DNA of 64,000 bases. Origin: Vitrella brassicaformis CCMP3155. Lineage: Eukaryota > Protista > Chromerida. The translations under genes and the position numbers were made by a program. Location: assembly GCA_001179505.1 (NCBI GenBank), contig CDMY01000320.1, forward strand, positions 58,750 through 122,749, in the 5' to 3' direction. Of this stretch, positions 1 to 64,000 are shown one piece after another. The notes below the pieces were generated by a model. It saw only the letters and a program-made list of their open reading frames with translations. It had not been told where the DNA came from and made no database searches. Numbering within the stretch: position 1 is the first letter of the stretch; every line of letters starts with the position of its first letter.

Positions 1-420
1 CCCCATCTTCACCCTGGTGGACTGTGCCAGGACGCCCTCCATGCCGGAGGGGTCCACGGCATCCTACACAGTCGAAATGCAGTACAGAAAGGCCAACGAC
101 AGTGAATGATGGAACGTACTTTATGGCGTTTGGGTGTTTACGTGCAGTTCGGAGGAGGCGCGGTGCATCCGCGATGCGGTGAAAGATGCCGACTCACGGA
201 GCGTACTGATCAAGAGCGACGGCGGATCCTACACCACTGGCATACCCGGTGCGTGGCTGCACCCACTGCACACATGGCTTCAACAATTGCCTCATTGTCC
301 GCTGTGGCGTGTGTGTGTGCGTGTGCGTGTGGTTCAGGTGCGGATGGCAAGTACAACGAGAGGTACCTGGAAGAGGCCGTTGAGGACACAGTCGAGACGC
401 AGCTTGAGAAGGACAGATAG
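1..420 (+). CDS. 3' end of a spliced gene of unknown function (window-truncated)
   Basis: Plausible GT-AG introns at ~102-147 and ~249-337 join exons reading ...SEEARCIRDAVKDADSRSVLIKSDGGSYTTGIP|GADGKYNERYLEEAVEDTVETQLEKDR* (TAG ending at 420). No domain recognised. Confidence 0.45.
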
Positions 421-810
421 ATAGATGAGACGCACACGCCACTCAGTTCTGTTCGGACGCAGGACGTGTGTTACTTGATCTGTTTGTTGGTCGATGGACG
501 TGTGTGTGGATGGAATAAATGAAGCCGAGCCGCACGATTCAGATGGACTCATTTGTCCGTGTGACCGCATCGAAACGTTACATAGCGCTCACATTCATCA
601 TCAGTTCCATCATCAGTTGGCCAGGCCTTTTTGCGTCGAGAATAATGACCGCGACGAGACAATTTACCAAAAAGCATCTGTCCGGCGACCTCCCCTGCCC
701 AGCCGTGCCACAAACAACAAGACCACCGCCACCACACACACCAGCGGTGGCAAAGACGACTGGGCTTCGTTTGGTGGCGACCGCGGCAGCGTGCCCTGCG
801 GGAGAGGGCC

Positions 811-870
811 GTAGAGATGCCGGTGGCTGAGGAGCCGGATGAGGTGTGTGCCGACGTGGGCGAGGAGGAG
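811..870 (+). repeat. ~60 bp direct repeat module (VE[M/V]PVAEEPDEVCADVGE), copy at the kinase 5' end
   Basis: gtagagatgccggtggctgaggagccggatgaggtgtgtgccgacgtgggcgag matches 2971-3030, 60809-60868 and 62948-63005. Confidence 0.9.
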
Positions 871-2970
871 CCGAGCATCCTCCCCCTGCCGCACCTCAGC
901 AACACGGCCGCCACACGCCTCCCCGACCACCGCGGCACCAGCGAGGCCGGCAGCAGCCGAGAGGCCGCGGGAGCACCAAGCCCGTCAGTAGAGGGGGAGG
1001 GAGAGGGTGAGGGTGAGGGGGAGGAGGGCGATGAGTGGCTGGCCGACTTGGGCGAGGAGGAGACCCCCATCAGCCACCTTCTTTGCAGCAGCAGCCCTTT
1101 TAGCATCGCCACTCGGGATGTAGCCGACACAACGAACGAGGATAGCAAATCGCAACAAGGCAAGTGGCGGACTGACTGGTCAGTCAGCCAGTGTGATTGG
1201 TTGATGGTCATGAGTTCAACTGTCGTATGTCTGTTGGCTGGCTCTGCGTTGCCTTCCGTTGCTCTCTCTATGTGCAGGTGTGTCAGTGGCCGAGCCGTGT
1301 GGCGAAGGACCCCCTCCCGCCCCTACCCTCGCACATGCACCACCCGCCATCCTGCGCCTGAAGAGCGGAGCCGAAGTAGAGCTCCGAGTCAAGCTCGGCG
1401 AGGGCACTCGCGGCAAGGTGATGGCCGGCGTGGTCAACAGGCGATGGATGGCCTTCAAAATGGCCATTAGGGGGGCGGCCAGCCGGACCATCTGCGAGGA
1501 GATGGAGGCCGAGAGGGCCACGATGGAGAGGCTGCAGCAGCGGAGGAGGGAGAGGGGTGAGATGGGCCTGTTTCTCGACATCTACGACTACGCGGGCCCC
1601 TCTGACGGCGCCACGTTCCGCGCGAGCCCCTCTGAGCCGCCGCAGGAGTGCCTCTACCTGGCCCAGCAGCTCGTCAACGACCCGCCCAGCAGCGACACGT
1701 TTGTGTGCCTGAACGACCTGCTGTGGGAGGAGAGCGGCGGGCTCAACCTGGCGGGCATCTCAGCAGCTCATCCACCCACACAGCCGGTCTTCGACAAGGC
1801 CATGGGGATGATTGGCAAGTTGCTGATGATGGTTAGGGCGCTGCGTGAGGCGGTCAGGGGCACCGGAGGGCCCTGGAGGACTACGACTCAATGCTGCCCT
1901 ACCACTGCATGAACAACCTCTATGTCCGCAGGAGCGCCATCGCACGGGGTAAGTAAATCGATAGGTCACACACACACACGCACATACACACACAGACAGA
2001 CAGACCATCAATCGCACACACCACAGATACGCACATGATGATTCCGCTTTGGTAAGTTACTTGCATTGCTTTTGTGTCGATATGATGTGGCTTGCCTGGC
2101 TCAGGTCATAGCGACGTGTCTGAGGCCGCCAACGTGATCTTCATTGACCACGGCAACACCCTTCACACGCGCACCCCCGGCCCGCTGCTCCGCCGCAAGG
2201 ACGACACCACTCCCCCCCGGCCATACCCCGGCAAAGCCGCCCTCGTGCCCACAGACTCGTCGACCAGGGAAGTGGAGCGGCAGCTGGCCGGTTTCACCAA
2301 CTTCGGCGGCGCCCCAGAGCAGCTGCTGTACTGGCATCGGCGGCGGCAGCTGCTCAACGATTGGTCGCAGAGAGTGGGCCCGTTCTACTTTGAGGAGCGA
2401 GAGATTCGCGGGGCAGACGGCCAGCTGTGCCGACAGAATGTCCATTCTATGGCCAATTCCGCCGTTGACGAGCTGCGGGCCGACAGGGTGGTGCCTGCTG
2501 CCCCTAAGCCTGCTCAGGGTGTGTGGATGGGCGAGCCGACGGTGGCCTTCCAGTTCGGCCTTCTCATCCACAACGTCCTCCGGGCCGAGCGGTGGCAAAG
2601 GATGCTGGAGCGGCTGGAGTCGTGGGCCGACAAATCCCACATAGAGCCGCCGGATGGCGCCACTGAGGTCGACAAGGCGATCTGCGCTCTCGGCCCCGGT
2701 TTCTACCGGCACATGCAGCAAGGCCTGCTTGCCCTCAGCTGGCGCCACACCTTCTCGCTCATTTCCGAGCCCAATGGCCACCTCAAGATGGAGGAGGGCA
2801 GACGGCACCTGCATGAGCGGACACAGGAAGAGGGCCTGGGGTGGCTGGAGGGCGTCTTACAGCGGCTGGAGGCCATCTGTCCAAGCGCCCTGCAGTTCCT
2901 CCCCTCGGAGCGATGCACTCTCGCCCACATCGATGCCAAGCTCTCGGAGGTCCTTGACCTTCTCGAGTCG

Positions 2971-3030
2971 GTAGAGGTGCCGGTGGCTGAGGAGCCGGAT
3001 GAGGTGTGCGCCGATGTGGGCGAGGGGGAG
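2971..3030 (+). repeat. ~60 bp direct repeat module, copy at the kinase 3' end
   Basis: gtagaggtgccggtggctgaggagccggatgaggtgtgcgccgatgtgggcgag, near-identical to 811-870. Confidence 0.9.
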
Positions 3031-3323
3031 CTTTGTGGCTGGCCTCTCTTCTCTTGCTGCTGGTCGGTATCTATCTAGCTTCTCTGATCTCTCCCTCTTT
3101 CTCTCTCCCTAGTCTCTCTCTCTCTCTCTGTTGGCTGTGGTGGTCGTGGCGGACGGAAAGGATAAGAGAAGGGCAGTACAGCCCACAGGAAGGCAAAAGA
3201 AGCGAAGAAAGGCCCACCAGAAGGCCAGCGAGGACAGATACATACCCACACACCGCCCAATACTCTCACTGATGGATGGTGAGTGAAACCAGCACAGCAC
3301 GGCACACACACGCGGATGCATAA

Positions 3324-3364
<41 letters not shown>

Positions 3365-3615
3365 GGCGAGCCGATAGTCCAATCGGTGCCTACTTTTTAT
3401 ATTTCGAAGGTCTCTTGCTTCTCCTGCCGTGCGTTGATTATGTCTCTGTTCATGTGGATTTGGTTGACCTTCCTTGACGGGAAACTGATACGTTGAATGA
3501 CCTGTGTACCAGCACCTACGGACCAACATGTGTGCCCAATCATAAAGACGCTCATATGTAGGTATGTACAATGGCATGCATATCACACATGTCTCAGCCG
3601 CCTGCATCACACCGC

Positions 3616-6600
3616 TCACGCCACTCTGCGGCTGCCAACAACCACCTTGTTCTTCATTCCACAGAGGGTTCCACCGCCTGTCTTGACACACCTGGCCGCA
3701 CTCTCCTTCTGCACCTTCAGCAGCCGATCAACATTGGCAAATATGTCTCGAGGCATCCGAGCGCGCCCATTCGGCCGCTCTCTGTCGTCTTCCTGGTGCG
3801 ACGAAGACGAGGTGCTGGAGACGGCCTCTTCTGTCGGTGACGCCTCTCTCTGCTTCAGGCGAGCATTGAGGTCAATTTCGGTGCCGCAGGGGCCGGCCTT
3901 TTTCAGTCTCCATGCAACGAGCCGGTCCAGCTGCCGATGATATCGACGCAATACACTCTCGCTCCTGCAGTGATTGAAGAGACACACAGGGAGACACGGA
4001 TCGATCAGCATCCGCCTGGCCGGCCACTCTGTCTGACCTGGATCTCTGCAAAGTTTGTTCCTTGTGGTGCCTGGCGATGGGCGAGTACTCCTCCATTGCG
4101 ATGCCGTCATCCCCTTCCCACACCTCCGTCCCGGCCAACGACGACGCAAAGGACATCCGCCGCTGAGCACCGCCCTTGCGCATGGTTCTCAGCCATGTCT
4201 TGATGCTCCGGAGGATCAGCTGTCCCTCCAGGTCCAGCTCTTCGTTTGTCTTCTTCACGCGTGCGATCTCCTCTTGTCTCTTACGCCATTCCTTGAGGAC
4301 GATTGAGGGTCCGCCCTGCGAGTAGCCTGGGGAGCATTGGGCGAGGTCCATCTGAGAGAGGATGTTGGTCACCTGCTCCATCACCTCTCTGAAGGCCCGG
4401 CCGAGACCCCCGACCTCCACATACTTTGATGGGATCTTCTCGATGAAGGTCTCGAGCATGAGGAGCACCTCGCCAATGCGCTCCGGCTCGGTGATCAGGT
4501 GCATGTCTGCCAAGATCTTCTTCCACTGCTCCAGCTCCCGTGCGGCTTTCTGCTGCCGATCCCCGCCGTCATCTGAGTCCTCGTCGCTGCTCTCCTCATC
4601 TAACTTGTCTCGCCTGGGGCCCAGTAGCGATTCTGTGTCCTTTGAGGTGGCGAGTGTCTTGGCCTCGCCGTGATACCCTGATAAGCTCAGCTGACGTACC
4701 ATGCTTTCGGGCATTGCCTCCTCTTCGCTCTCCCTCCTGCCGGCTGTGGATGGGGGGGGCAGCGATGTGTGAGACACCTTAAAGGGCATGTTTCTTCTGT
4801 CTTACCTGGGGCTTTTGGTGCTGGTTTGGTGAGCTTGATGGCGGCAGGCTTTGGTGTGGTGGATGCCGGCGATGCAGGTCGATACACAGACACCCTCGTG
4901 GTGGCCTTCCGACCCTTCTTGAGCTCATGTGAGACGCCACTTGGCGCAAGCTCGGCTTTCCTGCACACATGGTTGAAGATAGTAGGGAAACATCCATCGA
5001 TAGCATGTCTTTCTTCCTCCCTCCCTCCGTACTGTGCATTGAGGCTGAGTATGAAAGTGATGCTTTTGAGCTGCGCCTCGGCGACCGACAGGCGATGGGC
5101 GTAGACGCTGTAGGCCTCTGACTCCTTGACGCTCATCATGTCCACGCTCGACAGGCCCCTCGTCAGCGCCCTGCGGAAGTCTCTGTCTCTGAACGTAGGC
5201 GGCATGGCACTGCTGCTGTCGGCCTTGCTTAGCCCGCGAGGCTCCGTCACGCCTGCCAGGGCTGCCGGCGTGAAAGGCAGGAGCCCTGGCATCAGCTTGA
5301 AGGTCGGCAGCTGGATGCTCGGGTCAAAACACTGCAGCAGCTCCTCCAGGTCCTGAGTAACACGAAACAGGGGTAAGATATCAAGGTTGCGTACGCGATA
5401 GGTGTGGAGGAAAGGGGAGGGATTGCGTGACCTTGATGCTGACAGGCCTGTTGTGGAGGGCCTCTTCCTCTTCTTCTGCGAGCAGCCTCTCCCGATCGCC
5501 CATATGTGCCCATGCATCCCTCTCGGCAGCCTCCCGCTCCTGTTGCAAACGGACCTTCTCCATCTCTTCCATGATCCTCTTCTCGTAGATCTGTAAGCAA
5601 GAGACACAGAAAGGAAAAATGAATGAATGAATGAATGAATGGTGGAATGGTTGAAACGGACGAGACGCGGTCTTTACTTTTGACATTCGTTGCTCGTGTG
5701 CCAGTCGCTTCGCGGCTTGGTCCTCAATGCGCATGAGCTCTTCTTCCTTCTTCCGCTTCCCCTCCTCCTGCTCACGAAACACGGCCTCCAGTGCGAGACG
5801 CTCTCTGATGACAGACAAAGCACAGACACGCGTAACAAGTGCCCATCGTCTGAGTGGAGCTTTTGGCATACGCGGCCAGTTTCTCTTCAAGCTCCTTCTC
5901 CTGGGCCTCCCTGCGTTGGCTCTCGAGGTCAGCTTGCGTCATGAGGCGCTGCTCCATGGCCTCGTTCTGGGCGTCCCTTTCCCTCTCCAGCCGCTGCTGC
6001 TCCTCCTGCTCAGCTTGCAGCTGGGCCTCACGCTTTATGCGCTCCTTCTGCTCCAGCCATTTCCTGACACACACACACACAATGGAGCCAACCCGACGTG
6101 AACAATAGGGTGTCTTCTCGGCTTGCAGAACTTTCTCTCCTTACTTCTCCTTGGCCCGTCGTTTCTGGCGAACCTCGTCCTGGCGGATCTTCTCTTCGGC
6201 CTCACGCTCAGCCTCGAGGTGCCTCTCCTCTGCAATCTTGGCTTGCCTCTCGGCCTCGCGACGTTCTTTCCCCTCCCTGGCCCTCGCCAGCTCCTCGGCG
6301 ATCGCCAACTCCCTCGCCCTCTGTGCTTCTGCTTCTTTGGCAGCCTTGTCCACTAAGTCAGTGGGCACCTCGGTCCCCTTTTGCTCCTCCCCGTCGATGA
6401 AGGCGTCATCGAAGCCGATGCGAGACATGTGGCGAGAGGTGGCACCGGAATAGGATGTGGGCGAGTACGGAACGTAGGCCTCAGGGGGAAGCGACGACTC
6501 GGCCCCCGAGAAGGAGCGTTGGTACGAAATCCGAGACTCCTTGGTGCCGCGACGGGAGAATCGAGGCAAAGACGACTGGGCGCCTTCACGTGAGCTGGCG

Positions 6601-9600
6601 GGGGAGCCCTCACGCGACCTGTGGAGCATGACGTCCGTCAAATGCTCAAGGCGATCGTCCCTCGCAGCGAATGAGATTCCCTTTCGCAGCCTCCCCGCGC
6701 TCTTCTGCGCGTCCTCTGCAGCAGCAATCTCGGCCAGCCGTTCTTCAGCCTCCTTCGGTCCGAATGCCTCCTCAGCTTCTTCAGGCGGCTTTGGGCCGGG
6801 CTTTGCTTTCTCGCCTTTGCCCGGTTTCGCTGCCATAGGTTTTGCCTTGGGGGACGGGGTTTTGGCTTTGGGTGAGGGCAGCTTCGGGATGTCTCGTTTG
6901 CCGGTCAGCGACTCACGCTGTGGAGACCCTTTCTTGCTCTGCGCCACGACTGCGGTGGCCGCTGTCTCCTTTGCAGGCCCCTCACCAACCTCTTGCTTTC
7001 CTTTGGCGACTGATTTGACGGCCGACGATTCATGCCCCCCCTGCTGCAGCACCTTGCCTTTCTGCTCGGCAGGCGTCCTCTTGGTCAATGGCGGCGCTGC
7101 TTTAGGCGATGATTCGTCCCCTTTCTGGAAGCCAATGGCATGCTGCTCCTGCGCCTTTGGCCTTACTGCTGTTGTCTTCTTGCCGGGAGCAGCTGTGATC
7201 GGTGCTGGTTTCTCGAGAGAGAGAGGCTCGGGGGCTTCGGGCTGCCCGGCGACACCAGCCTCTGAAGGCGGCACCAAAGGTGGTTGCTCAGTCGGTTTGG
7301 CCCCGGAATCCTCTGCTGCAGAGACTGCGGTTGGCTGGAGGGTGTCAACAATCGCCGCATCACCATGGACAGCCAGTTCGACGTGAGATGGCTCAGCACC
7401 GACGATGGCCGCTGCTTCCTGTTCAGCTGGCCCAGGCGCCACCTCTTCTCTTGCCTCGTGTCCCACCTCTTCAGGGCCCGCTTCAGCTCCTTCCAGACTC
7501 TCGATGGTCTGCGCAGTGCCCAATCGTCGGCAGATGAGCATCTCTTCTACGTCTTCGTCACGCGCAAACCCAGAGGGAAACGACGATTTGTGCCCCGGGC
7601 TCTCCTCACCCTCCCGTAGCGTTGAGGATGTCTTCTGTACCACCACTCGGTCTTTGACGAATCCACTGGTGACCGATCTGCGATGCTCGGTACCCGAGGA
7701 CGCCTTGCTGTCGTGCTGCGAAGACACGGACGCCTCTTGAGAGCCAGAAACAGCGGCCTGATCGGCGCCTGACTTCATCAGCCAGTCGCGGAACGACTCC
7801 CCGCGTCTCAGTACATCGGACATACGGGTCGCCGCTGTCTCAAACACCTGCGCCGCAGTCTTGTGAACTGCGGCCTGATATGCCGCATCGACGGGAGGCT
7901 CATACGCTGAAGGCGGCTGAGTGGTCGGGTTCTGGGACGGCCGTCTCTGACCGGCGGAAGGGGTGGGACCGACTGACGAAGCCAGCGGCCCCGCTTCAAT
8001 CGACCATGCGGCCATAGAGGTGTCTTCCGTCATCAGGCTTCTCTCAAGAATGCCCTCCAAATCGACCAGACGCATCGGGGCCAGCAGGGGAGGAGACGGG
8101 GGTTTTGGTGGCGAGGGTCCGGCGGAGCGCTTTATCGATCTGACACTTATGATGGATGGTGTCAGAGGCCGTCGGGTGCCGTATGAAGAGGGCCGCTCTG
8201 CATCCGATGCTGTCATGGCAGATGTGGGCCGCGGTGCGTCGCGATCCATCACCAAGGCAAGGGGGATGGCCTGAGGGGTCGATATACGCTCGAACGATCG
8301 GATAGGCCTGCAACCAGGAACCAATGGAACCTTCCAATGTCTCTCTATCCTTCCGCGTACTTGAGAGACGTGGGGGTGCTCGGTTGTCTCTGAGGCAGCT
8401 CAGCTTCACGATAAGACCTCAGCGGCATCGCCGCGCCAGACTGCTGGTACGCCAAGCTCGACACAGACTTATCCGACGACACGTCACCGAACTTAGGCAT
8501 CGGCCGGAAGGACGATCGCATTCCGGCAGGCGGCGGGCGTGGCTTGCGCGTTTTCTTTGGTCTGGGAACGGCCGGGGGTGTGCGTGCTCTCCTGGCCTCA
8601 CGGCTGCGCTCCATCTTGACGAGAGTCATAATCTGCGCAGCAACTTTGGTGTCTTGCTTCGTCTCCACCGCCTCACTTTCAGTCATGGACAGGGGGAAGC
8701 TCATCATGCGCCTTTTCTTAATCTGCGGCTGGTCCATTGCCTCCACTGCCTTACGCAAAGCGGTCACATTAGCGCCGATCGGCCTCTCGCCCTCATCGGA
8801 CTCTGCAGCCCTGCTGGGCTCTTCCTCTGCTACTCGAGGCTGTTCAGCCTTTCTTGCTGGCGACTTGCGAGCAGCAGTATAGGCAGCAGGGTGGCACAGG
8901 ATTTGCCTTAGAGGCGCATCGAGCCACTCCTTGTGCAGATGTGGGTGTGGAGGGGGCCGCGCCGACGGGAGACCGTGCAGCGTCTTCTCCACATCATACT
9001 CTTCCACTAGCGCATCTCGATCAAGAGGGTGCTCCAAGCCGACGGTGTCCATCGTTACGTGTTCGGGGCCTCGCTCAACGGCGGCAGGCGGGGCGTCGGG
9101 CACAGCTGGTGGGAGACATGGGAGCGAGATGGATATATGGAGTGCCGCAGACTTGGCATCCTCTTTTTCGCCTTCATCGTCCTTCAGTGGCTTGATGGGT
9201 GCTGCGGGCGGCATTTTGGGAGGCGCCCTCTCGTGGACTTTGTCATGCAGAGAGGCTGGCAGGGTTGAAAAAGAGGGGTCCTCGGCCACAGAGAGGTCCA
9301 CGCGTTGGGGTGAATTGAAGACGACATTGACGGCTGCGGCAGCGCGTTGGATGAAGGGGTGCCTCACGGTCGAGAGGGAGCTTGGATGAGGGAGGCTCGG
9401 CTTGGCTTCCGCAATGCGTCTCCTCTGCTGATAGGTGAGGAAGGGGAAAAGCTTGTCAACTGCGTGCACGCCGACATGCCGGCTCTCTTGCGTGACGGAG
9501 CATGTCGGCTCCTCCCAGTCGGCGTCTCTCTGTGGCTGTGGCGAGGTAGACAGTAGCAGTCGCAGCCTCCGTTGCTTCATCTCTGCCTGGAAATGTTCCT

Positions 9601-12600
9601 CTCTCGCCTCGTCCTCCACCTCCATTTGCATCCGCTCCCACTGTCCCGTTACGGTGCCGTCGATCGTCTCCATCATCTGCCGAACGTCATGCAGTTTCTG
9701 CTGAGGGTCGAGCCGGTCAAACGTCCTCAGCTCAGAGCTCTTGCGCTTGCGGCGCGCGGACACGCGGGAGCCGATGGGTGTTTGGCGGGCAGCTGTCGCA
9801 GTTGTGGCTGCTGGTGCTGCTGGCACTGAAACCCTGCTGAAGCCAGCTGCCAGTGTTGACTGCCTTCGGCCCGTTTTGTGCTCAGCAATGACAGACAGGT
9901 CCGCAAAAGACTCCATCGGCGTCATCGTGGGCGTCTTGTCTGCCTTGTACTGTTTCTTGGACATGGCTTTGAAATTCTGTTTGGCGTAGCCCATGAGCTG
10001 GGGGTACACGGCTGTGGGCTCCTCCCTGTCGGCAACGTCTGGATGCTTGCGCTTCCTGGCCTGCAGCCGATTGACGTGACGGGTGAGTGACGGGCGGGTG
10101 GGGATGTCCTGTAGATAGGTCCGGTCCTGGTCATATCTTAGCGGATCGTGCTTTCGCATCTCAGCCATCCTGCGAAAAAAGTGCCTTCTCGCTATATGAG
10201 GGCAAGCTTTTTGTGCACATCGGCCGACCTGCAATGTGCTGCTTCAAGGTCACCCATCTCAATGGCCGCGGCGCTCTGCCCCAAGACGGGAGTTGTCGAG
10301 GGAGCGAATAGCCGGATTGTGCGCTGGTTGCTGCCAACAACCAGCGCCATCGGGGCCTGAGGCCGACCCACAACCACCACTCCTGCAGTCATCAACATCA
10401 GAAACGCCACTTGTGTCTGATGCGTACACCTAGTGACCTGTGATCTCGTCGATGGATGTCATAACTCGCAAGGGCAAGCCGTGTGGCGACCACAGAACGA
10501 TTGTACTGGGCGAGGCCGAGAACAGCAAGTTCCGGTGCGGGCTGAGGAACGACAGGCCCACCACCTCCAGTGCATGATACTTCTCATACCACTTGCAGCC
10601 CGCCCTCCTGTCCAGCCGCTGCATGGCGATGTCGCCTGTGCTCAGCCCCAACGCCATGGTCATCCCACTTGCGTCCATGATCCACGCCGTAAATCGAGGC
10701 GGCCCCGTCGCTGGTTTCGCCAGGACGGTGGCGAATCTCGACGACGGGCCTTTGGAAGGCGGGATGAGCGTCACACGCTGCATCAACGTGAGAGACGGCG
10801 ACCGCAGAGGCTCCCAAGGGGGCGGGCGCTCAATCTGCCACATGCAGATGTCGGTGTTGTCGTGAAGGGTGACGATTCTCCCATCATGTGTAGGGACGGG
10901 AGGATGCATGTGGGCCCTCTTGAAGTCACTTGCGATGGGGACGCCTGACACCGTGGTGTCTAGAAGAGATGGCGGGGCAGATGAGGACCAGTCCACCCTC
11001 CCAACTCGCCGAATAGCGCGGCACGGCCCACCCGTCTCCTCCGCGCCGACTGTCAAGATAAGGAATGCGCACCGCTGGTCAGGCGGAGGCGTGGGAATCG
11101 GCTGACTGAATGATGACAGAGTGGCTGGAGGGCTGCTAGCGTCATGGGAGGCCGAGTCCCGCGAGCACAGCAGATAACCGGTGAAGCCTCCGGTAATGTG
11201 CGAGGCGAGGATGAAGGTCAGGTGCCATTCGGTCACGTGGCCAGGCAGCACCGAGGAACCGAAAACGAAAGAGCCCTTGCCGCGTTGTCTCGGATCGGGC
11301 ATTGCCAACATGGGGGCGTCTGGCGCTTCATCGGTGTCATCCCTTGTGCCGTCGATAAAGCTCCACGGGCGGCAGAAGCTCTCTGTAGGCGGGTAGAGTG
11401 GGATGGCACAAATAGCGTTCACAAAATCTGCAGACAAGCACACATAGGGAGGAATGACGGACACCATGTAGGCAGCGGCGGTTTCTGTATTGATTCAGTC
11501 ATACCCTGTTGGCCTGTCAGTCGGTATGTGTGCTGTAGTGTCAGTCGCCTTCTCACGTCCTGTGTCTCCGTGACACCGTACACATCGACGTAACCCTGGT
11601 GGGCATGGGTCACGCAATTCATCTCAATGTCGGCGATTAGTGTCGATTCATCCTCAGGGAAAACCTCGCTGCTCGCTGATGACGACGCAGACGACGCGCT
11701 TCGTGCTGTTGCTGCAAAGTACTGATCAGTGGCATTGCTTTCCGCCGAGGGGACTCGCTTGCGAGGCACCTTGGGCGATCTCGGCGACTCGTATTGCTGG
11801 GAGGATGCCTGTGTCTGAGCGAACAGACGTGGCAAGCCAAGAATGACGACAGAAAGACAGATGAAGAAAATTGACATGTCGCTGCGTACAGTGAGCTCGT
11901 CGATCATCACGAATGGCCCCTTTGACTCCCTCTGGCTGACGGTGGGCCCCGCTTTTGATTTGCCTTTCTTCTTGTCCTCTTTGTCAAAGCTCGCTGGCAA
12001 CGCAGGTTGCTGGAAGCGCCGCAATGCGCCAGCAAATCGCCGCTTGTGGCCGAGGTGCCGGTAGTCCGACGGGATGGGCAGCTGCAGCAGCGATATGAGA
12101 CCCTGGCGGACACCCGCCCCGCTAAGCGTCATCAATGTGACTGGATCGATCTGCGACGCGCGGCGGGGATGCAGAGCACTTCGGTCCAAACATGATTGCC
12201 TACAGTAGCATGCACGAGACACGCGGCCTAATTAGACCTTGAGTTGAGGGGCATGTCTGTCTACTTGTATGCAGGTGTGTCACCAAAGGGGCGAGAGAGC
12301 CGTGTGGTCGGGCAGGATGAGGGAGACATCCCGGAACACACCATGTGCCAGCTTCACAACTGTCTCGGCCATCGTATGGATCTACAGACACACAGAAAGA
12401 GATAGATTGACCCAATGTGCACACAGGGGTACAGCAATCCAGTGGGTACTTGGACACATTGCAGGGCCTTGTCGTGTGCCACGATGAGGTACTGAAGCCC
12501 TGTTTGCGGCGAGCTGTCGGCCACCATCCGAGAGATGAACTTGTGCGACCTGCTGACGAGATCGGCTGGCGGACGGGGCGTCTCTGACTCGGAGTCGGAG

Positions 12601-14575
12601 TACTCCTGACCACCCCAAGCAGACAGCAAGGTCTCGTTACACCAGAGAGAGTGGAGGGAATGGTGTTTCTCACCGGCAGCCGGAATCCATCCACCAGACG
12701 ACTCTGCACCAGGTTGCAACACAGCAGTGTGCCGTCGGCTGCAGCCACGCACAAAAGAACAGACATGTTGTCTTCTGTTGAAAAGAAGAGTCATCGATAC
12801 CGGTCAAGCAGAAGCCATACACGCCATAGAGAGGGTCCTCCACCCGCACGGACGTGATAGTGACATCTTCCTGCGTCTCCCGCCTCTCGTTGAAGAGCTC
12901 TCGCTGCCTCTCGTCCTCCGTCATCAGGTTGACGGCAGTGCTGCTCTCCTTGCGAGTAAGGGCGAGGCCCATCGAGCTCGCCTTACTGCCCGAGCGGCTC
13001 AACAGAGGGATACTCGATTCATCCTGTGGTGATGCAGGTTGTTGCTGTGTTTCTTCCTCCATCTTGGATGCAGTGGTTGTTTCTCTGAATGTCTCCTCTC
13101 TCATGTTGCATCGGACGATGCCCGCCACCTCCTGCATGAAGGACACCTTGGCAATGTTGAGGGCGGGAAACTGGGCGTGCGTTCGCACTGCAGCAATTGC
13201 AGACCGCCTGATATTGCCGTCATCCATTTCTGTTTCGGCTGACCGTCTCTATGGCTCCAGATACGCCATGCTTCGAGCGAGTCGCCGTGAGATGCCACAA
13301 TGTGGAACGCTCTGTCGCAGTAGAGGCTGTGAATAGGGCCAGATGCCTGGAAGCGACTCAACACAGCGCCACTCGGCACGTCCCATATGAAGCCAGCGCC
13401 CAAGTCGTCCACACCTGTGATGTTACAACACGAGGGCAAATGGAACATGTATTTGGCTGTTTTGTCCGATAAAACTGACCAATGATGACTTCGTGCAGGT
13501 CCGAGACGGCAATGTGCTTGACCGGCGGACCGGCGGGATTGAGCTTGATCACATTCAGCAGCCGCGAAGATACGTCTCCATAGGCGACATTCGCTGTCTC
13601 CTCCCTCTCACTCTCGTTCTCGTCCACGGCGGCGTGTCTCAGGCAGTCCACACTGACAGCAGTGTGTTTGCGCTCTAGCCGCCATATGCGGATGTGATGC
13701 TCGCGTGAGAGGCAGCACACTTCGTGGCGCTTCTGGAACACGCACACCTCCCGCACGCTCGGCTGCCACTGAGGATGCATGTGTGAAGACACATGCCAGA
13801 GATGGCAGTCGCGTCTCCTCGTTTTTTGTCTCTTACCAATGGGAATTCGACGACGGTGCGCGGCATTGGTGGCGAGCCGATGGGAGGAAGGCCGACGTTG
13901 TTAGGAGATGCGGTGAGCGTTTCATTTGGGTTGATATCCCAGAGTACGGCGAGCGTGATCGGGTGCAGTATCTTGATGATGTTCTCCATGTTGATCACCA
14001 GCCTGGCCAACGATTGCTCGATGAATGAATACACGACAATGTGACAGGTGTTCTTCTTGCCCATTGCTGACCATCCGTCATTGAGGTTGAGGTAGCTGAT
14101 GGACCAGAATGCCTTGTCCTTTGCCAGGATGGCCTTCGCGCCACGACCACTGAACGAAGAAGAAACGGCCGCCCGATGATGTGTACAGACTGCGCGTTTC
14201 CTTAGATTTCTTACGACATGACGGTCCATCTTCTGAGTCCTTTTTCGTTGTCAGCATAGTTCCGCTTCACCTGGCGGGTCTTGACACACCTGCAGAAAGG
14301 AAGCGTGGTATGAATCTATTACATGTCATTGACACAAATCCGTCAATGAGGTTCATGGCTGACCAGAGGATGAGTTCATACATGTCGGAGGAAAGCAGCA
14401 GCCGATGGCGCTGATGATGGGGAGAACAGCAGACATACTTACTACTGGATCTGCTGTCTGTATATGCTTCTCTTACCGGATTGAATGCCATGGCGACAAT
14501 TTTGTGTTTGTGTGCGCCCAGGGTGCCATCGAACTGGAACCTCGGATGAGGAGTGACGTCCTTCACACCAGACAT
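3616..14575 (-). CDS. Very large multi-exon protein (roughly 3000 aa): N-terminal WD40-like repeats, low-complexity middle, E/R/K-rich coiled-coil C-terminal part
   Basis: ATG at 14575 (MSGVKDVTPHPRFQFDGTLGAHKHKIVAMAFNP). WD-like segments HHIRIWRL, GAGFIWDVPSG, DSLEAWRIWS, NLLFSASPSTIVLWSPHG. Long minus ORFs (10430-11467, 8345-10234, 6141-8324, 5381-5890, 4687-5607, 3872-4789) can be joined by short GT-AG introns; the 8308-8360 intron gives in-frame TSLK|PIRSF. Stop TGA at 3616. Not every junction was verified. Confidence 0.7.
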
Positions 14576-14660
14576 CACGAACAGCGGTGCCTGAGTTTGC
14601 GAGCTATGGGGGCTGGTGGGGGCGAGACTGGGGCACCGCTGCGGGGAGGGGCATGCAGGC

Positions 14661-15752
14661 ATGACGCAGACGACCTTGACATGGGACTTCCTTCGCTGCT
14701 ATACGGGCGAGTTTGACCCCGAGATCATCTTCCACCTTTTCCTGCAACACCGAAACATCGAGAAGATCCAGGCCCTCGAACCGCTCACGCACCTGCGTCG
14801 GCTGGACCTCTCGCACAACCGCATCACCCGGCTGGAGGGGCTGGGGAGACTCAAAGAGCTGCAGATACTCGATGTGTCGCACAATCAGCTGACCAAGGTG
14901 GAGGGGCTGCAGGGGCTGGCAATGCTGGAGACTTTCAAGGCATGCGGCAATCAATTCACACGGTTCCAGGTGAGTGATTGAGGGCAGTGCCATCGCTTTT
15001 GCCGTCTCATCTATCTGTCTTGGCGTTTGTCTTGCTACAGGATTTGACCGGCCTGTCGGCCCCACCGAAGCTTCGCGCAGTGTATCTGGCCAATCCGGAC
15101 GCCTCTGACGCATGCCCCATCACACTGGCCTCAGACTATCGCACTAGAATGCCATCCATAGCGCCCAAATTGCAGGTATATCTGTCTGATGGACGGACGA
15201 TGGTCAGGATGGATGGACGGAGAGTGAATTGATGTGATTTGTTTGTGTCTGTCTGTGGTGCAGGTGCTCGACGGCCACCGGCTGCATCTGCCTCTGCTGG
15301 CAGTCTCACCACTGGTGTACGAGTCGCTATCTGAGGACGCGCTCTCACTCGTGTCGGCCCTCCTCCCCGTCCCCTTGCTCAACGCCGAGACGGATCTCTG
15401 TCTCCCTGAGTGCTACGAAGATCACGTGGCTGAGAGCGTGCTCGACAAGACCATGCAGCCGATAGAGACCGCCATGAGTGAGGCGAAGAAAGTGCTCAAG
15501 AGCCTGGAGACCCTCACAGAGCAGATGGCGTCCACCTCTGTCGACAGTGAAGCGGCGTGTGCCTCACCACGAAGTACGAACGGGCAAGAGGAGGGGGCGG
15601 CTGGGAGCAAGAAAGTGGTCATCCGGCGGGGGGGGTCTATAGGCTCGACAGCTACACAGACGAGTGTGGGCAGCAGTAATGCAAGCAACGGGGAGAGAGG
15701 GAATAAGGGCAGTGCTAGGGGCGCACGGACTGCCAGACAGAGAAACGATTGA
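14661..15752 (+). CDS. Leucine-rich repeat protein, LRRC61-like (SDS22-type repeats)
   Basis: Exons 14661-14969, 15041-15175, 15264-15752. N-terminus TWDFLRCYTGEFDPEIIFHLFL, LRRs LRRLDLSHNRIT and LQILDVSHNQLT, and an LRR-cap CPITLASDYRTRMPSIAPKLQ|VLDG resemble LRRC61 from memory. Confidence 0.75.
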
Positions 15753-15871
15753 TGCATGGAGTATGTGTTTTCGTGTGAACTTCTGTGTCATCCTTGTGTA
15801 AAGGCGACAAACACATCTTGATCCACAGTAACGGAAGGAGAAAGCAGCCGAACATAAGACGACAAACCCCC

Positions 15872-18460
15872 TCACCCATTTCTTCGTGTCGCATAGACAA
15901 TGACAGGTCTGCGTTCCCCTAGCAGAGCAACAGGTGTCATCCAGCCCTTCACCGCCTCCCTTCCCAAAGTCTCCACTCCCTCAATGACCGACGGTGTCCC
16001 TTTACCCATCGAGCCGTCCCCCTCTCCCACCCGCCTCTTCTGCTGTCTAACCATTTGTCGTGATGGAGGCTTGTAGCTCATCCGAAGCGCGTAGTCTAAT
16101 TTATCGTTCGCCATGACATCGTGTGCCGGGGTGGTCATGGGCCGCCTTGACGGCACCGACAGAGCGGGGGTGGATGGCGAGTGCGGCATCGGCGTGGCTC
16201 CTCTGGGGATAGGAGACACCTGCCGCAGGTACGATGCAGACCGAAAGGGCGCGGGAGGAGACACGCTGTCGATCGTCAGCAGCTCGGAGGGACACGAAGA
16301 CAGGCTCGGCCCAGGAGTATCCGTACCAGCGATAGGCGGGCCAGAGACGCCGGCAGTGGTTGAGGGTCGAGAAGGAGGAGGTGCCGCTTCCAGGACGATC
16401 TCTGGCGGCGTCCAGCCCGTCGCCAATTGATGCAGTTGCTGCAGCCTGGCAGCGGAGGCCTTGCTGTAAAAGCCCCGCTGCTTGTACTTGAGAAAAGGAC
16501 TGTCAAACAGGCTAGGGGCGGTCGCTTGTTGCTGGACCAACGAAAGGACAGGCTCAAACACAGGCGGGACGTAGCGCCTCGTCAAGTCATTGGTCCGCTC
16601 ACCTGCATTTTCTGTAGCTGTCTCAGTCTCGCTGCTGCCACTTTGTTGTGCAGCTGGCGTCTTAGATAAGCCCGCAACAATGTCTCAGCCTTCCGTTTCA
16701 AACCATTCTGCACCTCTGATCAACACAGATAGACAGAGACATGTGACGGTCGACTCATATGTGTGTCTACACACCTTTTGGCAAACGACTGAGGATATCG
16801 TGGGACGTGATTGCCAGCAAATCGACTGTCGATGACGCCGCTACCACAGTGAAAGGCTCCACCACTCCCAACAACGTCGATGAGAAGCCGCACATGTGGC
16901 CACACGCCAGTGTGCCGCATGACAACTCGCGGGGCGACTCCAGATCTCTGAAAGCGGAAAATGATGGCAATTGCATGCAACAATTTGCTGTTTCGTTATG
17001 CTGATGTCACTCACTCACCTTTTTTTTATAACGGGCTGCATGGGCCTGCCCCAGCTTCTTAGCACGCACTCTCCTTTGTATACGAAGTAGATGCGCCTCT
17101 GACCCTCGTTGGCACTCTGGAGGCTGCCCGCCTGCAGCAGCACATGGCCACGTGGGACGGAGATCGGTTTGAAGAAAGACGCTGCCAGCTTCTCCATAGT
17201 CTTCTCATCCAGGACTTGTTCATCGGGCAGCCACCGGTAGAGAAATGTCATCTGACAGAAGAAGGAAGGGACATGCCGGCCGTCACTTTTGGGTTGAACT
17301 CTTTACTACCTTTTGCTCAATTTGCTTGTAGGCTGCCCGTCTGAATGCCTCCAGAAAGTCCTCCTTCTGGATCCAGCACACCACCGTCTGCCGCTTATCG
17401 AACCTCTGCTCAGCCTTCGATGGGACACCGAGCCGCTCGCCCCCGAACCGTCGCCGAACCTCCTCGCCCGCCCCCTCTCCAAGGACCGTCTTGACCGAGA
17501 CCAGCCTCTCCGTGTCCTTAACCAAGCCGAGTTCGCCCAGTGTGTCACCAGGCGTCAGCGTGGCGATAAGCTCCCCCAGATTCTCCTCTTCCTCGGGCGG
17601 CAGCTCGTCGTCGCTCTCCTCATCTTCGACCTCATCCATGTGGAATTTCACTGCCGTACCGGTCGTCAGAAATATGGGGGAGGTCTTGCTCTTCTTGGCG
17701 GCGGCTTTCTGGCTCTGGGGGGAGTCGGCGTCCAGGATGCTCATCATGTGAGACACTCTGCCGCCCTTGTGGGGGCTCGACGTCTCCTCGGGCAACGCCA
17801 ATACCTCCTGTGGAGCCGTCAGGGCATGTACAAGGGCTGGCTGGGAAGGTGACGAAGGCGGGAGGGCATAGATCTCTGCTGCCGCTACTGCCTCGTTGAG
17901 GGAGTCTCTGCGTTCTTGGGGAGAGAGCGGCGGGGGGTTGTGCTGATAGATGGCGAGGGCGCCGTGCAGGAGGAGAAAAAACGCATTCGACGTGTCGCCC
18001 TCTCTGGAAATGGCGCAGAACCAATGAACCGAGCAAGTGTGTTTGAACCTGCATCTCTGCATGCCTGAAAAGGACGGTATTGGCGTTGAGTGTGGTCACC
18101 CCCATCAGCCTCGTGAGCTCCTCGCGCACTTCGTGGGAAAGTTCGACGAAGAACTTGTTGGCCCGTAACAGCTGATCGAACACACACATGGACACCAACA
18201 GACATGCACGACACTGGCCACACTTGCGCATGTGCGGCAGCCTGCCTTGTGCAGGAGTGCGCATTCGTCTTCGGTACGGTTCTTTCCCTCTTCTTTCAAT
18301 ATGTCGCGTATCTCCACCACACGCGGCACCGTCAAGACGGGCAGGCGGTAGCGGGGATGGGTTGATTGCATTCTGCTGGGGTCTGTTCTGAGGGGAAAGA
18401 GGGCTCCCAGCGGCCCCAAGGCGACCGCGCTCCGATTTAGAGGGAGTCGCTGCATGATTA
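15872..18460 (-). CDS. Protein with two cyclic-nucleotide-binding-like domains
   Basis: EIRDILKEEGKNRTEDECALLHK|LLRANKFFVELS, REGDTSNAFFLLLHGALAI, LTPGDTLGELGLVKDTERLVSV (phosphate-binding cassette GEL..R), second domain VPRGHVLLQAG..RIYFVYKGEC and EPFTVVAASSTVDLLAIT. The start position is uncertain. Confidence 0.75.
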
Positions 18461-18589
18461 GGCCCATGCATGAGCTGTGGCAGGCCACGTTTTGTGACAG
18501 GTAAGCTGCAGGTGAAGACACTTATACCAGCCATCAACCAATCAACACTGTCTGCACATCTACCAACTGCTTACTCCAGTGGCTCTCTC

Positions 18590-18910
18590 ATGCCACGTGC
18601 CACACATCGACACCGCATGGGTGCTCCCCCGGCCGCTCAAGACCGAGAAAGCAGCCATAGGGCCCCGACTATGTACACGTGGAAGAAAAGCCAATACGGC
18701 ACAGCACATGCGTAACAAGTACTGACTGACTTTGCCTTGTAGTGCTCTTGTCAGGTGCTTACACGTGAAGGCACTTACTGCAGTCGCTGAATGCCATGTG
18801 CCACACATCAAGCCCGCACGGGTGCCCCCTTAGCCAGCCAAGACCGAGAAAGCACGGGTACGCAGGCGCTGTGCGACACGAAAAACAGCCAGCACGGCAC
18901 ACATGCGTCA
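18590..18910. repeat. Degenerate tandem duplication, two ~120 bp units with ~201 bp period
   Basis: 18590 atgccacgtgccacacatc..caagaccgagaaagca..cacatgcgt versus 18791 atgccatgtgccacacatc..caagaccgagaaagca..cacatgcgt. Confidence 0.75.
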
Positions 18911-19209
18911 GCGAATACAGACAATAAATGCTCGCCATATGCTGAAACGTTGTTCCAGCGTTCCGGGCTGGAGGCGGAAATCGTCTGCTGACCGGCTGTG
19001 ATCAGCTGGCGATGTCGGCAACCGTCACGCAACGCACAGACCAACAGCAGAGCGCATACACATTGCATGCACCAGTGAGACCGTCACAAATACGGTATGT
19101 ATGCACAGAAAAATCTGCAGTGTGACACCATCCCCCAGGTCTCTCTCTCAAGCATCATTTTGGGGCCAATACCAACCCCTCACATTCAGTTATCTCCACT
19201 CGCCACTCA

Positions 19210-19410
19210 TCACCGGCTGACTGGCGGCGCGTCCTCTTCCCACGGCTCGGGTTTCTTCCCGAACAGCCTCCATCTTGGTGCTGGTTTGCCGTAGGGCTCT
19301 GGCTGGGGCGGTCCGGCCATCCAGGGAATGATGAAGATGAGCGCCAGGCTGCCCACCATGAAAACAGTCGGGTAGACCAGGGGACCTATCTGAACCTTGT
19401 ACTGCGTCAT
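19210..19410 (-). CDS. Small single-pass membrane protein (66 aa), unknown function
   Basis: MTQYKVQIGPLVYPTVFMVGSLALIFIIPWMAGPPQPEPYGKPAPRWRLFGKKPEPWEEDAPPVSR*; intronless, G/C-ending codon bias like neighbouring exons, one hydrophobic helix. Confidence 0.55.
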   Translation of the reverse strand: MTQYKVQIGPLVYPTVFMVGSLALIFIIPWMAGPPQPEPYGKPAPRWRLFGKKPEPWEEDAPPVSR

Positions 19411-19828
19411 GACCTGAGGCGGGCTGCGGACTGACGAAAAGAGGCCCGGCGGCACACGTTGTCGGCAACAGACGGGAGGAAGGCGTCCTTGTGTGAGAAG
19501 TATCTTGCGTCAGATCTTCGGGTTCACTGGCAGTCGGCGGTTGCTGAGTACACGGGGCGTGTAGAGAGCGGCATTCTCATGCGGATTCAATCCTCCCTCT
19601 CTCTCGAATCTTGCGATTACGTTGAAGAATCTGAGAGAGCAGTTTCACGGATTTGCGAGCTCCGAAGAAGAAATTGGAGTTCAAGTTGTATGTGGAGTGG
19701 GCGGCTATGCTTCAGCGTTGACGTGCATAGCTTTTCGAATCAGCTGACTCTCTTCCTTGTGAGCTGACCCTTCCTGATACTCCCTGATACTCACCCGGAG
19801 CTCTTGAGCCACTGCCTCCCAGGGTGCC

Positions 19829-21410
19829 ATGGCATCCCTGTCGTTCGCATCCGGCGCACAGCACTCGGTTCGTGCGCTGCAGAGCTTGCCCAAGCTGATC
19901 AACTACCAGCTGCAGGCTCACGGGCAGGCACTGCACCGCGGCGTGGGCGTCGCCCGCCGCGCACTCGGTGCCTTCTTCTTCGGAACGGAGGAGGAGGCGC
20001 AGAGGAACCGGGACCCGCTGATGGAGACCGTGACGCAGTATCCCGACGAATCACTCTGGTTCATCAAGTGAGTGGGAGGGGAAAGTATGGTGGATGGTGT
20101 GGATGGTCACCGTGTGTGTGTGATAGGGTGGTGATGCTATTTGGCGCGATTAGCGGGTTTGTGATATCGATTCCGTGCCTCTTTTACCTGTGGTTCTTCT
20201 GGCTGGAGGGGGCATCGTGCAACAGACCGCTGCGGTGTGTAAAGTGATGGAGGGAAGAAGAAAGGCCAGCACACGACAGCATCGACATGTGCGTCATTGT
20301 GTGTGTGTGTGTGTGCATGTGTGTCAGGTACTGGGTGTTGTTCAACTGTTCCCTCCAGCTGATCCAGGTGCCAATCCGGCTGGTGTTCTTCTCCCGGCTG
20401 CTGCACGTCGGGCGGCAAGGCGGACCCAACCACAGAAACCACATACACCAGTGGTCAGTCATCTCACGCACAGAGCAGCATGCAACCGCCCATTCTGCAT
20501 TCTCCCTGTCCACGTGTGTGTGTTCTTTCAGTTTGCGGCTGCTGACGAGTGGTCGTGCGTGGAAGTGCAGCAAGTTCCTGAGCATTTTAAACTACGGCTG
20601 GTTCATCCTGGGCGTCGTGTGGGTCCTCAACTCGTCACACTGCGCCGAGGCGCCAGGCCTCTGGAAACTCACCGTCGGAGTGGTCAGTAGTCGACTCAGA
20701 CAGACCCATTGATGGATGCCCTTTGCCACGGTGTGTCACGTTTGTGTGCCTTCTTGACTTCAGATAGCGATGTCAATGGCACGTCTGCTGATCACTCTGG
20801 TGTGTTTCTACTACTCGTTCCCACCCCGCAACCTGCCCACGGCCTCCCGCAGGCGGCGGGGCGCCACACAGGCCGCCATCGACGCACTCCCAGTCTCCAA
20901 GTACCATGCCTCCGCTGACGTGCCACTGCTCAGGGACCCCACGTGAGCTTCTTCCCTGGCTGAGAAGGAGAGAGAGGAACAGATGGGAGAGGATGTGTGG
21001 ATCCTTCCTTTGTGTGTGTCAGTTGCTCCATCTGTTTGGCGGAGTGGGTGGATGGTGACGAGCTGCGGTGGCTGCCCTGCAACCACTCCTTCCACAAGAA
21101 ATGTGTCGACAAGTGGCTGTAAGCTGACATCCATCCATCCATCCACAACACGGCACAACAAGGGCGAGACAGCGATTTCGTGTGTGTGTGTGTGTGTGCG
21201 CGCAGGAAGCGTAGTTCCGCGTGTCCTCTGTGCCTGCGGTGTGTGGAGGGGCGGGATGGACACGGACAGACCATCGGTAAGGGAGAGGAATGGTCACATC
21301 GACCCACACACCCACTTTTCCTGTCTCCTCGTGCCGTTTCTCTGTGTCCGCAGCTCCCATTGGATGAGCTACTGGCCGCTACTCTTGCGCCCACGGTTTC
21401 CCACGATTGA
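19829..21410 (+). CDS. Multi-pass membrane RING-H2 (C3H2C3) E3 ubiquitin ligase-like protein
   Basis: TM exons ([21 protein letters not shown]; [21 protein letters not shown]; [14 protein letters not shown]), linker [51 protein letters not shown]|..SACPLC. Confidence 0.85.
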
Positions 21411-22856
21411 TGGAGCCACCCCACCCGCCGATCCCACACACCTACTTCCCTGCCCTGCCTGCCTTCTTTCTTGACTACCTACGTACCGATTGACTGCTGC
21501 CTACCAGCCAGCCTTGTTTCCGTCGTGCTGCTGGCTGCCTGGCGCTTTGCTTTGCTGCCTCTTGCTTGTTCGGTTGCTGTCCGACTGGTGCGTCTGGTGT
21601 ACAATGTACTCACCCACCCACCCACTCACTCACCCCTCCCTCCCTCCCTTCCTGGCTGGAATGCGGACAGTCTCATTAATGACACCCGCCCTCGGACACA
21701 CACACACCCATGCGCACATCCAATCCGTGTATGTATGCAGGCACATGGGCAGGGGGACGCTCAGGTTTCGCTGAGCAGTGTACTTACTGTACGGCCGTGT
21801 GAATGTGCGTCTGTGTGGGTGAGTGGGTGTGTGTGTATTGGTGGCTTTCGAGTGGGTGCACCGTCATTTACCGAGGGGGACAGTGCTGATTGTCTGTCGA
21901 CTCTCTTGGGGTCTTTGGAGTGTGACGCTGGCACGTGCCTCGCCAGATCAGGCGGGAGAGCCACATGACACTGAGCCCGGTGTCATGTGGCTCTTTAGCC
22001 TTTTTCGGCCAGGTACGTGTCCTTCGCCACGCAATCACAGGCCATCGTCGGGAGGTGAAGGAAAGGATCTCTGGGCACCTTGGCCGCTCACTGGCTGACA
22101 GGCGAGTGCGTGCCGTATGGGGTGCCATGCGTTGTTAGACGCAGCGTGCAGTGTGTGGCCTGCATGGGTGGATGGATGGCGCAGAACATCGCTTCAAGGG
22201 TCATTTGTATTTGTAGTGTCCGGCAACACACCACACCGCGGCAGGTCACACCACACGCCAACACGCTCGCCAAGGAGACCCCCCATCTGCCCATGCATCC
22301 ATCCATCCATCAGCTCATGATTGTCTCGTTCCACACACATGAACATGAATGTGACGCCACCGCGCCACGACGCCAACGCATCAACGAACCAACACTACTG
22401 ACACGCGACAAGGCGACCGACTTCCCTCCCCCCTCCCACCTCATACGCACCGACGACACCAACACAGACGCGCCCTCACAGGAAGACAAGACATGCAGCC
22501 GAGCCACCGCCGCTTAGAACCGCCTATCAACACTTACCATTGCAACCGTGGATGACTCCAAAATTGACAGTCCTCCCCTCTCCCCGCCTCCACGTTATGG
22601 ACACACACACTTTGTCACGTGCACACACAGAGATACCGACAGACACACGAGGGCATGACGCCCCATCACTCCCGACCACAGAGCAGCCAACTAGGAAAAA
22701 CTGGCCAGCCAGGAGGGAGAGAGAGTGTGTCCATACAGGCGTGCAGGTGGTATCCGATGCGGCTGCACTCTGCAGTTGGCGAGTGCGTGGGCAAAAACAG
22801 GTGGCGGATGAATGTGGGAGGTCGTCTGTGTGGACAGCCACAACACACGGCATACA

Positions 22857-22892
<36 letters not shown>

Positions 22893-23251
22893 CAGAATCG
22901 CCCGCAGCTCCCTCCCTCCCCTGTAGCCACATTCATCAATCCATCCATCCACAAAGTAGCCAGCAATATACTACACGAGAAATAGGGGATAGCAGCCCAC
23001 CCTGCCACCCGACACACACTCAGGCGGCAGGCAGACAGGCAGTAAGTCGTCGTCACTCGGGCGCATGCACCACACCACATGCACCGCCACTTACAGACAG
23101 AAAACACGTCAATGCATGTAGCCACGTATGAGCGTTAGCAGGGCCCCGTCCGTTCTGTCTGCACCTTGAGCAGACATCACAGCACACGACAAACAGAGGG
23201 CCCGCGCCCACACGTACACATGACCCCACGCACCCACGCACCCAGGCACCC

Positions 23252-24076
23252 TCACACGCAATCAAGCAGGCAATAAGCAAGCAACAAACCTCCGGACACA
23301 AGCCTTGAAACGCACAGCTGGCCACAGCTCTGCCTACCTATGTGCGGCGTGCCTGCCGCGCCGCCATGGATGCGGGCCAAGTGCCCATACAGCTCGGCAC
23401 ACATCTCATCAACGGGGAAGCTCTCACCTCGCCGTGTCGAGGTCGGTGAAGAAGAGCCACCCCAGTCCCAGCCCCCGCCCGCACCTCCCTCTCCCTCCGG
23501 CAGAGTAGCCGTCCAGCCACCCCCACCAGCCACACGCCGGTCGAGCAATCGCGGCCCCGTCACGGCGATGGGAACGGGAGCCGACGATGCCATCGCCGCC
23601 TCGGCTGAGGCCGCTTTCCGCAATTGTGGCATGGTCGGCGGCTCGCAGCAGTGGAGGACATTTGCGATGCGGTGGCACATGTCCCCCAGCAGCTGCCTGG
23701 CCTCGGCGTCCTCCAGAGCTTCGTCGAAGTGCCACCGGCGATCCGTCGACGTGCCCGCCTTGATGAAGTCTAGCGCCTGTCTGCAGACGCTCTTGAGCTG
23801 TGCTGTGTAGACCTTGCTGTTGGTCCTGGCATCAGCGTCAGGGCTGCTCCTGGTGGGAGGGGGCCGGGCCGGGGGAGGGGGGATTGGTACGCTTTGCGAT
23901 TGAAGGCAGCTTGACATGCCCTCGACATGGTTAGGTTGATTGCCTGATGGGGAGAGGAGGGGCTCGTGACGCCGCACAGTTGGCGGTCTGACCTGAATGG
24001 GACAGACAGACAGACAAACACCCCATTTGTATGTATTGGTTTCCTCCATCATTCTTGGTCGGTCCGCGTGTACTTT

Positions 24077-24135
<59 letters not shown>

Positions 24136-24873
24136 CGTCCGTCCGTCTGTCACACACTTGGAATGAGTGTTGGGTCTCGCCGTTCGGGTCGCCTTCGACG
24201 AGCTCCAGCCCATTGATGGGCGGTAGAGTGATGCCTTGCCTTCGCAGGAACTTGCGGTACATGAAGAAGCGGCACCCTGACAGACATGGGCATGGGCACC
24301 CATCGGCACAGAAACGGATGTGGTGTGTGCGTCTGTCGGCCCACCTTGCAGGGATCGCCGCTCTGACGGGTGGTGGATGTCGGGGCAGAAGGGGCGCTGA
24401 CAGGTGCCGTGGGCGTGACTCAGACACGGTCTCGTCTTGTAGTACAGGGGATGGTAATCATGCTCAGCTGACCACACACACACACACACACCATCACTGC
24501 AGCTGTCCAGTCCCACCACACACACACGCTTTCTCACCTTGTGAATGGGCATACGGGCACTTGTCTCCTCTCTCGCAGCGTGACGCCGGAAGGTCCGGGC
24601 AGGGCAGATGGACGTACCGCAGCGTGCCGGGGCAGGATCTGCCGAAGCCGGGGCCTCTCCGCAACCTCTCTTCTTCTCCGTGTGAGTAGGTGCATGACTC
24701 CCCGTAAGCACAGTGCCGCTGCAGATGCGTCCGCCTCCTGGGGCATGGTGTCGTGAAGATGCTGAAACACAACAAACGATAGAATGACAGACGATGCGGT
24801 GCTCATCCCACATAAGAAGATCTGTGACTCGTGCGCACCTGAAGAGTTCTGCCTCTGAGAGGACGCGGTTCAT
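23252..24873 (-). CDS. Unkempt/TZF-like CCCH zinc-finger protein
   Basis: ATG 24873, MNRVLSEAELF|SIFTTPCPRRRTHLQRHCAYGESCTYSHGEEERLRRGPG..LRYVHLPCPDLPASRCERGDKCPYAHS (C-x7-C-x5-C-x3-H), followed by CRFFMYRKF. The 3' end is uncertain. Confidence 0.7.
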
Positions 24874-25036
24874 TCACTACGTCATCAAATGCGCTGTGGC
24901 CCCGCACTGAGACTTCGCTCCCAGCCCTCCCGGCCACTAAATGCCCGGGGTTTCACGCAATGCCTTATTCCACCTGCGAGCTGGAGATGTGATTGGCTTT
25001 TGGAGATTGCTGGAGAGGACAGGCGCCGTTTCCTCG

Positions 25037-25700
25037 ATGGGTGTTGGTCCGAGCGTGCCGAGACCTCCGGATCTGTATGAGAATGAGAGGGAGTTTGACC
25101 CCGACGAGACATACCTCCGTGTGCGTGCAGCCCTCGCCCGCCTCAATCGGTCGTGGGAGCTGCAGCCAAGAGGCCGCGTGTGCAGCATCCAGCGACTGAG
25201 CGACGAGGAGATAGAGGAGCTCGCCGGCTGGCTCGATAAAGACTCCAACCGTGTCGACCCCGACCACAAGGAGGAGTTCAAGGACAAGGCGCAGGAGTAC
25301 GCCGACCGGGCAGATGCCCTCCACCGGCAGTGGATGGTGTGGGTCTGGGGCGAGAAGACCGTCCAGTAAGCATGACACACACAGACACACACGACAGCCA
25401 GAAAGTAGCACGCCCTTCACACCACGTGTGTGTCCCCCCTGCTGGTTGTGTCATGAATGCAGGAAGCTCGAGCGTGACGTCCCAGAAGACGTCTTCGACC
25501 TGGCGCCTTCGGCGACACTTCAAACATGGACCCCGACGCCCCCCCTCCTCAGCCCACGGGGCAGCCGTCGGCACCTGCACACACGGCCTCTCAGGCGGGG
25601 AACGGCACGGTCACTGTCGGGGTGCCTCCACCTTCGAGGGCGCCGCTGCTGCAGTACGCACCGCAGTCCTACCAGAACTACTGCTCACTCTCGTGAGGTC
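25037..25700 (+). pseudogene. Inverted-duplicate arm A of an unknown MGxxxS-starting gene; frameshifted in exon 2
   Basis: MGVGPSVPRPPDLYENEREFDPDETYLRVRAALARLNRSWELQ..WVWGEKTVQ; intron ~25366-25462; ctggcgcc versus ctgggcgcc in arm B is a 1-nt deletion at ~25502. Confidence 0.65.
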
Positions 25701-26099
25701 GCGGGCCAGTTTGCTATGTGTGTGGTTCATAGGGGGGTTGATGCATTTTTCGTATCCCTGGTGGTAGATAGATTCATGAGTTATTGGATGGGGAGCGCAG
25801 CAGAGTGGTCAGCTATGACTTGCCATGGAGACACATACGAGATTCGATGTATTTGAACCATCAATCACTCAGCGGTTGAGAAGCTGCGCAGCAAGGCTGC
25901 GTGTCTGTCTGTTGCGTTGGCGCGTAGTGCGAGTACGTGTGTGCCAGGCGGGCGGTCAGGATGGTGCTGGTATGCGACCTCACACGACCATCAGCAAGCT
26001 GCAATGAATGCCAGACGGACAAGCACAAAGATGACTGTTTCGTGTATGCTGAGTGTGTGCACACTTCACTGGACTGACCTGCTCCGTGTCAGCGGCAAC

Positions 26100-27159
26100 C
26101 TGTTTGCATGACTGTGTGTACGACGGCCACGAACAGACAGACAGAACACGCACGCACAACCTACGGACGTAAGTAAATTCTTCCTGTCCCTCTCCTCGGA
26201 CAGGGCTGGAGAGACCGATACACACGCACACAGACGGAGATGGACTGAATGCCAGGGGACCACAGAGTAGCGAGTGCCTGTGGGCGCGTACCTGATTCGA
26301 CATATCGTCATGTCGGCCCTCGAGCTGCTGGGGTCACTCTGCCGCGCTCCTTATCCACTGAATCAATACGAAACATGCACCAATCCCCCCGTCTCACATA
26401 AACGACACCCTCTCGGCAGCAGGATCTGTGAGCCCCGCTGTTTGGCAGGCTGCGGTGCGGACTCCACGAGCGGCACACTCGAAGGTGATGGCACCCCGAT
26501 GGTGAGCGTATCGTTCCCCGCCTGAGAGGCCGTCTGTGCAGGTGCCGGCCGCTGCACCGTGGGCTGAGGAGGGGGCCTTACCCTTACCCGTCTCCACCAC
26601 TCAGGAGGAGGAGGAGGTACCGGCAGCTGCGCCGTAGGCTAAGTAGGGGGAGCGTCGGGGTCCTCCATGTTTGAAGTGTCGCCGAAGGCGCCCAGCGGGA
26701 TGGCGTCTTCTGAGAAATCACGCTCCAGCCTCCTGCATTCATGACACAACAAGCAGGAGGGACCCACAGGTGGTGTGAAGTGTGTGCTACCTGTCTGGCT
26801 GTGGTGTGTGTCTGTGTGTTGCATGCTTACTGGACGGTCTTCTCGCCCCAAACCCACACCAGCCATTGCCGGTGGAGGGCAGCTGACCGGTCGGCGTACT
26901 CCTGCGCCTTGTCCTTGAACTCCTTCTTGTGGTCGGGGTGGACGCGGTTGGAGTCGCCGTCGAGCCAGCCGGCGAGTTCTTCTATCTCTTCGTCGCTCAG
27001 TCGCTGGATGCTGCACACGCGGCCTCTTGGTTGCAGCTCCCATGACCGATTGAGGCGGGCGAGGGCTGCACGCACACGGAGGTATGTCTCGTCGGGGTCA
27101 AACTCCCTCTCATTCTCATACAGATCCGGAGGTCTCGGCACGCTCGGACCAACACCCAT
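26100..27159 (-). pseudogene. Inverted-duplicate arm B of the same gene; in-frame TAG in exon 2, with further candidate exons running into the spacer
   Basis: ORF 26827-27159 is near-identical to arm A. TAG at 26639-26641 where arm A has CAG; ~66 nt extra sequence; additional GT-AG flanked blocks towards ~26100. Confidence 0.6.
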
Positions 27160-27227
27160 CGAGGCAGACGCAGATCACCAGCAGCGATGCAGATCGATCA
27201 GCGATTTCTGTGTATTGAAGTGCTTCT

Positions 27228-30200
27228 GTGAAACGCTTTAAGAGCTGGCTTAGCTCGCGTTGTCGTCGTATGGGATCAAAGATGTCAACAGGAGACGTTC
27301 AGCAGCTTCCTACAGGCGGCCCGCCACAGCTGCGTGACGTGCAGCCCGGCGCTCATCCTCAGGAGCGAGATGCGGACCACCAGCAAGAGACCCCTGCTGC
27401 TCCACCGGCCGTCAAGCTCCCAACCGCAGCAGCAGCGGCAGCAGGCGAGCACGATGAGCAAGAGCAGGCCGGCAAGAAAACGACGGACCCGCCAGCATCC
27501 TCCGCCACCAAGGGCGATGACGGCATGACCCACCTCCCACACACCTCTCTGGAGATGCCCAGGCGAGACGACCTCCCTGCACAGCCCGGCGGAGCACCAC
27601 CAGCAGCAGCAGCCCCAGAGTCTCCGTCGTCCAGTGCGCATCAACACCAGCAACAACCGCAGGAGCAACAGCAACAGGCGGGTCCATCGCAGGCGGCGGA
27701 GTCCATCGACAAGCGGGAGCAGGAGCTGACGCCCAGGAAGGCGGAGAAGGTCGGAAAGAAGCTGCTCCGGAATGCGGACAAGGTTGCGCGGCGGAATGGG
27801 ATGGTGGCTGTGCCCTACATCCGGTTCGACATAGGGCCGCCGCCCACCTACGTGTGCCAGCCGCCAGGTGCGGAGATTGCCAGGTGCTTCCCTGCAACGG
27901 CGCACACCACCAATGCCGTGAAAGGCGCCATGTGCAAGGGACTGGCGTACCTGAGCGACTACATGGACGGACAGCAGGAGAAAGGGCGAGAGAAAACGAC
28001 CGGGTCAGAGCTGGGGCCGGGCGAGGGAGAGGGGGAGTGGATGGACGGCGCCGGCAAGGACAGCGACAGCGAGGCAACCGACGAAGAGGACAAGCCGAGA
28101 AAGAAGAAGCGTGGCGCCGGCGAGCTGACCGACGCCGAGACTGCCAAGTTGGGGGGGGAGATCCTCAGCTACCTCGCCGACCGTCGGCTCATCAAGTGGG
28201 TGCCCAAGCAGCTGGCCTACATGGTGGCCAGCCGGTCGTTCCCGTGCGAGGAGCGCAGCCAGCATGGCGTGAGCAGTGCCCTCGGCCAAGCTTTGGTGGC
28301 GAGGCGGCAGATGTACCCGACCATCAAGTTCTTGTCGCAGGGCCAGGCGGGCGAGTACATGGCGCTGGTGGGGGGTGGCGAGAGTAGCGATGAGGACTCT
28401 GACAAGGATGAGCAGGGGGAGGTGGAGAGTGCTGACGGAGACAGCGACCGGCCTGCTGGGGGCGACAAGGGGAGGTACGTATGCACACATGGGACGGGAT
28501 TGAATAAATGGACGGCGGGCTCTTTATGATGTGTTTGTGTGTTTCGGTATGTGGGTGTTGTGTCTGCAGGTGTGGTTCTGGTGGTGGGATACCGGATGAC
28601 GCCATGGAAGGAGCTGAGGTCCGCAGACACAAAACAGACCAAAGATATTTTCCAACCGCACCCGCCCCACTGTCGATGTGTGTGTTGTTCTTACAGCTGT
28701 CCCGACCTCTCCCCGTTCCCAAGCGCAAGCGCACCGGTGCCATGCCCCCTCACGCTCCCCCTCTCCCCCTCTCGTCGAATGATGAGCCCGCACCCGACGC
28801 ACAAGACCCCACACCCGAGGCGATCCATCCCACGTCGGCCATCGTCGCCATGACCTCCCCCAACGGCCATGCTCCCGACAAGGAAGCCAACCAGCCCGAG
28901 GAAGACGACAGCGAGACCGACGAGGACATCCGCCGCCCCCGCAAGCAGCGGCGGCCGAAACGCCGCATCGCCGACGGCTCTCTCGACCTATCCCTTCTGC
29001 CCCGGCAGGCACCCAACGCAGGAGTGTCGCCCGAGGACGATGAGCCTCTCGCTGAGCGGCTCAAGAAGACCAAAGCTGAGAGGAGCCCGCGCGAGGCGAG
29101 CAACGACACTCGTGGTGGTGGTGTGGGTGAGAAGGGCGAGACGGGCAGCACACCAGGGGGGCGGCAGAGGTCGCGCGTGGCGCCTGGCGTGCCGTGGGAC
29201 ATGCAGGGGGACTCGATGGCCCTTGGCGGCACCCTGTACACCACCCTGGGACAGGCCCGCGTTCGCAGGAGCGGGCGGGTCTTCGCGCACAAGCAGCAGC
29301 AGCCTGGCGCGGAGCCCTCAAACGCATCGGCCAGTGTGTCGGGGGCAGGAGGAGGGGGCGGGGGAGGGGGCGGGGGAGGNNNNNNNNNNNNNNNNNNNNN
29401 NNNNNNNNNNNNNNNNNNNNNNNNNNNNNNNNNNNNNNNNNNNNNNNNNNNNNNNNNNNNNNNNNNNNNNNNNNNNNNNNNNNNNNNNNNNNNNNNNNNN
29501 NNNNNNNNNNNNNNNNNNNNNNNNNNNNNNNNNNNNNNNNNNNNNNNNNNNNNNNNNNNNNNNNNNNNNNNNNNNNNNNNNNNNNNNNNNNNNNNNNNNN
29601 NNNNNNNNNNNNNNNNNNNNNNNNNNNNNNNNNNNNNNNNNNNNNNNNNNNNNNNNNNNNNNNNNNNNNNNNNNNNNNNAGGTGGGGGCAGTAGCGCGGC
29701 GGGTGGGCCGAGGCGGCCCATGTCTGTGCGGCTTTTGGAGAGCTCCATGTGGCAGCTGGTGCACGAGAGTCCGCGTGTGAGTGAGGCCAAGAGGCTGGGG
29801 GAGGGGGAGGTGTTCACCTGCCCCCAAGCGCAGCACGGGACCGAGTATGAGGTGGATGTGCTCTTGGCCATCAAGCTGAGGCCGGGCAAGGTGTGCTTCG
29901 ATGAGAGTGGGGTGCCGGACCTCTCGGCGTTCCTGTACCTCATCCGATGGAAGCACTGGCCGCCTGATCATGACGAATGGGGTAGGGAACACGACAAGAG
30001 AGAGAAGGACACTGCTTGCTGGTGTGTGGTCACAAACATATCACTGGTTTCTTTCTTTCTTTCTCTCTCTCGTTCCTTGTGTGGTTGTCTGGTATGTATG
30101 TGCAGAGAGGCACACTTCCCTCGCGGGCAGCGTGCTCAAGCGGGAGGCGGCCAGGCTGCGGGTAAGCAAGGCGTAGTTCCCGGCACAGCTGATATGTGTG

Positions 30201-30363
30201 TGAACCTATACTGTCTGTCTGTGTCTGTGTCTGTTAGCGTGAGTGGGTTGAGAAGCATGGCGAGGCCTTCAAAGAGCTGCTCCGCGCCAGAGGCATCGAT
30301 ATCGCAGTCGACGACGGCAGTGGTAGTGGCAGTGGGGGGCAGGCCGCCTCAGCCGCCACATAG
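27228..30363 (+). CDS. AP2-like (x2) plus chromodomain protein (cluster gene 1), interrupted by an assembly gap
   Basis: AP2-like VPYIRFDIGPPPTYVCQPPGAEIARCFPATAHTTNAVKGAMCKGLAYL (~27805-27960) and IKWVPKQLAYMVASRSFPCEERSQHGVSSALGQALVARR (~28190-28310). Chromo EYEVDVLLAIKLRP..FLYLIRWKHWPPDHDEW|ERHTSL (~29840-30130). Last exon REWVEKHGEAFKELLRARG..AT*, TAG 30361-30363. Confidence 0.7.
29380..29679. other. Assembly gap (300 N) inside a coding exon, flanked by G-rich tracts
   Basis: Run of N preceded by (GGGGGC/A)n. Confidence 0.99.
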
Positions 30364-30739
30364 ATCAGACACATAGGAGGGGAGTAGGGGGACCTGACTC
30401 AGTCGCTGGCTGGGTGATGGGTGCAGTGGGTGCAGTGGATGGGTGGGTGTGGTGTGCTTAGACAGCGACAGAGAGGAGGGAGGGGGGGGATGGAGAGGGG
30501 GGGGGGGGGGGGGGGGGTGTGCTACGTGCATTTGTATACCAATCGACGCATCCAGTGATGCGTATGTATCTGGAGCAGCGGACACACTCACGCAGCGCCT
30601 CTTAGCATGTCGATGTGGTTTAAGTCCGTTCATCTAGCCACATTTCTAATTCATATGCTAACTCGCCATTCATTTGTGTGCACACGGCTCACCCACTCAC
30701 TGACTCAGCGAACCTTTTTCTCTCTACTCAGTGACACAC

Positions 30740-32427
30740 CCTTTCTACACATGCATACGGTGGCTGTCGTGTGTGCATCTGCCTTTGAAATTTGCCGGGA
30801 GACACAAGTATCTGAACCACACACAGAGGGGGCAACAAAGGAGGAATCGAATGTCTGTGCGTGTGTGTGTGTGTGTGTACCTCTGGTGGAGTGCCCCCCT
30901 CCTCCAGTTGGGACACTGCATACGTCGCGCTGGCCGGCACAGAGCCGTCCTGCAGAGAAAATGAAGAGAGCTGTCCTCTCTTTGACTGTGTGCGTGTGCA
31001 CGTGTGACTGGTTGACCTGATTGTAACGTTGAAAAGCCCCTGCGCCGACATCTGCGGACTTGATGGTGCCCTTCTTGTCAACAAGCTGCAGCGACCAGAC
31101 AGAGCAGGCAGTGGGTATGCATTCACCCATTCCTCTGTTTGTGCACCTGTTACTGCATACCCACCCACCGGCTGGCGCCGTTCTCACTCATCGCCCCTGT
31201 CTCGCCGAGGTGGTCGCGCTGTGTGCGCCATCATGCAAATTCTCGTAGTGATACACTGTAGGCCTGCATATCACGGACACACAAACAGACATGTGGATGA
31301 CCCGCTCTGAACTTCTGCTAGCTACATGGATGGATGGATGGATGTATTCATACCATGTCGAGTGAAGCATGGTATGAATACTCACTGAGATGTCGAATGA
31401 TGTCATCCTTGTTGCGTACTGAGTAAGCCACTTTTGTCAGCTTCGTGCCGCACCCTGAAACCTGCGCCGTCGCTTCCAGGTAGGCACCCATGTCGAGTAG
31501 TGACGGAAGTTGCTTTCTCTCCGGTACTTCAGCATATAAAACGTACGCAGCGATGGGCCTGCACACCATAGAAGAAAACAAAGAGGGACAAACGAAGGCC
31601 TCTTTGAGAGACATGGCGCCCGCTCCCACCTTTGATCACCCTTTGTCTCCGGCTGATCGATACAAAGAAAATGGAGGCGCCCCGGCTGGCAACACAAGAC
31701 AGCTACGTGTGTTGAGGGCCATGTCGTCCTTTACCACTTGGCGTAGAGGGTCGGAAAAGCCGTCTGAACCTGCCACCGCACAGCCACGCGCCACAGACCG
31801 GTGTTCATTCTTCAAGGGGGGAGGGGAGGGAGGGAGGGAGGGAGGGAGGGAGGGGAGGGCTGCTCACCCTGTCCATTCGTTTTTCCTCCTCATCATCGTC
31901 GTCCTCGTAGTCGGAGACGCTCCCTCTTTTTCTCCCTCTCCGTCTCCCTCTCCGTCTCACGTCGGACTCCATCTTTCTCTGCTCCTTATGGTCGTCGTCC
32001 TCGTTGTCTGAAACGTTGTCGGAAGCCGAAATTGCACCGTGGCGTCATCCTCGGCTTCCTTCTTGCTGCGGGTGTTCTTGCGCAGCTCGATGCCCCACTC
32101 CCACCCAGGCATGACCGGCTTCAGCCTCTGCTGGCTCGATTGGGGTTGCTGCTCTTCCTGCGCTCCCTCCTCTCCGTCTCCCTGTCCCTCTTCTTCTCTT
32201 CCTCCGTCTCCATATATATAAGCGGCTTCTGCATCCCGCTTCAGCCGGTCGCGGGAAGGAGCACGGGCTGCACGGCTGCGATTGAGGTTGCTGCTCTTCA
32301 TGCGCTCCCTCCTCTCCCTCTCCCTGGCCCTCTTCTTCTCGCTCTCCCTCTCTTCATCGTCGTCGTCCTCCTCGTCTGAGACGTTTGTCAGTGGACCAAA
32401 GTTGCACCGCAGCTTGTCCATACTCAT
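30740..32427 (-). pseudogene. Spliced, probably decayed gene related to cluster gene 2 (acidic/basic low complexity, weak chromo-like segment)
   Basis: ORF 31957-32427 carries RLKPVMPGWEWGIELRKNTRSKKE, shared with 32574+. The internal duplication CNFG..NVSD.EDDD is out of frame at ~32030. Downstream GT-AG flanked blocks include FYMLKYRRESNFRHYSTWVP (chromo-like STWxP), LVDKKGTIKSADVG and DGSVPASATYAVSQLEEGG. Confidence 0.4.
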
Positions 32428-32573
32428 TGCAGAGCGGCCTCAGTGCGGCCTGCTGCGATTGATAGAGCGGCCGGAAAGTACAGACCTTCCTTTTTAAATT
32501 CATTTGTTTGTCTCTGTCTCTGTCTTATTTGGGGTGGGGGCTCGCGTGAAACGCTTTCCGTCGGAAACTGAGG

Positions 32574-35445
32574 ATGCAGCGCCACAGGCTCAAACCAATC
32601 CCTGGGTGGGAGTGGGGAATCGAGCTGCGGAAGAATACTCGCAGGAAGAAGGAGGAGATGAGCAAGTGGGACGGGTTTGCAAAGGAACTGATCGAGAAGG
32701 AGCAAGAAGCAATGCAGACCAAGGGGCTGAAGGACGGGGGCGCGGCAGGGATCAAATGGGACGGAAAGAAACAGGAGTTTCAGGTAGATACACTCACACA
32801 ACATCGCGCTGTGTGGGAAGGAAAGAGAGAGACCACTGTCTCTGTCTGTGTTGGTCTGTATGTCCGTCTCCATGAGTCAGGTCATCACACCCCTCAAGAG
32901 GGGCTGCAGCAACGCCTACTTCTTCGCCCCGTCCCACCTGGACGAGCAGGGCATCCAGGAGGCCTTCAAACTCGCCTCGGCATGCCGCAACCACCACACC
33001 AAACCACCCAAGGAGCCAATGGCCAATGGACGTACGCAAAAAGACAGGGGATACATAAGGGGTCACTTGTTGGATGGATGGATGGATGGATGTGTGTGTA
33101 TGCATCGTGTTTCCAGGGCTCAACAAGAGTGAGACCATCACGCCCGCATCCCCGCCCCCACCTCCACCTGCCCCACTCCTGCCCGCCGGCTTTGGCGACG
33201 GCGGATTCATTCCGTTCAAGAAGGAGACAGGCGACGATCGCCTCGACGAGCGCCTCGACGACCCCCCTCCGCGTCCGCCCCCCTGTCCACCCGTGATGTC
33301 TGCGTTTGACCGTCTGGTGGAGTACGTCAAGACCCTCTCACCGGCCCCGACCCCTCCACCCGAGGAGCATCCCTTCCAGTCCATGATGGCCCCGCACCTC
33401 GACCCCCATGTGCGTGTCCGTGAGGGCGCGGGTGACGTGAGATCGTATCGCATGAAGGACGAGGAGGGAAATGACGATATGGGCGACGGCGAGGGGGAGG
33501 GCGAGGGCGAGGGGGAGGGGGAGGGGGAGGAGGAGTGGATGCCCCTCGGCCCGAACAGCAGAGGCGGGGGCCGCCGTGCCAGTGCTAGTAGGTCGGGACA
33601 GTCGCAGCCCAAGGTGGGCAAGACCAGGTCGGACGAGACGGGGGACATGTCTGTGGTTGGTGGTCTGGAGGATGATGGGGGCAAGAAGGCCCGCCGTGAC
33701 AAGAACCGACGCTTCTGGCTGCCCCAGACCTCCCATGCAGACGAGGACGACTTCCCCGAGCACAACCACCAGAAGCAGAAGCCCCGCCGCCGCCCATCCA
33801 TCAACCACTCCAACAACACACTCGACGGCGAGGAGCAGGACAGCATCATCGAGGGCTCAGGCGGAGACGGCAAGCCACGCAACGAGCCCCTCAAACTCCC
33901 CACCGACCCCGACGCAGCCAAGGAGCTCAAGGACACGCTGTGGGCGGCGTACGAGCGCCTCAAGCGTGAGAGGGACGCCAGATACATCACGTTCAACACC
34001 CGCTGGTTTGCTCTCCTGCTCCGTGTGCCGGGCTGCCGGGATGTGAGGCGCCGCGTCATGACGGTCGCTGACATGGAGGTCGCATTCGACGAGCACCTCG
34101 CCCTGCGTCAGGAGCTCTTCGAGCGTCTGCAGGGTACCCGGAAGGACAAGGATGGGGCGACTGTGGTGCGGCGGGCCAGCAAGGGCGCACTCTCGTCTCG
34201 CATGCAGAGTAGTGAGGATATGGAGATTGATGGGTTGGGGGCGGGATTGGGGCTGGGGCTGGGGCTGCCTGACGGAGACGTGAAGATGGAGTTGCCTGAG
34301 GTTGGTGTGGGCCGGAAGGACACGGTGGACACCGATGAGGGGCAGGCTGCCATGATGATGAGCATGGAGGAGGGGGAGGGATTCGCCGGAAGAGAGATGA
34401 AGAACGGAAGAGGTGCGCCGCTGTGGGCAGACAGAGAGAGACATGACTGGGGCAAGGTGTCCATCCATCGCTTTGCCGTCTCTGTGTGTGTGTGTGTGCA
34501 GGCTCAACCAAGCGCACATTCGACATGTCGCCGCATTCATCGAAGGTACATACGTGAGCCCGTCCCTGAGTTGAGTCTGTGAAGCTTGCACCACTATCCA
34601 CGTGTATCTATCTATTGGTGTGTCTGGACGGACGGATGGCATACATAGCAGAACGAGAAGGAGGTTGGCGAGCCGTGCGTGCCGTCCCGACCCAAGAAGA
34701 GCCGCCACAGGTCACCCTCGCCGCGCTCGCCCAACAACGCCAACACACACAGCACCAACGCACCCAACAACTTCACTTCTTTCGACGACCCTGCCGTTCT
34801 GCAAAAGGTGGGCGGAGTGACCTGACCCCACACACATAGCATAAGAAGCGAGAGAGATGCGCTGCATGTCTCTCTCTCTCCCTCTGTGTGTGTGTCCATT
34901 GCAGGCCTGGAACCCTGTATACCTCCGTGACGAGCCCCCCATGTACTCGACCGAAGGTGAGTGAGGTGGGAGACGGGCACATCCAAGGACTCACTTCACA
35001 AGGCATTTGTTGTCTGTCGGTGTGGATGTGTCTCGACACACCGGGACAGCATGCCTGAGCCCCCGCCGCGTGACGTCGCTCAAGAAGATCAAACGCAGCG
35101 GCCGATTCCTCAACATCTTCCTCGTCCAGTGGTGGGTCATCCAGACCACCCAGGTTCACGCGGGTGTATTGTATGTCTCTTCGTGTGTCTAGGTGCGGCT
35201 ACCAGAGTTCTGGTGTGGTCCCGCCGCCCTCGTGGCTGTCGGAGGCCGTGCTCGACGAGCGATACCCCAGACTCGTCAAAGAATACTACAAGAACCGACG
35301 AGTGTGTGAGCGGAGGGATGGGGCGGAGGGGATGATCCATTCTACTGACGCGAATGAACGTGTGTCTGTCTGTGTGTGTGTGTGTCTCCCCTTGGTGTCT
35401 GCCTTTGGTGCAGCCGAAAGGGAGTGTGGTGCCGCCCACGGCTGA
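32574..35445 (+). CDS. AP2-like (x2) plus chromodomain protein (cluster gene 2)
   Basis: AP2-like GIKWDGKKQEFQ|VITPLKRGCSNAYFFAPSHLDEQGIQEAFKLASACRN (32746-32995, intron 32784-32880) and RYITFNTRWFALLLRVPGCRDVRRRVMTVADMEVAFDEHLALRQEL (~33978-34120). Chromo VTSLKKIKRSGRFLNIFLVQW|CGYQSSGVVPPPSWLSEAVLDERYPRLVKEYY (~35070-35290). Confidence 0.7.
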
Positions 35446-35733
35446 GGAGACCTACCTGCAGACGATAATGGAGCACAGTGCCTGAGCTGAGTGGAGGAAG
35501 AGATGGATAGATAGAATGACCGACCGACCGACAGACCAGATGGCGAACATCCATGGCTGTATGTATACAGACGTAGATACACACACGTGCCTCCGTTTAG
35601 AGGAGTGCGAGGGGCATTCAATGGTACGTGCTGATGGAAAATCTATTGACTTGAACGGCACAGAGGATACTCACGCTTAAGCATCTCCGCCATGGGTTTA
35701 GATGGTCCGCAAAGAAGCCTCCCTCTCTGCCTG

Positions 35734-35945
35734 TCTCTGTTTGGCATTCTGGTGGTGCGCGTGTCTGTCATTGCCCGTGTGGAGCGGCATCGACCGGCTT
35801 TGATGAAAGCCACTCGACACAGCTCCAAGGCTGGCTCGACAGGCTCAACGCACCAGCAGAAGTGCCCCACCGCCACACTGCACACGGATGAAGGGACGGG
35901 TGGGCGGATGGGATGAGTCAGACACACAGACAGTCACCAGTCACA
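35734..35945 (+). repeat. ~210 bp non-coding direct repeat, copy 1
   Basis: ggcattctggtgg.gcgcgtgtctgtcat..gctttgatg.aagccactcgaca..gacaggctcaacgcaccagcagaagtgccc..cacactgcacacggatgaagggacgggtgg, also present at 39601-39810. Confidence 0.9.
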
Positions 35946-36486
35946 CCTTCACACATGCCTACAGCCATCGGCACGCAAGAGCGAGGAGAGCCGCCCATTC
36001 GACTCACTCACTCACACACAAGAGATGACACCCCACAGGCGAGCAGCCTGCAGGCGAACAACACTTACACACAGCTCGTCAGTGCCGATGTCCGGCCAAG
36101 CAAGGGACTCTGCCTGCCTGCCTGCCTGCCTCCTCCCGTATCGACAAGTAGCTAGGTAGCAGCAAGAACAGCACAACCAACACAACACACCACACGGACC
36201 CACGGGCCTCCCTCCCTAGATAGTCAGGTCGCAAACTCAGTAAGGGAGAACTACTTGATTAAGGCATGCCCTTCTCGCTACATCGTGCGATCGAAAACGC
36301 ATGCACACACGCATCACATCCCATCGATGGGCGCGTTCTTTCATTCCAAATGCACTCACGCCCTCCCCCCTCCCTCCCCCCTCCCTCCCTCACAGCTGTG
36401 TGTACGCAGTACACACACACACACACACACACAGACACACAGGCACACGGAGCAATTTGCTCCACTGAAAATCCCCTCCCTCCCAG

Positions 36487-37946
36487 TCAGATGAAGCCGG
36501 CATACATGTCCAGAGGATTGACAGAGACCGTCTCGGGCCCATACACGAGGCAATCGACCACTGTTGACCAGAAAGGGGCGAGCACCACCAATTGCAAGGC
36601 AATCCACTGCCGCGACGTCATGAGCTTCCGGTGCTGCAGCGTCGCGCCAAGGAAGACGATCGCATTGGCAAGCGCCATGCCGAAGGCGGCGTGGTACAGG
36701 AGAATAGACTCCGCGGGGAAGGTGTCCAGCACTCGGTCGAGCCACTCTCTGCCCCCAACCAGCATGTTCCACAAGATCGGCGTGTGCAGCAGGTTGGGAT
36801 AAGACGCAATGCGATGAATGACCATCGACTCCAGGCGGGCCTCCGCAAAGGCGCCAGGGGTGCGGATCCGCCCCAAGGCGTATTTCGCTGAGATCATGGC
36901 CAAGTCGCTCTCCAATGCCCGCTCCGCGGTGTAGATGCCGCGCAGGATCATGAAGAGGAAGACGGCCCCAATGCCGTCGGTAGCCCACTCGAGCGACGGA
37001 GGGTAGAACCCTGACACCCACAGCGCCTCCCAGACGCCCAACAGCGTCATGCCGACCCCGAGCCCCTCGAACCCCTCAGACTTCGCAGGACTCATGTGTT
37101 TGCTCATCGGCGCACAGCTGACGCAGTTGAGCACCCCGACCAGCAGCAGCGCCACCGAAAGGGCGTCGGCTTGCCACAGGTCGTATGGCGAGGGCGGCGG
37201 GACGAGTTGCTGGAGGCCGAGGGAGGGGCCGACCATTTCCCAGAGGAACCACAGGCCCCCGAGCCCGATGTACGCGACACCGGAGATGGCGTGAATGTGC
37301 AGCCAGTCCATCCTCGTCCACAGGCGCCGCTTCACCTCCGCCCAGAATGAACGGGGGATGCGCTTGGGCGGGGGTGGCACTGGCACAGCTGCGGCAGCCG
37401 CAACGGTATAACCGGGGGGTCGATTGGCCTCCTCGTGTGCCTCCGCCTCGATGAGTGAAACATGCGCATGGGGGGCCACATCAGAGGTGCTGATGAGCAC
37501 CGGAGGGGCGACGACGGGCGACGGGCTGCTGGCGGGATGGAGAGACCCTGAGGAAGGCGACACAGTCTGGCGTCTGCAGCCAAGTGGACACACAGACAGC
37601 AGTGAATGAGTGAGTGCAATGTAGGTCTGTGTGCACGCCGGGCGGGGGAATGGACGGCTGCCGTGTGTGACAGACTGATCCATCGCGGGCGCGGCGCATG
37701 TACCTACCCGTTCGCACGACAGACAGATGGGGACGACACCGAAGAAGGCAGCGGCCTTTTCTTCTCTGTAAGTGGAAGCCTGCAAGCACATGTCAGGACA
37801 GACACTGCAGATCTCTTGCTTGGTGTTCTTGCTGAGTGAGGACCATACCGTGGGACTCGAGACCTTCGCGAGGGGGATGGTGGTGCCTCAAAGGCGGCAG
37901 CCGAAGCCAACAGGCAGAAAATCAATGACGACAGCAGGGCAAGCAT
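36487..37946 (-). CDS. Multi-pass membrane protein with signal peptide plus transit-like leader (probably plastid-targeted), family not recognised
   Basis: MLALLSSLIFCLLASAAA-FEAPPSPSRRSR (Phe at +1 after the predicted cleavage). Large exon with ~6-7 hydrophobic helices starting WLHIHAISGVAYIGLGGLWFLWE; stop at 36487. Confidence 0.7.
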
Positions 37947-38145
37947 GAGCCTCTTGCCAAAGCCTGGCCTCTCCACCCCCTCTTTCAAGCCCAGTTTTAA
38001 GCTCGCAAAGATCTTCCGTGAAACCGCTCGGTGGCCAATGACTGCACAGGCCGCCTAGGGGGCTACCTAAAACCACCGCCTAGACGCCGCTCGTCCATCT
38101 ATCCTCCATCTGCATTTCCGTGCACTCAGTCTTCAACAGTCAGCT

Positions 38146-39065
38146 ATGTTTCGTGTGTCCTGCGTCGCGATCTTGGCTCTGGCCGCGTCCCTCAGCCATG
38201 GCTTCGTCCTCCGCAGCCCCGCCAGGCAGAGGCTCGCTGCAGCCGCTCCACAGGGCCAGAGATGTGCAGCGAGGTACCGTGTGTGCAGGCAATGCGTCGG
38301 GAGGCTATGCATGAAGGTGGGGGCACAGAGATCTGCAGATCTGTCATTGCATTGCAGTCTGTGTGCCCTTCCCTTCCTGCTGATTGCAGGTTGGAGTGCT
38401 GTTCAGCACATCGACAGGCAACTGCGAGACGGTGGGCGGCTACATCGTCCAGGCGGCCAAGGCGGCGGGGCTCGACGTCGACGATCTTAAAGAGGTGGGT
38501 GTGCCGCCACTCACACAACCATCCATCATCAGACAGCTTTTGTGCGTATGGGTCTGTCTGCAGGTGAGCGAAGCGCGTGAGATCGAGAAGTACAGCGGCT
38601 TGATAGTGGGCGCGCCGACCTGGAACACGGGAGCCGACTCCGAGAGGTCGGGCACCTCATGGGACGAGTGGCTGTACAGCGACCTGCCCTCGCTCAACCT
38701 CAAGGACAAGAAGGTGGCTGTCTTCGGTGTCGGCGACCAGATCTCATACGGAGACAACTTCTGCGACGCTGCCGGTGAGCTCTACGACCAATTCCTCAAG
38801 GTCACCACAGCACAGCACACACCCACCCACACAGACAGACCGACAGACAGACCGAACGGCACCGACTCGTGGTCGTATGCAGGCTGGTTGTAAGATGCTC
38901 GGGTTTACCAGCACTGACGGCTATGACCATGACGACAGCAAGGCGCTGCTGCCCGACGGCCGTTTCTGCGGACTGATGCTCGACGAGGACAACCAGTCGG
39001 AGGAGTCGGAGGGCCGGGCCAACAAGTGGATAGAACAGCTCAAGGGAGAGGGCCTCTTCGCGTAA
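38146..39065 (+). CDS. fld: Long-chain flavodoxin with bipartite plastid-targeting presequence
   Basis: MFRVSCVAILALAASLSHG-FVLRSPARQR..MK|VGVLFSTSTGNCETV (FMN P-loop), IVGAPTWNTG, VAVFGVGDQISYGDNFCDA, long-chain insert GYDHDDSKA, GLMLDEDNQSEESEGRANKWIEQL. Introns 38317-38389, ~38495-38563, ~38791-38882. Confidence 0.93.
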
Positions 39066-39600
39066 ATGACACAATGGATGGATGAAGACGTCACAGACAG
39101 AGAAGACATCATTACTGGACTGGACTGCTGATGGAAGGGATGTGACTGCATGCGGTAAATTGGTGGGTGGGCATGTGGGGGTGCGTGCGGTGTGGGTGTG
39201 TGGGTGGGGACTGCATGAGATTTTCCCATGATGCGCCCGGCACGATCGATTTTCGACGGCTGACGGACTCGGGCCCTGATCGTCGCGTCGCCGACCTGTT
39301 GATAGGATAGACCTGGATGGGTTTCTTTGGGCAAATTTAGACTTTCGTGCACAGCGCCTGTGCAAAGACCTACCTGATTTCGACCACACCTTAGTGGCTG
39401 GCTGGCTCCTGCTCGTGTGACTTGCTTGCATCACTTGCGACCATGATTGCGTGTGTGGCTCTCTGTCGAGGGACGGATGCTGACTGATATTCACTGAGTT
39501 GTCAACGACGCAGTGAATGAACGGCACAAAGTATACTTACACAACTGGTCGTGGCATGAAGAGCTGGGTCTCTGTGCAAGCACGCGTGTCTCGCTCTCTA

Positions 39601-39810
39601 TCTCTGTGGCATTCTGGTGGCGCGCGTGTCTGTCATCGCCATGTGGAGCAATATCGACTGGCTTTGATGGAAGCCACTCGACAAAGCTCCCAACGTTTCT
39701 TTGACAGGCTCAACGCACCAGCAGAAGTGCCCCACCGACACACTGCACACGGATGAAGGGACGGGTGGCATGGTCGGATGGGTCATACACAGTCACACCT
39801 CACTCACTGC
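39601..39810 (+). repeat. ~210 bp non-coding direct repeat, copy 2
   Basis: Roughly 80 percent identical by eye to 35734-35945, same orientation. Confidence 0.9.
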
Positions 39811-40008
39811 ACCAGTCACCAGTCGCACATGCCACTCAATCCACCTAGGTAGCATGTGCCGCATGGCCAATCGAGAGGACGATCGACCATCTCGCACACA
39901 GCCAGAAGGTGGTTGAGTGGTATGTATGAGGGCTCACACACACACACACACACGTGATCGCATACACGCGGACAGACCATCAATCACACGAATCAATCAA
40001 CCAGTCAG

Positions 40009-43000
40009 TCACGCAAGAGGGAGGCCCTCATCCCCGATCCCCTCCTCGCCATTCCCACCATCCACACCCACACCTACACCCCCTCCCGTCATCGGCTCCT
40101 GCTTGACACGCACCAACTCACCACCACCACCACCACCCCTGTCATCTCCCCCGTCCGTCCGCTTGTCCTTTTCCTCCCTCATCCGCGCCACCTGCTCGGC
40201 CACCCTCTTGCGCAAAGACTCGGGGGCGTATGTGATGTCGTACTGGGCGCAGAGGGCAGCGGCGCGTGTGGCCATGACGGGCAGGGGTGGCGGGGTCCCT
40301 TTGGCGGCGGAGTAGTCGTCGTGCCACTGCCAGAAGTCGGGCCATATGACGGCGTACTTTGAGCTGTTGACGGGCTGCTGGTGGTGGTGGGGGCGGGCCA
40401 GGCGGGCGGGGGTTGCGGACGATGCCGATGCTGATTCTGCATTTGTGGAGACAGCCAGATAGACAGACAGACAGACACATGCTGTCCTCCCTCCTGCTCT
40501 GTTAATGTGGAGATGTGTGAAGGTGTGCACGTACCACTGGCAGCGGCGGCAGCAGCTGCAGCCGAAGCCGATTGGCTCCTGTCACCATCACCAACACGCT
40601 TCCTCTTGCCCACCTAATCACAGACAGACAGACAATGCATCCGTCCATGCATCCACCAATGCCGCCTCTCGACACATGCCCTTCTCGCTGCTCACCTTTT
40701 TATCGACATCGTGTGCCATGTGTCGTCTAGTCTTGGCTTGCGCCTGCTGTTGGCGAGACCGGAGAGACGAGAGCCGGCCTTGTGCGGCACGGGGGTCCTG
40801 CAGCCGCACCGTCCGTTTCCTGCCCAGCAGCTGGTGCCAGGGAGACAGGTTTCTCTCCACCCACACACTCTGATAACCACACGAAGCATGTCATCCCATG
40901 CAGACAGACACCCATGCCATGCATGTGTGTGAATGGCGTGTGTGCCGGCTGGCTGGCTGACTCACCTTGAGAGTCTTGGCCGTGTCCTTGATTCCTTTTG
41001 TGTTGAGGTGCTCTTCGGGCTCCCACGTGTCGCCGCCCTTGGGCCACTCGCCGCCCGGCCACCCGTACCAGCGGATGAGATACTCGAAGCTCACAGGGGA
41101 CCCACTCACACTGTCCAACTCTGCATGAGCACGCAAAAGAGCCTGTTGTGTTGTGTTGTCCCCCATTGCGTGTCCGCTCTTTGTTTGTGTCACCCACCTG
41201 TCTGTGTGCGTGGTCGGAGGGCGATGATGTGTTCGGCCTCATACTCGCCAGTGCTAGAGAGTGCGGCGGGCTTGGTGGTGCGGGCGGCAGTGCCGCGCAC
41301 CTCCTCCTCGGTCAGCTGCGGGTTGACCACGGTCAAGTCCTTCTGCTCTTGGGGGCTCAGGTTGGCAACGCCCACCCACTCGGGCGTCGGGGCGTCGGAC
41401 TCTGCTGAATCGTCATCGGCGTTACGATCCACTCTGCCGAGGGCACCCTGCTCACGGTGTGGGGCGACCGGTGGCTGTGGTGTTGCTGGCGGTGGGAGGG
41501 CGGCTGCTGCTGCCGCTGCTGCCGCTGCTGCGGGGGGCTGCTCGGGCACCACCACCACCTGCAATGGACAATACAACAGAGGAGAGAGATGCAGACATGT
41601 GTGTGTTATCGTGGTGTGCTGGCTGTGCGTACCTCTGATAATTCAGCGATGCCGTTCACTTGGTCGCTCTCTGCGGCGGCTGCTACTGCTGCTGCTGCTG
41701 CTGCGGCGGGTGGCTGTTCCGCCGGTGCAGCCATCTCCTCGTCAGCCCTCTTCTGCTCGCCTTCCATGGTGCCTTCCTCTCCGCCCTTCTCTGCCCAGCC
41801 CCCAGACACCGTGTCAACCGCCATTGGCACGGCCGCCTCACCACCACCGCTAGGCCCACCACCCCGGGCAGCGCTGGCGCCTTCCTCCTCCTCCTCCTGC
41901 TTTGTGGGTTGGTTGGCAACCTCCCCAGTGCCCATGGACGGCGGCTGCTGGACATCCTTGATCGCCTTGTCGGCCTCCAGCTCCTTGACCCTCGCGGCCG
42001 CTGCTGCCGCCCTGCTGATGAGAGACATCCCTCCCGACGCCGAGCCGGCAGATCGGGGTGGGGAAGGCTTCGGATGTTTCGGCTGCTTCTGCTGCTTCTG
42101 CGGGGTCTTGGTCGTGGCGTGGGGCAGCGAACTAAGCTTTGGTGGGGAGGGCGAGATGAGCGACGCCTTGTATGCAATGGCGCAACTGAGGGCCTCCTCG
42201 ATGCCCCTCGGCGTCAGGCTGACTGGGGGAAAGAGCTTCTGCGGCTCGTCGGCACCCCTGACGCCGATAAGCGACACCCGCCAGACCTGCTGCCGCGGCA
42301 GCCAGTAGATGGACGGCAGCCGCCCCTGCGCGCTTAGGTCCGCCAGCAACTTCTTGGCGGTCGCGTTGGCTTCCTCCTCGCTCATCAAGAGGTGGTGCTC
42401 GCGGGGCCGCTTCTCCTTCTGCTTTTGTTTCTGTTTCTTGTTGTTGGCTGCCGCGGGGGGTGGGGGCGGGGCGCTCTTCTTGCGTGACGATGGGGGAGGT
42501 CGGTGGCGCCTGGGTTTGGCTGCTCTTGGGGCGGCGGCTGCGCGTGCGGAGAGGGCGTTATCGTCAACATCTTCATCGGCGTCCCAGGGGAAATTCTCGT
42601 CCTGCATCTTCTTGATCGACCTGACACCACAGCCGGACACACACAGACACACGTGTATGCGGGATTCTGCGGCCCATCTGTGTGTGTCTGTGTGGATGTG
42701 TCGCTGTCTCACTTGGGCAGATCGACGGGAGGCATGTTGTACTGCTGCAGGACGGTGTTGCGACAGGTGAGTGTCTTCCTCAGCGCGTCTCGGACGCCGT
42801 CGACTGTCCACTCGTGCGGGCGGTAGCTCCCCAGCTCCTTGACGGTCTGGTCCTGGAACACCCGAGACACGAAGTGACCCTCCTCACTCATCCAGTCGAT
42901 CCCTACACCATCACAATACACACCACAAGGAACGAACTTGGTTGGTCGCTCTGTCTGTATGGTGTGGCGGGTGTGTGACGAGTCTGGGTACCAAGGACAG

Positions 43001-45387
43001 GTGGCGGTGAGAGCAGGTCCGTCTCCTGCTTGAGGGTCTCCATCATGGCCTCGGCGATCCTCTCCCCCCTCTCACGCACCACGTCGCGCCCCCCGCGCAC
43101 CGCCGACGGACACGGCAGCACCGGCAGCTGGAACATGGGGGGCATCGGCGGGCCGCGCGAGGGGGAAGCCCGGGGCTTCGACATCCTCTCCTCGAATGAG
43201 AGGGTCTGGTCAAAGGTCTTGGTGCAGTGCATGCGCATGAGCTCCGGCATGGTCATTTTGAGCATGTCGGGGGGCACCTGGATCGGCCGGCAACCCACCT
43301 CCGCCGCCAGCTTGTTCCTCACAGCCATGGCCTGGACAAACGCTGCGCGAATGGCGGAGAAGGTGGGGCGCTCGGGAACGATACGCCGGCTGCCGTTGGG
43401 CCAAAGGCAAAACAGGCGAGGGATGGGTGGTTTGATGGTTGGTGGTGGGACGGTTGTGATGGCCGTGGTCTTTCTTTCTTACGGAGTGTGTCCGTCGGTG
43501 TCTTGGGGGAAGTGGCAGCGGAAGGCCCACGGCTGCACGCCACTGGGGTCGCAGTGGACATGGACAGCAACACCTGGCAACACGAATCACATACAAGATA
43601 TTTCTCTCTCCATCTCGTTCCCTCCTTCTCCCGTCCTCTGTCCAATACACACCTGCGTTGCCCATCTGCTCAGATGGTGTCTGCCTCTTCACCGCCTCAA
43701 TCATCCGCCGCCCAAGCATTATCGCCCGCCCGGCATTCAGCTCCACTTCCTCTGGCTCATCCGCTGCCGCCGCAGATGGCTGCTGTTGCTGTGGCTGTGG
43801 CTGGGCCGGCCCGGCCGCCTGCACCTGCCGACGAGTCTTGGGAGGGCTGGGAGGGATGCTCGCGATNNNNNNNNNNNNNNNNNNNNNNNNNNNNNNNNNN
43901 NNNNNNNNNNNNNNNNNNNNNNNNNNNNNNNNNNNNNNNNNNNNNNNNNNNNNNNNNNNNNNNNNNNNNNNNNNNNNNNNNNNNNNNNNNNNNNNNNNNN
44001 NNNNNNNNNNNNNNNNNNNNNNNNNNNNNNNNNNNNNNNNNNNNNNNNNNNNNNNNNNNNNNNNNNNNNNNNNNNNNNNNNNNNNNNNNNNNNNNNNNNN
44101 NNNNNNNNNNNNNNNNNNNNNNNNNNNNNNNNNNNNNNNNNNNNNNNNNNNNNNNNNNNNNNNNNNGGGGGGGGTGGTCGAGAAGATGGGCGACATGCCG
44201 TCGTGTGGGTGAGGGGGAAGTGGGCCAGAGAAAGGTGCCGCGTGGGGCAGGAAGACGGGAGCGCGGTATCTCGGCTGCTGTGGCTGATGTTGAGGTGGGC
44301 GAGAAGGTGGCGCATCGCCCGGCGCCATGTTGGTCAGCCGTGCCACCGACGGCGAGCCCTCGCGCATCATCTCCTTAATCACCTGCTCTGGCGGCTTTCG
44401 TGGCTCGTTCGGATCTATGGGGACGAGGGGCTTGCTCGGACGAGCGGTCTGCTTCTTCGGTGGTGGGTGATGCGCCTGCTGGCCAGCCTCGACTGGCATG
44501 CCGGCAGAGATGGTGGAAAGCGGAAAAAAAGAGCCGGGCATTGGTGGGTTGTGTGGCGGGCTCGTCACAGGCGGGCGGAGTGGTGGGACGACCAACGGTC
44601 GTGGTGCTGGTGGTGGTGGTGGTGGTGGTGGCATGGCCTGTGCCATGTTTGCAAGGGTGTTGTACCCAAAGCCAGCTGAAGCAGGTGAAGTGGCTGCAGC
44701 GCCACGACCACCTGAGCCTGGGCCTGGAGCACCTGCACACACACACACACACACACACACGGTCCACGTAAAGCATATTATCTGTGCTCGCATGTACGTG
44801 TGTGTGTGTGCGTGTGTGTGTGTGTGTCAGCCCTCTCGGTGCGTGTGCGCTTACCGCGGTGATACTGCGATACGGCCGCCAGACTGCGTATGAGCTGCTT
44901 CCTGTCAACGGGGGGTGGGAGTTTAGGCACCACATCAGCACCAGCACCAACACCAACAGCAGCAGGGGCGGCAGCGGCGGCAGCGGTCTGACTCAGAGGT
45001 TGGTGTTGTTGAACAGGTGGGCAGGAGGTGTCAGCTACACCGTTGGTGTGCTCTGGTTCAGAGGGACCACCAGCAAGCACCCCCTCGCCGACCACCTCAA
45101 TCTCAGGACCCCCAGCCTCATGCGAAGCACGCTGATCCCCTCGCTCCTCATCCTCACTCACGCCCTGCACACACCACACAGCACCGAGATCACCGCATGT
45201 GTGCGCATGTGTCGGTGCATCTTGCCCGTGGTGGCATCCGCCGTACCTGTGCTTCACCCCCCGCTGCTGCGGCGGCCTGGTGTGATGGTGGGGAGGGCGG
45301 CATGCCACCGACGCCGTTGGTGAGGGGGCGAACAGCGCCTGAATCATCCTCTTCCACACGTACTGGGACACGCGCTATCTCATTCAT
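40009..45387 (-). CDS. AP2-like (x3) plus chromodomain protein (cluster gene 3), interrupted by an assembly gap
   Basis: AP2-like VHCDPSGVQPWAFRCHFPQDTDGHTP|RRIVPERPTFSAIRAAFVQAMAVRNKL (~43310-43575), GIDWMSEEGHFVSRVFQDQTVKELGSYRPHEWTVDGVRDALRKTLTCRN (~42755-42902), PSIYWLPRQQVWRVSLIGVRGADEPQKLFPPVSLTPRGIEEALSCAIAYKAS (~42160-42320). Chromo EYEAEHIIALRP|..FEYLIRWYGWPGGEWPKGGDTWEPEEHL (~41000-41250). Confidence 0.75.
43867..44166. other. Assembly gap (300 N) inside a Pro-rich coding exon
   Basis: Run of N adjacent to a poly-G tract. Confidence 0.99.
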
Positions 45388-45571
45388 CTCGACGCTCTCA
45401 CTAACTCCGTACTACACTACGCTTGTCACTCGGTGGGAGTCGGCCGATTGGTAAAAAACTCGCCTGCGCGCTTAGCTGACGAAGGGAGCTGACAAAAGCC
45501 ATCACATAGAAGGCGCATGAGAAGGTCTGAACCGGCGCGGGCAGCCCACACAGCAGGTCCGAGTGGAGGCG

Positions 45572-47493
45572 ATGAATCCCGTCGAGAGTCTTGAGTCCAA
45601 CAAGTTCTCGGACCTCATCAGCGCCAGTCAGCAGGAGGGGGTGCTGGCCGAGTCGGCAGAGGTACGCACACACACACACACACACACACACAAGCAACAA
45701 ACAGGGCTGGCTTGATCCCCTCTCTCTTTGTGTGTCTGTATGGATCATGGATCAGACGGCAGCGGAGCTCCACTCCTTCCGGCCGACAGCCTCTGCCCAC
45801 GCCATGTCCCACTCACTGGCAGGCGCGTCAGGCGCCCTCATCGCCATGGCCCTCGTGTACCCCCTCGACAACCTGAGAACGCGCTTCCAGGTCTCCCGGC
45901 GGGACACCCACACGGATATCTTGTCGGCCCTGCAGGAGATCCTGAGGCGGGAGGGGTGGTCGGGGATATACGCTGGGCTGCGGAGTGCGCTCATCGGTGT
46001 GGGGGCGTCGTGGGCGGTGTACTACTACTTCTATGCGCTGTTCAAGACCTACTTCGGCCAGAAGTGAGCGTGAGAAAAAGCGTGGAGTGGCCGGCGCGTT
46101 GTGATTGTGTGTGTGTGTGTGTGTGTGTGTGCGTGCGTGCAGGTCACATTTCGGCGGCACGACGGCGTTGACGAATCTTGGTGTGGGTCTGAGTGCAGGG
46201 GTCATATCCGCCATCGCAACCAACCCCAGTGAGCATCCACACACACTGCACTCACTATACCTATACAATCAACGCGCTTCTCTCTCTCTGTGTGTGTGTG
46301 GTGTGTGCGTGTCAGTATGGGTGGTGAACACGCGGCTGAAGCTGCGGCAAACCAACTCGGGCACACAGGTGACACAAGAGCACACAATGCATTCACAGCA
46401 GATCGGGCGACGTGGCACATGTAGATGTGTGTCACCTCCCTCTCTGTGTGTCTGTGTGTCACCTCCCTCTCTGTGTGTCTGTGTGTCCACGACAATGCAG
46501 CAGGACTTCTTCAAGGGCATGTTAGCGCTGGCGCGGGAGGAGGGCCTGCAGGGCCTCCTCTCCGGTGTGGTGCCCTCGCTGATCCTGGTGACCAACCCCG
46601 CCATCCAATTCGCTGTCTATGAGAAACTCAAACAGCTGCTGCTACAGGCACAGGTGGGTACCTGACCTGCCTAGGGGGGTGTCCACGACATCTCTCTGTC
46701 TGTCTGTCTGTCTGTCGCATGTTGGTGTGTGCATCTCTCTGTGTGGTGTGTGTCGATGGTTGGCTGTGTGCAGCAAGGTAGGGATGGGGACAGGCTGGAG
46801 GGTCGGCTGCTCTTCCCGCCGCCCAAGAAGGAGCCCTATGGACAGCAGAGATCGCAGCTCACGGCGCTGGAGTTCTTCCTCATCGGTCACTCAGCCATCG
46901 CCTCGCCGATGTGTCTTGTGTCGGTGGTGCACTGTGGTGTGTGTGTGTGCAGGTGCCGTCGCAAAGCTGATTGCTACGGTGGTGACCTACCCCTACCAGG
47001 TGGTCAAGTCCCGGCTGCAGGCGAAGCAGTCCAAGTCGGCAAGATATGCTGGTAGGTGCACATGGGGAGAGGGAGGGGGAGAGGAGAATACCCACAAGCA
47101 CTTGTGTGTGTGCCGGCGATGGGATGGATGTGTGATAGGTGTGGTGGACTGCATAGTGCGGATACTGGACGAGGAGGGCGTGGGGGGCATGTTCAGAGGC
47201 CTCCAGTCCAAACTCGTCGCTACCATACTCACCTCCGCCATCATGTTCATGTGAGTGAGCCCCACACACAGAGATACAGACAGGGAGGGAGGGAGGGAGA
47301 AATGGCGCCAATCTCTCTTGTGTCTTGCAGGTCCTACGAGAAGCTGCTGATCATGGCCTTGGGTGTGCAGAAGAAGCTGTACAAGCAGAAGGCGATGAAG
47401 AAGGCGGCCGCCCTCAGCCCGTCAGCAGCCGTTCCCCCGGCGTCACACAACCCGCACCCACGGCCAGGATCCAATAAGCCACAGACGCGATGA
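45572..47493 (+). CDS. Mitochondrial-carrier-family (SLC25) protein, peroxisomal PMP34/PXN-like
   Basis: Three carrier repeats: YPLDNLRTRFQ, NP|IWVVNTRLK, YPYQVVKSRLQ; GVGASWAVYYYFY and LVTNPAIQFAVYEKLK are typical of the PMP34/PXN branch. About 9 exons. Confidence 0.85.
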
Positions 47494-48389
47494 ATGATTG
47501 ATTGATTCGTTGCCTGCCTGCGTGGTTGGTTGGTTCTACAGACGCATCCTGTCTTTCTGGGATGCATGGATGGATGGGACGGTTTTGGTTTATATCCCCT
47601 CTCTCTTTCTCTCTCTCTCCCTCTCTCTCCTTCTGTAAAACTCCCGCCGTATTTGTGTATACAAAAACCAATGGGAACAGACTCTATGAATGTTTGTGGC
47701 TGTCTGTGTCGGTTCTTTTGTTGGATTTTTGGGTGGGTTGGCTGGTGGGACAAACATGATGGATAGATAGATGTGTACGCGTGTATAGTAGAGACAGACA
47801 GACAGGCTGGTTGGAAAGACGGACAGCCAGCCATTCCATTGGGCCGTCGCTCTACTCTACCCCCCTAAACCCCCCCTCCCACCTCTCTCTCCCTCCGTGT
47901 CTCTCTGTATACATCTCTCGCTCTCCTTCTCGGACCGTCAGCTGCCGTGCCTTGTCTGTCTCATGTCAGTGGACAGGGGACAATGAATGTGACACAATGC
48001 GCGACGCATTTACCTCTACGCACACACACCTTGCGAATGATTTCACGAGATCGACAAGTGCCGTCGAGTCCGGACATTACTGGGCTGTTTTGAGTTCGAG
48101 CAGGCCACGTGTGACGGTCTCGTCTGACGTCAGAGAGACCGTCACTGATGACATGCCCATGTTGTAAACAGCTCAGTGCTGCCCCGTGTGAGAAGGTCTC
48201 ATCTCACCCACTTCGAGTGAGAGCAGTCTCGCGCATAGATGCTCATGCCCCTGCCACCTCTCAGTCAGCTCACCTTGCACACGCAGTCTGTCTGCGCACC
48301 GCAACCCCCAAGCAATTAACACACACCACAAGGACACATCTATCCATGCAGACATGCCTACCCCCGCCACCACGCCCCGCCCCGCCCCC

Positions 48390-51300
48390 TTATTCATCTG
48401 GACCATTCTCATCGGCCACATTGCCGTCGTCATACTCATGGGTATGCTCCGAATGCTCATGCTCATGCTCATGCTCATGCTCATGGTCATTGTCATGGTC
48501 AGGCATATCATCCACTCTCAAGGCCACCCCACCACCGTCCTCCCCTTCCTCGTCTTCATGCCCCCGCCGCTCGTCCACACGCACCTCGTCCAGGTGGCTC
48601 TCAGACGGCCGGCGATACCCACTGCTGGACGAGCTGCTGCCGTTGTGTCCCTCGTCACCTGCACACCCCAGCGGCGCAGATATGGGCGCTATGGGAGAGG
48701 GGGACACCATATCTGACGATGAGGCGACGAGAGGGCTGCGAGGAGGGGGGGCCAGCAGAGACGACGGGCCGAATGGGGGGCTGAAGGTGAGCAGACGCTG
48801 ATGCTGCTGGTGCTGGTCCGACGACCGGTGCAGGCGCCTGCCACGACCATGCCCATGACGCAGATGCCCCCTTGCCGGCTCGCTTGCCCCAGCATCGTCT
48901 TCGCCCTCACCAATATCACCGTCATCATGATCATGGTGCGTCGACGGCACGGAGGAGAGGATGTTCAGGCTGATGGACCGGCCAGCCGCGTCTCCCTCCT
49001 CCGCTATGGTCGTTGGCACTCTAGCTGGCGACGTGTCGAGGTTGATGGCGACCTCCCCGCCGGCCGCCAGGTCTGACGACATGCCTCGGTGGATCGTGGA
49101 GGACCGAGCTGCTGATGCTGATGCTGACGCAGATGAGGCCGGGAGAGGGGCCACATCGTTATCATCGAAAGGGCTGCCCATCCACGACGAGCGGCCTTCT
49201 TCGGGTGAGGGGGCTTCCTCGCCGCCAGTGGCACCATGCTGTCCCCCTCTCCCTCCCCCGGCCCCACCCTCCGCCCCTCCCTGCTGCGTCAGCAGCTCGT
49301 CACTCGATGCAGCGGGAAACTGCATCCTCAGCGCCAGCGATGCCGCACTCATCTCGGCAAGCCGCTGACCCAGCTCCAGCCGGTCGAACGCTCCTTCGCG
49401 CGCCGACGCTGGCGAGAGCGGCTTTTGAGTCCGCATGTGCCTCTCGATGGCAGGTGCAGGTGCGGATGGGGTGCCACGGCCATCTCGGTAGAAGGAGGGG
49501 ATCGGCAGCACGTCACCCATCTCGCCTCGGTCGGAGTCGTCACCCTCCCCCTCGTCGCTGCGCAATCTGTTTGCGCGACTGGCCGCTGTGGCCCTCATCG
49601 ACCCAGATGAGCTCTCGTGCGTGGCCGTCAGGGAGATGTTGGGCCGCCTGCCTGCCGGGGGCGATGCTGGGAGAGAGTTGAGGGCGATTGCGGGGGCGTT
49701 CGACCTCGGCATGGCGCCACGCCTCACGCTCGGCGGCTGCTGGGCTGGGCCGGGACCATTGAGCGGTGAGTGCGCATATGCCGGGGCGAGGAGCGGCAGC
49801 CGACGGCTAATGGCCCCCAGGCCGCCGCGGTTGCCGAGCGACCCACGGGTGGATGGCGGCCTCTGTGGCAGGCCAGAGCCGCCTCCAGGCTCCATGCCGC
49901 CGAATATCGGTGGGGCGGGAGTCTGGCCTGCTGCTGCTGCAGCCGCTGCTGCCGCTGCTGCTGCCGCTGCGGGCATGGGTCGACTAACGCCGGGCTGCGG
50001 GAGGCCCGTGCCGTCAGTGCTGCCGACTGACGCGTCTGCGGCGCCCCTGTGGTTGGTGTTTGACGACGGCTGTGAGGGAGGCATGCGTGGGTTGGAGGGG
50101 CCAGGGGGGGCGTGGGGAGAGGGAGGGGGAGGCGGGTCACTGCACGAGAGAAACACAGACAGACACAAGATGCGCAGACATGATGGGGCTGTGGGGTGTG
50201 GGGTGTGGGTCACTCACCGTGGGGATTGGTCTGGGTCGAGGGTCTCGGCGAGCCACGAGTCGGGCGGCTGTTCCACCGTCTCCAACACGACCTTCTGGCC
50301 AACTGACACAATGCCCACCAACAGGTGGTACCTGACACACACCGGCACCATTGGTATGCACACAAGATTGCCCCATTGCGATCGGATCGGCGTCCCCCAT
50401 CTATACCGTGCTTTGGGCAGGTTGTAGACGCACACGAAGGGCCGGTGGGTCTGCTTCATCCACAAGCGCATGTTGTCGTGGTCGAGACACACGTACAGCG
50501 TGTCGTCGCTCTGCAGCCGGTCCAAACCCACCACAGACTTGGGCACTCCCGCGTTGAACACCTTGCCCGTCTCACTGCATCGCGCAGACACACGGATGGG
50601 ATGGGATGGGATGGGGATACAAGTGCAGATACCCGCCGCGCCTGTGTGTGCGGTGCAGTGCGATGGGTGGGGTGTGGACTGACCTGTAGTAGACGAACGC
50701 GTGTTCGCTCTTGTATGCGTCGGTGATGCCCGCCTCCTCACTCGCCACCCCCACTATCAGCCGATTGGACAATGGGAAGCCGTAGGAAGGAAACCTGCAG
50801 CAGACAGCATCACACACAGAGTGAGCAACAGCTGGTGCTGCATGTCGTGTGCTGTTGTGTCCGCACCTGATCTCATAGAACTTCTTGCCCGTCCTCTGTG
50901 TGTTCCACACAGACAAGGTGGCGTACTCACAGTCCATATCTGACCCCCCCACAACAGAGAACCCCTCCCTCCACTTTGGTGTGGTGTGCACGAGTTGAGG
51001 TGCACACGGACGGGCGCACAATGCCCACCCACCCGTGATGGATGTGCGCTTGACGGAGATGCCCGAGGTCTTGATGCCGACCTCCAGGTCGGGGTGGCAC
51101 ATGTGCTGCGGGCAGATGTTGTTGAGGATCCGCCGGTGGGAGCAGAACATCTCACCAAAGATGCTCTTGAGCACACTCAGCGGCATCGAGTCGAGAAAAC
51201 CGCTCAGGAAGTATTCCGTCACAAAGTCTGGACACACAGATGGGATGGGGGACGGTGAAAGTGTCAATGAATGGAAGCTTGGCAGGAAATCGGTGACCGA

Positions 51301-52825
51301 CCCTGCACGTGTCTGTGGATGATGGTCCTGATGCCGTCAGTCGCTATGTCGTACAGGTCCACTGCAGCAGAAATACAGGCAGGCAGGCAGGCAGGCACCA
51401 ACACAACACACCGTCGCGACGCGGCACACATGCACTCGTCCACTCGCCCACCGCCCACCGAGTGTCTGTCTGTGTGCGAGATGTGCGCTGCGCTTACAGA
51501 AGAAGAGGAAGGTGTCTTTGGAGATGAAGCTGTCCGTCACGCGGGTCAGGTGATCCAGCAGCGACTTCATCTGGTAGTACGTGGCCAGCTTGAGCAACTC
51601 GCCAAAATTGGAGCCCTCTATCACCGTCTCGGCGCCATAGAAGTACCTGCACACACACAGACGCACGCGAGGCATATCATGTGGGGACGGGACGCTCTGT
51701 GTGTGTGAGTGCCCTGAGTGAAGTGGCCAGCCACCCGATGAATCGATGGAAGACGTCGCTGTCAAACTCCCGGATGCACACCTCTTTGTTGCCCTGATTC
51801 GACTCCCGATAGCCGCCAAAGAACATGGCCTACACACACGAGAGTCCGTCACTTGCTAACGGCTGCATGCAGAGTGGGGGGGGGGGGGGGNNNNNNNNNN
51901 NNNNNNNNNNNNNNNNNNNNNNNNNNNNNNNNNNNNNNNNNNNNNNNNNNNNNNNNNNNNNNNNNNNNNNNNNNNNNNNNNNNNNNNNNNNNNNNNNNNN
52001 NNNNNNNNNNNNNNNNNNNNNNNNNNNNNNNNNNNNNNNNNNNNNNNNNNNNNNNNNNNNNNNNNNNNNNNNNNNNNNNNNNNNNNNNNNNNNNNNNNNN
52101 NNNNNNNNNNNNNNNNNNNNNNNNNNNNNNNNNNNNNNNNNNNNNNNNNNNNNNNNNNNNNNNNNNNNNNNNNNNNNNNNNNNNNNNNNNGGGAGGTCTT
52201 GCTCACCTTGAAAACAGGTGACCCACTCGCCAACACACACCGATGCGCCTGACGATCGCACAGCCACACAGAACGGGAAACCAGTCAAATCAGCACAATT
52301 GAATCAGCATCGACGCAAAGCATTGCGGGGAGAGGGAAGCGGACATGCATCCTTTTCTCGCCGACACAGCCATCGGTGCGGTTCGGTGCGTACCCATATT
52401 CGCCGAGAGTTGGTGACCAAGACGACGTCGGCGGTGTCCTCATCTTCCCAAAGGCCCTGGATGCACCCCTCACGCACCACAACGATGGAACGGTCTACCA
52501 TGGCGGTGAAGAGCTCGCGAGAAAACAATGATGATGGCAACGAACGCCTCCGCCAGGCTGCCGGCCCACCTTCTCTGGCGAGCTTTGCTTCAGGCTCGCA
52601 GGACGGCGAACCCGAATCCATTTCCGCGTCTTGGAGAATTCGCTTCCGAATCGGTGGTGGTTTGGGAGGTAGATGCATTGCCAGGCACTTCAGCAGCGGC
52701 GGTGGGATCTGCTCATGGCTTGAGCTGCTGCGGACCGACACAGCAATGCTCCTCAACCGCTCAGATGCAAAGGAGGAAGGTGCGTCTGATGGAAGACTGA
52801 GAATTCTCGCTGGATCAACCATCAC
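48390..52825 (-). CDS. BTB/POZ plus SPRY-like domain protein with a long disordered tail ending in a His-Glu repeat
   Basis: DTADVVLVT..ASGSPVFK, YFYGAETVIEGSNFGELLKLATYYQMKSLLDHL (BTB). KKFYEIR..LIVGVASE..AFVYY..GKVF..DTLYVCLDHDNMRLW (SPRY-like). In-frame junction SPR|DPPP into ORF 48390-50213. The start is uncertain and the gene spans a gap. Confidence 0.7.
51891..52190. other. Assembly gap (300 N)
   Basis: Run of N preceded by 15 G. Confidence 0.99.
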
Positions 52826-53038
52826 CGATAATCACTGTGTGTGTGTGTGACTTTCCAGATCCAGGGGCGGCGCGCGACGCTGCTGAAGTAGCCAAGGCAG
52901 CTGCGCCGTCGGCCGATGCCGGCAGTGCAAACACAGATGGGCCCGCTCAGTAACAAGACGACACGCTGATCTCGCTGCAGATCTCTGCTCATCGCCTGGC
53001 TGGTTAATCTGTTGTCGTCGGGTCGTTGGGCGTATAGG

Positions 53039-55110
53039 ATGGACATAGAGGATCTGTCGGCGGCGTTGGAGTTCTCGTCGCGGCTGCCTGAGGGCGCACC
53101 GTACAAACGATGGAAGACGCCCAGAGGCCTGTCCGTGACCGGTAGACGCCGGCAAGAACGGGCGACGGACGGCTCAGTGCAGATGCCTGTGCGTTGTGTG
53201 TGTCGCCTGTGGGTGTGGTCAGACATGTCGAGTCAGCTTTGGTGCGAGAAACAGGCAGAGTTCGTGCTGGAAACAGGTATACGGGCGGCTAAGGATCCAG
53301 TGGGTGTGTATGTGTATGTGTATGTGCGTGTGTCACACAGGCATCAAGCGCCGCACGGCGGCCATGATTGCGGGCACTGCCCGGCACGACGAGCTGGAGC
53401 GACTCGACCACGACATAGAGGAAATAGAAGTACGTCCACGCACGCAGACCCCGCGAGCACCCTCCCACACGTGGTTGATCTCTGTGTGTGTGTGGATGTG
53501 TCAGGTTGAGACCGCCGAGGACCAGCTGGGCGTTCGGCTGTGGAACGCCCTCATGCTCATCACCCAAGTGTGTCGCAAGGGGGAGGCGCGGGAGATCCCC
53601 GTCTTCGGCGTCATACAGGGGGCCTTGTTCAGAGGCATCATCGACGAGGTGCGCTGCGAGCACCACACACCACACACCACTGCATCCACGACACACACAC
53701 TTGCGCGTGTGCCGTCCGTCTATCCAGGTTCGCATAGTTGAGGAGAGCTTCAAAGGCCGCTGCGGGCGGTGGACGGTGATAGGCGACACCAAGACAAGGC
53801 GGCAGGAGACCATGCCCTCCATGTCGCAGCAACAGGGGTCGGCCTTCCAGCTGCAGCTGTCAGTATATCCCCTCCCCTCCCCTCCACACACACACACACA
53901 CACAGATGACCGCCTCCACCAAGGAAGCTCTTTGTGTGCAGGTACTACCGTCTGTTGAAGGACCTGCGTGACGGCGTGACGCCGATCGAGCCCATGCTAC
54001 AGTCATGGGGCGTGGCCTTCGAGGGACGCTTCAAGTCCGACGCGCTGACTTCATCCTTTGAGTCCATCGACGAGCTCTGGCCCGCTGTGCTCGAAGCGGC
54101 CGCTGGCCTGCCCGAAATCCGGCCAGGTACACAGGCACCAAGTGGGGGCCAACGGTGTCTGTCGCTTCATGTGTGTCTGTTTCCCTCACAAATCAGAGAT
54201 GGAGGTGGCGTATGACTTCAACGGCAAGGAGTTCCACCGATCGAGGATCCCTTACGCCGAGCGGGCAGTCATGTTCCAGCTGCGGGAGCTGCTGCAGTGG
54301 TGGAAGGGCGACAGACACGCCGAAGGTTGGTGGGCCTTGTACCTGGATCGATGCACGATCTCTCTCTCTGTCTACCTCTCTTCATGAGATGTCTCTGTTA
54401 TGCATGCAGGTGTGCAGCCGCGTGAGGCGTGGAAGTGCCGCTACTGCGACTTCTTGCTCGGCTGCCCCCTCACACCACTCACCGCCGAGCAGATCAGCGA
54501 AGAAATCGCCAAGCGCACACAAGAACTCGAGCAGCCACAGCAGCAAGAGCAAGAGCAGCAGGAGGGCGCAGCTGCTGTCGACAACAACAACAACATCAAC
54601 ACCGACAAAGGGCCGGAGAGCGCGCCGCAGCTAGGCGGCCCCAACGACTCCCCATCCGACAAACCACAGGCCGACAAACGGCCGGATGCGCCTCACCCCT
54701 CCCCCTCCCCAGCAGCAGGCGCTGCAGCCGCCACGCCATCCACTGGAGATGGCTCGTCAGCCAGTGGCCCCCAACCACCACGACCACCCCAAGCAGCAGC
54801 AGCAGTAGGTGGAGTGAGGCGCGTCAATCAAGTCCGAGGCCCACACCCCCTGCCGCCGCCGCGAGGGGCGGGCGGTGTGCCGAGGGGTGTGCCGAGGGGT
54901 GTGCCGGGGAGGGGCATGGTGCCTCGGAGGCCACCGCCCCCTCCGAACCTGCAAGCGCCGGCAGCTGTTGGAGCGCCTCCAGAGGCAAACGATGGCAGGG
55001 GTCGTGGCGTGATGCAGAGGGGGAGGGGAAGGGCGGGTTATGGGAATGGGAGGGGGTTTGTCAACAGACCTGTGAGGCCACCGTTTGCCGCCGCTGGCGG
55101 CACAAGATGA
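53039..55110 (+). CDS. EXO5: Exonuclease V (EXO5/DEM1 family, 4Fe-4S RecB-like nuclease) with a low-complexity C-terminal extension
   Basis: GLSVT|DMSSQLWCEKQ, GTARHDELE, REIPVFG..FRGIIDEVR, IGDTKTR, QL|YYRLL, WWKGDR..EAWKCRYCDFLLGC (one N-terminal plus three C-terminal Cys). Confidence 0.9.
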
Positions 55111-55724
55111 CTCAACTCTATGAATGGACGGATGCGTGGATGGATGGGCGTGTTGGGTGCTAGCTTTGATGTGTGTACACAGAGACAGACGGACAGACAG
55201 ACAGACAGGCAAGCACCAGATGCCGTGCGGACCTGTATGTGGCTGCAGGTGCCGCAACAGGGTGGGTGTACAGCTAGGCAGCTATATGGATATGGCTGTT
55301 GCATCACGTGTTCCTTCTGACAGGGAGGCAGTACTGAAAAGGGTGTGCAAATCGGCCTGCCGAGCTTCCTGGCCAAACCCTTCACCCTTACCCTTACCCT
55401 AGAGGTCGACTGAAACACCGATATGAGGCAAGAACGGAGGAAACAGAGGCCGGACCTTCTCCGTTGACGACAGCAAGAAGGCAAAGGGCAACACTCCGAG
55501 ATCTGCAGTGCCGATGACCCGAGAGTCGGCACGACCTCGAGGCGAGAACTTGCCAGACCCGCCGGGAACTTCTGATTTTTTGCAGGGATCTTGTTTGGAC
55601 CAGTGCAAACCTGACAAAACCTGACTCCCGTGCCCGAACGACCGCCAGAAAGAGAGATCCGGGAAGAGCCCCTTGAAACGCTGCCCATCAGCGATCGACA
55701 TCCATAGCTTTCCTCCACATTTCT

Positions 55725-55812
55725 GTTCTGTCCAGTGCTAAGCACTGCCCCGGAGAGGTCACAAGTGTCCTTCCCAGTGTCAAGCACTGCCCCGTAGAGG
55801 TTACACGTACTA
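55725..55812. repeat. Two 42-bp tandem units, each carrying the palindrome CAGTG-N5-CACTG, upstream of the cyclin gene
   Basis: CAGTGctaagCACTG at 55733-55747 and CAGTGtcaagCACTG at 55775-55789, both followed by ccccg.agaggt.aca. Confidence 0.8.
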
Positions 55813-55892
55813 GTCCTTTCCCGTGCAGCTCCGTATAGCTCCGTGCGCATAGAGCGGAGGCCCTCTGTGGCGTCACGTCCGCCACCATCGTG

Positions 55893-56434
55893 ATGGCCTC
55901 TGGGATGTTAGGCAAACGCGTAAGCAGCCATGCGGGAGGGATCCATAACGTGCCACACCCATCCATCCCATCCAATTGCATCCATCCATTCCCCCGTGTG
56001 TGTCAGGACCTGCTCTACATGCCACCAGAGCTGCTTCCGAAGGCCAAGAAGACCTGTCGGAAGGGCCGCCTGAGCGAGAAGGATGGCCAGCAGGACGGCG
56101 AGCGGGATGAGCAAGCCATCATGGTGATGGAGCCAAAGGCCGTGGACGTGCAGATCAAGGTACGCATGCAAAACAGGGGGTCGGAGCTCATGAGGGCTGT
56201 GAACACACCTGTGTGCGCGTGTGTCTTCTGTCTGTCTGTGTGCAGGAGTTGGTATTGCCGGGTCACTATGTCGCCAACTGCTCTGCGGACTGGAAGCAGG
56301 GGGCGCGGGGCATGATGGTCGACAGACTGTTCGAGGCCGCCGAGGAGCTCAACCTGCACTACAGAGTGCTCTACCTCGCGGCCAACCTCACGGACCAGTT
56401 CTCATACCTAGGTATGTGAGCCCGCATAGCACCA

Positions 56435-56465
<31 letters not shown>

Positions 56466-59209
56466 CAGAGCGGCGGACGGACACTCTGTGTGTGGGTGCT
56501 TCGTGCATCTGTGTCAGTTTCCAAGTACTGCCCCGGCATGAAGCGCATCAACCTCTCAGCCGTACACACAAACACACCCACACCCACACCCACTCATCTA
56601 CACAACACACCCACACGTCTGTGTTCATCGTCATGTGTGTCAGGTGGGCTACACGTGCATCTGGATCGCGCAGCAGCAGGTCAAGGGCGGCGCGTCCTGG
56701 GAGTTCGGCCAGAAGATCGTGGAACTCATGAACGACATGCCCAAGAACAAGTCGTATGACCTCCAGGCGCTCGTAGACATCGAGAAGAAAGTCAAAAGGT
56801 ACACCTACACGTCCACACCCCTCCCACCCACAGAAAGAGGGGAATCCCCTGTCTGTCATTGTATGTGTGTCGGTATGCGTCTGATTGGTGTGGTGTGGTG
56901 TGGTGTGTGCAGCGTTGTTGGATCTGGTTGTGAGTGCGAGACCGCCGCCGACCTCGTGGTGCGGTACGCCATGGCCGCCCAGCTGCCGAGCGGCACCGAG
57001 CCACACGTGTTCGCGAAGTTCCTGACGGTGAGCCACCCACACCCATACACGGATGCACGCCCATTCACACATCCGTGTGTGGCTGTGGTGTGGTGTGGTG
57101 TGCAGGAGTTGGCGTTGACTGAGTTCGATCTGTCGAAATACGGCCCCAAGATGCTCACTGTAGGCAGACAGACACAAAGGAATTAACTGCCCAGCCCAGT
57201 CCGTGCGTCACGTCTGGTGTGGTGTGTGTTGGTCTGTTCCTTCCAGGCCGCCTGTGTGTGGGGGGCGCGCAGCCTCTGCCTCGACCTGCCTGAGGAGGAG
57301 GACTATGTACGTGTGCAGCCAACACGACACGCACACACACACGCACACACACACGCACACAAACAAACAAACAAACAGTCACATGTGTCATCATGTGTTG
57401 TCTGTGCTACCTGTCATTCACCCACAGCCGCCCGAGTTGGAGCGCATCAGCGGCCTGACGTACACCGACATCATGCCCTGTGTCCAGGATCTGTGGAGAG
57501 CTCTCAAGCAGCTCAATCGGAGCGAAAACCGCGCCATGGTGAGTGGACAGTCACACACACACGTGACACACACACACCTGTGGGGAAAGGAGGGCCACGC
57601 AATTACTCTCACCTGTGCCATCTTTGTGTGTGATGGTTGGTATACATGGAATCTGCAGGCGAGTTTTCAGGAGCGTTGGCGGACAGATGAGCGCTACAGC
57701 CTCAGTGACAGACTCTACGGCGAGATCAAGAAACCCACCCCGCCCAGGACGCCCTCTGACGTACACACCCACACACCCACACACCCACATACGCACATTG
57801 ACACATTGGCGGCGATGTGGGTGTGCTGTGCGTCAGGGTCTGTGTCTGCCGGCCGACTATCCTGAGTCATGTTCGGACGAGTTCAAGACAGAGATCCGCG
57901 GCCACGTGGTGGACCGCATGATGGCCGTCTCGGACAAGTTTGGCATCCAGACGAGGACGCTCAACTTGGCGGTGACGCTCAAGGACAGCTACCTATACAC
58001 AGGTACACACACACACACACACACAACCGACACACAGAGAGAGCGGCATTCATTGTGTTGGTGTCCTTGGTTGCATTCTGCGGGCGCAGCAAACAATGAG
58101 TTCGCCAACTCGGGCATCCCCCGTTTCAGTTTGCTGGCCGTACGCACTCGCGCACACAAACACAAACACACCCACACCTCCCTCTCCCTCATGTGTGTTG
58201 TGTGGGTGTGGTCCGTGTGTGTGCAGGTCGGGTTCACATGTCTGTATATGGCCTCCAGCCACCAGGTCCCTCTCAGCGACCTCACAGCCGCCCTCAACAA
58301 GGAGCCAGCGTCTGCCTTCCGCCCCCGCATCTACACTGAGCAGGACATCATCGCCATCGAGAAGGCCATCATCGAGTAATAGACGAGGCGAACCGATCAT
58401 AGGCACCCACCATCACGTGTGTGTCCGTTTGATATGCATATGTGTGTGCAGCGTGGTGGCGAGCAAGCTGACGTCGGTGTGGCTGGCGGCCGATCGCACT
58501 GCTGCCGACTTCGCTGAGCGTTTCTGCACGGCTGGGGGGATCTCCGGCGGCTCGAAGCACCGTGCATTCGTCGACTTCCTGCTGGTGAGTCGGACACAGG
58601 AGACACAACAGCACGCATTGACCAGCTTGTGTGTGGCCTGTGTTGTGTGCAGGAGTTGGCGATGACGGACTTCGACATGGCGAAATACACACCCAAGACC
58701 CTCGCCGTAGGGACACCCGCACACAGGAATACATCCATCCATCCCTGCATCCATGGATCTCCCCTACACCCCTGCAGGCAGCCGCCGTCTGGGAGACTCG
58801 TCAGATGTGGATGGTCCGCCCCGGGCAATCCCACGCTGGCGAGGAACCATTCGTAAGCCACACACACACAACACAGACACCCACAGAGAGAAATGATCCT
58901 CATCGTGAACCACGTGTGTGTGTGTGTGTGTCAATCATGTGTGGTGTAATGTAGAGCGAGGGACTGGGAGAGGCGAGCGGCCTAAGCGAGGAGGACGTGG
59001 CGCCATGCGCAAAAGACCTCGCGAGACTGCTGATGGCCATCGGCCAGCGGAACAGCATTCCGGTGCGTATATCAGCCAGAGAGGCAGACGGCACCATGTA
59101 CTCGGGATGTCCCCCTGTATCTATGCAGGCCACCATGCTGTCGTGCTTGCGCCGGTGGTCAACGACAGAACGGTTCAAGTGGGGTCTCTTCTCTTTCCTT
59201 TCTCCCTGA
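55893..59209 (+). CDS. Double cyclin: two complete cyclin N+C modules in one reading frame
   Basis: Module 1: ARGMMVDRLFEAAEELNLHYRVLYLAANLTDQF..DIEKKVK..FAKFLT|ELALTEFDLSKYGPKMLT|AACVW..LERISGLTYTDIMPCVQDL. Module 2: IRGHVVDRMMAVSDKFGIQTRTLNLAVTLKDSY..AIEKAII..FVDFLL|ELAMTDFDMAKYTPKTLA|AAAVW..LGEASGLSEEDVAPCAKDL. They are joined in frame by a phase-0 intron at ~57761-57837. Confidence 0.8.
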
Positions 59210-60011
59210 ACACCCCATATACCGGTAAGGTTGACACCACCACACACATGCAGTGTCACTCATGTGTCTGTCGCCCCTCTGTATGTGTGTTTTCTCCCTC
59301 CAGCCATGCAGCTCATCCGGGTTATCACTGGGATGTACGTGTGGGGTTCTGTCCATGTGCACGTGTTTCGCTGACAGACAGACCGAGAGACGAACAAAGC
59401 GGACTTTTCACTCGTTTACAGCAACGTTCCAGTCATCTGCTCGTCCTCACACCACAAGCAGCACAAACAACATACCAAGTCGGCAAAAACCAGTAGCGAA
59501 AGACCGTCACCATATGAAGCAAGGTTCCTCGCCAAAATGATCTTCCAGCCGCTGAGCAAAATTTTCGATGCAAGAGGATGCGTTTCGTAACGGTTGTGGT
59601 CCGGACGTGGGGGCTTGTTTGTTCTGCGCCGCAAGCCTCTTGTTGTCCTTCGCATTTCATTCGTTGTCCCTCCCCTCGTGGCGAGAATTCTCGACGAGAG
59701 ACAAGAGACGACCAAGGAGACAGACCATTCTTTGGAAATCGATTTCATCCACACAGCTCCCATTTCCTCAGCTTCTGCCCTTTCTCGCTCGTATCTGCTC
59801 CATTTCGCCTCTCCACGGCTGGTGTTTGCCTCACATGCCTCGCCACGGCCTCTCCCAAGCCACCCTGCACACGCCCACTTCAGCCCGGGTGAGCGCACAC
59901 GCCACGCACACGAGTATGTGTGCACTGCAGTGCGCATCCCAAGTGGTCAGTGCTGCCCACGAAAGAGCATGTTGAGAGTAGGCAGAAGGCAGCCCTTCTT
60001 CACTGATCGGG

Positions 60012-60310
60012 CAGTCTGTTGTTTGACGAGTTTGAGGACGAGTGGGCTGGCCGACGTGGGCGAGGAGGAGACACCCATCAGCCACCCTCTGTGCAGCAGC
60101 AGCACTCTTAGCATCGCCACTCGGGACGGAGCGGGCTCTACGGCCGATGATAGCAAATCGCAGCAAGGTAAGTGACGGACTGACTGGTGAGTCAGTCAGT
60201 GTGATTGGTTGATGGTCATGAGTGAAACTGTCGTATGTCTGTTGGCTCTGCGCTGCGTTCCGTTGCTCTCTCTATGTGCAGGTCTGTCAGTGGCCGAGCC
60301 GTGTGGCGAA
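60012..60310 (+). pseudogene. Fragment of the kinase-family N-terminal module (exon end, intron, start of next exon)
   Basis: LADVGEEETPISHPLCSSSTLSIATRDGAGSTADDSKSQQ|gtaagt..tgcag|GLSVAEPCGEG, then homology stops. Confidence 0.8.
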
Positions 60311-60674
60311 GGATTCGTTATCCGAGAAAAGCTCGCGTTTCTCGACGAAAGGAGACGGGAGACGGTCCTCTGTGATTATTTCTTCACATCTATAAGGACG
60401 CCTCTCATTTGGCATTCGTTCAATCCTCCTGCGCATCGCTTTCAGCTCGCAGCAAACGGCTGACCGTTGAGGAGTGAGAGAGAGCAAACAGCAGCGACAT
60501 ACTGTCAGCGTCCTTCGCCTATGTCTACAGCACAGCAGCAGCAGCAGCGCGACAGCAAGAGCCCGTCGGCACGGATCAGGTTCAGCCGTCCCCTGGCCAG
60601 CCGTGCCATTTCACGACAGCGACGCCAACAGCACACCAAGACCATGACCCACCCCGTCGGCATGGATCACCGGC

Positions 60675-63055
60675 AGACCTCCCCTGCCCAGCCGTGCCAC
60701 AAACAAGACCAAGACCACCGCCAGTGCCACCACACACACCAACGGCGGCCACGACGACTGGGCTTCGTCTGCTGACCACCGCGGCAGAGTGCCGTGCGGG
60801 AGAGGGCCGTAGAGACCGTGGCTGAGGAGCCGGATGAGGTGTGCGCCGACGTGGGCGAGGAGGAGCCGAGCATCCTCCCCCTGCCGCACCTCAGCAACAC
60901 GGCCGCCGCCCGCCTCCCCGACCACCGCGGCGCAAGCGAGGCCGGCAGCAGCCGAGAGGCCGCGGGAGCACCAAGCCCGCCAGTAAAGAGGGAGGGAGAG
61001 GGTGAGGGTGAGTGGGAGGAGGGCGATGAGTGGCTGGCCGATGTGGGCGAGGAGGAGACACCCATCAGCCACCCTCTTTGCAGCAGCAGCACGTTTAGCA
61101 TCGCCACTCGGGACGGAGCGGGCTCTACGGCCAATAAGAGCAAATCGCAGCAAGGTAAGTGACGGACTGACTGGTCAGTCAGTCAGTGTGATTGGTTGAT
61201 GGTCATGAGTGAAACTGTCGTATGTCTGTTGGTTGGCTCTGCGTTGCCTTGCGTTGCTCTCTCTCTGTGCAGGTCTGTCAGTGGCCGAGCCGTGTGACGA
61301 GGGACCCCCTCCCGCCCCTATCCTCGCACCTGCACCACCCGCCATCCTGCGCCTGAAGAGCGGTGCCGAAGTAGAGCTCCGAGTCAAGCTCGGCGAGGGC
61401 ACACGCGGCAAGGTGATGGCCGGCGTGGTCAACGAATGATGGATGGCCTTCAAGATGGCAATTAGGGGGGCGGGCAGCCGGACCATCTGCGAGGAGATGG
61501 AGACCGAGAGGGCCACGATGGAGAGGCTGCAGCAGCGGAGGAGGGAGAGGGGCGAGATGGGCCTGTTTCTCGACACCTACGTCTACGCGGGTCCCTCGGA
61601 CGGCGCCACGTTCCGCGCCAGCCCCTCTGACCCGCCGCAGGAGTGCCTCTACCTGGCCCAGCAGCTCGTCAACGACCCGCCCAGCGGCGACACGTTTGTG
61701 TGCCTGAACGACCTGCTGTGGGAGGAGGGCGGCGGGCTCAACCTGGCGGGCATCTCAGCAGCTCATCCACCCACACGGCCGGTCTTCGACAAGGCCATGG
61801 GGATGATTGGCAAGTTGCTGATGCTGGTTAGGGCGCTGCGTGAGGCGGTCAGGGGGCACCGGAGGGCCCTGGAGGACTACGACTCGATGCTGCCCGACCA
61901 CTGCATGAACAACCCTGTGTCCGCAGGAGCGCCATCGCACGGGGTAAGTAAATCGATAGGTCACACACACACAGACAGACAGACCGTCAATCGCACACAC
62001 CACAGATACGCACACGATGATTCCGCTTTGGTAACCTACCTGCATTGCTTTTGTGTGTCCCTATGATATGGCTTGTCTGGCTCAGGTGATAGCGACGTGT
62101 CTGAGGCCGCCGGCGTGGTCTTCATTGACCACGGCAACACCCTCCACACGCGCACCCCCGGCCCGCTGCTCCGCCGCAAGGACGGCACCACTCCCCCCCG
62201 GCCATACCCCGGGAAAGCCGCCCTCGTGCCCACAGACTCGTCGACCAGGGAAGTGGAGCGGCAGCTGGCCGGTTTCACCAACTTCGGCGGCGCCCCAGAG
62301 CAGCTGCTGTACTGGCATCGGCGGCGGCAGCTGCTCAACGATTGGTCGCAGAGAGTGGGCCCGTTCTACTTTGAGGAGCGAGAGATTCGCGGGGCAGACG
62401 GCCAGCTGTGCCGACAGAATGTCCATTCCATGGCCAATTCCGCCGTTGACGAGCTGCGGGCCGACAGGGTGGTGCCTGCTGCCCCTAAGGCTGCTCAGGG
62501 TGTGTGGATGGGCGAGCCGACGGTGGCCTTCCAGTTCGGCATTCTCATCCGCAACATCCTCCGGGCCGAGCGGTGGCAACGGATGCTGGAGCGGCTGGAG
62601 TCGTGGGCCGACAAGTCCCACATAGAGCCGCCGGATGGCGCCACTGAGGTCGACAAGGAGATCCCCTCGGCCCCGGTTTCGACGGGGACATGCAGCAAGG
62701 CCTGCTTGCCCTCAGCTGGCGCCACACGTTCTCCCTCATTTCCGAGCCCAATGGCCACCCCAAGATGGAGGAGGGCAGACGGCACCTGCATGAGCGGACA
62801 CAGGAAGAGGGCCCGGGGTGGCTGGAGGGCGTCATACAGCGGCTCGAGGCCATCTGTCCAAGCGCCCTGCAGTTCCTCCCCTCGGAGCGATGCACTCTCG
62901 CCCACATCGATGCCAAGCTCTCGGAGGTCCTCGACCTTCTCGAGTCGGTAGAGATGCCGGTGGCTGAGGAGCCGGGTGAGGTGTGCGCCGACGTGGCCGA
63001 GGGGGAGCTTTGTGGCCTGCCTCTCTTCTCTTGCTGCTGGTCAGTATCTATCTAG
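60675..63055 (+). pseudogene. Divergent Ser/Thr protein kinase-like gene, copy 2, disrupted
   Basis: Collinear with ~685-3078. TGA at 61437-61439 (CGA in copy 1), 1-nt deletion at ~61914-61916, 4-nt deletion at ~62662, TGA at 60773-60775. Retains GEGTRG, AFK, catalytic LPDHCMNN (GAC 61896-61898), DHG and APE. Homology continues into the 3' flank to ~63310. Confidence 0.85.
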
Positions 63056-63666
63056 CTTCTCTGCTCTCTCTCTCTTTCTCTCTCTCTAGTCTCTCTCTCT
63101 CTCTGTTGGCTGTGGTGGTCGTGGCGGACGGAAAGGCTAAGAGAAGGACAGTACAGCCCACAAGAAGGCAAAAGAAGCGAAGAAAGGCCCACCAGAAGGC
63201 CAACGAGGACCGATACATACCCACACCGCCCAATACCCTCACTGATGGATGGTGAGACTAACCACAGCACAGCACAGCACAGCACACACATGGGGATGCA
63301 TACCTCTCTCTCTCTCTCTGTTTGTCTGTTTGTCTGTGTATGTGACGTGTTTGTGAATGTGTTCAGGCTACGTCTACGACAACCTGGCAGACATGGGGGG
63401 ACTCATCCAAACGGATATCATCGCTGTCTCCATTTTATATTCGTCGACTCTTCTATGCCTGCTCGCGACGTGTCGGATTCAAGTGCGTCCTTTGTTCAGT
63501 GCCGAGAGAGAAGTGGGTGACCCAAGAGGAACTCGCCATTCTCGCCAACAGGTAGGTGGATACATACAACGCGAGCCGACACCTTCCTTCTCTTCAGTCT
63601 GTCTGTCTGCGATGACAGAGGAGATGACTGAGGAGCCCGCCGCCGGCACGTACGTCGCGTCCGGCG

Positions 63667-64000
63667 CAGTCTGTTGTTTGACGAGTTTGAGGACGAGTGG
63701 GCTGGCCGACGTGGGCGAGGAGGAGACCCCCATCAGCCACCCTCTGTGCAGCAGCAGCACTTTAGCATCGCCACTCGGGATGTAGCGGGGTCTACGGCCG
63801 ACGATAGCAAATCGCAGCAAGGTAACTGACGGACTGGTCAGTCAGTGTGATTGGTTGATGGTCATGAGTTTGACTGTCGTATGTCTGTTGTCTCTTCGTT
63901 GCGTTCCATTGCTCTCTCTATGTGCAGGTGCGTCAGTGGCCCAGCCGTGTGCCGGATCCAATACAGCGGACGAGCCGCGGGGCGTGTGCAGCCCGTCTCC
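63667..64000 (+). pseudogene. Further kinase-family N-terminal module, running off the window end
   Basis: cagtctgttgtttgacgagtttgaggacgagtgggctggccgacgtgggcgaggaggag.. matches 60012-60310, with the same intron (donor 63822) and acceptor. Confidence 0.75.

What the first reader, a model, noticed from the sequence alone, without database searches (positions are those of the whole stretch)
27228..45387. Cluster of three genes that each fuse multiple AP2-like DNA-binding domains to a C-terminal chromodomain
Within 18 kb, three otherwise dissimilar genes share the order AP2 x2-3, long disordered linker, chromodomain. Most of the seven AP2-like units fit a common pattern: [GS]IxW or equivalent strand, a hydrophobic second strand, [FY]xP, then G[IV]xxA[LF]xxAxxx[RK] (YFFAPSHLDEQGIQEAFKLASACRN; YRPHEWTVDGVRDALRKTLTCRN; LFPPVSLTPRGIEEALSCAIAYKA; SFPCEERSQHGVSSALGQALVARR). 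ApiAP2 factors are the main alveolate transcription factors and in Plasmodium/Toxoplasma recruit chromatin readers such as HP1 or MORC in trans (established). A covalent AP2-chromodomain fusion family, clustered in the genome, is not something I recognise from the literature. It could be a sequence-specific heterochromatin targeting system analogous to KRAB-ZNF clusters (inference).
Basis: partly seen in the sequence, partly recalled or inferred. Interest (0 to 1): 0.85.

Follow-up and report, generated by a model that had tools for sequence, protein, structure and literature searches.

The report
AP2-like plus chromodomain genes in Vitrella
Three neighbouring genes of the alga Vitrella brassicaformis, a free-living relative of malaria parasites, each appear to join ApiAP2-type DNA-binding modules to a chromodomain (a reader of methylated histones) in one protein, a combination I could not find described; the evidence is solid for one gene and only partial for the other two.

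Summary
The window is the last 64 kb of Vitrella brassicaformis CCMP3155 contig CDMY01000320.1. All four quoted peptides are present. Three multi-exon genes have GT-AG introns and open frames: 27270-30363 (+), 32574-35485 (+) and 45387-40009 (-). The deposited annotation has the same starts and stops. Each gene has the order AP2-like units, low-complexity linker, chromodomain.

Domain support is uneven. No unit hits Pfam AP2. A profile of the seven units does match bona fide AP2 domains (hhalign 96%, E 3e-9; controls 0.2% or less). An AlphaFold model of one unit has a three-strand-plus-helix core (pLDDT 83), and its best PDB matches are ApiAP2 chains, at weak E-values. Taken singly, four units are well supported, one moderately and two not at all. 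Chromo is the only Pfam family hit: 27.3 bits in gene 1 (above cut-off), 22.1 in gene 3 and 16.8-18.5 in gene 2.

Gene 3 is solid. Genes 1 and 2 each have one weak half. A cDNA contig confirms gene 2's chromodomain splicing, and a metagenome relative keeps gene 2's whole architecture. The genes are divergent paralogues separated by unrelated genes, not a KRAB-ZNF-like array. UniProt labels gene 3 only as a chromo-domain protein, and I found no paper describing the fusion. Function is inferred, so I class it as a new variant of a known kind, of moderate interest.

The parts
27270..30363 (+). Gene 1 CDS. Exons are 27270-28474, 28570-28618, 28697-29981 (with N gap 29380-29679), 30106-30161 and 30238-30363. 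My model is 906 aa including 100 X; the deposited model is 766 aa.
   Evidence: GT-AG splicing and an open frame. The deposited model has the same start and stop.
Not supported.
   Evidence: hhalign against the family without gene 1 gives 1.4%. An HMM built only from external units does not detect it. The single-sequence AlphaFold model was uninformative, with pLDDT 39.
28188..28313 (+). g1u2, an AP2-like unit (LIKWVPKQLAYMV...ALVARRQM). Moderately supported, with a shortened beta2-beta3 region.
   Evidence: hhalign against the family without gene 1 gives 69%, E 4.4e-5, against a reversed control of 0.1%. The external-only HMM gives 9.3 bits, E 0.07. Against the AP2 set A3 it reaches 10%.
29843..30282 (+). 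Gene 1 chromodomain plus C-terminal helix extension, split over three exons (29843-29981, 30106-30161, 30238-30282). Aromatic cage residues are Y, W, W.
   Evidence: Pfam PF00385 scores 27.3 bits, above the 25.1 cut-off, E 3.4e-6. YLIRWKHWPPDHDEWE aligns without gaps to CBX7 YLVKWKGWPPKYSTWE (output, read directly).
32574..35485 (+). Gene 2 CDS, 723 aa. Exons are 32574-32783, 32881-33031, 33117-34412, 34502-34545, 34652-34807, 34905-34956, 35050-35131, 35193-35301 and 35414-35485.
   Evidence: Splicing. The extra exon and six introns are confirmed by cDNA contig L004, which is 100% identical. The deposited model has the same start, stop and length.
32748..32997 (+). g2u1, an AP2-type unit (GIKWDGKKQEFQ|VITPLKRG...ASACRNHH) with an intron at 32784-32880.
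   Evidence: hhalign against AP2 set A3 gives 90%, or 93% with orthologues added. Against the family without gene 2 it gives 95%, E 3e-8. The external-only HMM scores 21.3 bits. It is conserved in relatives P0003 and L005.
Not supported as AP2, but strongly conserved.
   Evidence: hhalign gives 0.2-2%. It is nevertheless the best-conserved stretch outside the chromodomain in the relative on L005, where 56 of the first 60 aligned residues are identical.
34941..35301 (+). Gene 2 chromodomain, split over three exons (34941-34956, 35050-35131, 35193-35301). Cage residues are Y, W, Y.
   Evidence: Chromo is the only Pfam family hit, E 1.9e-3 to 6.7e-3 at 16.8-18.5 bits, below the cut-off. Two of the three aligned sequences (gene 2 and two spliced relatives) hit it, best E 6.6e-4. 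Splicing is confirmed by cDNA L004. The gene 2-only profile finds no PDB chromodomain, and hhalign to genes 1+3 gives only 1%.
40009..45387 (-). Gene 3 CDS, equal to CEM02204.1 / UniProt A0A0G4EUS3. It has 12 exons, with N gap 43867-44166 inside exon 3. My model is 1463 aa including 100 X; the deposited model is 1348 aa.
   Evidence: My hand-spliced model equals database protein P0001 except at the gap. Identity and name come; coordinates.
43308..43653 (-). g3u1, an AP2-type unit (GVAVHVHCDPSGVQPWAFRCHF...AMAVRNKL) spanning three exons.
   Evidence: hhalign against the family without gene 3 gives 95.7%, E 1e-8. The external-only HMM scores 17.1 bits over the C-terminal half. Alone against AP2 set A3 it reaches only 3.5%.
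42748..42992 (-). g3u2, an AP2-type unit (GIDWMSEEGHFVSRVFQ...LTCRNTVL).
   Evidence: hhalign against the family gives 97.6%, E 3e-12. Against AP2 set A3 it gives 73%. The external-only HMM scores 38.8 bits, E 4e-11.
42158..42313 (-). g3u3, an AP2-type unit (SIYWLPRQQVWRVSLIG...AIAYKASL), preceded by a helix.
   Evidence: hhalign against AP2 set A3 gives 92%. The AlphaFold2 model has pLDDT 83 and topology H-E-E-E-H. The Foldseek top seven are T. gondii mitoribosome and Pf 3IGM chains. Five are named AP2-domain chains and two are deposited as ribosomal protein RPL22, at weak E-values of 0.08-0.24.
40825..41246 (-). Gene 3 chromodomain plus helix extension, split over three exons (41198-41246, 40966-41120, 40825-40869). 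Cage residues are Y, W, W. A tail of about 210 aa follows.
   Evidence: Pfam PF00385 scores 22.1 bits, E 1.4e-4, and is the only meaningful hit. The profile of the three genes' chromodomains plus one spliced gene 2 relative (A4) hits 48 PDB sequences at E<=1, 47 of them chromodomain proteins, with CBX7 best at 4e-4.

Best explanation
These are three diverged paralogous nuclear genes of Vitrella brassicaformis. Each encodes a long, mostly disordered protein. The protein carries one to three DNA-binding modules of the ApiAP2/dinoflagellate AP2 type. These belong to a Vitrella-expanded subtype with an extra N-terminal helix, too divergent for Pfam's AP2 model. The same polypeptide carries one HP1/Polycomb/CDY-type chromodomain with an intact aromatic cage.

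The most likely working mode is two-handed chromatin reading. The AP2 modules recognise DNA motifs, and the chromodomain binds a methylated lysine on a histone tail (H3K9me or H3K27me type). The protein would then dwell preferentially on methylated nucleosomes that carry its motif. No catalytic or known effector domain is present, so it would act as an anchor or adaptor rather than an enzyme.

Shown: the gene structures, the joined architecture, the AP2-type and chromo-type homology (graded by unit), the cDNA support for gene 2's 3' half, and conservation of gene 2's whole architecture in a relative.

Inferred: nuclear location (from basic KRKR-type clusters), DNA binding, methyl-lysine binding, and any link to heterochromatin.
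For: Architecture.
- The spliced models are open with GT-AG introns.
- They match the deposited models in start and stop, and gene 3 matches in full sequence.
- cDNA contig L004 (JGI sample 3300017297) is 100% identical. It joins the 3' end of gene 2's large exon 3 (from window 34285), an exon that also carries g2u2, through six introns to the chromodomain exons and the 3'UTR.
- Metagenome contig L005 (60% GC, 35-62% identity) holds the N-terminal motif, u1, u2 and the chromodomain in the same order. The linkers are not conserved.

AP2.
- The window-only profile searched against 1.84 billion proteins returned Vitrella multi-unit paralogues and dinoflagellate-type AP2 proteins.
- One of those passes Pfam AP2 at its gathering score (P0011, 36.6 bits). 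Another is named an AP2/ERF protein by UniProt (P0013).
- hhalign of A1 against AP2 set A3 gives 96.1%, E 3.4e-9. Against three solved ApiAP2 domains only it gives 75%, E 2.6e-5. Reversed and column-shuffled controls give 0.2% or less.
- The top five PDB hits of the family profile are all ApiAP2 chains.
- The AlphaFold model of g3u3 has pLDDT 83 and a three-strand-plus-helix core, with ApiAP2 chains heading the Foldseek list.

Chromodomain.
- Chromo is the only Pfam family hit in all three genes.
- 47 of the 48 PDB sequences hit by the chromodomain profile are chromodomain proteins.
- Cage residues Y/W/W or Y/W/Y are present (and direct reading).
Against: - No unit reaches Pfam AP2 at any listed threshold.
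- Two of the seven units (g1u1, g2u2) have no AP2 support, and gene 1's better unit reaches only 69%.
- Foldseek E-values are weak (0.08-0.24) and none is at or below 0.001.
- The AlphaFold alignment and AP2 set A3 contain sequences that were themselves picked up by the window profile. That evidence is therefore partly circular.
- Gene 2's chromodomain is below Pfam's cut-off. On its own it finds no PDB chromodomain, and it does not align significantly to those of genes 1 and 3.
- No transcript evidence was obtained for genes 1 and 3, and both have assembly gaps in coding exons.
- No binding data exist. In Plasmodium, PfAP2-HC sits in heterochromatin without using its AP2 domain (PMC8105651).
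Confidence: 0.55

Rival explanations
1. This is a chromodomain protein with decayed AP2 relics. The AP2-like units no longer bind DNA specifically. The proteins are brought to chromatin by the chromodomain alone, or by partners, and the units serve as protein-contact or structural modules.
For: - There is no Pfam AP2 hit.
- Two units are beyond detection and one is marginal.
Against: - Four units keep a clear AP2 profile signal (95-98% against the family), and one gives a confident beta-beta-beta-alpha model.
- g2u1, and even the undetectable g2u2, are conserved in a relative at 35-45% overall identity while the linkers are not. This points to selection on the units themselves.
Confidence: 0.25
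2. The proteins have a non-chromatin role. The AP2-type modules bind RNA or act in an organelle, as the AP2-domain proteins built into the Toxoplasma mitoribosome do. The chromodomain would then be a protein-protein module, as in chloroplast cpSRP43.
For: - The best PDB sequence and fold matches are T. gondii mitoribosomal chains named 'AP2 domain transcription factor' (9fi8, 9g6k, 9hqv, 9i05).
- Vitrella is photosynthetic.
- From my own knowledge: cpSRP43 uses chromodomains for protein binding.
Against: - The chromodomain profile matches histone-reading CBX, CDY, HP1, MPP8 and SUV39 domains, and the aromatic cage is intact.
- The proteins carry several basic KRKR/RKKKR clusters typical of nuclear proteins (direct reading).
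- No N-terminal targeting-like extension was examined or evident.
- Long acidic, low-complexity linkers are typical of ApiAP2 nuclear factors.
Confidence: 0.07
3. This is a gene-model artefact. The chromodomain exons belong to separate short genes wrongly merged with upstream AP2-like genes.
For: - Genes 1 and 3 have 300-N gaps between the units and the chromodomain.
- No cDNA was found for them.
- The linkers are long and of low complexity.
Against: - In all three genes the frame stays open, through phase-compatible GT-AG introns, from the last unit to the chromodomain.
- The deposited annotation makes the same joins.
- The gene 2 cDNA starts inside the exon that also holds g2u2 and runs through the chromodomain.
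- A relative keeps units and chromodomain together on one 4.1-kb contig.
- The same 'error' three times in paralogues is unlikely.
Confidence: 0.05
4. These are remnants of mobile elements. The chromodomain would derive from a chromovirus-type integrase, and the AP2 fold from integrase or endonuclease DNA-binding domains.
For: - Chromo-fused transposons are expanded in the related alga Chromera velia (bioRxiv 10.1101/2021.11.30.470311).
- From my own knowledge: the AP2 fold is related to integrase DNA-binding domains.
Against: - No reverse transcriptase, integrase, RNase H or transposase family was hit anywhere in the three proteins.
- The genes have many introns, sit among housekeeping genes, and are single copy in the window.
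- There are no terminal repeats around them.
Confidence: 0.03

Closest known systems
ApiAP2 / alveolate AP2 DNA-binding proteins (e.g. P. falciparum PF14_0633 / AP2-EXP domain, PDB 3IGM; PfSIP2 tandem AP2, PDB 6SY0)
   Same: - Modules of about 60 aa with three strands and a helix, in one to several copies per protein, set in long low-complexity proteins.
- Profile-profile and fold matches point here first.
- The family is expanded in chromerids (PMC4501334).
   Different: - The units are too divergent for Pfam PF00847.
- They carry a conserved extra N-terminal helix.
- AP2 domains are described as usually the only globular domain of ApiAP2 proteins (PMC4117751). Here a chromodomain is attached.
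HP1 / Polycomb CBX / CDY-type chromodomain readers
   Same: - The chromodomain profile hits CBX7, CDYL, CBX2, SUV39H1, LHP1, MPP8 and HP1.
- The aromatic cage positions are kept.
- Gene 1 aligns to CBX7 without gaps across WK.WPP...W.
   Different: - There is no chromoshadow domain, SET domain or other partner domain, so these are not HP1 or SUV39 family members.
- Insertions occur between the first strand region and the YLIRW motif (genes 1 and 3) and before TWEP (gene 3).
- A family-specific helix extension (E/V)WVE(K/R) follows in genes 1 and 3.
PfAP2-HC and other heterochromatin-associated ApiAP2 factors of Plasmodium
   Same: An AP2-family protein is physically tied to H3K9me3/HP1 heterochromatin (PMC8105651; PMC8989538).
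   Different: In Plasmodium the tie is made in trans, through HP1, and for PfAP2-HC it is independent of the AP2 domain. Here the methyl-lysine reader is part of the same polypeptide. Nothing is yet known about heterochromatin association in Vitrella.
KRAB zinc-finger gene clusters
   Same: Conceptually, a DNA-binding array is coupled to the heterochromatin machinery, and paralogues lie near each other.
   Different: - There are only three genes, with 31% identity or less, and unrelated genes lie between them.
- There is no corepressor-recruiting domain.
- The chromodomain reads a mark rather than recruiting a writer.
- There is no evidence of transposon targets or of rapid turnover.
Chromodomain proteins that also carry a DNA-binding element (CBX2 with AT-hook; CHD remodellers). 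From my own knowledge.
   Same: One polypeptide combines histone-mark reading with DNA contact.
   Different: Those DNA contacts are non-specific or belong to an ATPase machine. Here the partner is a transcription-factor-type, potentially sequence-specific module.

Membership tests
AP2/ERF superfamily (Pfam PF00847), ApiAP2 branch | Match to the Pfam AP2 model at its gathering score (33.3 bits) | tested here: not met
   None of the seven units hits PF00847 even at E<=5, and neither do the unspliced ORFs at E<=1. Database relatives found with the window profile do hit it: P0011 at 36.6 bits, and P0004 and P0006 at about 20 bits.
AP2/ERF superfamily (Pfam PF00847), ApiAP2 branch | Detectable homology to bona fide AP2 domains by profile-profile comparison | tested here: met
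   All seven units together against A3 give 96.1%, E 3.4e-9. Against three solved ApiAP2 domains they give 75%. Controls give 0.2% or less. By unit against A3: g3u3 92%, g2u1 90% and g3u2 73% are met. g3u1 is met only through the family (95.7%). g1u2 is inconclusive (10% / 69%). g1u1 and g2u2 are not met.
AP2/ERF superfamily (Pfam PF00847), ApiAP2 branch | Fold: a three-stranded antiparallel sheet packed on a C-terminal helix | tested here: met
   g3u3 only. The AlphaFold2 model has pLDDT 83 with E26-29, E34-38, E49-52 and H59-77. Five of the Foldseek top seven are named AP2-domain chains and two are deposited as RPL22. The best match has probability 0.99, TM 0.51 and rmsd 2.3 A, but all E-values are 0.08 or above. 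The gene 1 model failed, with pLDDT 39.
AP2/ERF superfamily (Pfam PF00847), ApiAP2 branch | Sequence-specific DNA binding | not testable with these tools
   This needs a protein-binding microarray, SELEX or EMSA.
Chromodomain (Pfam PF00385) | Match to the Pfam Chromo model at its gathering score (25.1 bits) | tested here: inconclusive
   Gene 1 scores 27.3 bits and meets it. Gene 3 scores 22.1 bits (E 1.4e-4) and gene 2 scores 16.8-18.5 bits (E 2e-3 to 7e-3), both below the cut-off. Chromo is the only family hit in each, and a spliced relative of gene 2 hits it too.
Chromodomain (Pfam PF00385) | Three aromatic cage residues at the canonical positions | tested here: met
   The pattern is Y...W..W in genes 1 and 3 and Y...W..Y in gene 2. 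The Y and the first W are invariant in alignment A4. The register against CBX7 was read. In gene 2 the first Y depends on the alignment.
Chromodomain (Pfam PF00385) | Binding of methylated lysine peptides | not testable with these tools
   This needs histone peptide arrays or ITC, with cage mutants as controls.
HP1 family | A chromoshadow domain C-terminal to the chromodomain | tested here: not met
   No chromoshadow or any other family was found in the C-terminal parts. These proteins are not HP1 orthologues.
KRAB-ZNF-like tandem repressor cluster | A large tandem array of closely related paralogues, each with a corepressor-recruiting domain | tested here: not met
   There are three genes with 31% identity or less. 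Three unrelated genes are interspersed. No further copies exist in the 64 kb, and no effector domain was found.

The most novel reading that the evidence does not exclude
These genes found an undescribed, chromerid-lineage class of chromatin factors in which a transcription-factor-type AP2 DNA reader and a methyl-lysine histone reader are hard-wired into one protein. Such a protein could mark or nucleate heterochromatin at specific DNA sequences without an HP1 intermediary. The fused state may reflect, or parallel, the ApiAP2-heterochromatin partnership that malaria parasites achieve in trans.
Probability: 0.3. Interest if true: 0.7.

Novelty: new variant of a known kind. Interest (0 to 1): 0.45.

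Why it matters
ApiAP2 proteins are the main specific transcription factors of apicomplexan parasites. Several are tied to HP1 heterochromatin, which controls antigenic variation and sexual commitment in Plasmodium. How DNA sequence and histone marks are coupled there is still debated.

A free-living relative that fuses the two readers into one polypeptide gives a natural, simple test object. Small recombinant domains could be assayed for DNA motifs and histone-mark preference.

The case also shows that highly diverged AP2 modules escape standard annotation, so ApiAP2 censuses and domain-architecture surveys in chromerids are probably incomplete.

The limits are plain. Domain shuffling involving chromodomains is common in protists, only one of the three genes is solid on both halves, and nothing functional is known.

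Tried and rejected
Searches and models that gave nothing.
- A concatenated-domain query to the word-indexed protein search returned nothing, not even the window's own gene 3 protein. This was most likely the candidate cap.
- The same search with gene 1's two units found nothing. Gene 1's units therefore have no detectable relatives and no deeper alignment could be built.
- The window-only unit profile against PDB sequences gave no AP2 hit. Only the enlarged family profile did.
- The single-sequence AlphaFold run on gene 1 aa 150-372 gave pLDDT 39 and was unusable.
- Both metagenome-collection scans for gene 3 transcripts or relatives came back empty. One used a protein query, for which the tool chose low-complexity patterns. 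The other used an exact 33-mer from the chromodomain exon.
- A gene 2-only chromodomain profile against PDB gave only noise. hhalign of gene 2's chromodomain to those of genes 1 and 3 gave 1%.
- tRNA and Rfam scans of the window found nothing.
- Searches of the chromerid genome paper's held supplements for Chromo or AP2 identifiers found nothing.
- The 154-aa neighbour of gene 2 has no detectable counterpart on the relative's contig.

Considered and rejected.
- Prokaryotic or viral origin: introns, microsatellites and the contig identity rule it out.
- Transposon origin: no transposon-type domains, single copy.
- Merged-gene artefact: see the rival explanations.

Full report
WHAT THE WINDOW IS

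The DNA has about 59% G+C, short GT-AG introns, CA/TG microsatellites and three 300-N scaffold gaps. One ORF of the window is carried at 100% identity on Logan contigs. The gene 3 protein is CEM02204.1 of Vitrella brassicaformis CCMP3155, UniProt A0A0G4EUS3, named 'Chromo domain-containing protein'. The window equals the last 64 kb of contig CDMY01000320.1 of assembly GCA_001179505.1, so window position equals record position minus 58749.

CHECKING THE OBSERVATION

I spliced the three genes by hand from the sequence. Each gives an open frame using only GT-AG introns.

- Gene 1: + strand, 27270-30363, five exons.
- Gene 2: + strand, 32574-35485, nine exons after correction.
- Gene 3: - strand, 45387-40009, twelve exons.

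The deposited annotation has the same start and stop for all three, with products of 766, 723 and 1348 aa. My gene 3 protein equals the deposited one except where the annotators spliced around the N gap.

The order 'units, long low-complexity linker, chromodomain' is correct in all three. In gene 3, however, a tail of about 210 aa follows the chromodomain.

The genes are not contiguous. A 154-aa gene lies between genes 1 and 2. A 418-aa membrane-protein gene and a flavodoxin gene lie between genes 2 and 3.

ARE THE AP2 AND CHROMO EXONS IN ONE TRANSCRIPT?

For gene 2 there is direct support. A 1517-nt contig from JGI sample 3300017297 (L004) is 100% identical to the window and lacks six introns. 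It starts at window 34285, inside the large exon 3 that also encodes unit g2u2. It runs through all chromodomain exons to a 3'UTR ending at 36359. It also revealed an exon I had missed (34652-34807), which brings my model to the annotated 723 aa.

A 4.1-kb metagenome contig (L005, ENA ERZ893784, 60% G+C) carries an orthologue on one strand and in the same order. It has the N-terminal motif, u1, u2 and the chromodomain at 35-62% identity, while the linkers do not align at all. That pattern indicates selection on the modules and on their linkage.

For genes 1 and 3 I found no transcript contigs. The support there is the open frame, the phase-compatible introns and the deposited models. Both genes also have an N gap inside a coding exon between the units and the chromodomain.

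ARE THE UNITS AP2 DOMAINS?

Pfam says no. There is no PF00847 hit for any unit even at E<=5. A profile of the seven units alone finds nothing in PDB sequences.

More sensitive tests say yes for most units.

- An exhaustive search of 1.84 billion representative proteins with the seven-unit profile gave 13 hits. They include the gene 3 protein itself and a close ENA relative of gene 2's N-terminus. The rest are Vitrella multi-unit paralogues (CEM28282.1 with six units, CEM12116.1, CEM30591.1, and a fragment 90% or more identical to part of CEM27122.1) and several short proteins with classic dinoflagellate-type AP2 repeats (GVxW...W.V...GK...FRPKD.T.EEIE.ARLAAV). Two hits were obvious false positives.
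- Among the AP2-repeat proteins, P0011 passes Pfam AP2 at 36.6 bits. P0013, from Prorocentrum, is named an AP2/ERF protein by UniProt.
- hhalign of the window-only alignment (A1) was run against a bona fide AP2 set (A3). A3 holds three solved ApiAP2 domains taken from the PDB output plus eight of these units. The result is probability 96.1%, E 3.4e-9, over 58 columns covering the whole domain. Against the three solved domains alone it is 75%, E 2.6e-5. Reversed and column-shuffled controls give 0.2% or less.
- The enlarged family profile (A2, 34 units) has ApiAP2 chains as its five best PDB hits: TgAP2IX-6 and Pf 3IGM at E 1.3e-3, then TgAP2VIIb-2.
- AlphaFold2 on g3u3 with A2 gives pLDDT 83 and the topology helix, three strands, helix. 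The Foldseek top seven are Toxoplasma mitoribosome and Pf 3IGM chains. Five are named AP2-domain chains and two are deposited as ribosomal protein RPL22. The E-values are only 0.08-0.24, as expected for a 60-residue domain.

Unit by unit, the picture is graded.

| Unit | vs family without own gene | vs AP2 set A3 | Verdict |
|---|---|---|---|
| g3u2 | 97.6% | 73% | well supported |
| g3u3 | 97.0% | 92% | well supported |
| g3u1 | 95.7% | 3.5% | supported through the family |
| g2u1 | 95.1% | 90% | well supported |
| g1u2 | 69% (E 4e-5) | 10% | moderate |
| g2u2 | 2% | 0.2% | not supported |
| g1u1 | 1.4% | 0.1% | not supported |

A single-sequence AlphaFold run on gene 1 was uninformative, with pLDDT 39. 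g2u2 is nonetheless almost invariant in the relative, so it is a constrained module of some kind.

There is a caveat on circularity. A3 and A2 contain sequences recruited by the window profile. The comparison with the three solved structures alone is the independent figure, and it is weaker.

ARE THE C-TERMINAL MODULES CHROMODOMAINS?

On the spliced sequences, Chromo is the only Pfam family hit in each gene.

- Gene 1: 27.3 bits, above the 25.1 cut-off.
- Gene 3: 22.1 bits, E 1.4e-4.
- Gene 2: 16.8-18.5 bits. A spliced relative of gene 2 also hits Chromo, best E 6.6e-4.

A profile of the three genes' chromodomains plus one spliced gene 2 relative (A4) hits 48 PDB sequences at E<=1. Of these, 47 are chromodomain proteins: CBX7, CDYL, CBX2, SUV39H1, LHP1, MPP8, Chp1, CHD1 and HP1.

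The three aromatic cage positions are occupied: Y/W/W in genes 1 and 3, and Y/W/Y in gene 2. Gene 1 reads YLIRWKHWPPDHDEWE against CBX7 YLVKWKGWPPKYSTWE.

Gene 2's domain is the weak one. Alone, with its orthologues, it finds no PDB chromodomain. It also does not align significantly to those of genes 1 and 3.

No chromoshadow, SET or other domain is present.

RELATIONSHIP OF THE THREE GENES

- Genes 1 and 3 share 31% identity over about 120 aa of chromodomain plus a helix extension (E 5e-9). They have a phase-0 intron at the same point, before (E/V)WVE(K/R).
- g2u1 and g3u3 share 30% identity over 79 aa.
- Leave-one-gene-out HMMs recover gene 2 (E 7e-7) and gene 3 (E 3e-6) but not gene 1.
- No other copy of either module exists in the window.

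The simplest reading is an old local duplication of an ancestral AP2-chromo gene, followed by strong divergence.

HOW IT PROBABLY WORKS

The shown anatomy is this: one to three AP2-type modules on flexible, highly charged linkers with several KRKR-type basic clusters, one cage-intact chromodomain of the histone-reading class, and no effector domain.

The best-supported model, which is inference, is a two-handed chromatin reader. The AP2 modules recognise DNA motifs and the chromodomain recognises a methylated histone lysine. Together they would give preferential residence on methylated nucleosomes that carry the motif.

The main rival is that the units have lost DNA binding and the chromodomain alone targets the protein. 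PfAP2-HC sets the precedent: it resides in heterochromatin via HP1 without needing its AP2 domain (PMC8105651).

Less likely rivals are these.

- An RNA-binding or organellar role, suggested only because the nearest solved relatives are mitoribosomal AP2 proteins of Toxoplasma.
- A merged-gene artefact.
- A transposon origin, for which there are no transposon domains, many introns and single-copy status.

COMPARISON WITH WHAT IS KNOWN, AND NOVELTY

The units work like, and are remote members of, the alveolate AP2 family. They fail Pfam's own threshold, so the membership claim rests on profile-profile and fold evidence.

The chromodomains belong to the canonical CBX/CDY/HP1 class, but the proteins are not HP1 family members.

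ApiAP2 reviews state that AP2 domains are usually the only globular domains in these proteins (PMC4117751). The chromerid genome paper describes an ApiAP2 expansion, including a cluster of 50 homologous genes in Vitrella, and makes no mention of chromodomains (PMC4501334). A survey of chromodomain architectures across eukaryotes does not mention AP2. Five full-text searches found no AP2-chromodomain fusion. Public annotation sees only the chromodomain in gene 3.

I therefore rate it a new variant of a known kind.

VERDICT

- Gene 3 is a solid AP2x3-chromodomain protein.
- Gene 2 has a solid AP2 unit and a probable chromodomain, with cDNA and cross-species support for the linkage.
- Gene 1 has a solid chromodomain and only a moderately supported AP2-like unit.
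- Function is untested.
- Interest is moderate (0.45).

Noticed in passing
window 35723-35926 and 39590-39791: A 205-bp direct repeat, 85% identical. Copy 1 lies in the 3'UTR of gene 2 (cDNA L004 covers it). Copy 2 lies 220-420 nt beyond the stop of gene 3, on the other strand. Together they bracket the membrane-protein and flavodoxin genes. There are only two copies in the window. Meaning unknown.
   Followed up: partly
window 32057-32112 and 32598-32653: A 56-nt inverted repeat, 89% complementary. It encodes the motif LKPxxPGWEWGIELRKNTRxKKE in two places: the N-terminus of gene 2 and the divergently transcribed 154-aa acidic protein gene (31957-32421, - strand). The two start codons are only about 150 bp apart. 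The motif is kept in the gene 2 orthologue on L005 (FEWGIQLRRETK). It has no Pfam hit.
   Followed up: partly
window 29380-29679 and 43867-44166: Two 300-N scaffold gaps sit inside coding exons of genes 1 and 3, next to poly-Gly or Pro-rich runs. The deposited gene 3 protein splices around its gap, and by length gene 1's probably does too. The deposited proteins are therefore likely missing residues.
   Followed up: partly
database protein P0002 (CEM28282.1, Vitrella): A 1652-aa paralogue with six tandem AP2-like units. Most units are preceded by a near-identical helix, ALDRYAKQRLAELRRLN. It has no chromodomain. This suggests a Vitrella-specific 'helix plus AP2' subfamily, possibly part of the 50-gene ApiAP2 cluster reported for Vitrella.
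   Followed up: partly
PDB entries 9fi8, 9g6k, 9hqv, 9i05 (outside the window): The closest solved relatives of the unit family include chains named 'AP2 domain transcription factor' that are built into the Toxoplasma gondii mitochondrial ribosome. AP2 modules can therefore be reused away from DNA.
   Followed up: no
window 40250-40300 (- strand, gene 3 tail): A Trp-rich stretch, KYAVIWPDFWQWHDDY, lies in the roughly 210-aa tail after gene 3's chromodomain. It matches no Pfam family.
   Followed up: no
window 43630-43653 (- strand): Translated in frame, this reads GVYWTEDG and looks like a textbook AP2 first strand. It is in fact the start of a 79-nt intron in the deposited gene 3 model. The real strand region, GVAVHVHCDPSGVQPWAFRCHF, is in the next exon.
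   Followed up: yes
database protein P0003 (ENA contig, 3707 bp) and locus L005 (ENA ERZ893784): Two metagenome contigs carry relatives of gene 2, one at about 95% identity and one at 35-62%. Uncultured close and more distant relatives of Vitrella are therefore present in public metagenomes.
   Followed up: partly

Follow-up and report, generated by a model that had tools for sequence, protein, structure and literature searches.

Cyclins, among the most thoroughly studied regulators in biology, as a rule carry a single module and partner a single kinase. The second cyclin fold (Cyclin_C) is the mark of the A/B/D/E group, and an N-terminal destruction box (D-box) of the RxxLxxxxN type leads to APC/C-dependent turnover. 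In cyclin A2, Lys266 and Glu295 form hydrogen bonds with the loop preceding the PSTAIRE helix, and cyclins B, E, T, and D as well as viral cyclin and Pho80 have this pair conserved (PMC3590450). In the K256A mutant of mouse cyclin A2 (human K266A), binding to CDK2 persists, while activation of the kinase falls to 2.1% (PMC3145769). W217 of the MRAILVDW motif belongs mainly to the RxL substrate-docking patch rather than to the CDK contact, and mouse W207A (human W217A) loses RxL partners (PMC3145769).

Members of the Rb family (pRb, p107, p130, and Rbf1) have four cyclin folds in each chain, a number attributed to repeated tandem duplication, and act as docking platforms, not as activators of a kinase (PMC2475671). 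In Stentor and Phytophthora, CDK-cyclin fusion proteins consist of a kinase domain plus one cyclin module (bioRxiv 10.1101/168187). Although important residues of the cyclin box are missing from Plasmodium SOC2, it forms a functional complex with CRK5 (PMC7308089).

The gene described here, from Vitrella brassicaformis CCMP3155, codes for a protein with two cyclin modules and lies on contig CDMY01000320.1, the final 64 kb of which constitute the window, i.e., the whole stretch of DNA analyzed. The protein shares with cyclins A2 and B1, its best PDB matches, one Cyclin_N plus one Cyclin_C per module and the helix-5 Glu, and a loose match that may be a D-box precedes its first module; it differs in having two modules in the chain, in the alteration of MRAILVDW and of the Lys in ASK[YF]EE, and in retaining less than half of the conserved columns. 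Four cyclin folds in one chain are also found in the Rb family, whereas the Rb folds are far diverged and not recognized as Cyclin_N/Cyclin_C, and the Vitrella protein is without an Rb-type signature. The Stentor and Phytophthora fusions similarly have cell-cycle modules covalently joined, one case being in an alveolate, but the Vitrella protein joins two cyclin modules and has no kinase domain. SOC2 offers a functional analogy only, as a divergent cyclin-like protein of the Myzozoa pairing with a CDK-related kinase; it has one cyclin-like region and no sequence relationship is claimed.

Gene model, transcripts, and sister locus

Splicing by hand gave a gene of 18 exons on the forward strand (window positions 55893-59209) with 17 introns of 66-121 nt, all of them GT-AG, and a CDS of 1803 nt coding for 600 aa (Table 1). 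The product was identical at every letter to the public model CEM02208.1 (A0A0G4EU83), the window protein having already been deposited and automatically annotated. Exon 11 began one nucleotide before the 57838 given in the earlier note, at 57837. The protein comprises, in order, a tail of 60 residues predicted to be disordered, a complete A/B-type cyclin module, a flexible linker of ~15-25 residues, and a second complete cyclin module.

Table 1. Features of the double cyclin gene (window coordinates).
Feature	Position	Strand	Description
Upstream block common with sister locus	55362..55892	+	Promoter region and 5' UTR; pairwise alignment, blastn
Exons 1-2	55893-55919, 56007-56159	+	aa 1-60, N-terminal tail; splice model
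Module 1, exons 3-10, aa 61-329	56246..57760	+	One Cyclin_N and one Cyclin_C
Exons 3-6	56246-56411, 56518-56561, 56644-56798, 56913-57027	+	Module 1
R87 codon	56324..56326	+	Module 1; cyclin A2 W217 position; MRAILVDW to ARGMMVDR
Q141 codon	56674..56676	+	Module 1; cyclin A2 K266 position; ASKFEE to AQQQVK
K144 codon	56683-56685	+	Module 1; one helical turn past Q141 in helix 3
E177 codon	56782..56784	+	Module 1; cyclin A2 E295 position, kept
Exons 7-10	57106-57159, 57247-57306, 57428-57538, 57659-57760	+	Module 1
Linker, first part, GEIKKPTPPRTPSD, aa 316-329	57719..57760	+	3' end of exon 10
Intron 10, between modules	57761..57836	+	76 nt, GT-AG, phase 0
Module 2, exons 11-18, aa 330-600 plus stop	57837..59209	+	One Cyclin_N and one Cyclin_C
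Exons 11-14	57837-58002, 58090-58139, 58227-58375, 58452-58584	+	Module 2
R356 codon	57915..57917	+	Module 2; cyclin A2 W217 position; reads IRGHVVDR
S412 codon	58257..58259	+	Module 2; cyclin A2 K266 position; reads ASSHQV
E446 codon	58359..58361	+	Module 2; cyclin A2 E295 position, kept
Exons 15-18	58653-58706, 58778-58852, 58955-59062, 59129-59209	+	Module 2

A second Vitrella locus, L001 on contig CDMY01000531.1, codes for a protein 89% identical to the window protein, and blastn homology between the two loci was limited to window positions 55358-59187. The common upstream block opens at a short (CCCTTA)3-4 repeat, and the start of the window transcript was placed at ~55708 by homology to the sister cDNA, the 5' end of which corresponds to window positions 55708-55733. 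This cDNA, an intron-free contig of 2145 nt (L002), spans both modules of the sister locus and matched it at essentially 100% (95-100% per block) over 18 coding blocks and a 3' UTR block, crossing the exon 10/11 junction with the sister equivalent of intron 10 spliced out. A complete 600-aa ORF was also present in MMETSP Transcript_6993, with 596/600 residues identical to the window protein. It is a four-residue mosaic with the sister locus, from which the clean cDNA (L002) derives, and carries window-type residues at 309, 321 and 333, 339, flanking the junction. The cDNA contigs are not genomic contamination because they are without introns. The locus is one gene with one mRNA coding for a 600-aa two-module protein; transcripts ending between the modules, named in the earlier note as one result that would overturn its reading, were not what was found, since both L002 and Transcript_6993 cross the junction.

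The dN/dS ratio between the loci was 0.22 (95% bootstrap interval 0.16-0.30), with 0/200 bootstraps reaching 1, and amounted to 0.21 (0.12-0.40) for module 1 and 0.25 (0.17-0.37) for module 2. Both modules of both copies are under purifying selection, and the reading frame across the junction plus all splice sites were preserved in both loci. The two-module gene was copied later, along with its promoter, to the second locus. As the sister locus keeps all its introns and the promoter, this copy was made at the DNA level; a retrocopy origin was rejected.

The N-terminal tail was predicted to be disordered (pLDDT 26-38 in both AF2 runs) and differed from the sister locus at 1/60 residues (dN 0.007, dS 0.28). 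It contains a basic stretch, KAKKTCRKGR, and a motif scan gave one loose D-box-like match, RDLLYMPPE (aa 9-17), identical in both loci and off the usual RxxLxxxxN-type consensus. In the linker, the scan identified T322-P-P-R, which matches the CDK consensus in full, and another TP site at T326, both kept in the sister locus, although such short motifs could arise by chance. Low pLDDT (<50) extended over aa 326-342 in one AF2 run and aa 290-328 in the other. The single-module paralogs P0008, P0009, and P0011 stop at ..LYD and the double protein continues past that point, the linker being the stretch beyond the former C-terminus.

Two cyclin modules with altered contact residues

Pfam analysis of the full protein returned two stretches each of Cyclin_C (E 2.3e-27; 95.8 bits in total versus a cut-off of 22) and Cyclin_N (E 2.1e-17; 63.4 bits in total versus a cut-off of 23). 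Each module alone exceeded both gathering cut-offs, with Cyclin_N and Cyclin_C scores of 31.8 bits (1.3e-07) and 48.8 bits (8.8e-13) for module 1 and of 34.7 bits (1.6e-08) and 50.8 bits (2.1e-13) for module 2. This count of two Cyclin_N plus two Cyclin_C in a 600-aa ORF bore out the earlier claim of two whole cyclin modules in one frame. Aligned over their full length, the modules (aa 61-329 versus 330-600) were 33% identical (E 2e-41). Exon sizes were 166/44/155/115/54/60/111/102 nt for exons 3-10 and 166/50/149/133/54/75/108/81 nt for exons 11-18, and both sets had exon start phases of 0,1,0,2,0,0,0,0, the repeated eight-exon unit being in phase 0 at its start and end. The recurrence of intron positions and phases reported earlier was likewise found, including the phase-2 intron after IEKKVK/IEKAII and the 54-nt exon coding for ELALTEFD/ELAMTDFD in both halves.

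Alignment rows for structure prediction came from a profile search dominated by ordinary B-type cyclins and used for this purpose only. MAFFT put all 118 single cyclins on module 2, leaving module 1 unmodelled in the first AF2 run, and a second run with 42 cyclins preferring module 1 modelled this half. In the run with alignment coverage on the respective module, pLDDT was 85-97 for module 2 and mostly 85-94 for module 1. The best Foldseek matches of module 2 were cyclins A2 and B1 (target-normalised TM ~0.8, rmsd 2.7 A); the module-1-confident model also gave cyclins A2 and B1, at a TM of only ~0.54 and with the aligned half not stated in the output. A phmmer search against the PDB aligned aa 75-308 to cyclin A2. 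Similarity of the predicted fold to solved cyclin A/B structures is consequently seen in module 2, whereas for module 1 there is no more than an indication of it. The geometry between the modules was uninformative (pTM 0.49-0.55), and with just two sequences spanning both halves, no model of the arrangement of the modules was possible.

In the same alignment, W, K, and E occupy the cyclin A2 W217, K266, and E295 columns in 47/47 ordinary A/B-type cyclins. The Lys-Glu pair (K266/E295) was incomplete in both Vitrella modules, with Glu present and Lys replaced by Q141 or S412, and helix 3 of module 2 stopped at A410 in the AF2 model. That neither module has this Lys would also be expected if the protein had stopped activating a kinase. 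The MRAIL hydrophobic patch (M210, I213, L214, W217) was not preserved in either module, the Trp, Met, Ile, and Leu of MRAILVDW all being substituted and the Trp being Arg in both. Ordinary A/B cyclins share 46 conserved columns and keep 42.9 of them on average; the two modules retained 20 and 22. The substitutions listed in the earlier note (Trp to Arg, Lys lost, and helix-5 Glu kept in both halves) were thus confirmed against 47 unchanged ordinary cyclins, but its description of them as degenerate CDK-binding residues stood only in part: the Lys of the pair is gone, whereas the Trp serves mainly in RxL docking (PMC3145769) and its loss is subfamily-wide, extending to single-module paralogs that retain the ASK[YF] Lys. 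The Trp sits in the RxL docking patch, and of the two losses only that of the Lys bears on CDK activation.

Origin within a Vitrella subfamily

A Vitrella-restricted subfamily was defined by the clade, the eight-exon unit with phases 0,1,0,2,0,0,0,0, and loss of the MRAIL Trp. All members of this divergent cyclin subfamily come from V. brassicaformis, and the window protein was placed in it by the 100% neighbor-joining (NJ) clade, the exon map, and the motif columns. The single-module paralogs (CEM03013.1, CEM35301.1, MMETSP Transcript_18741, and CEM14618.1) share the 100% clade and the Trp loss, with Arg at the Trp position in CEM03013.1 and Transcript_18741, Gly in CEM35301.1, and Glu in CEM14618.1. 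The eight-exon unit was common to those mapped, CEM03013.1 and CEM35301.1 each consisting of two N-terminal exons plus one unit with phases as in the window gene. The paralogs differ from the double protein in having one module, in ending at ..LYD without a linker, and in that 3/4 keep the ASK[YF] Lys, which is lost in the double proteins and P0050.

In the NJ tree, the two halves formed a clade (90%, a value that the long branch of module 1 may have raised) that was sister to single-module paralogs (99%) inside the 100% Vitrella-only clade. The two-module protein probably arose by in-frame tandem duplication of the eight-exon unit, or by duplication of the whole gene followed by read-through, in which case the first stop would have been read through with splicing into the unit of the second copy. 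Duplication of the unit is suggested since the paralogs carry it once and the halves group together (90%). The internal duplication proposed in the earlier note remains the best reading on the grounds that the halves are nearest relatives and the unit is in phase 0, but the shared introns cited for it reflect, by themselves, family ancestry.

No two-module relative outside Vitrella was found among 1.84 billion representative proteins queried with the database entry P0001 (99% identical to the spliced protein), a word-indexed protein search with the full-length query returned the query and its sister copy and nothing else, and a metagenome DNA scan gave no close relatives. The Cyclin_N-Cyclin_C-Cyclin_N-Cyclin_C arrangement in one ORF did occur in P0135 (603 aa, from an ENA metagenome contig) and P0082 (1001 aa, Mallomonas annulata), and P0135 had also lost the Trp and Lys in both modules. 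In the tree, the modules of P0135 and P0082 paired within each protein, far from the Vitrella clade, and these duplications are independent of that in Vitrella. With nearly identical modules and intact motifs, P0082 could reflect either a recent duplication or an error in the gene model. Literature searches on tandem or double cyclins gave no description of such a protein, "two cyclin boxes" there denoting the two folds of one module, and those on Vitrella and cyclins gave only papers placing Vitrella sequences in trees of other cyclin/kinase classes. The earlier statement that no protein of this architecture had been described therefore holds for the papers searched, but must be qualified by the uncharacterized two-module predictions P0135 and P0082 in the databases.

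Possible roles of the double cyclin

As a best guess, we infer that the protein most likely partners a kinase in a non-canonical and perhaps bivalent way. The cyclin fold is predicted to be intact, but in both modules the Lys that clamps the loop before the PSTAIRE helix is gone and the MRAIL patch, the docking site for RxL substrates and inhibitors, is dismantled, with Glu295 of the pair still represented. The double cyclin could still be the regulatory partner of at least one divergent CDK-related kinase of the lineage, bound non-canonically in the manner of SOC2 with CRK5, and the tandem layout could render it bivalent toward two kinases, or one kinase and another partner. The linker TPPR/TP sites and the D-box-like motif of the tail would be candidate control points. 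Taken whole, the explanation of a two-module gene made from a duplicated unit and acting as such a partner has about even chances of being right.

An alternative that is possible, if on the unlikely side, holds the protein to be a CDK-independent scaffold or pseudo-cyclin, i.e., a four-cyclin-fold platform or a decoy holding kinases or regulators without activating them. The Lys invariant in the 47/47 ordinary A/B cyclins is gone from both modules, a K266A-type mutation nearly abolishes activation by cyclin A2, and the loss is specific to the double proteins and P0050 while single-module paralogs (3/4) retain the residue, but both modules keep the helix-5 Glu and an overall fold of the A/B type, and module 1 has K144 one turn further along helix 3. 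The MRAIL patch is also gone, the Rb family functions with four cyclin folds per chain and no kinase activation (PMC2475671), and the independent metagenome protein P0135 has neither Trp nor Lys in both of its modules; yet in related organisms divergent kinases still have divergent cyclin-like proteins as partners, and no positive evidence points to a non-kinase partner.

A more speculative and rather doubtful proposal treats the protein as a single-chain "cyclin dimer," acting either as a bivalent adaptor (for two CDK-related kinases, or a kinase and a substrate or regulator) or as a pseudo-cyclin that has given up kinase activation entirely, as the Rb family did, with phosphorylation of the TPPR/TP linker switching between states in either case. 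If this were true, the same Trp and Lys loss in P0135 would hint at a recurrent route of duplication followed by release from kinase contact.

It is improbable that the two-module mRNA is real yet gives mainly one-module products by intron 10 retention, internal initiation, or processing, the architecture then having little functional meaning. By frame reading, retention of intron 10 would add 34 further codons up to a stop at ~57863 and so close the frame soon after module 1 to give a one-module protein, and a flexible, exposed linker is predicted, whereas two independent transcript assemblies gave complete 600-aa ORFs. In module 2 no start codon precedes DRMMAV, yet this module is under purifying selection, and although the halves are down to 33% identity, their arrangement, junction frame, and splice sites were kept in both loci. 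An annotation or assembly artefact joining two adjacent genes, or a decaying duplicate, is largely refuted and scarcely credible: gene predictors often fuse tandem duplicates and truncated cyclin fragments 3' of the sister locus indicate that the family leaves debris, but fused gene models were rejected by the junction-spanning cDNA, with the modules only 76 nt apart and no start codon in this gap, and a pseudogene by the dN/dS of 0.22 (0/200 bootstraps at 1) and a frame intact over 17 canonical introns in both loci.

Since both modules lack residues by which ordinary cyclins activate their kinase and dock substrates, the double cyclin is an unusual, uncharacterized variant of a well-known cell-cycle protein. 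Because it is expressed, kept by selection in two copies, and missing the Lys in both modules, it constitutes a natural experiment on a cyclin fold without the canonical kinase contact, with a reach limited by the confinement of the family to one species so far. Vitrella lives free but is related to the parasitic apicomplexans, which have unusual cell cycles as well as strongly divergent cyclins and CDK-related kinases that match one another poorly. The lineage-specific burst of odd Vitrella cyclins may help explain the rewiring of the apicomplexan systems.

Gene model and modular organization

The DNA around the window gene was eukaryotic, with a G+C content of about 58% and short introns in which CA/GT runs were frequent; the 18 exons of the gene were joined by hand from translations in the three forward frames. 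All 17 introns were GT-AG (66-121 nt) and the 1803-nt coding sequence gave a 600-aa protein identical in an exact look-up to CEM02208.1 (UniRef100_A0A0G4EU83) of Vitrella brassicaformis CCMP3155. Many introns at 55920-59128 consisted of up to 40% (CA)n/(GT)n runs, yielding 'HTHTHT' or 'CVCVCV' when translated. The Exo5-family gene upstream and the two unannotated genes downstream are unrelated to cyclins, and none of the listed neighbors (45893-55110, 60147-62951) was shared with the sister locus.

Pfam identified two Cyclin_N and two Cyclin_C domains, and each half taken alone passed both curated cut-offs, bearing out the two whole cyclin modules in one frame claimed by the earlier note. The halves (aa 61-329 and aa 330-600) were 33% identical end to end (E 2e-41), and the intron phases recurred in both, as that note had also described.

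Features of the window, exon units and cyclin proteins
Feature	Location	Strand	Details
Mitochondrial-carrier gene	to about 47493 (neighbor span from 45893)	+	public gene call
994-aa protein, no domain match	48390-52621	-	public gene call
Exo5-family nuclease gene, upstream of cyclin gene	52746-55110	+	public gene call
Double-cyclin gene	55893-59209, contig CDMY01000320.1	+	window is the final 64 kb of the contig
Exons 3-10 (module 1)			166/44/155/115/54/60/111/102 nt; start phases 0,1,0,2,0,0,0,0
Exons 11-18 (module 2)			166/50/149/133/54/75/108/81 nt; start phases 0,1,0,2,0,0,0,0
Unannotated gene, downstream of cyclin gene	60147-61439	+	public gene call
Unannotated gene, downstream of cyclin gene	61497-62951	+	public gene call
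Single-module Vitrella cyclin Transcript_18741			357 aa; E better than 1e-20
Single-module Vitrella cyclin CEM03013.1			361 aa; E better than 1e-20
Single-module Vitrella cyclin CEM35301.1			314 aa; E better than 1e-20
Fragment gene	adjoining sister locus		206 aa; E better than 1e-20
Cyclin-like CEM14618.1 (P0050)			266 aa; E 4e-07 only; joined to group by tree
Two-module ORF P0135	L007 2442-4253 (ENA ERZ27245262 contig k141_207464, metagenome)		uninterrupted 603-aa ORF; Cyclin_N-Cyclin_C-Cyclin_N-Cyclin_C
Two-module protein P0082	EukProt, Mallomonas annulata		1001-aa gene model; two nearly identical cyclin modules

Relatives, duplication and selection

When 1.84 billion representative proteins were searched exhaustively with HMMER, matches better than E 1e-20 were Vitrella proteins only and no further full-length two-module relative was found; apart from CEM14618.1, the remaining matches were ordinary A/B cyclins (E 1e-9 or worse), and a metagenome DNA scan returned no close relatives. 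In a neighbor-joining tree (100 bootstraps) the two halves paired at 90%, were sister to the single-module paralogs at 99%, and all fell in a Vitrella-only clade at 100%. In each of the two single-module paralogs that were exon-mapped, a pair of short N-terminal exons preceded the 8-exon unit of the double-cyclin modules (166/44-53/152-155/115/54/75/108-117/75 nt), which had the same phases (0,1,0,2,0,0,0,0). The internal duplication proposed from the sequence was supported by this grouping and by the recurrent unit, which is phase 0 at both ends, so that duplication preserves the frame. Single-module proteins stop at ..LYD and module 1 continues ..LYGEIKKPTPPRTPSD before splicing into module 2; the linker appears to have formed when an earlier stop was read through. 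After the tandem duplication, the whole gene and about 370 bp of promoter were copied onto another contig.

That second locus in the same genome (L001, CDMY01000531.1) encodes CEM20917.1, with 600 aa and 89% identity to the window protein. Between the loci dN/dS was 0.22 (bootstrap 95% interval 0.16-0.30), including 0.21 (0.12-0.40) for module 1 and 0.25 (0.17-0.37) for module 2, and the most constrained part was the 60-residue N-terminal tail with one change (dN 0.007 vs dS 0.28). Frame, junction, and all splice sites were intact at both loci though the halves have drifted to only 33% identity, and the tandem arrangement is therefore old and retained. The two-module gene is kept by selection.

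Homology between the loci was limited to window 55358-59187, stopping 22 nt ahead of the window stop codon, and the 3' UTRs were unrelated. A short repeat of telomere-like sequence opened the duplicated block, with three units, (CCCTTA)3, on the window side (55362-55400) and four in the sister (L001 about 9450-9500). Conservation over the roughly 370 bp that precede the inferred start of the transcript exceeded that of several exons. In the window 5' UTR, about 40 nt were locally duplicated (CAGTG.TAAGCACTGCCCCG.AGAGGT, twice), a feature absent from the sister. Synonymous divergence between window 55893-59209 and L001 10001-13271 was uneven, from dS 0.04 (aa 61-190) to 0.64 (aa 466-600), with exons 3 and 5 99% identical and the last exon 62%; the unevenness is suggestive of gene conversion in the 5' half. 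At both loci the MMETSP peptides mixed residues of the two copies and had no private changes, which points to either chimeric assembly or conversion tracts. Several truncated exon copies, mostly exon 3-like and exon 17/18-like, were found downstream of the sister gene (L001 14109-15456, 16915-17013, and 19308-19458), one annotated as the 206-aa chimeric protein CEM20915.1, and no such debris was found downstream of the window copy.

Substituted motifs and predicted fold

Motif columns were read against cyclin A2 and by aligning the modules with 47 ordinary A/B-type cyclins, all 47 of which carried the W, K, and E of the W217, K266, and E295 columns. Both modules had Arg for the MRAIL Trp (W217), Gln (module 1) or Ser (module 2) for the ASK Lys (K266), and a retained helix-5 Glu (E295), as first read from the sequence. 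In ordinary cyclins 46 columns reached a conservation of 85% or more; of these, module 1 kept 20 and module 2 kept 22, against an ordinary-cyclin mean of 42.9. Cyclin A2 Lys266 and Glu295 hydrogen bond to the backbone of the loop preceding the PSTAIRE helix, and complexes of cyclins B, E, T, D, a viral cyclin, and Pho80 show both residues conserved (PMC3590450). Mouse cyclin A2 K256A (human K266A) keeps CDK2 binding with activation of only 2.1% (PMC3145769); by losing this Lys, both modules therefore depart seriously from ordinary cyclins. The Trp is part of the MRAIL hydrophobic patch docking RxL partners (p21, p27, and p107), with a secondary effect on kinase binding (PMC3145769), and its replacement was common to the single-module paralogs. 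The description "degenerate CDK-binding residues" thus stood for the Lys but not for the Trp, an RxL-docking residue replaced subfamily-wide, and RxL docking is apparently abandoned by the whole Vitrella subfamily. Three of those paralogs kept the Lys, and its additional loss within the subfamily was confined to the two-module proteins and CEM14618.1. Module 1 carried a Lys (K144) one helical turn past the canonical K266 position.

AlphaFold2 was run twice because only two sequences span both halves and MAFFT aligns every single cyclin to one half. Module 2 reached pLDDT 85-97 (118 cyclins aligned on it), its model matching cyclins A2 and B1 at a target TM of about 0.8 and 2.7 A, and module 1 reached pLDDT 85-94 (42 cyclins aligned on it), the top PDB matches again being cyclins A2 and B1. 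In both runs aa 1-62 had pLDDT 26-38 and the inter-module segment fell below 50; the pTM of 0.49-0.55 means that the mutual orientation of the modules is not predicted. The predicted picture is of two cyclin modules, each rigid, that are joined by a flexible tether and have a disordered tail in front.

Proposed function and independent two-module cyclins

The A/B-type fold is intact, the Glu is retained, and both modules are under purifying selection, all of which points to a functional binding protein. With about even confidence, we propose that the protein is a regulatory partner of divergent CDK-related kinases, which it would bind non-canonically and, through the tandem layout, bivalently. 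The cyclin-like SOC2 of Plasmodium, from a related lineage, is without key cyclin-box residues and still pairs with the divergent kinase CRK5 (PMC7308089). Only four Ser/Thr-Pro sites occurred in the protein. Two of them lay in the linker and were conserved in both loci: T326-P and T322-P-P-R, the latter matching the CDK consensus in full. The N-terminal tail also had a D-box match, RDLLYMPPE, although a loose one; all of these are at most candidate control points. A scaffold or decoy that works independently of kinases is the main rival and is rather less likely. Its precedent is the Rb family, in which one chain carries four cyclin folds that arose by successive tandem duplications and act as a docking platform (PMC2475671).

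The two modules belong to a single gene. They were split by a 76-nt phase-0 intron (intron 10) that, if retained, leads to a stop 34 codons further on, and module 2 had no start codon of its own ahead of the cyclin box. The intron-free 2145-nt contig L002 (JGI transcript assembly), essentially 100% identical to L001 (95-100% per block), aligned with it in 18 coding blocks, followed by a spliced block of 3' UTR, and crossed the exon 10/11 junction. The sister gene has an intron within this 3' UTR (L001 13284-13397; gap between cDNA blocks 1909-2001 and 1995-2145). MMETSP Transcript_6993 held a complete 600-aa ORF, 596/600 identical to the window copy, in which the four differences formed a short run of sister-locus residues. 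Window-type diagnostic residues flanked the junction (309 and 321 before; 333 and 339 after). Rather than stopping between the modules, L002 and Transcript_6993 span the junction, in agreement with the single gene of the earlier note. A predominance of one-module isoforms is improbable. An artefact or pseudogene is very improbable; dN/dS reached 1 in 0 of 200 bootstrap resamples.

The protein was already public as an unnamed, automatically annotated database entry, and a literature search found no paper on it or on a tandem A/B-type cyclin, in line with the earlier note. Sequence databases do contain other examples of the architecture: two unrelated proteins among the 150 best representative matches, P0135 and P0082, were also two-module. 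Modules within P0135 and within P0082 paired with each other in the tree and therefore represent independent duplications. P0135, with animal-type cyclin A as nearest relatives, retains neither the Trp (replaced by Tyr, Ser) nor the Lys (replaced by Arg, Gln) in its two modules, a parallel to the Vitrella protein that, as a single case, offers only a lead. Unlike the Vitrella protein, P0082 has all W, K, and E motif residues intact, and could be either a fused gene model or the product of a recent tandem duplication. The Vitrella double cyclin, with its proposed function and so far of one species only, is real, tidy, and evolutionarily instructive.
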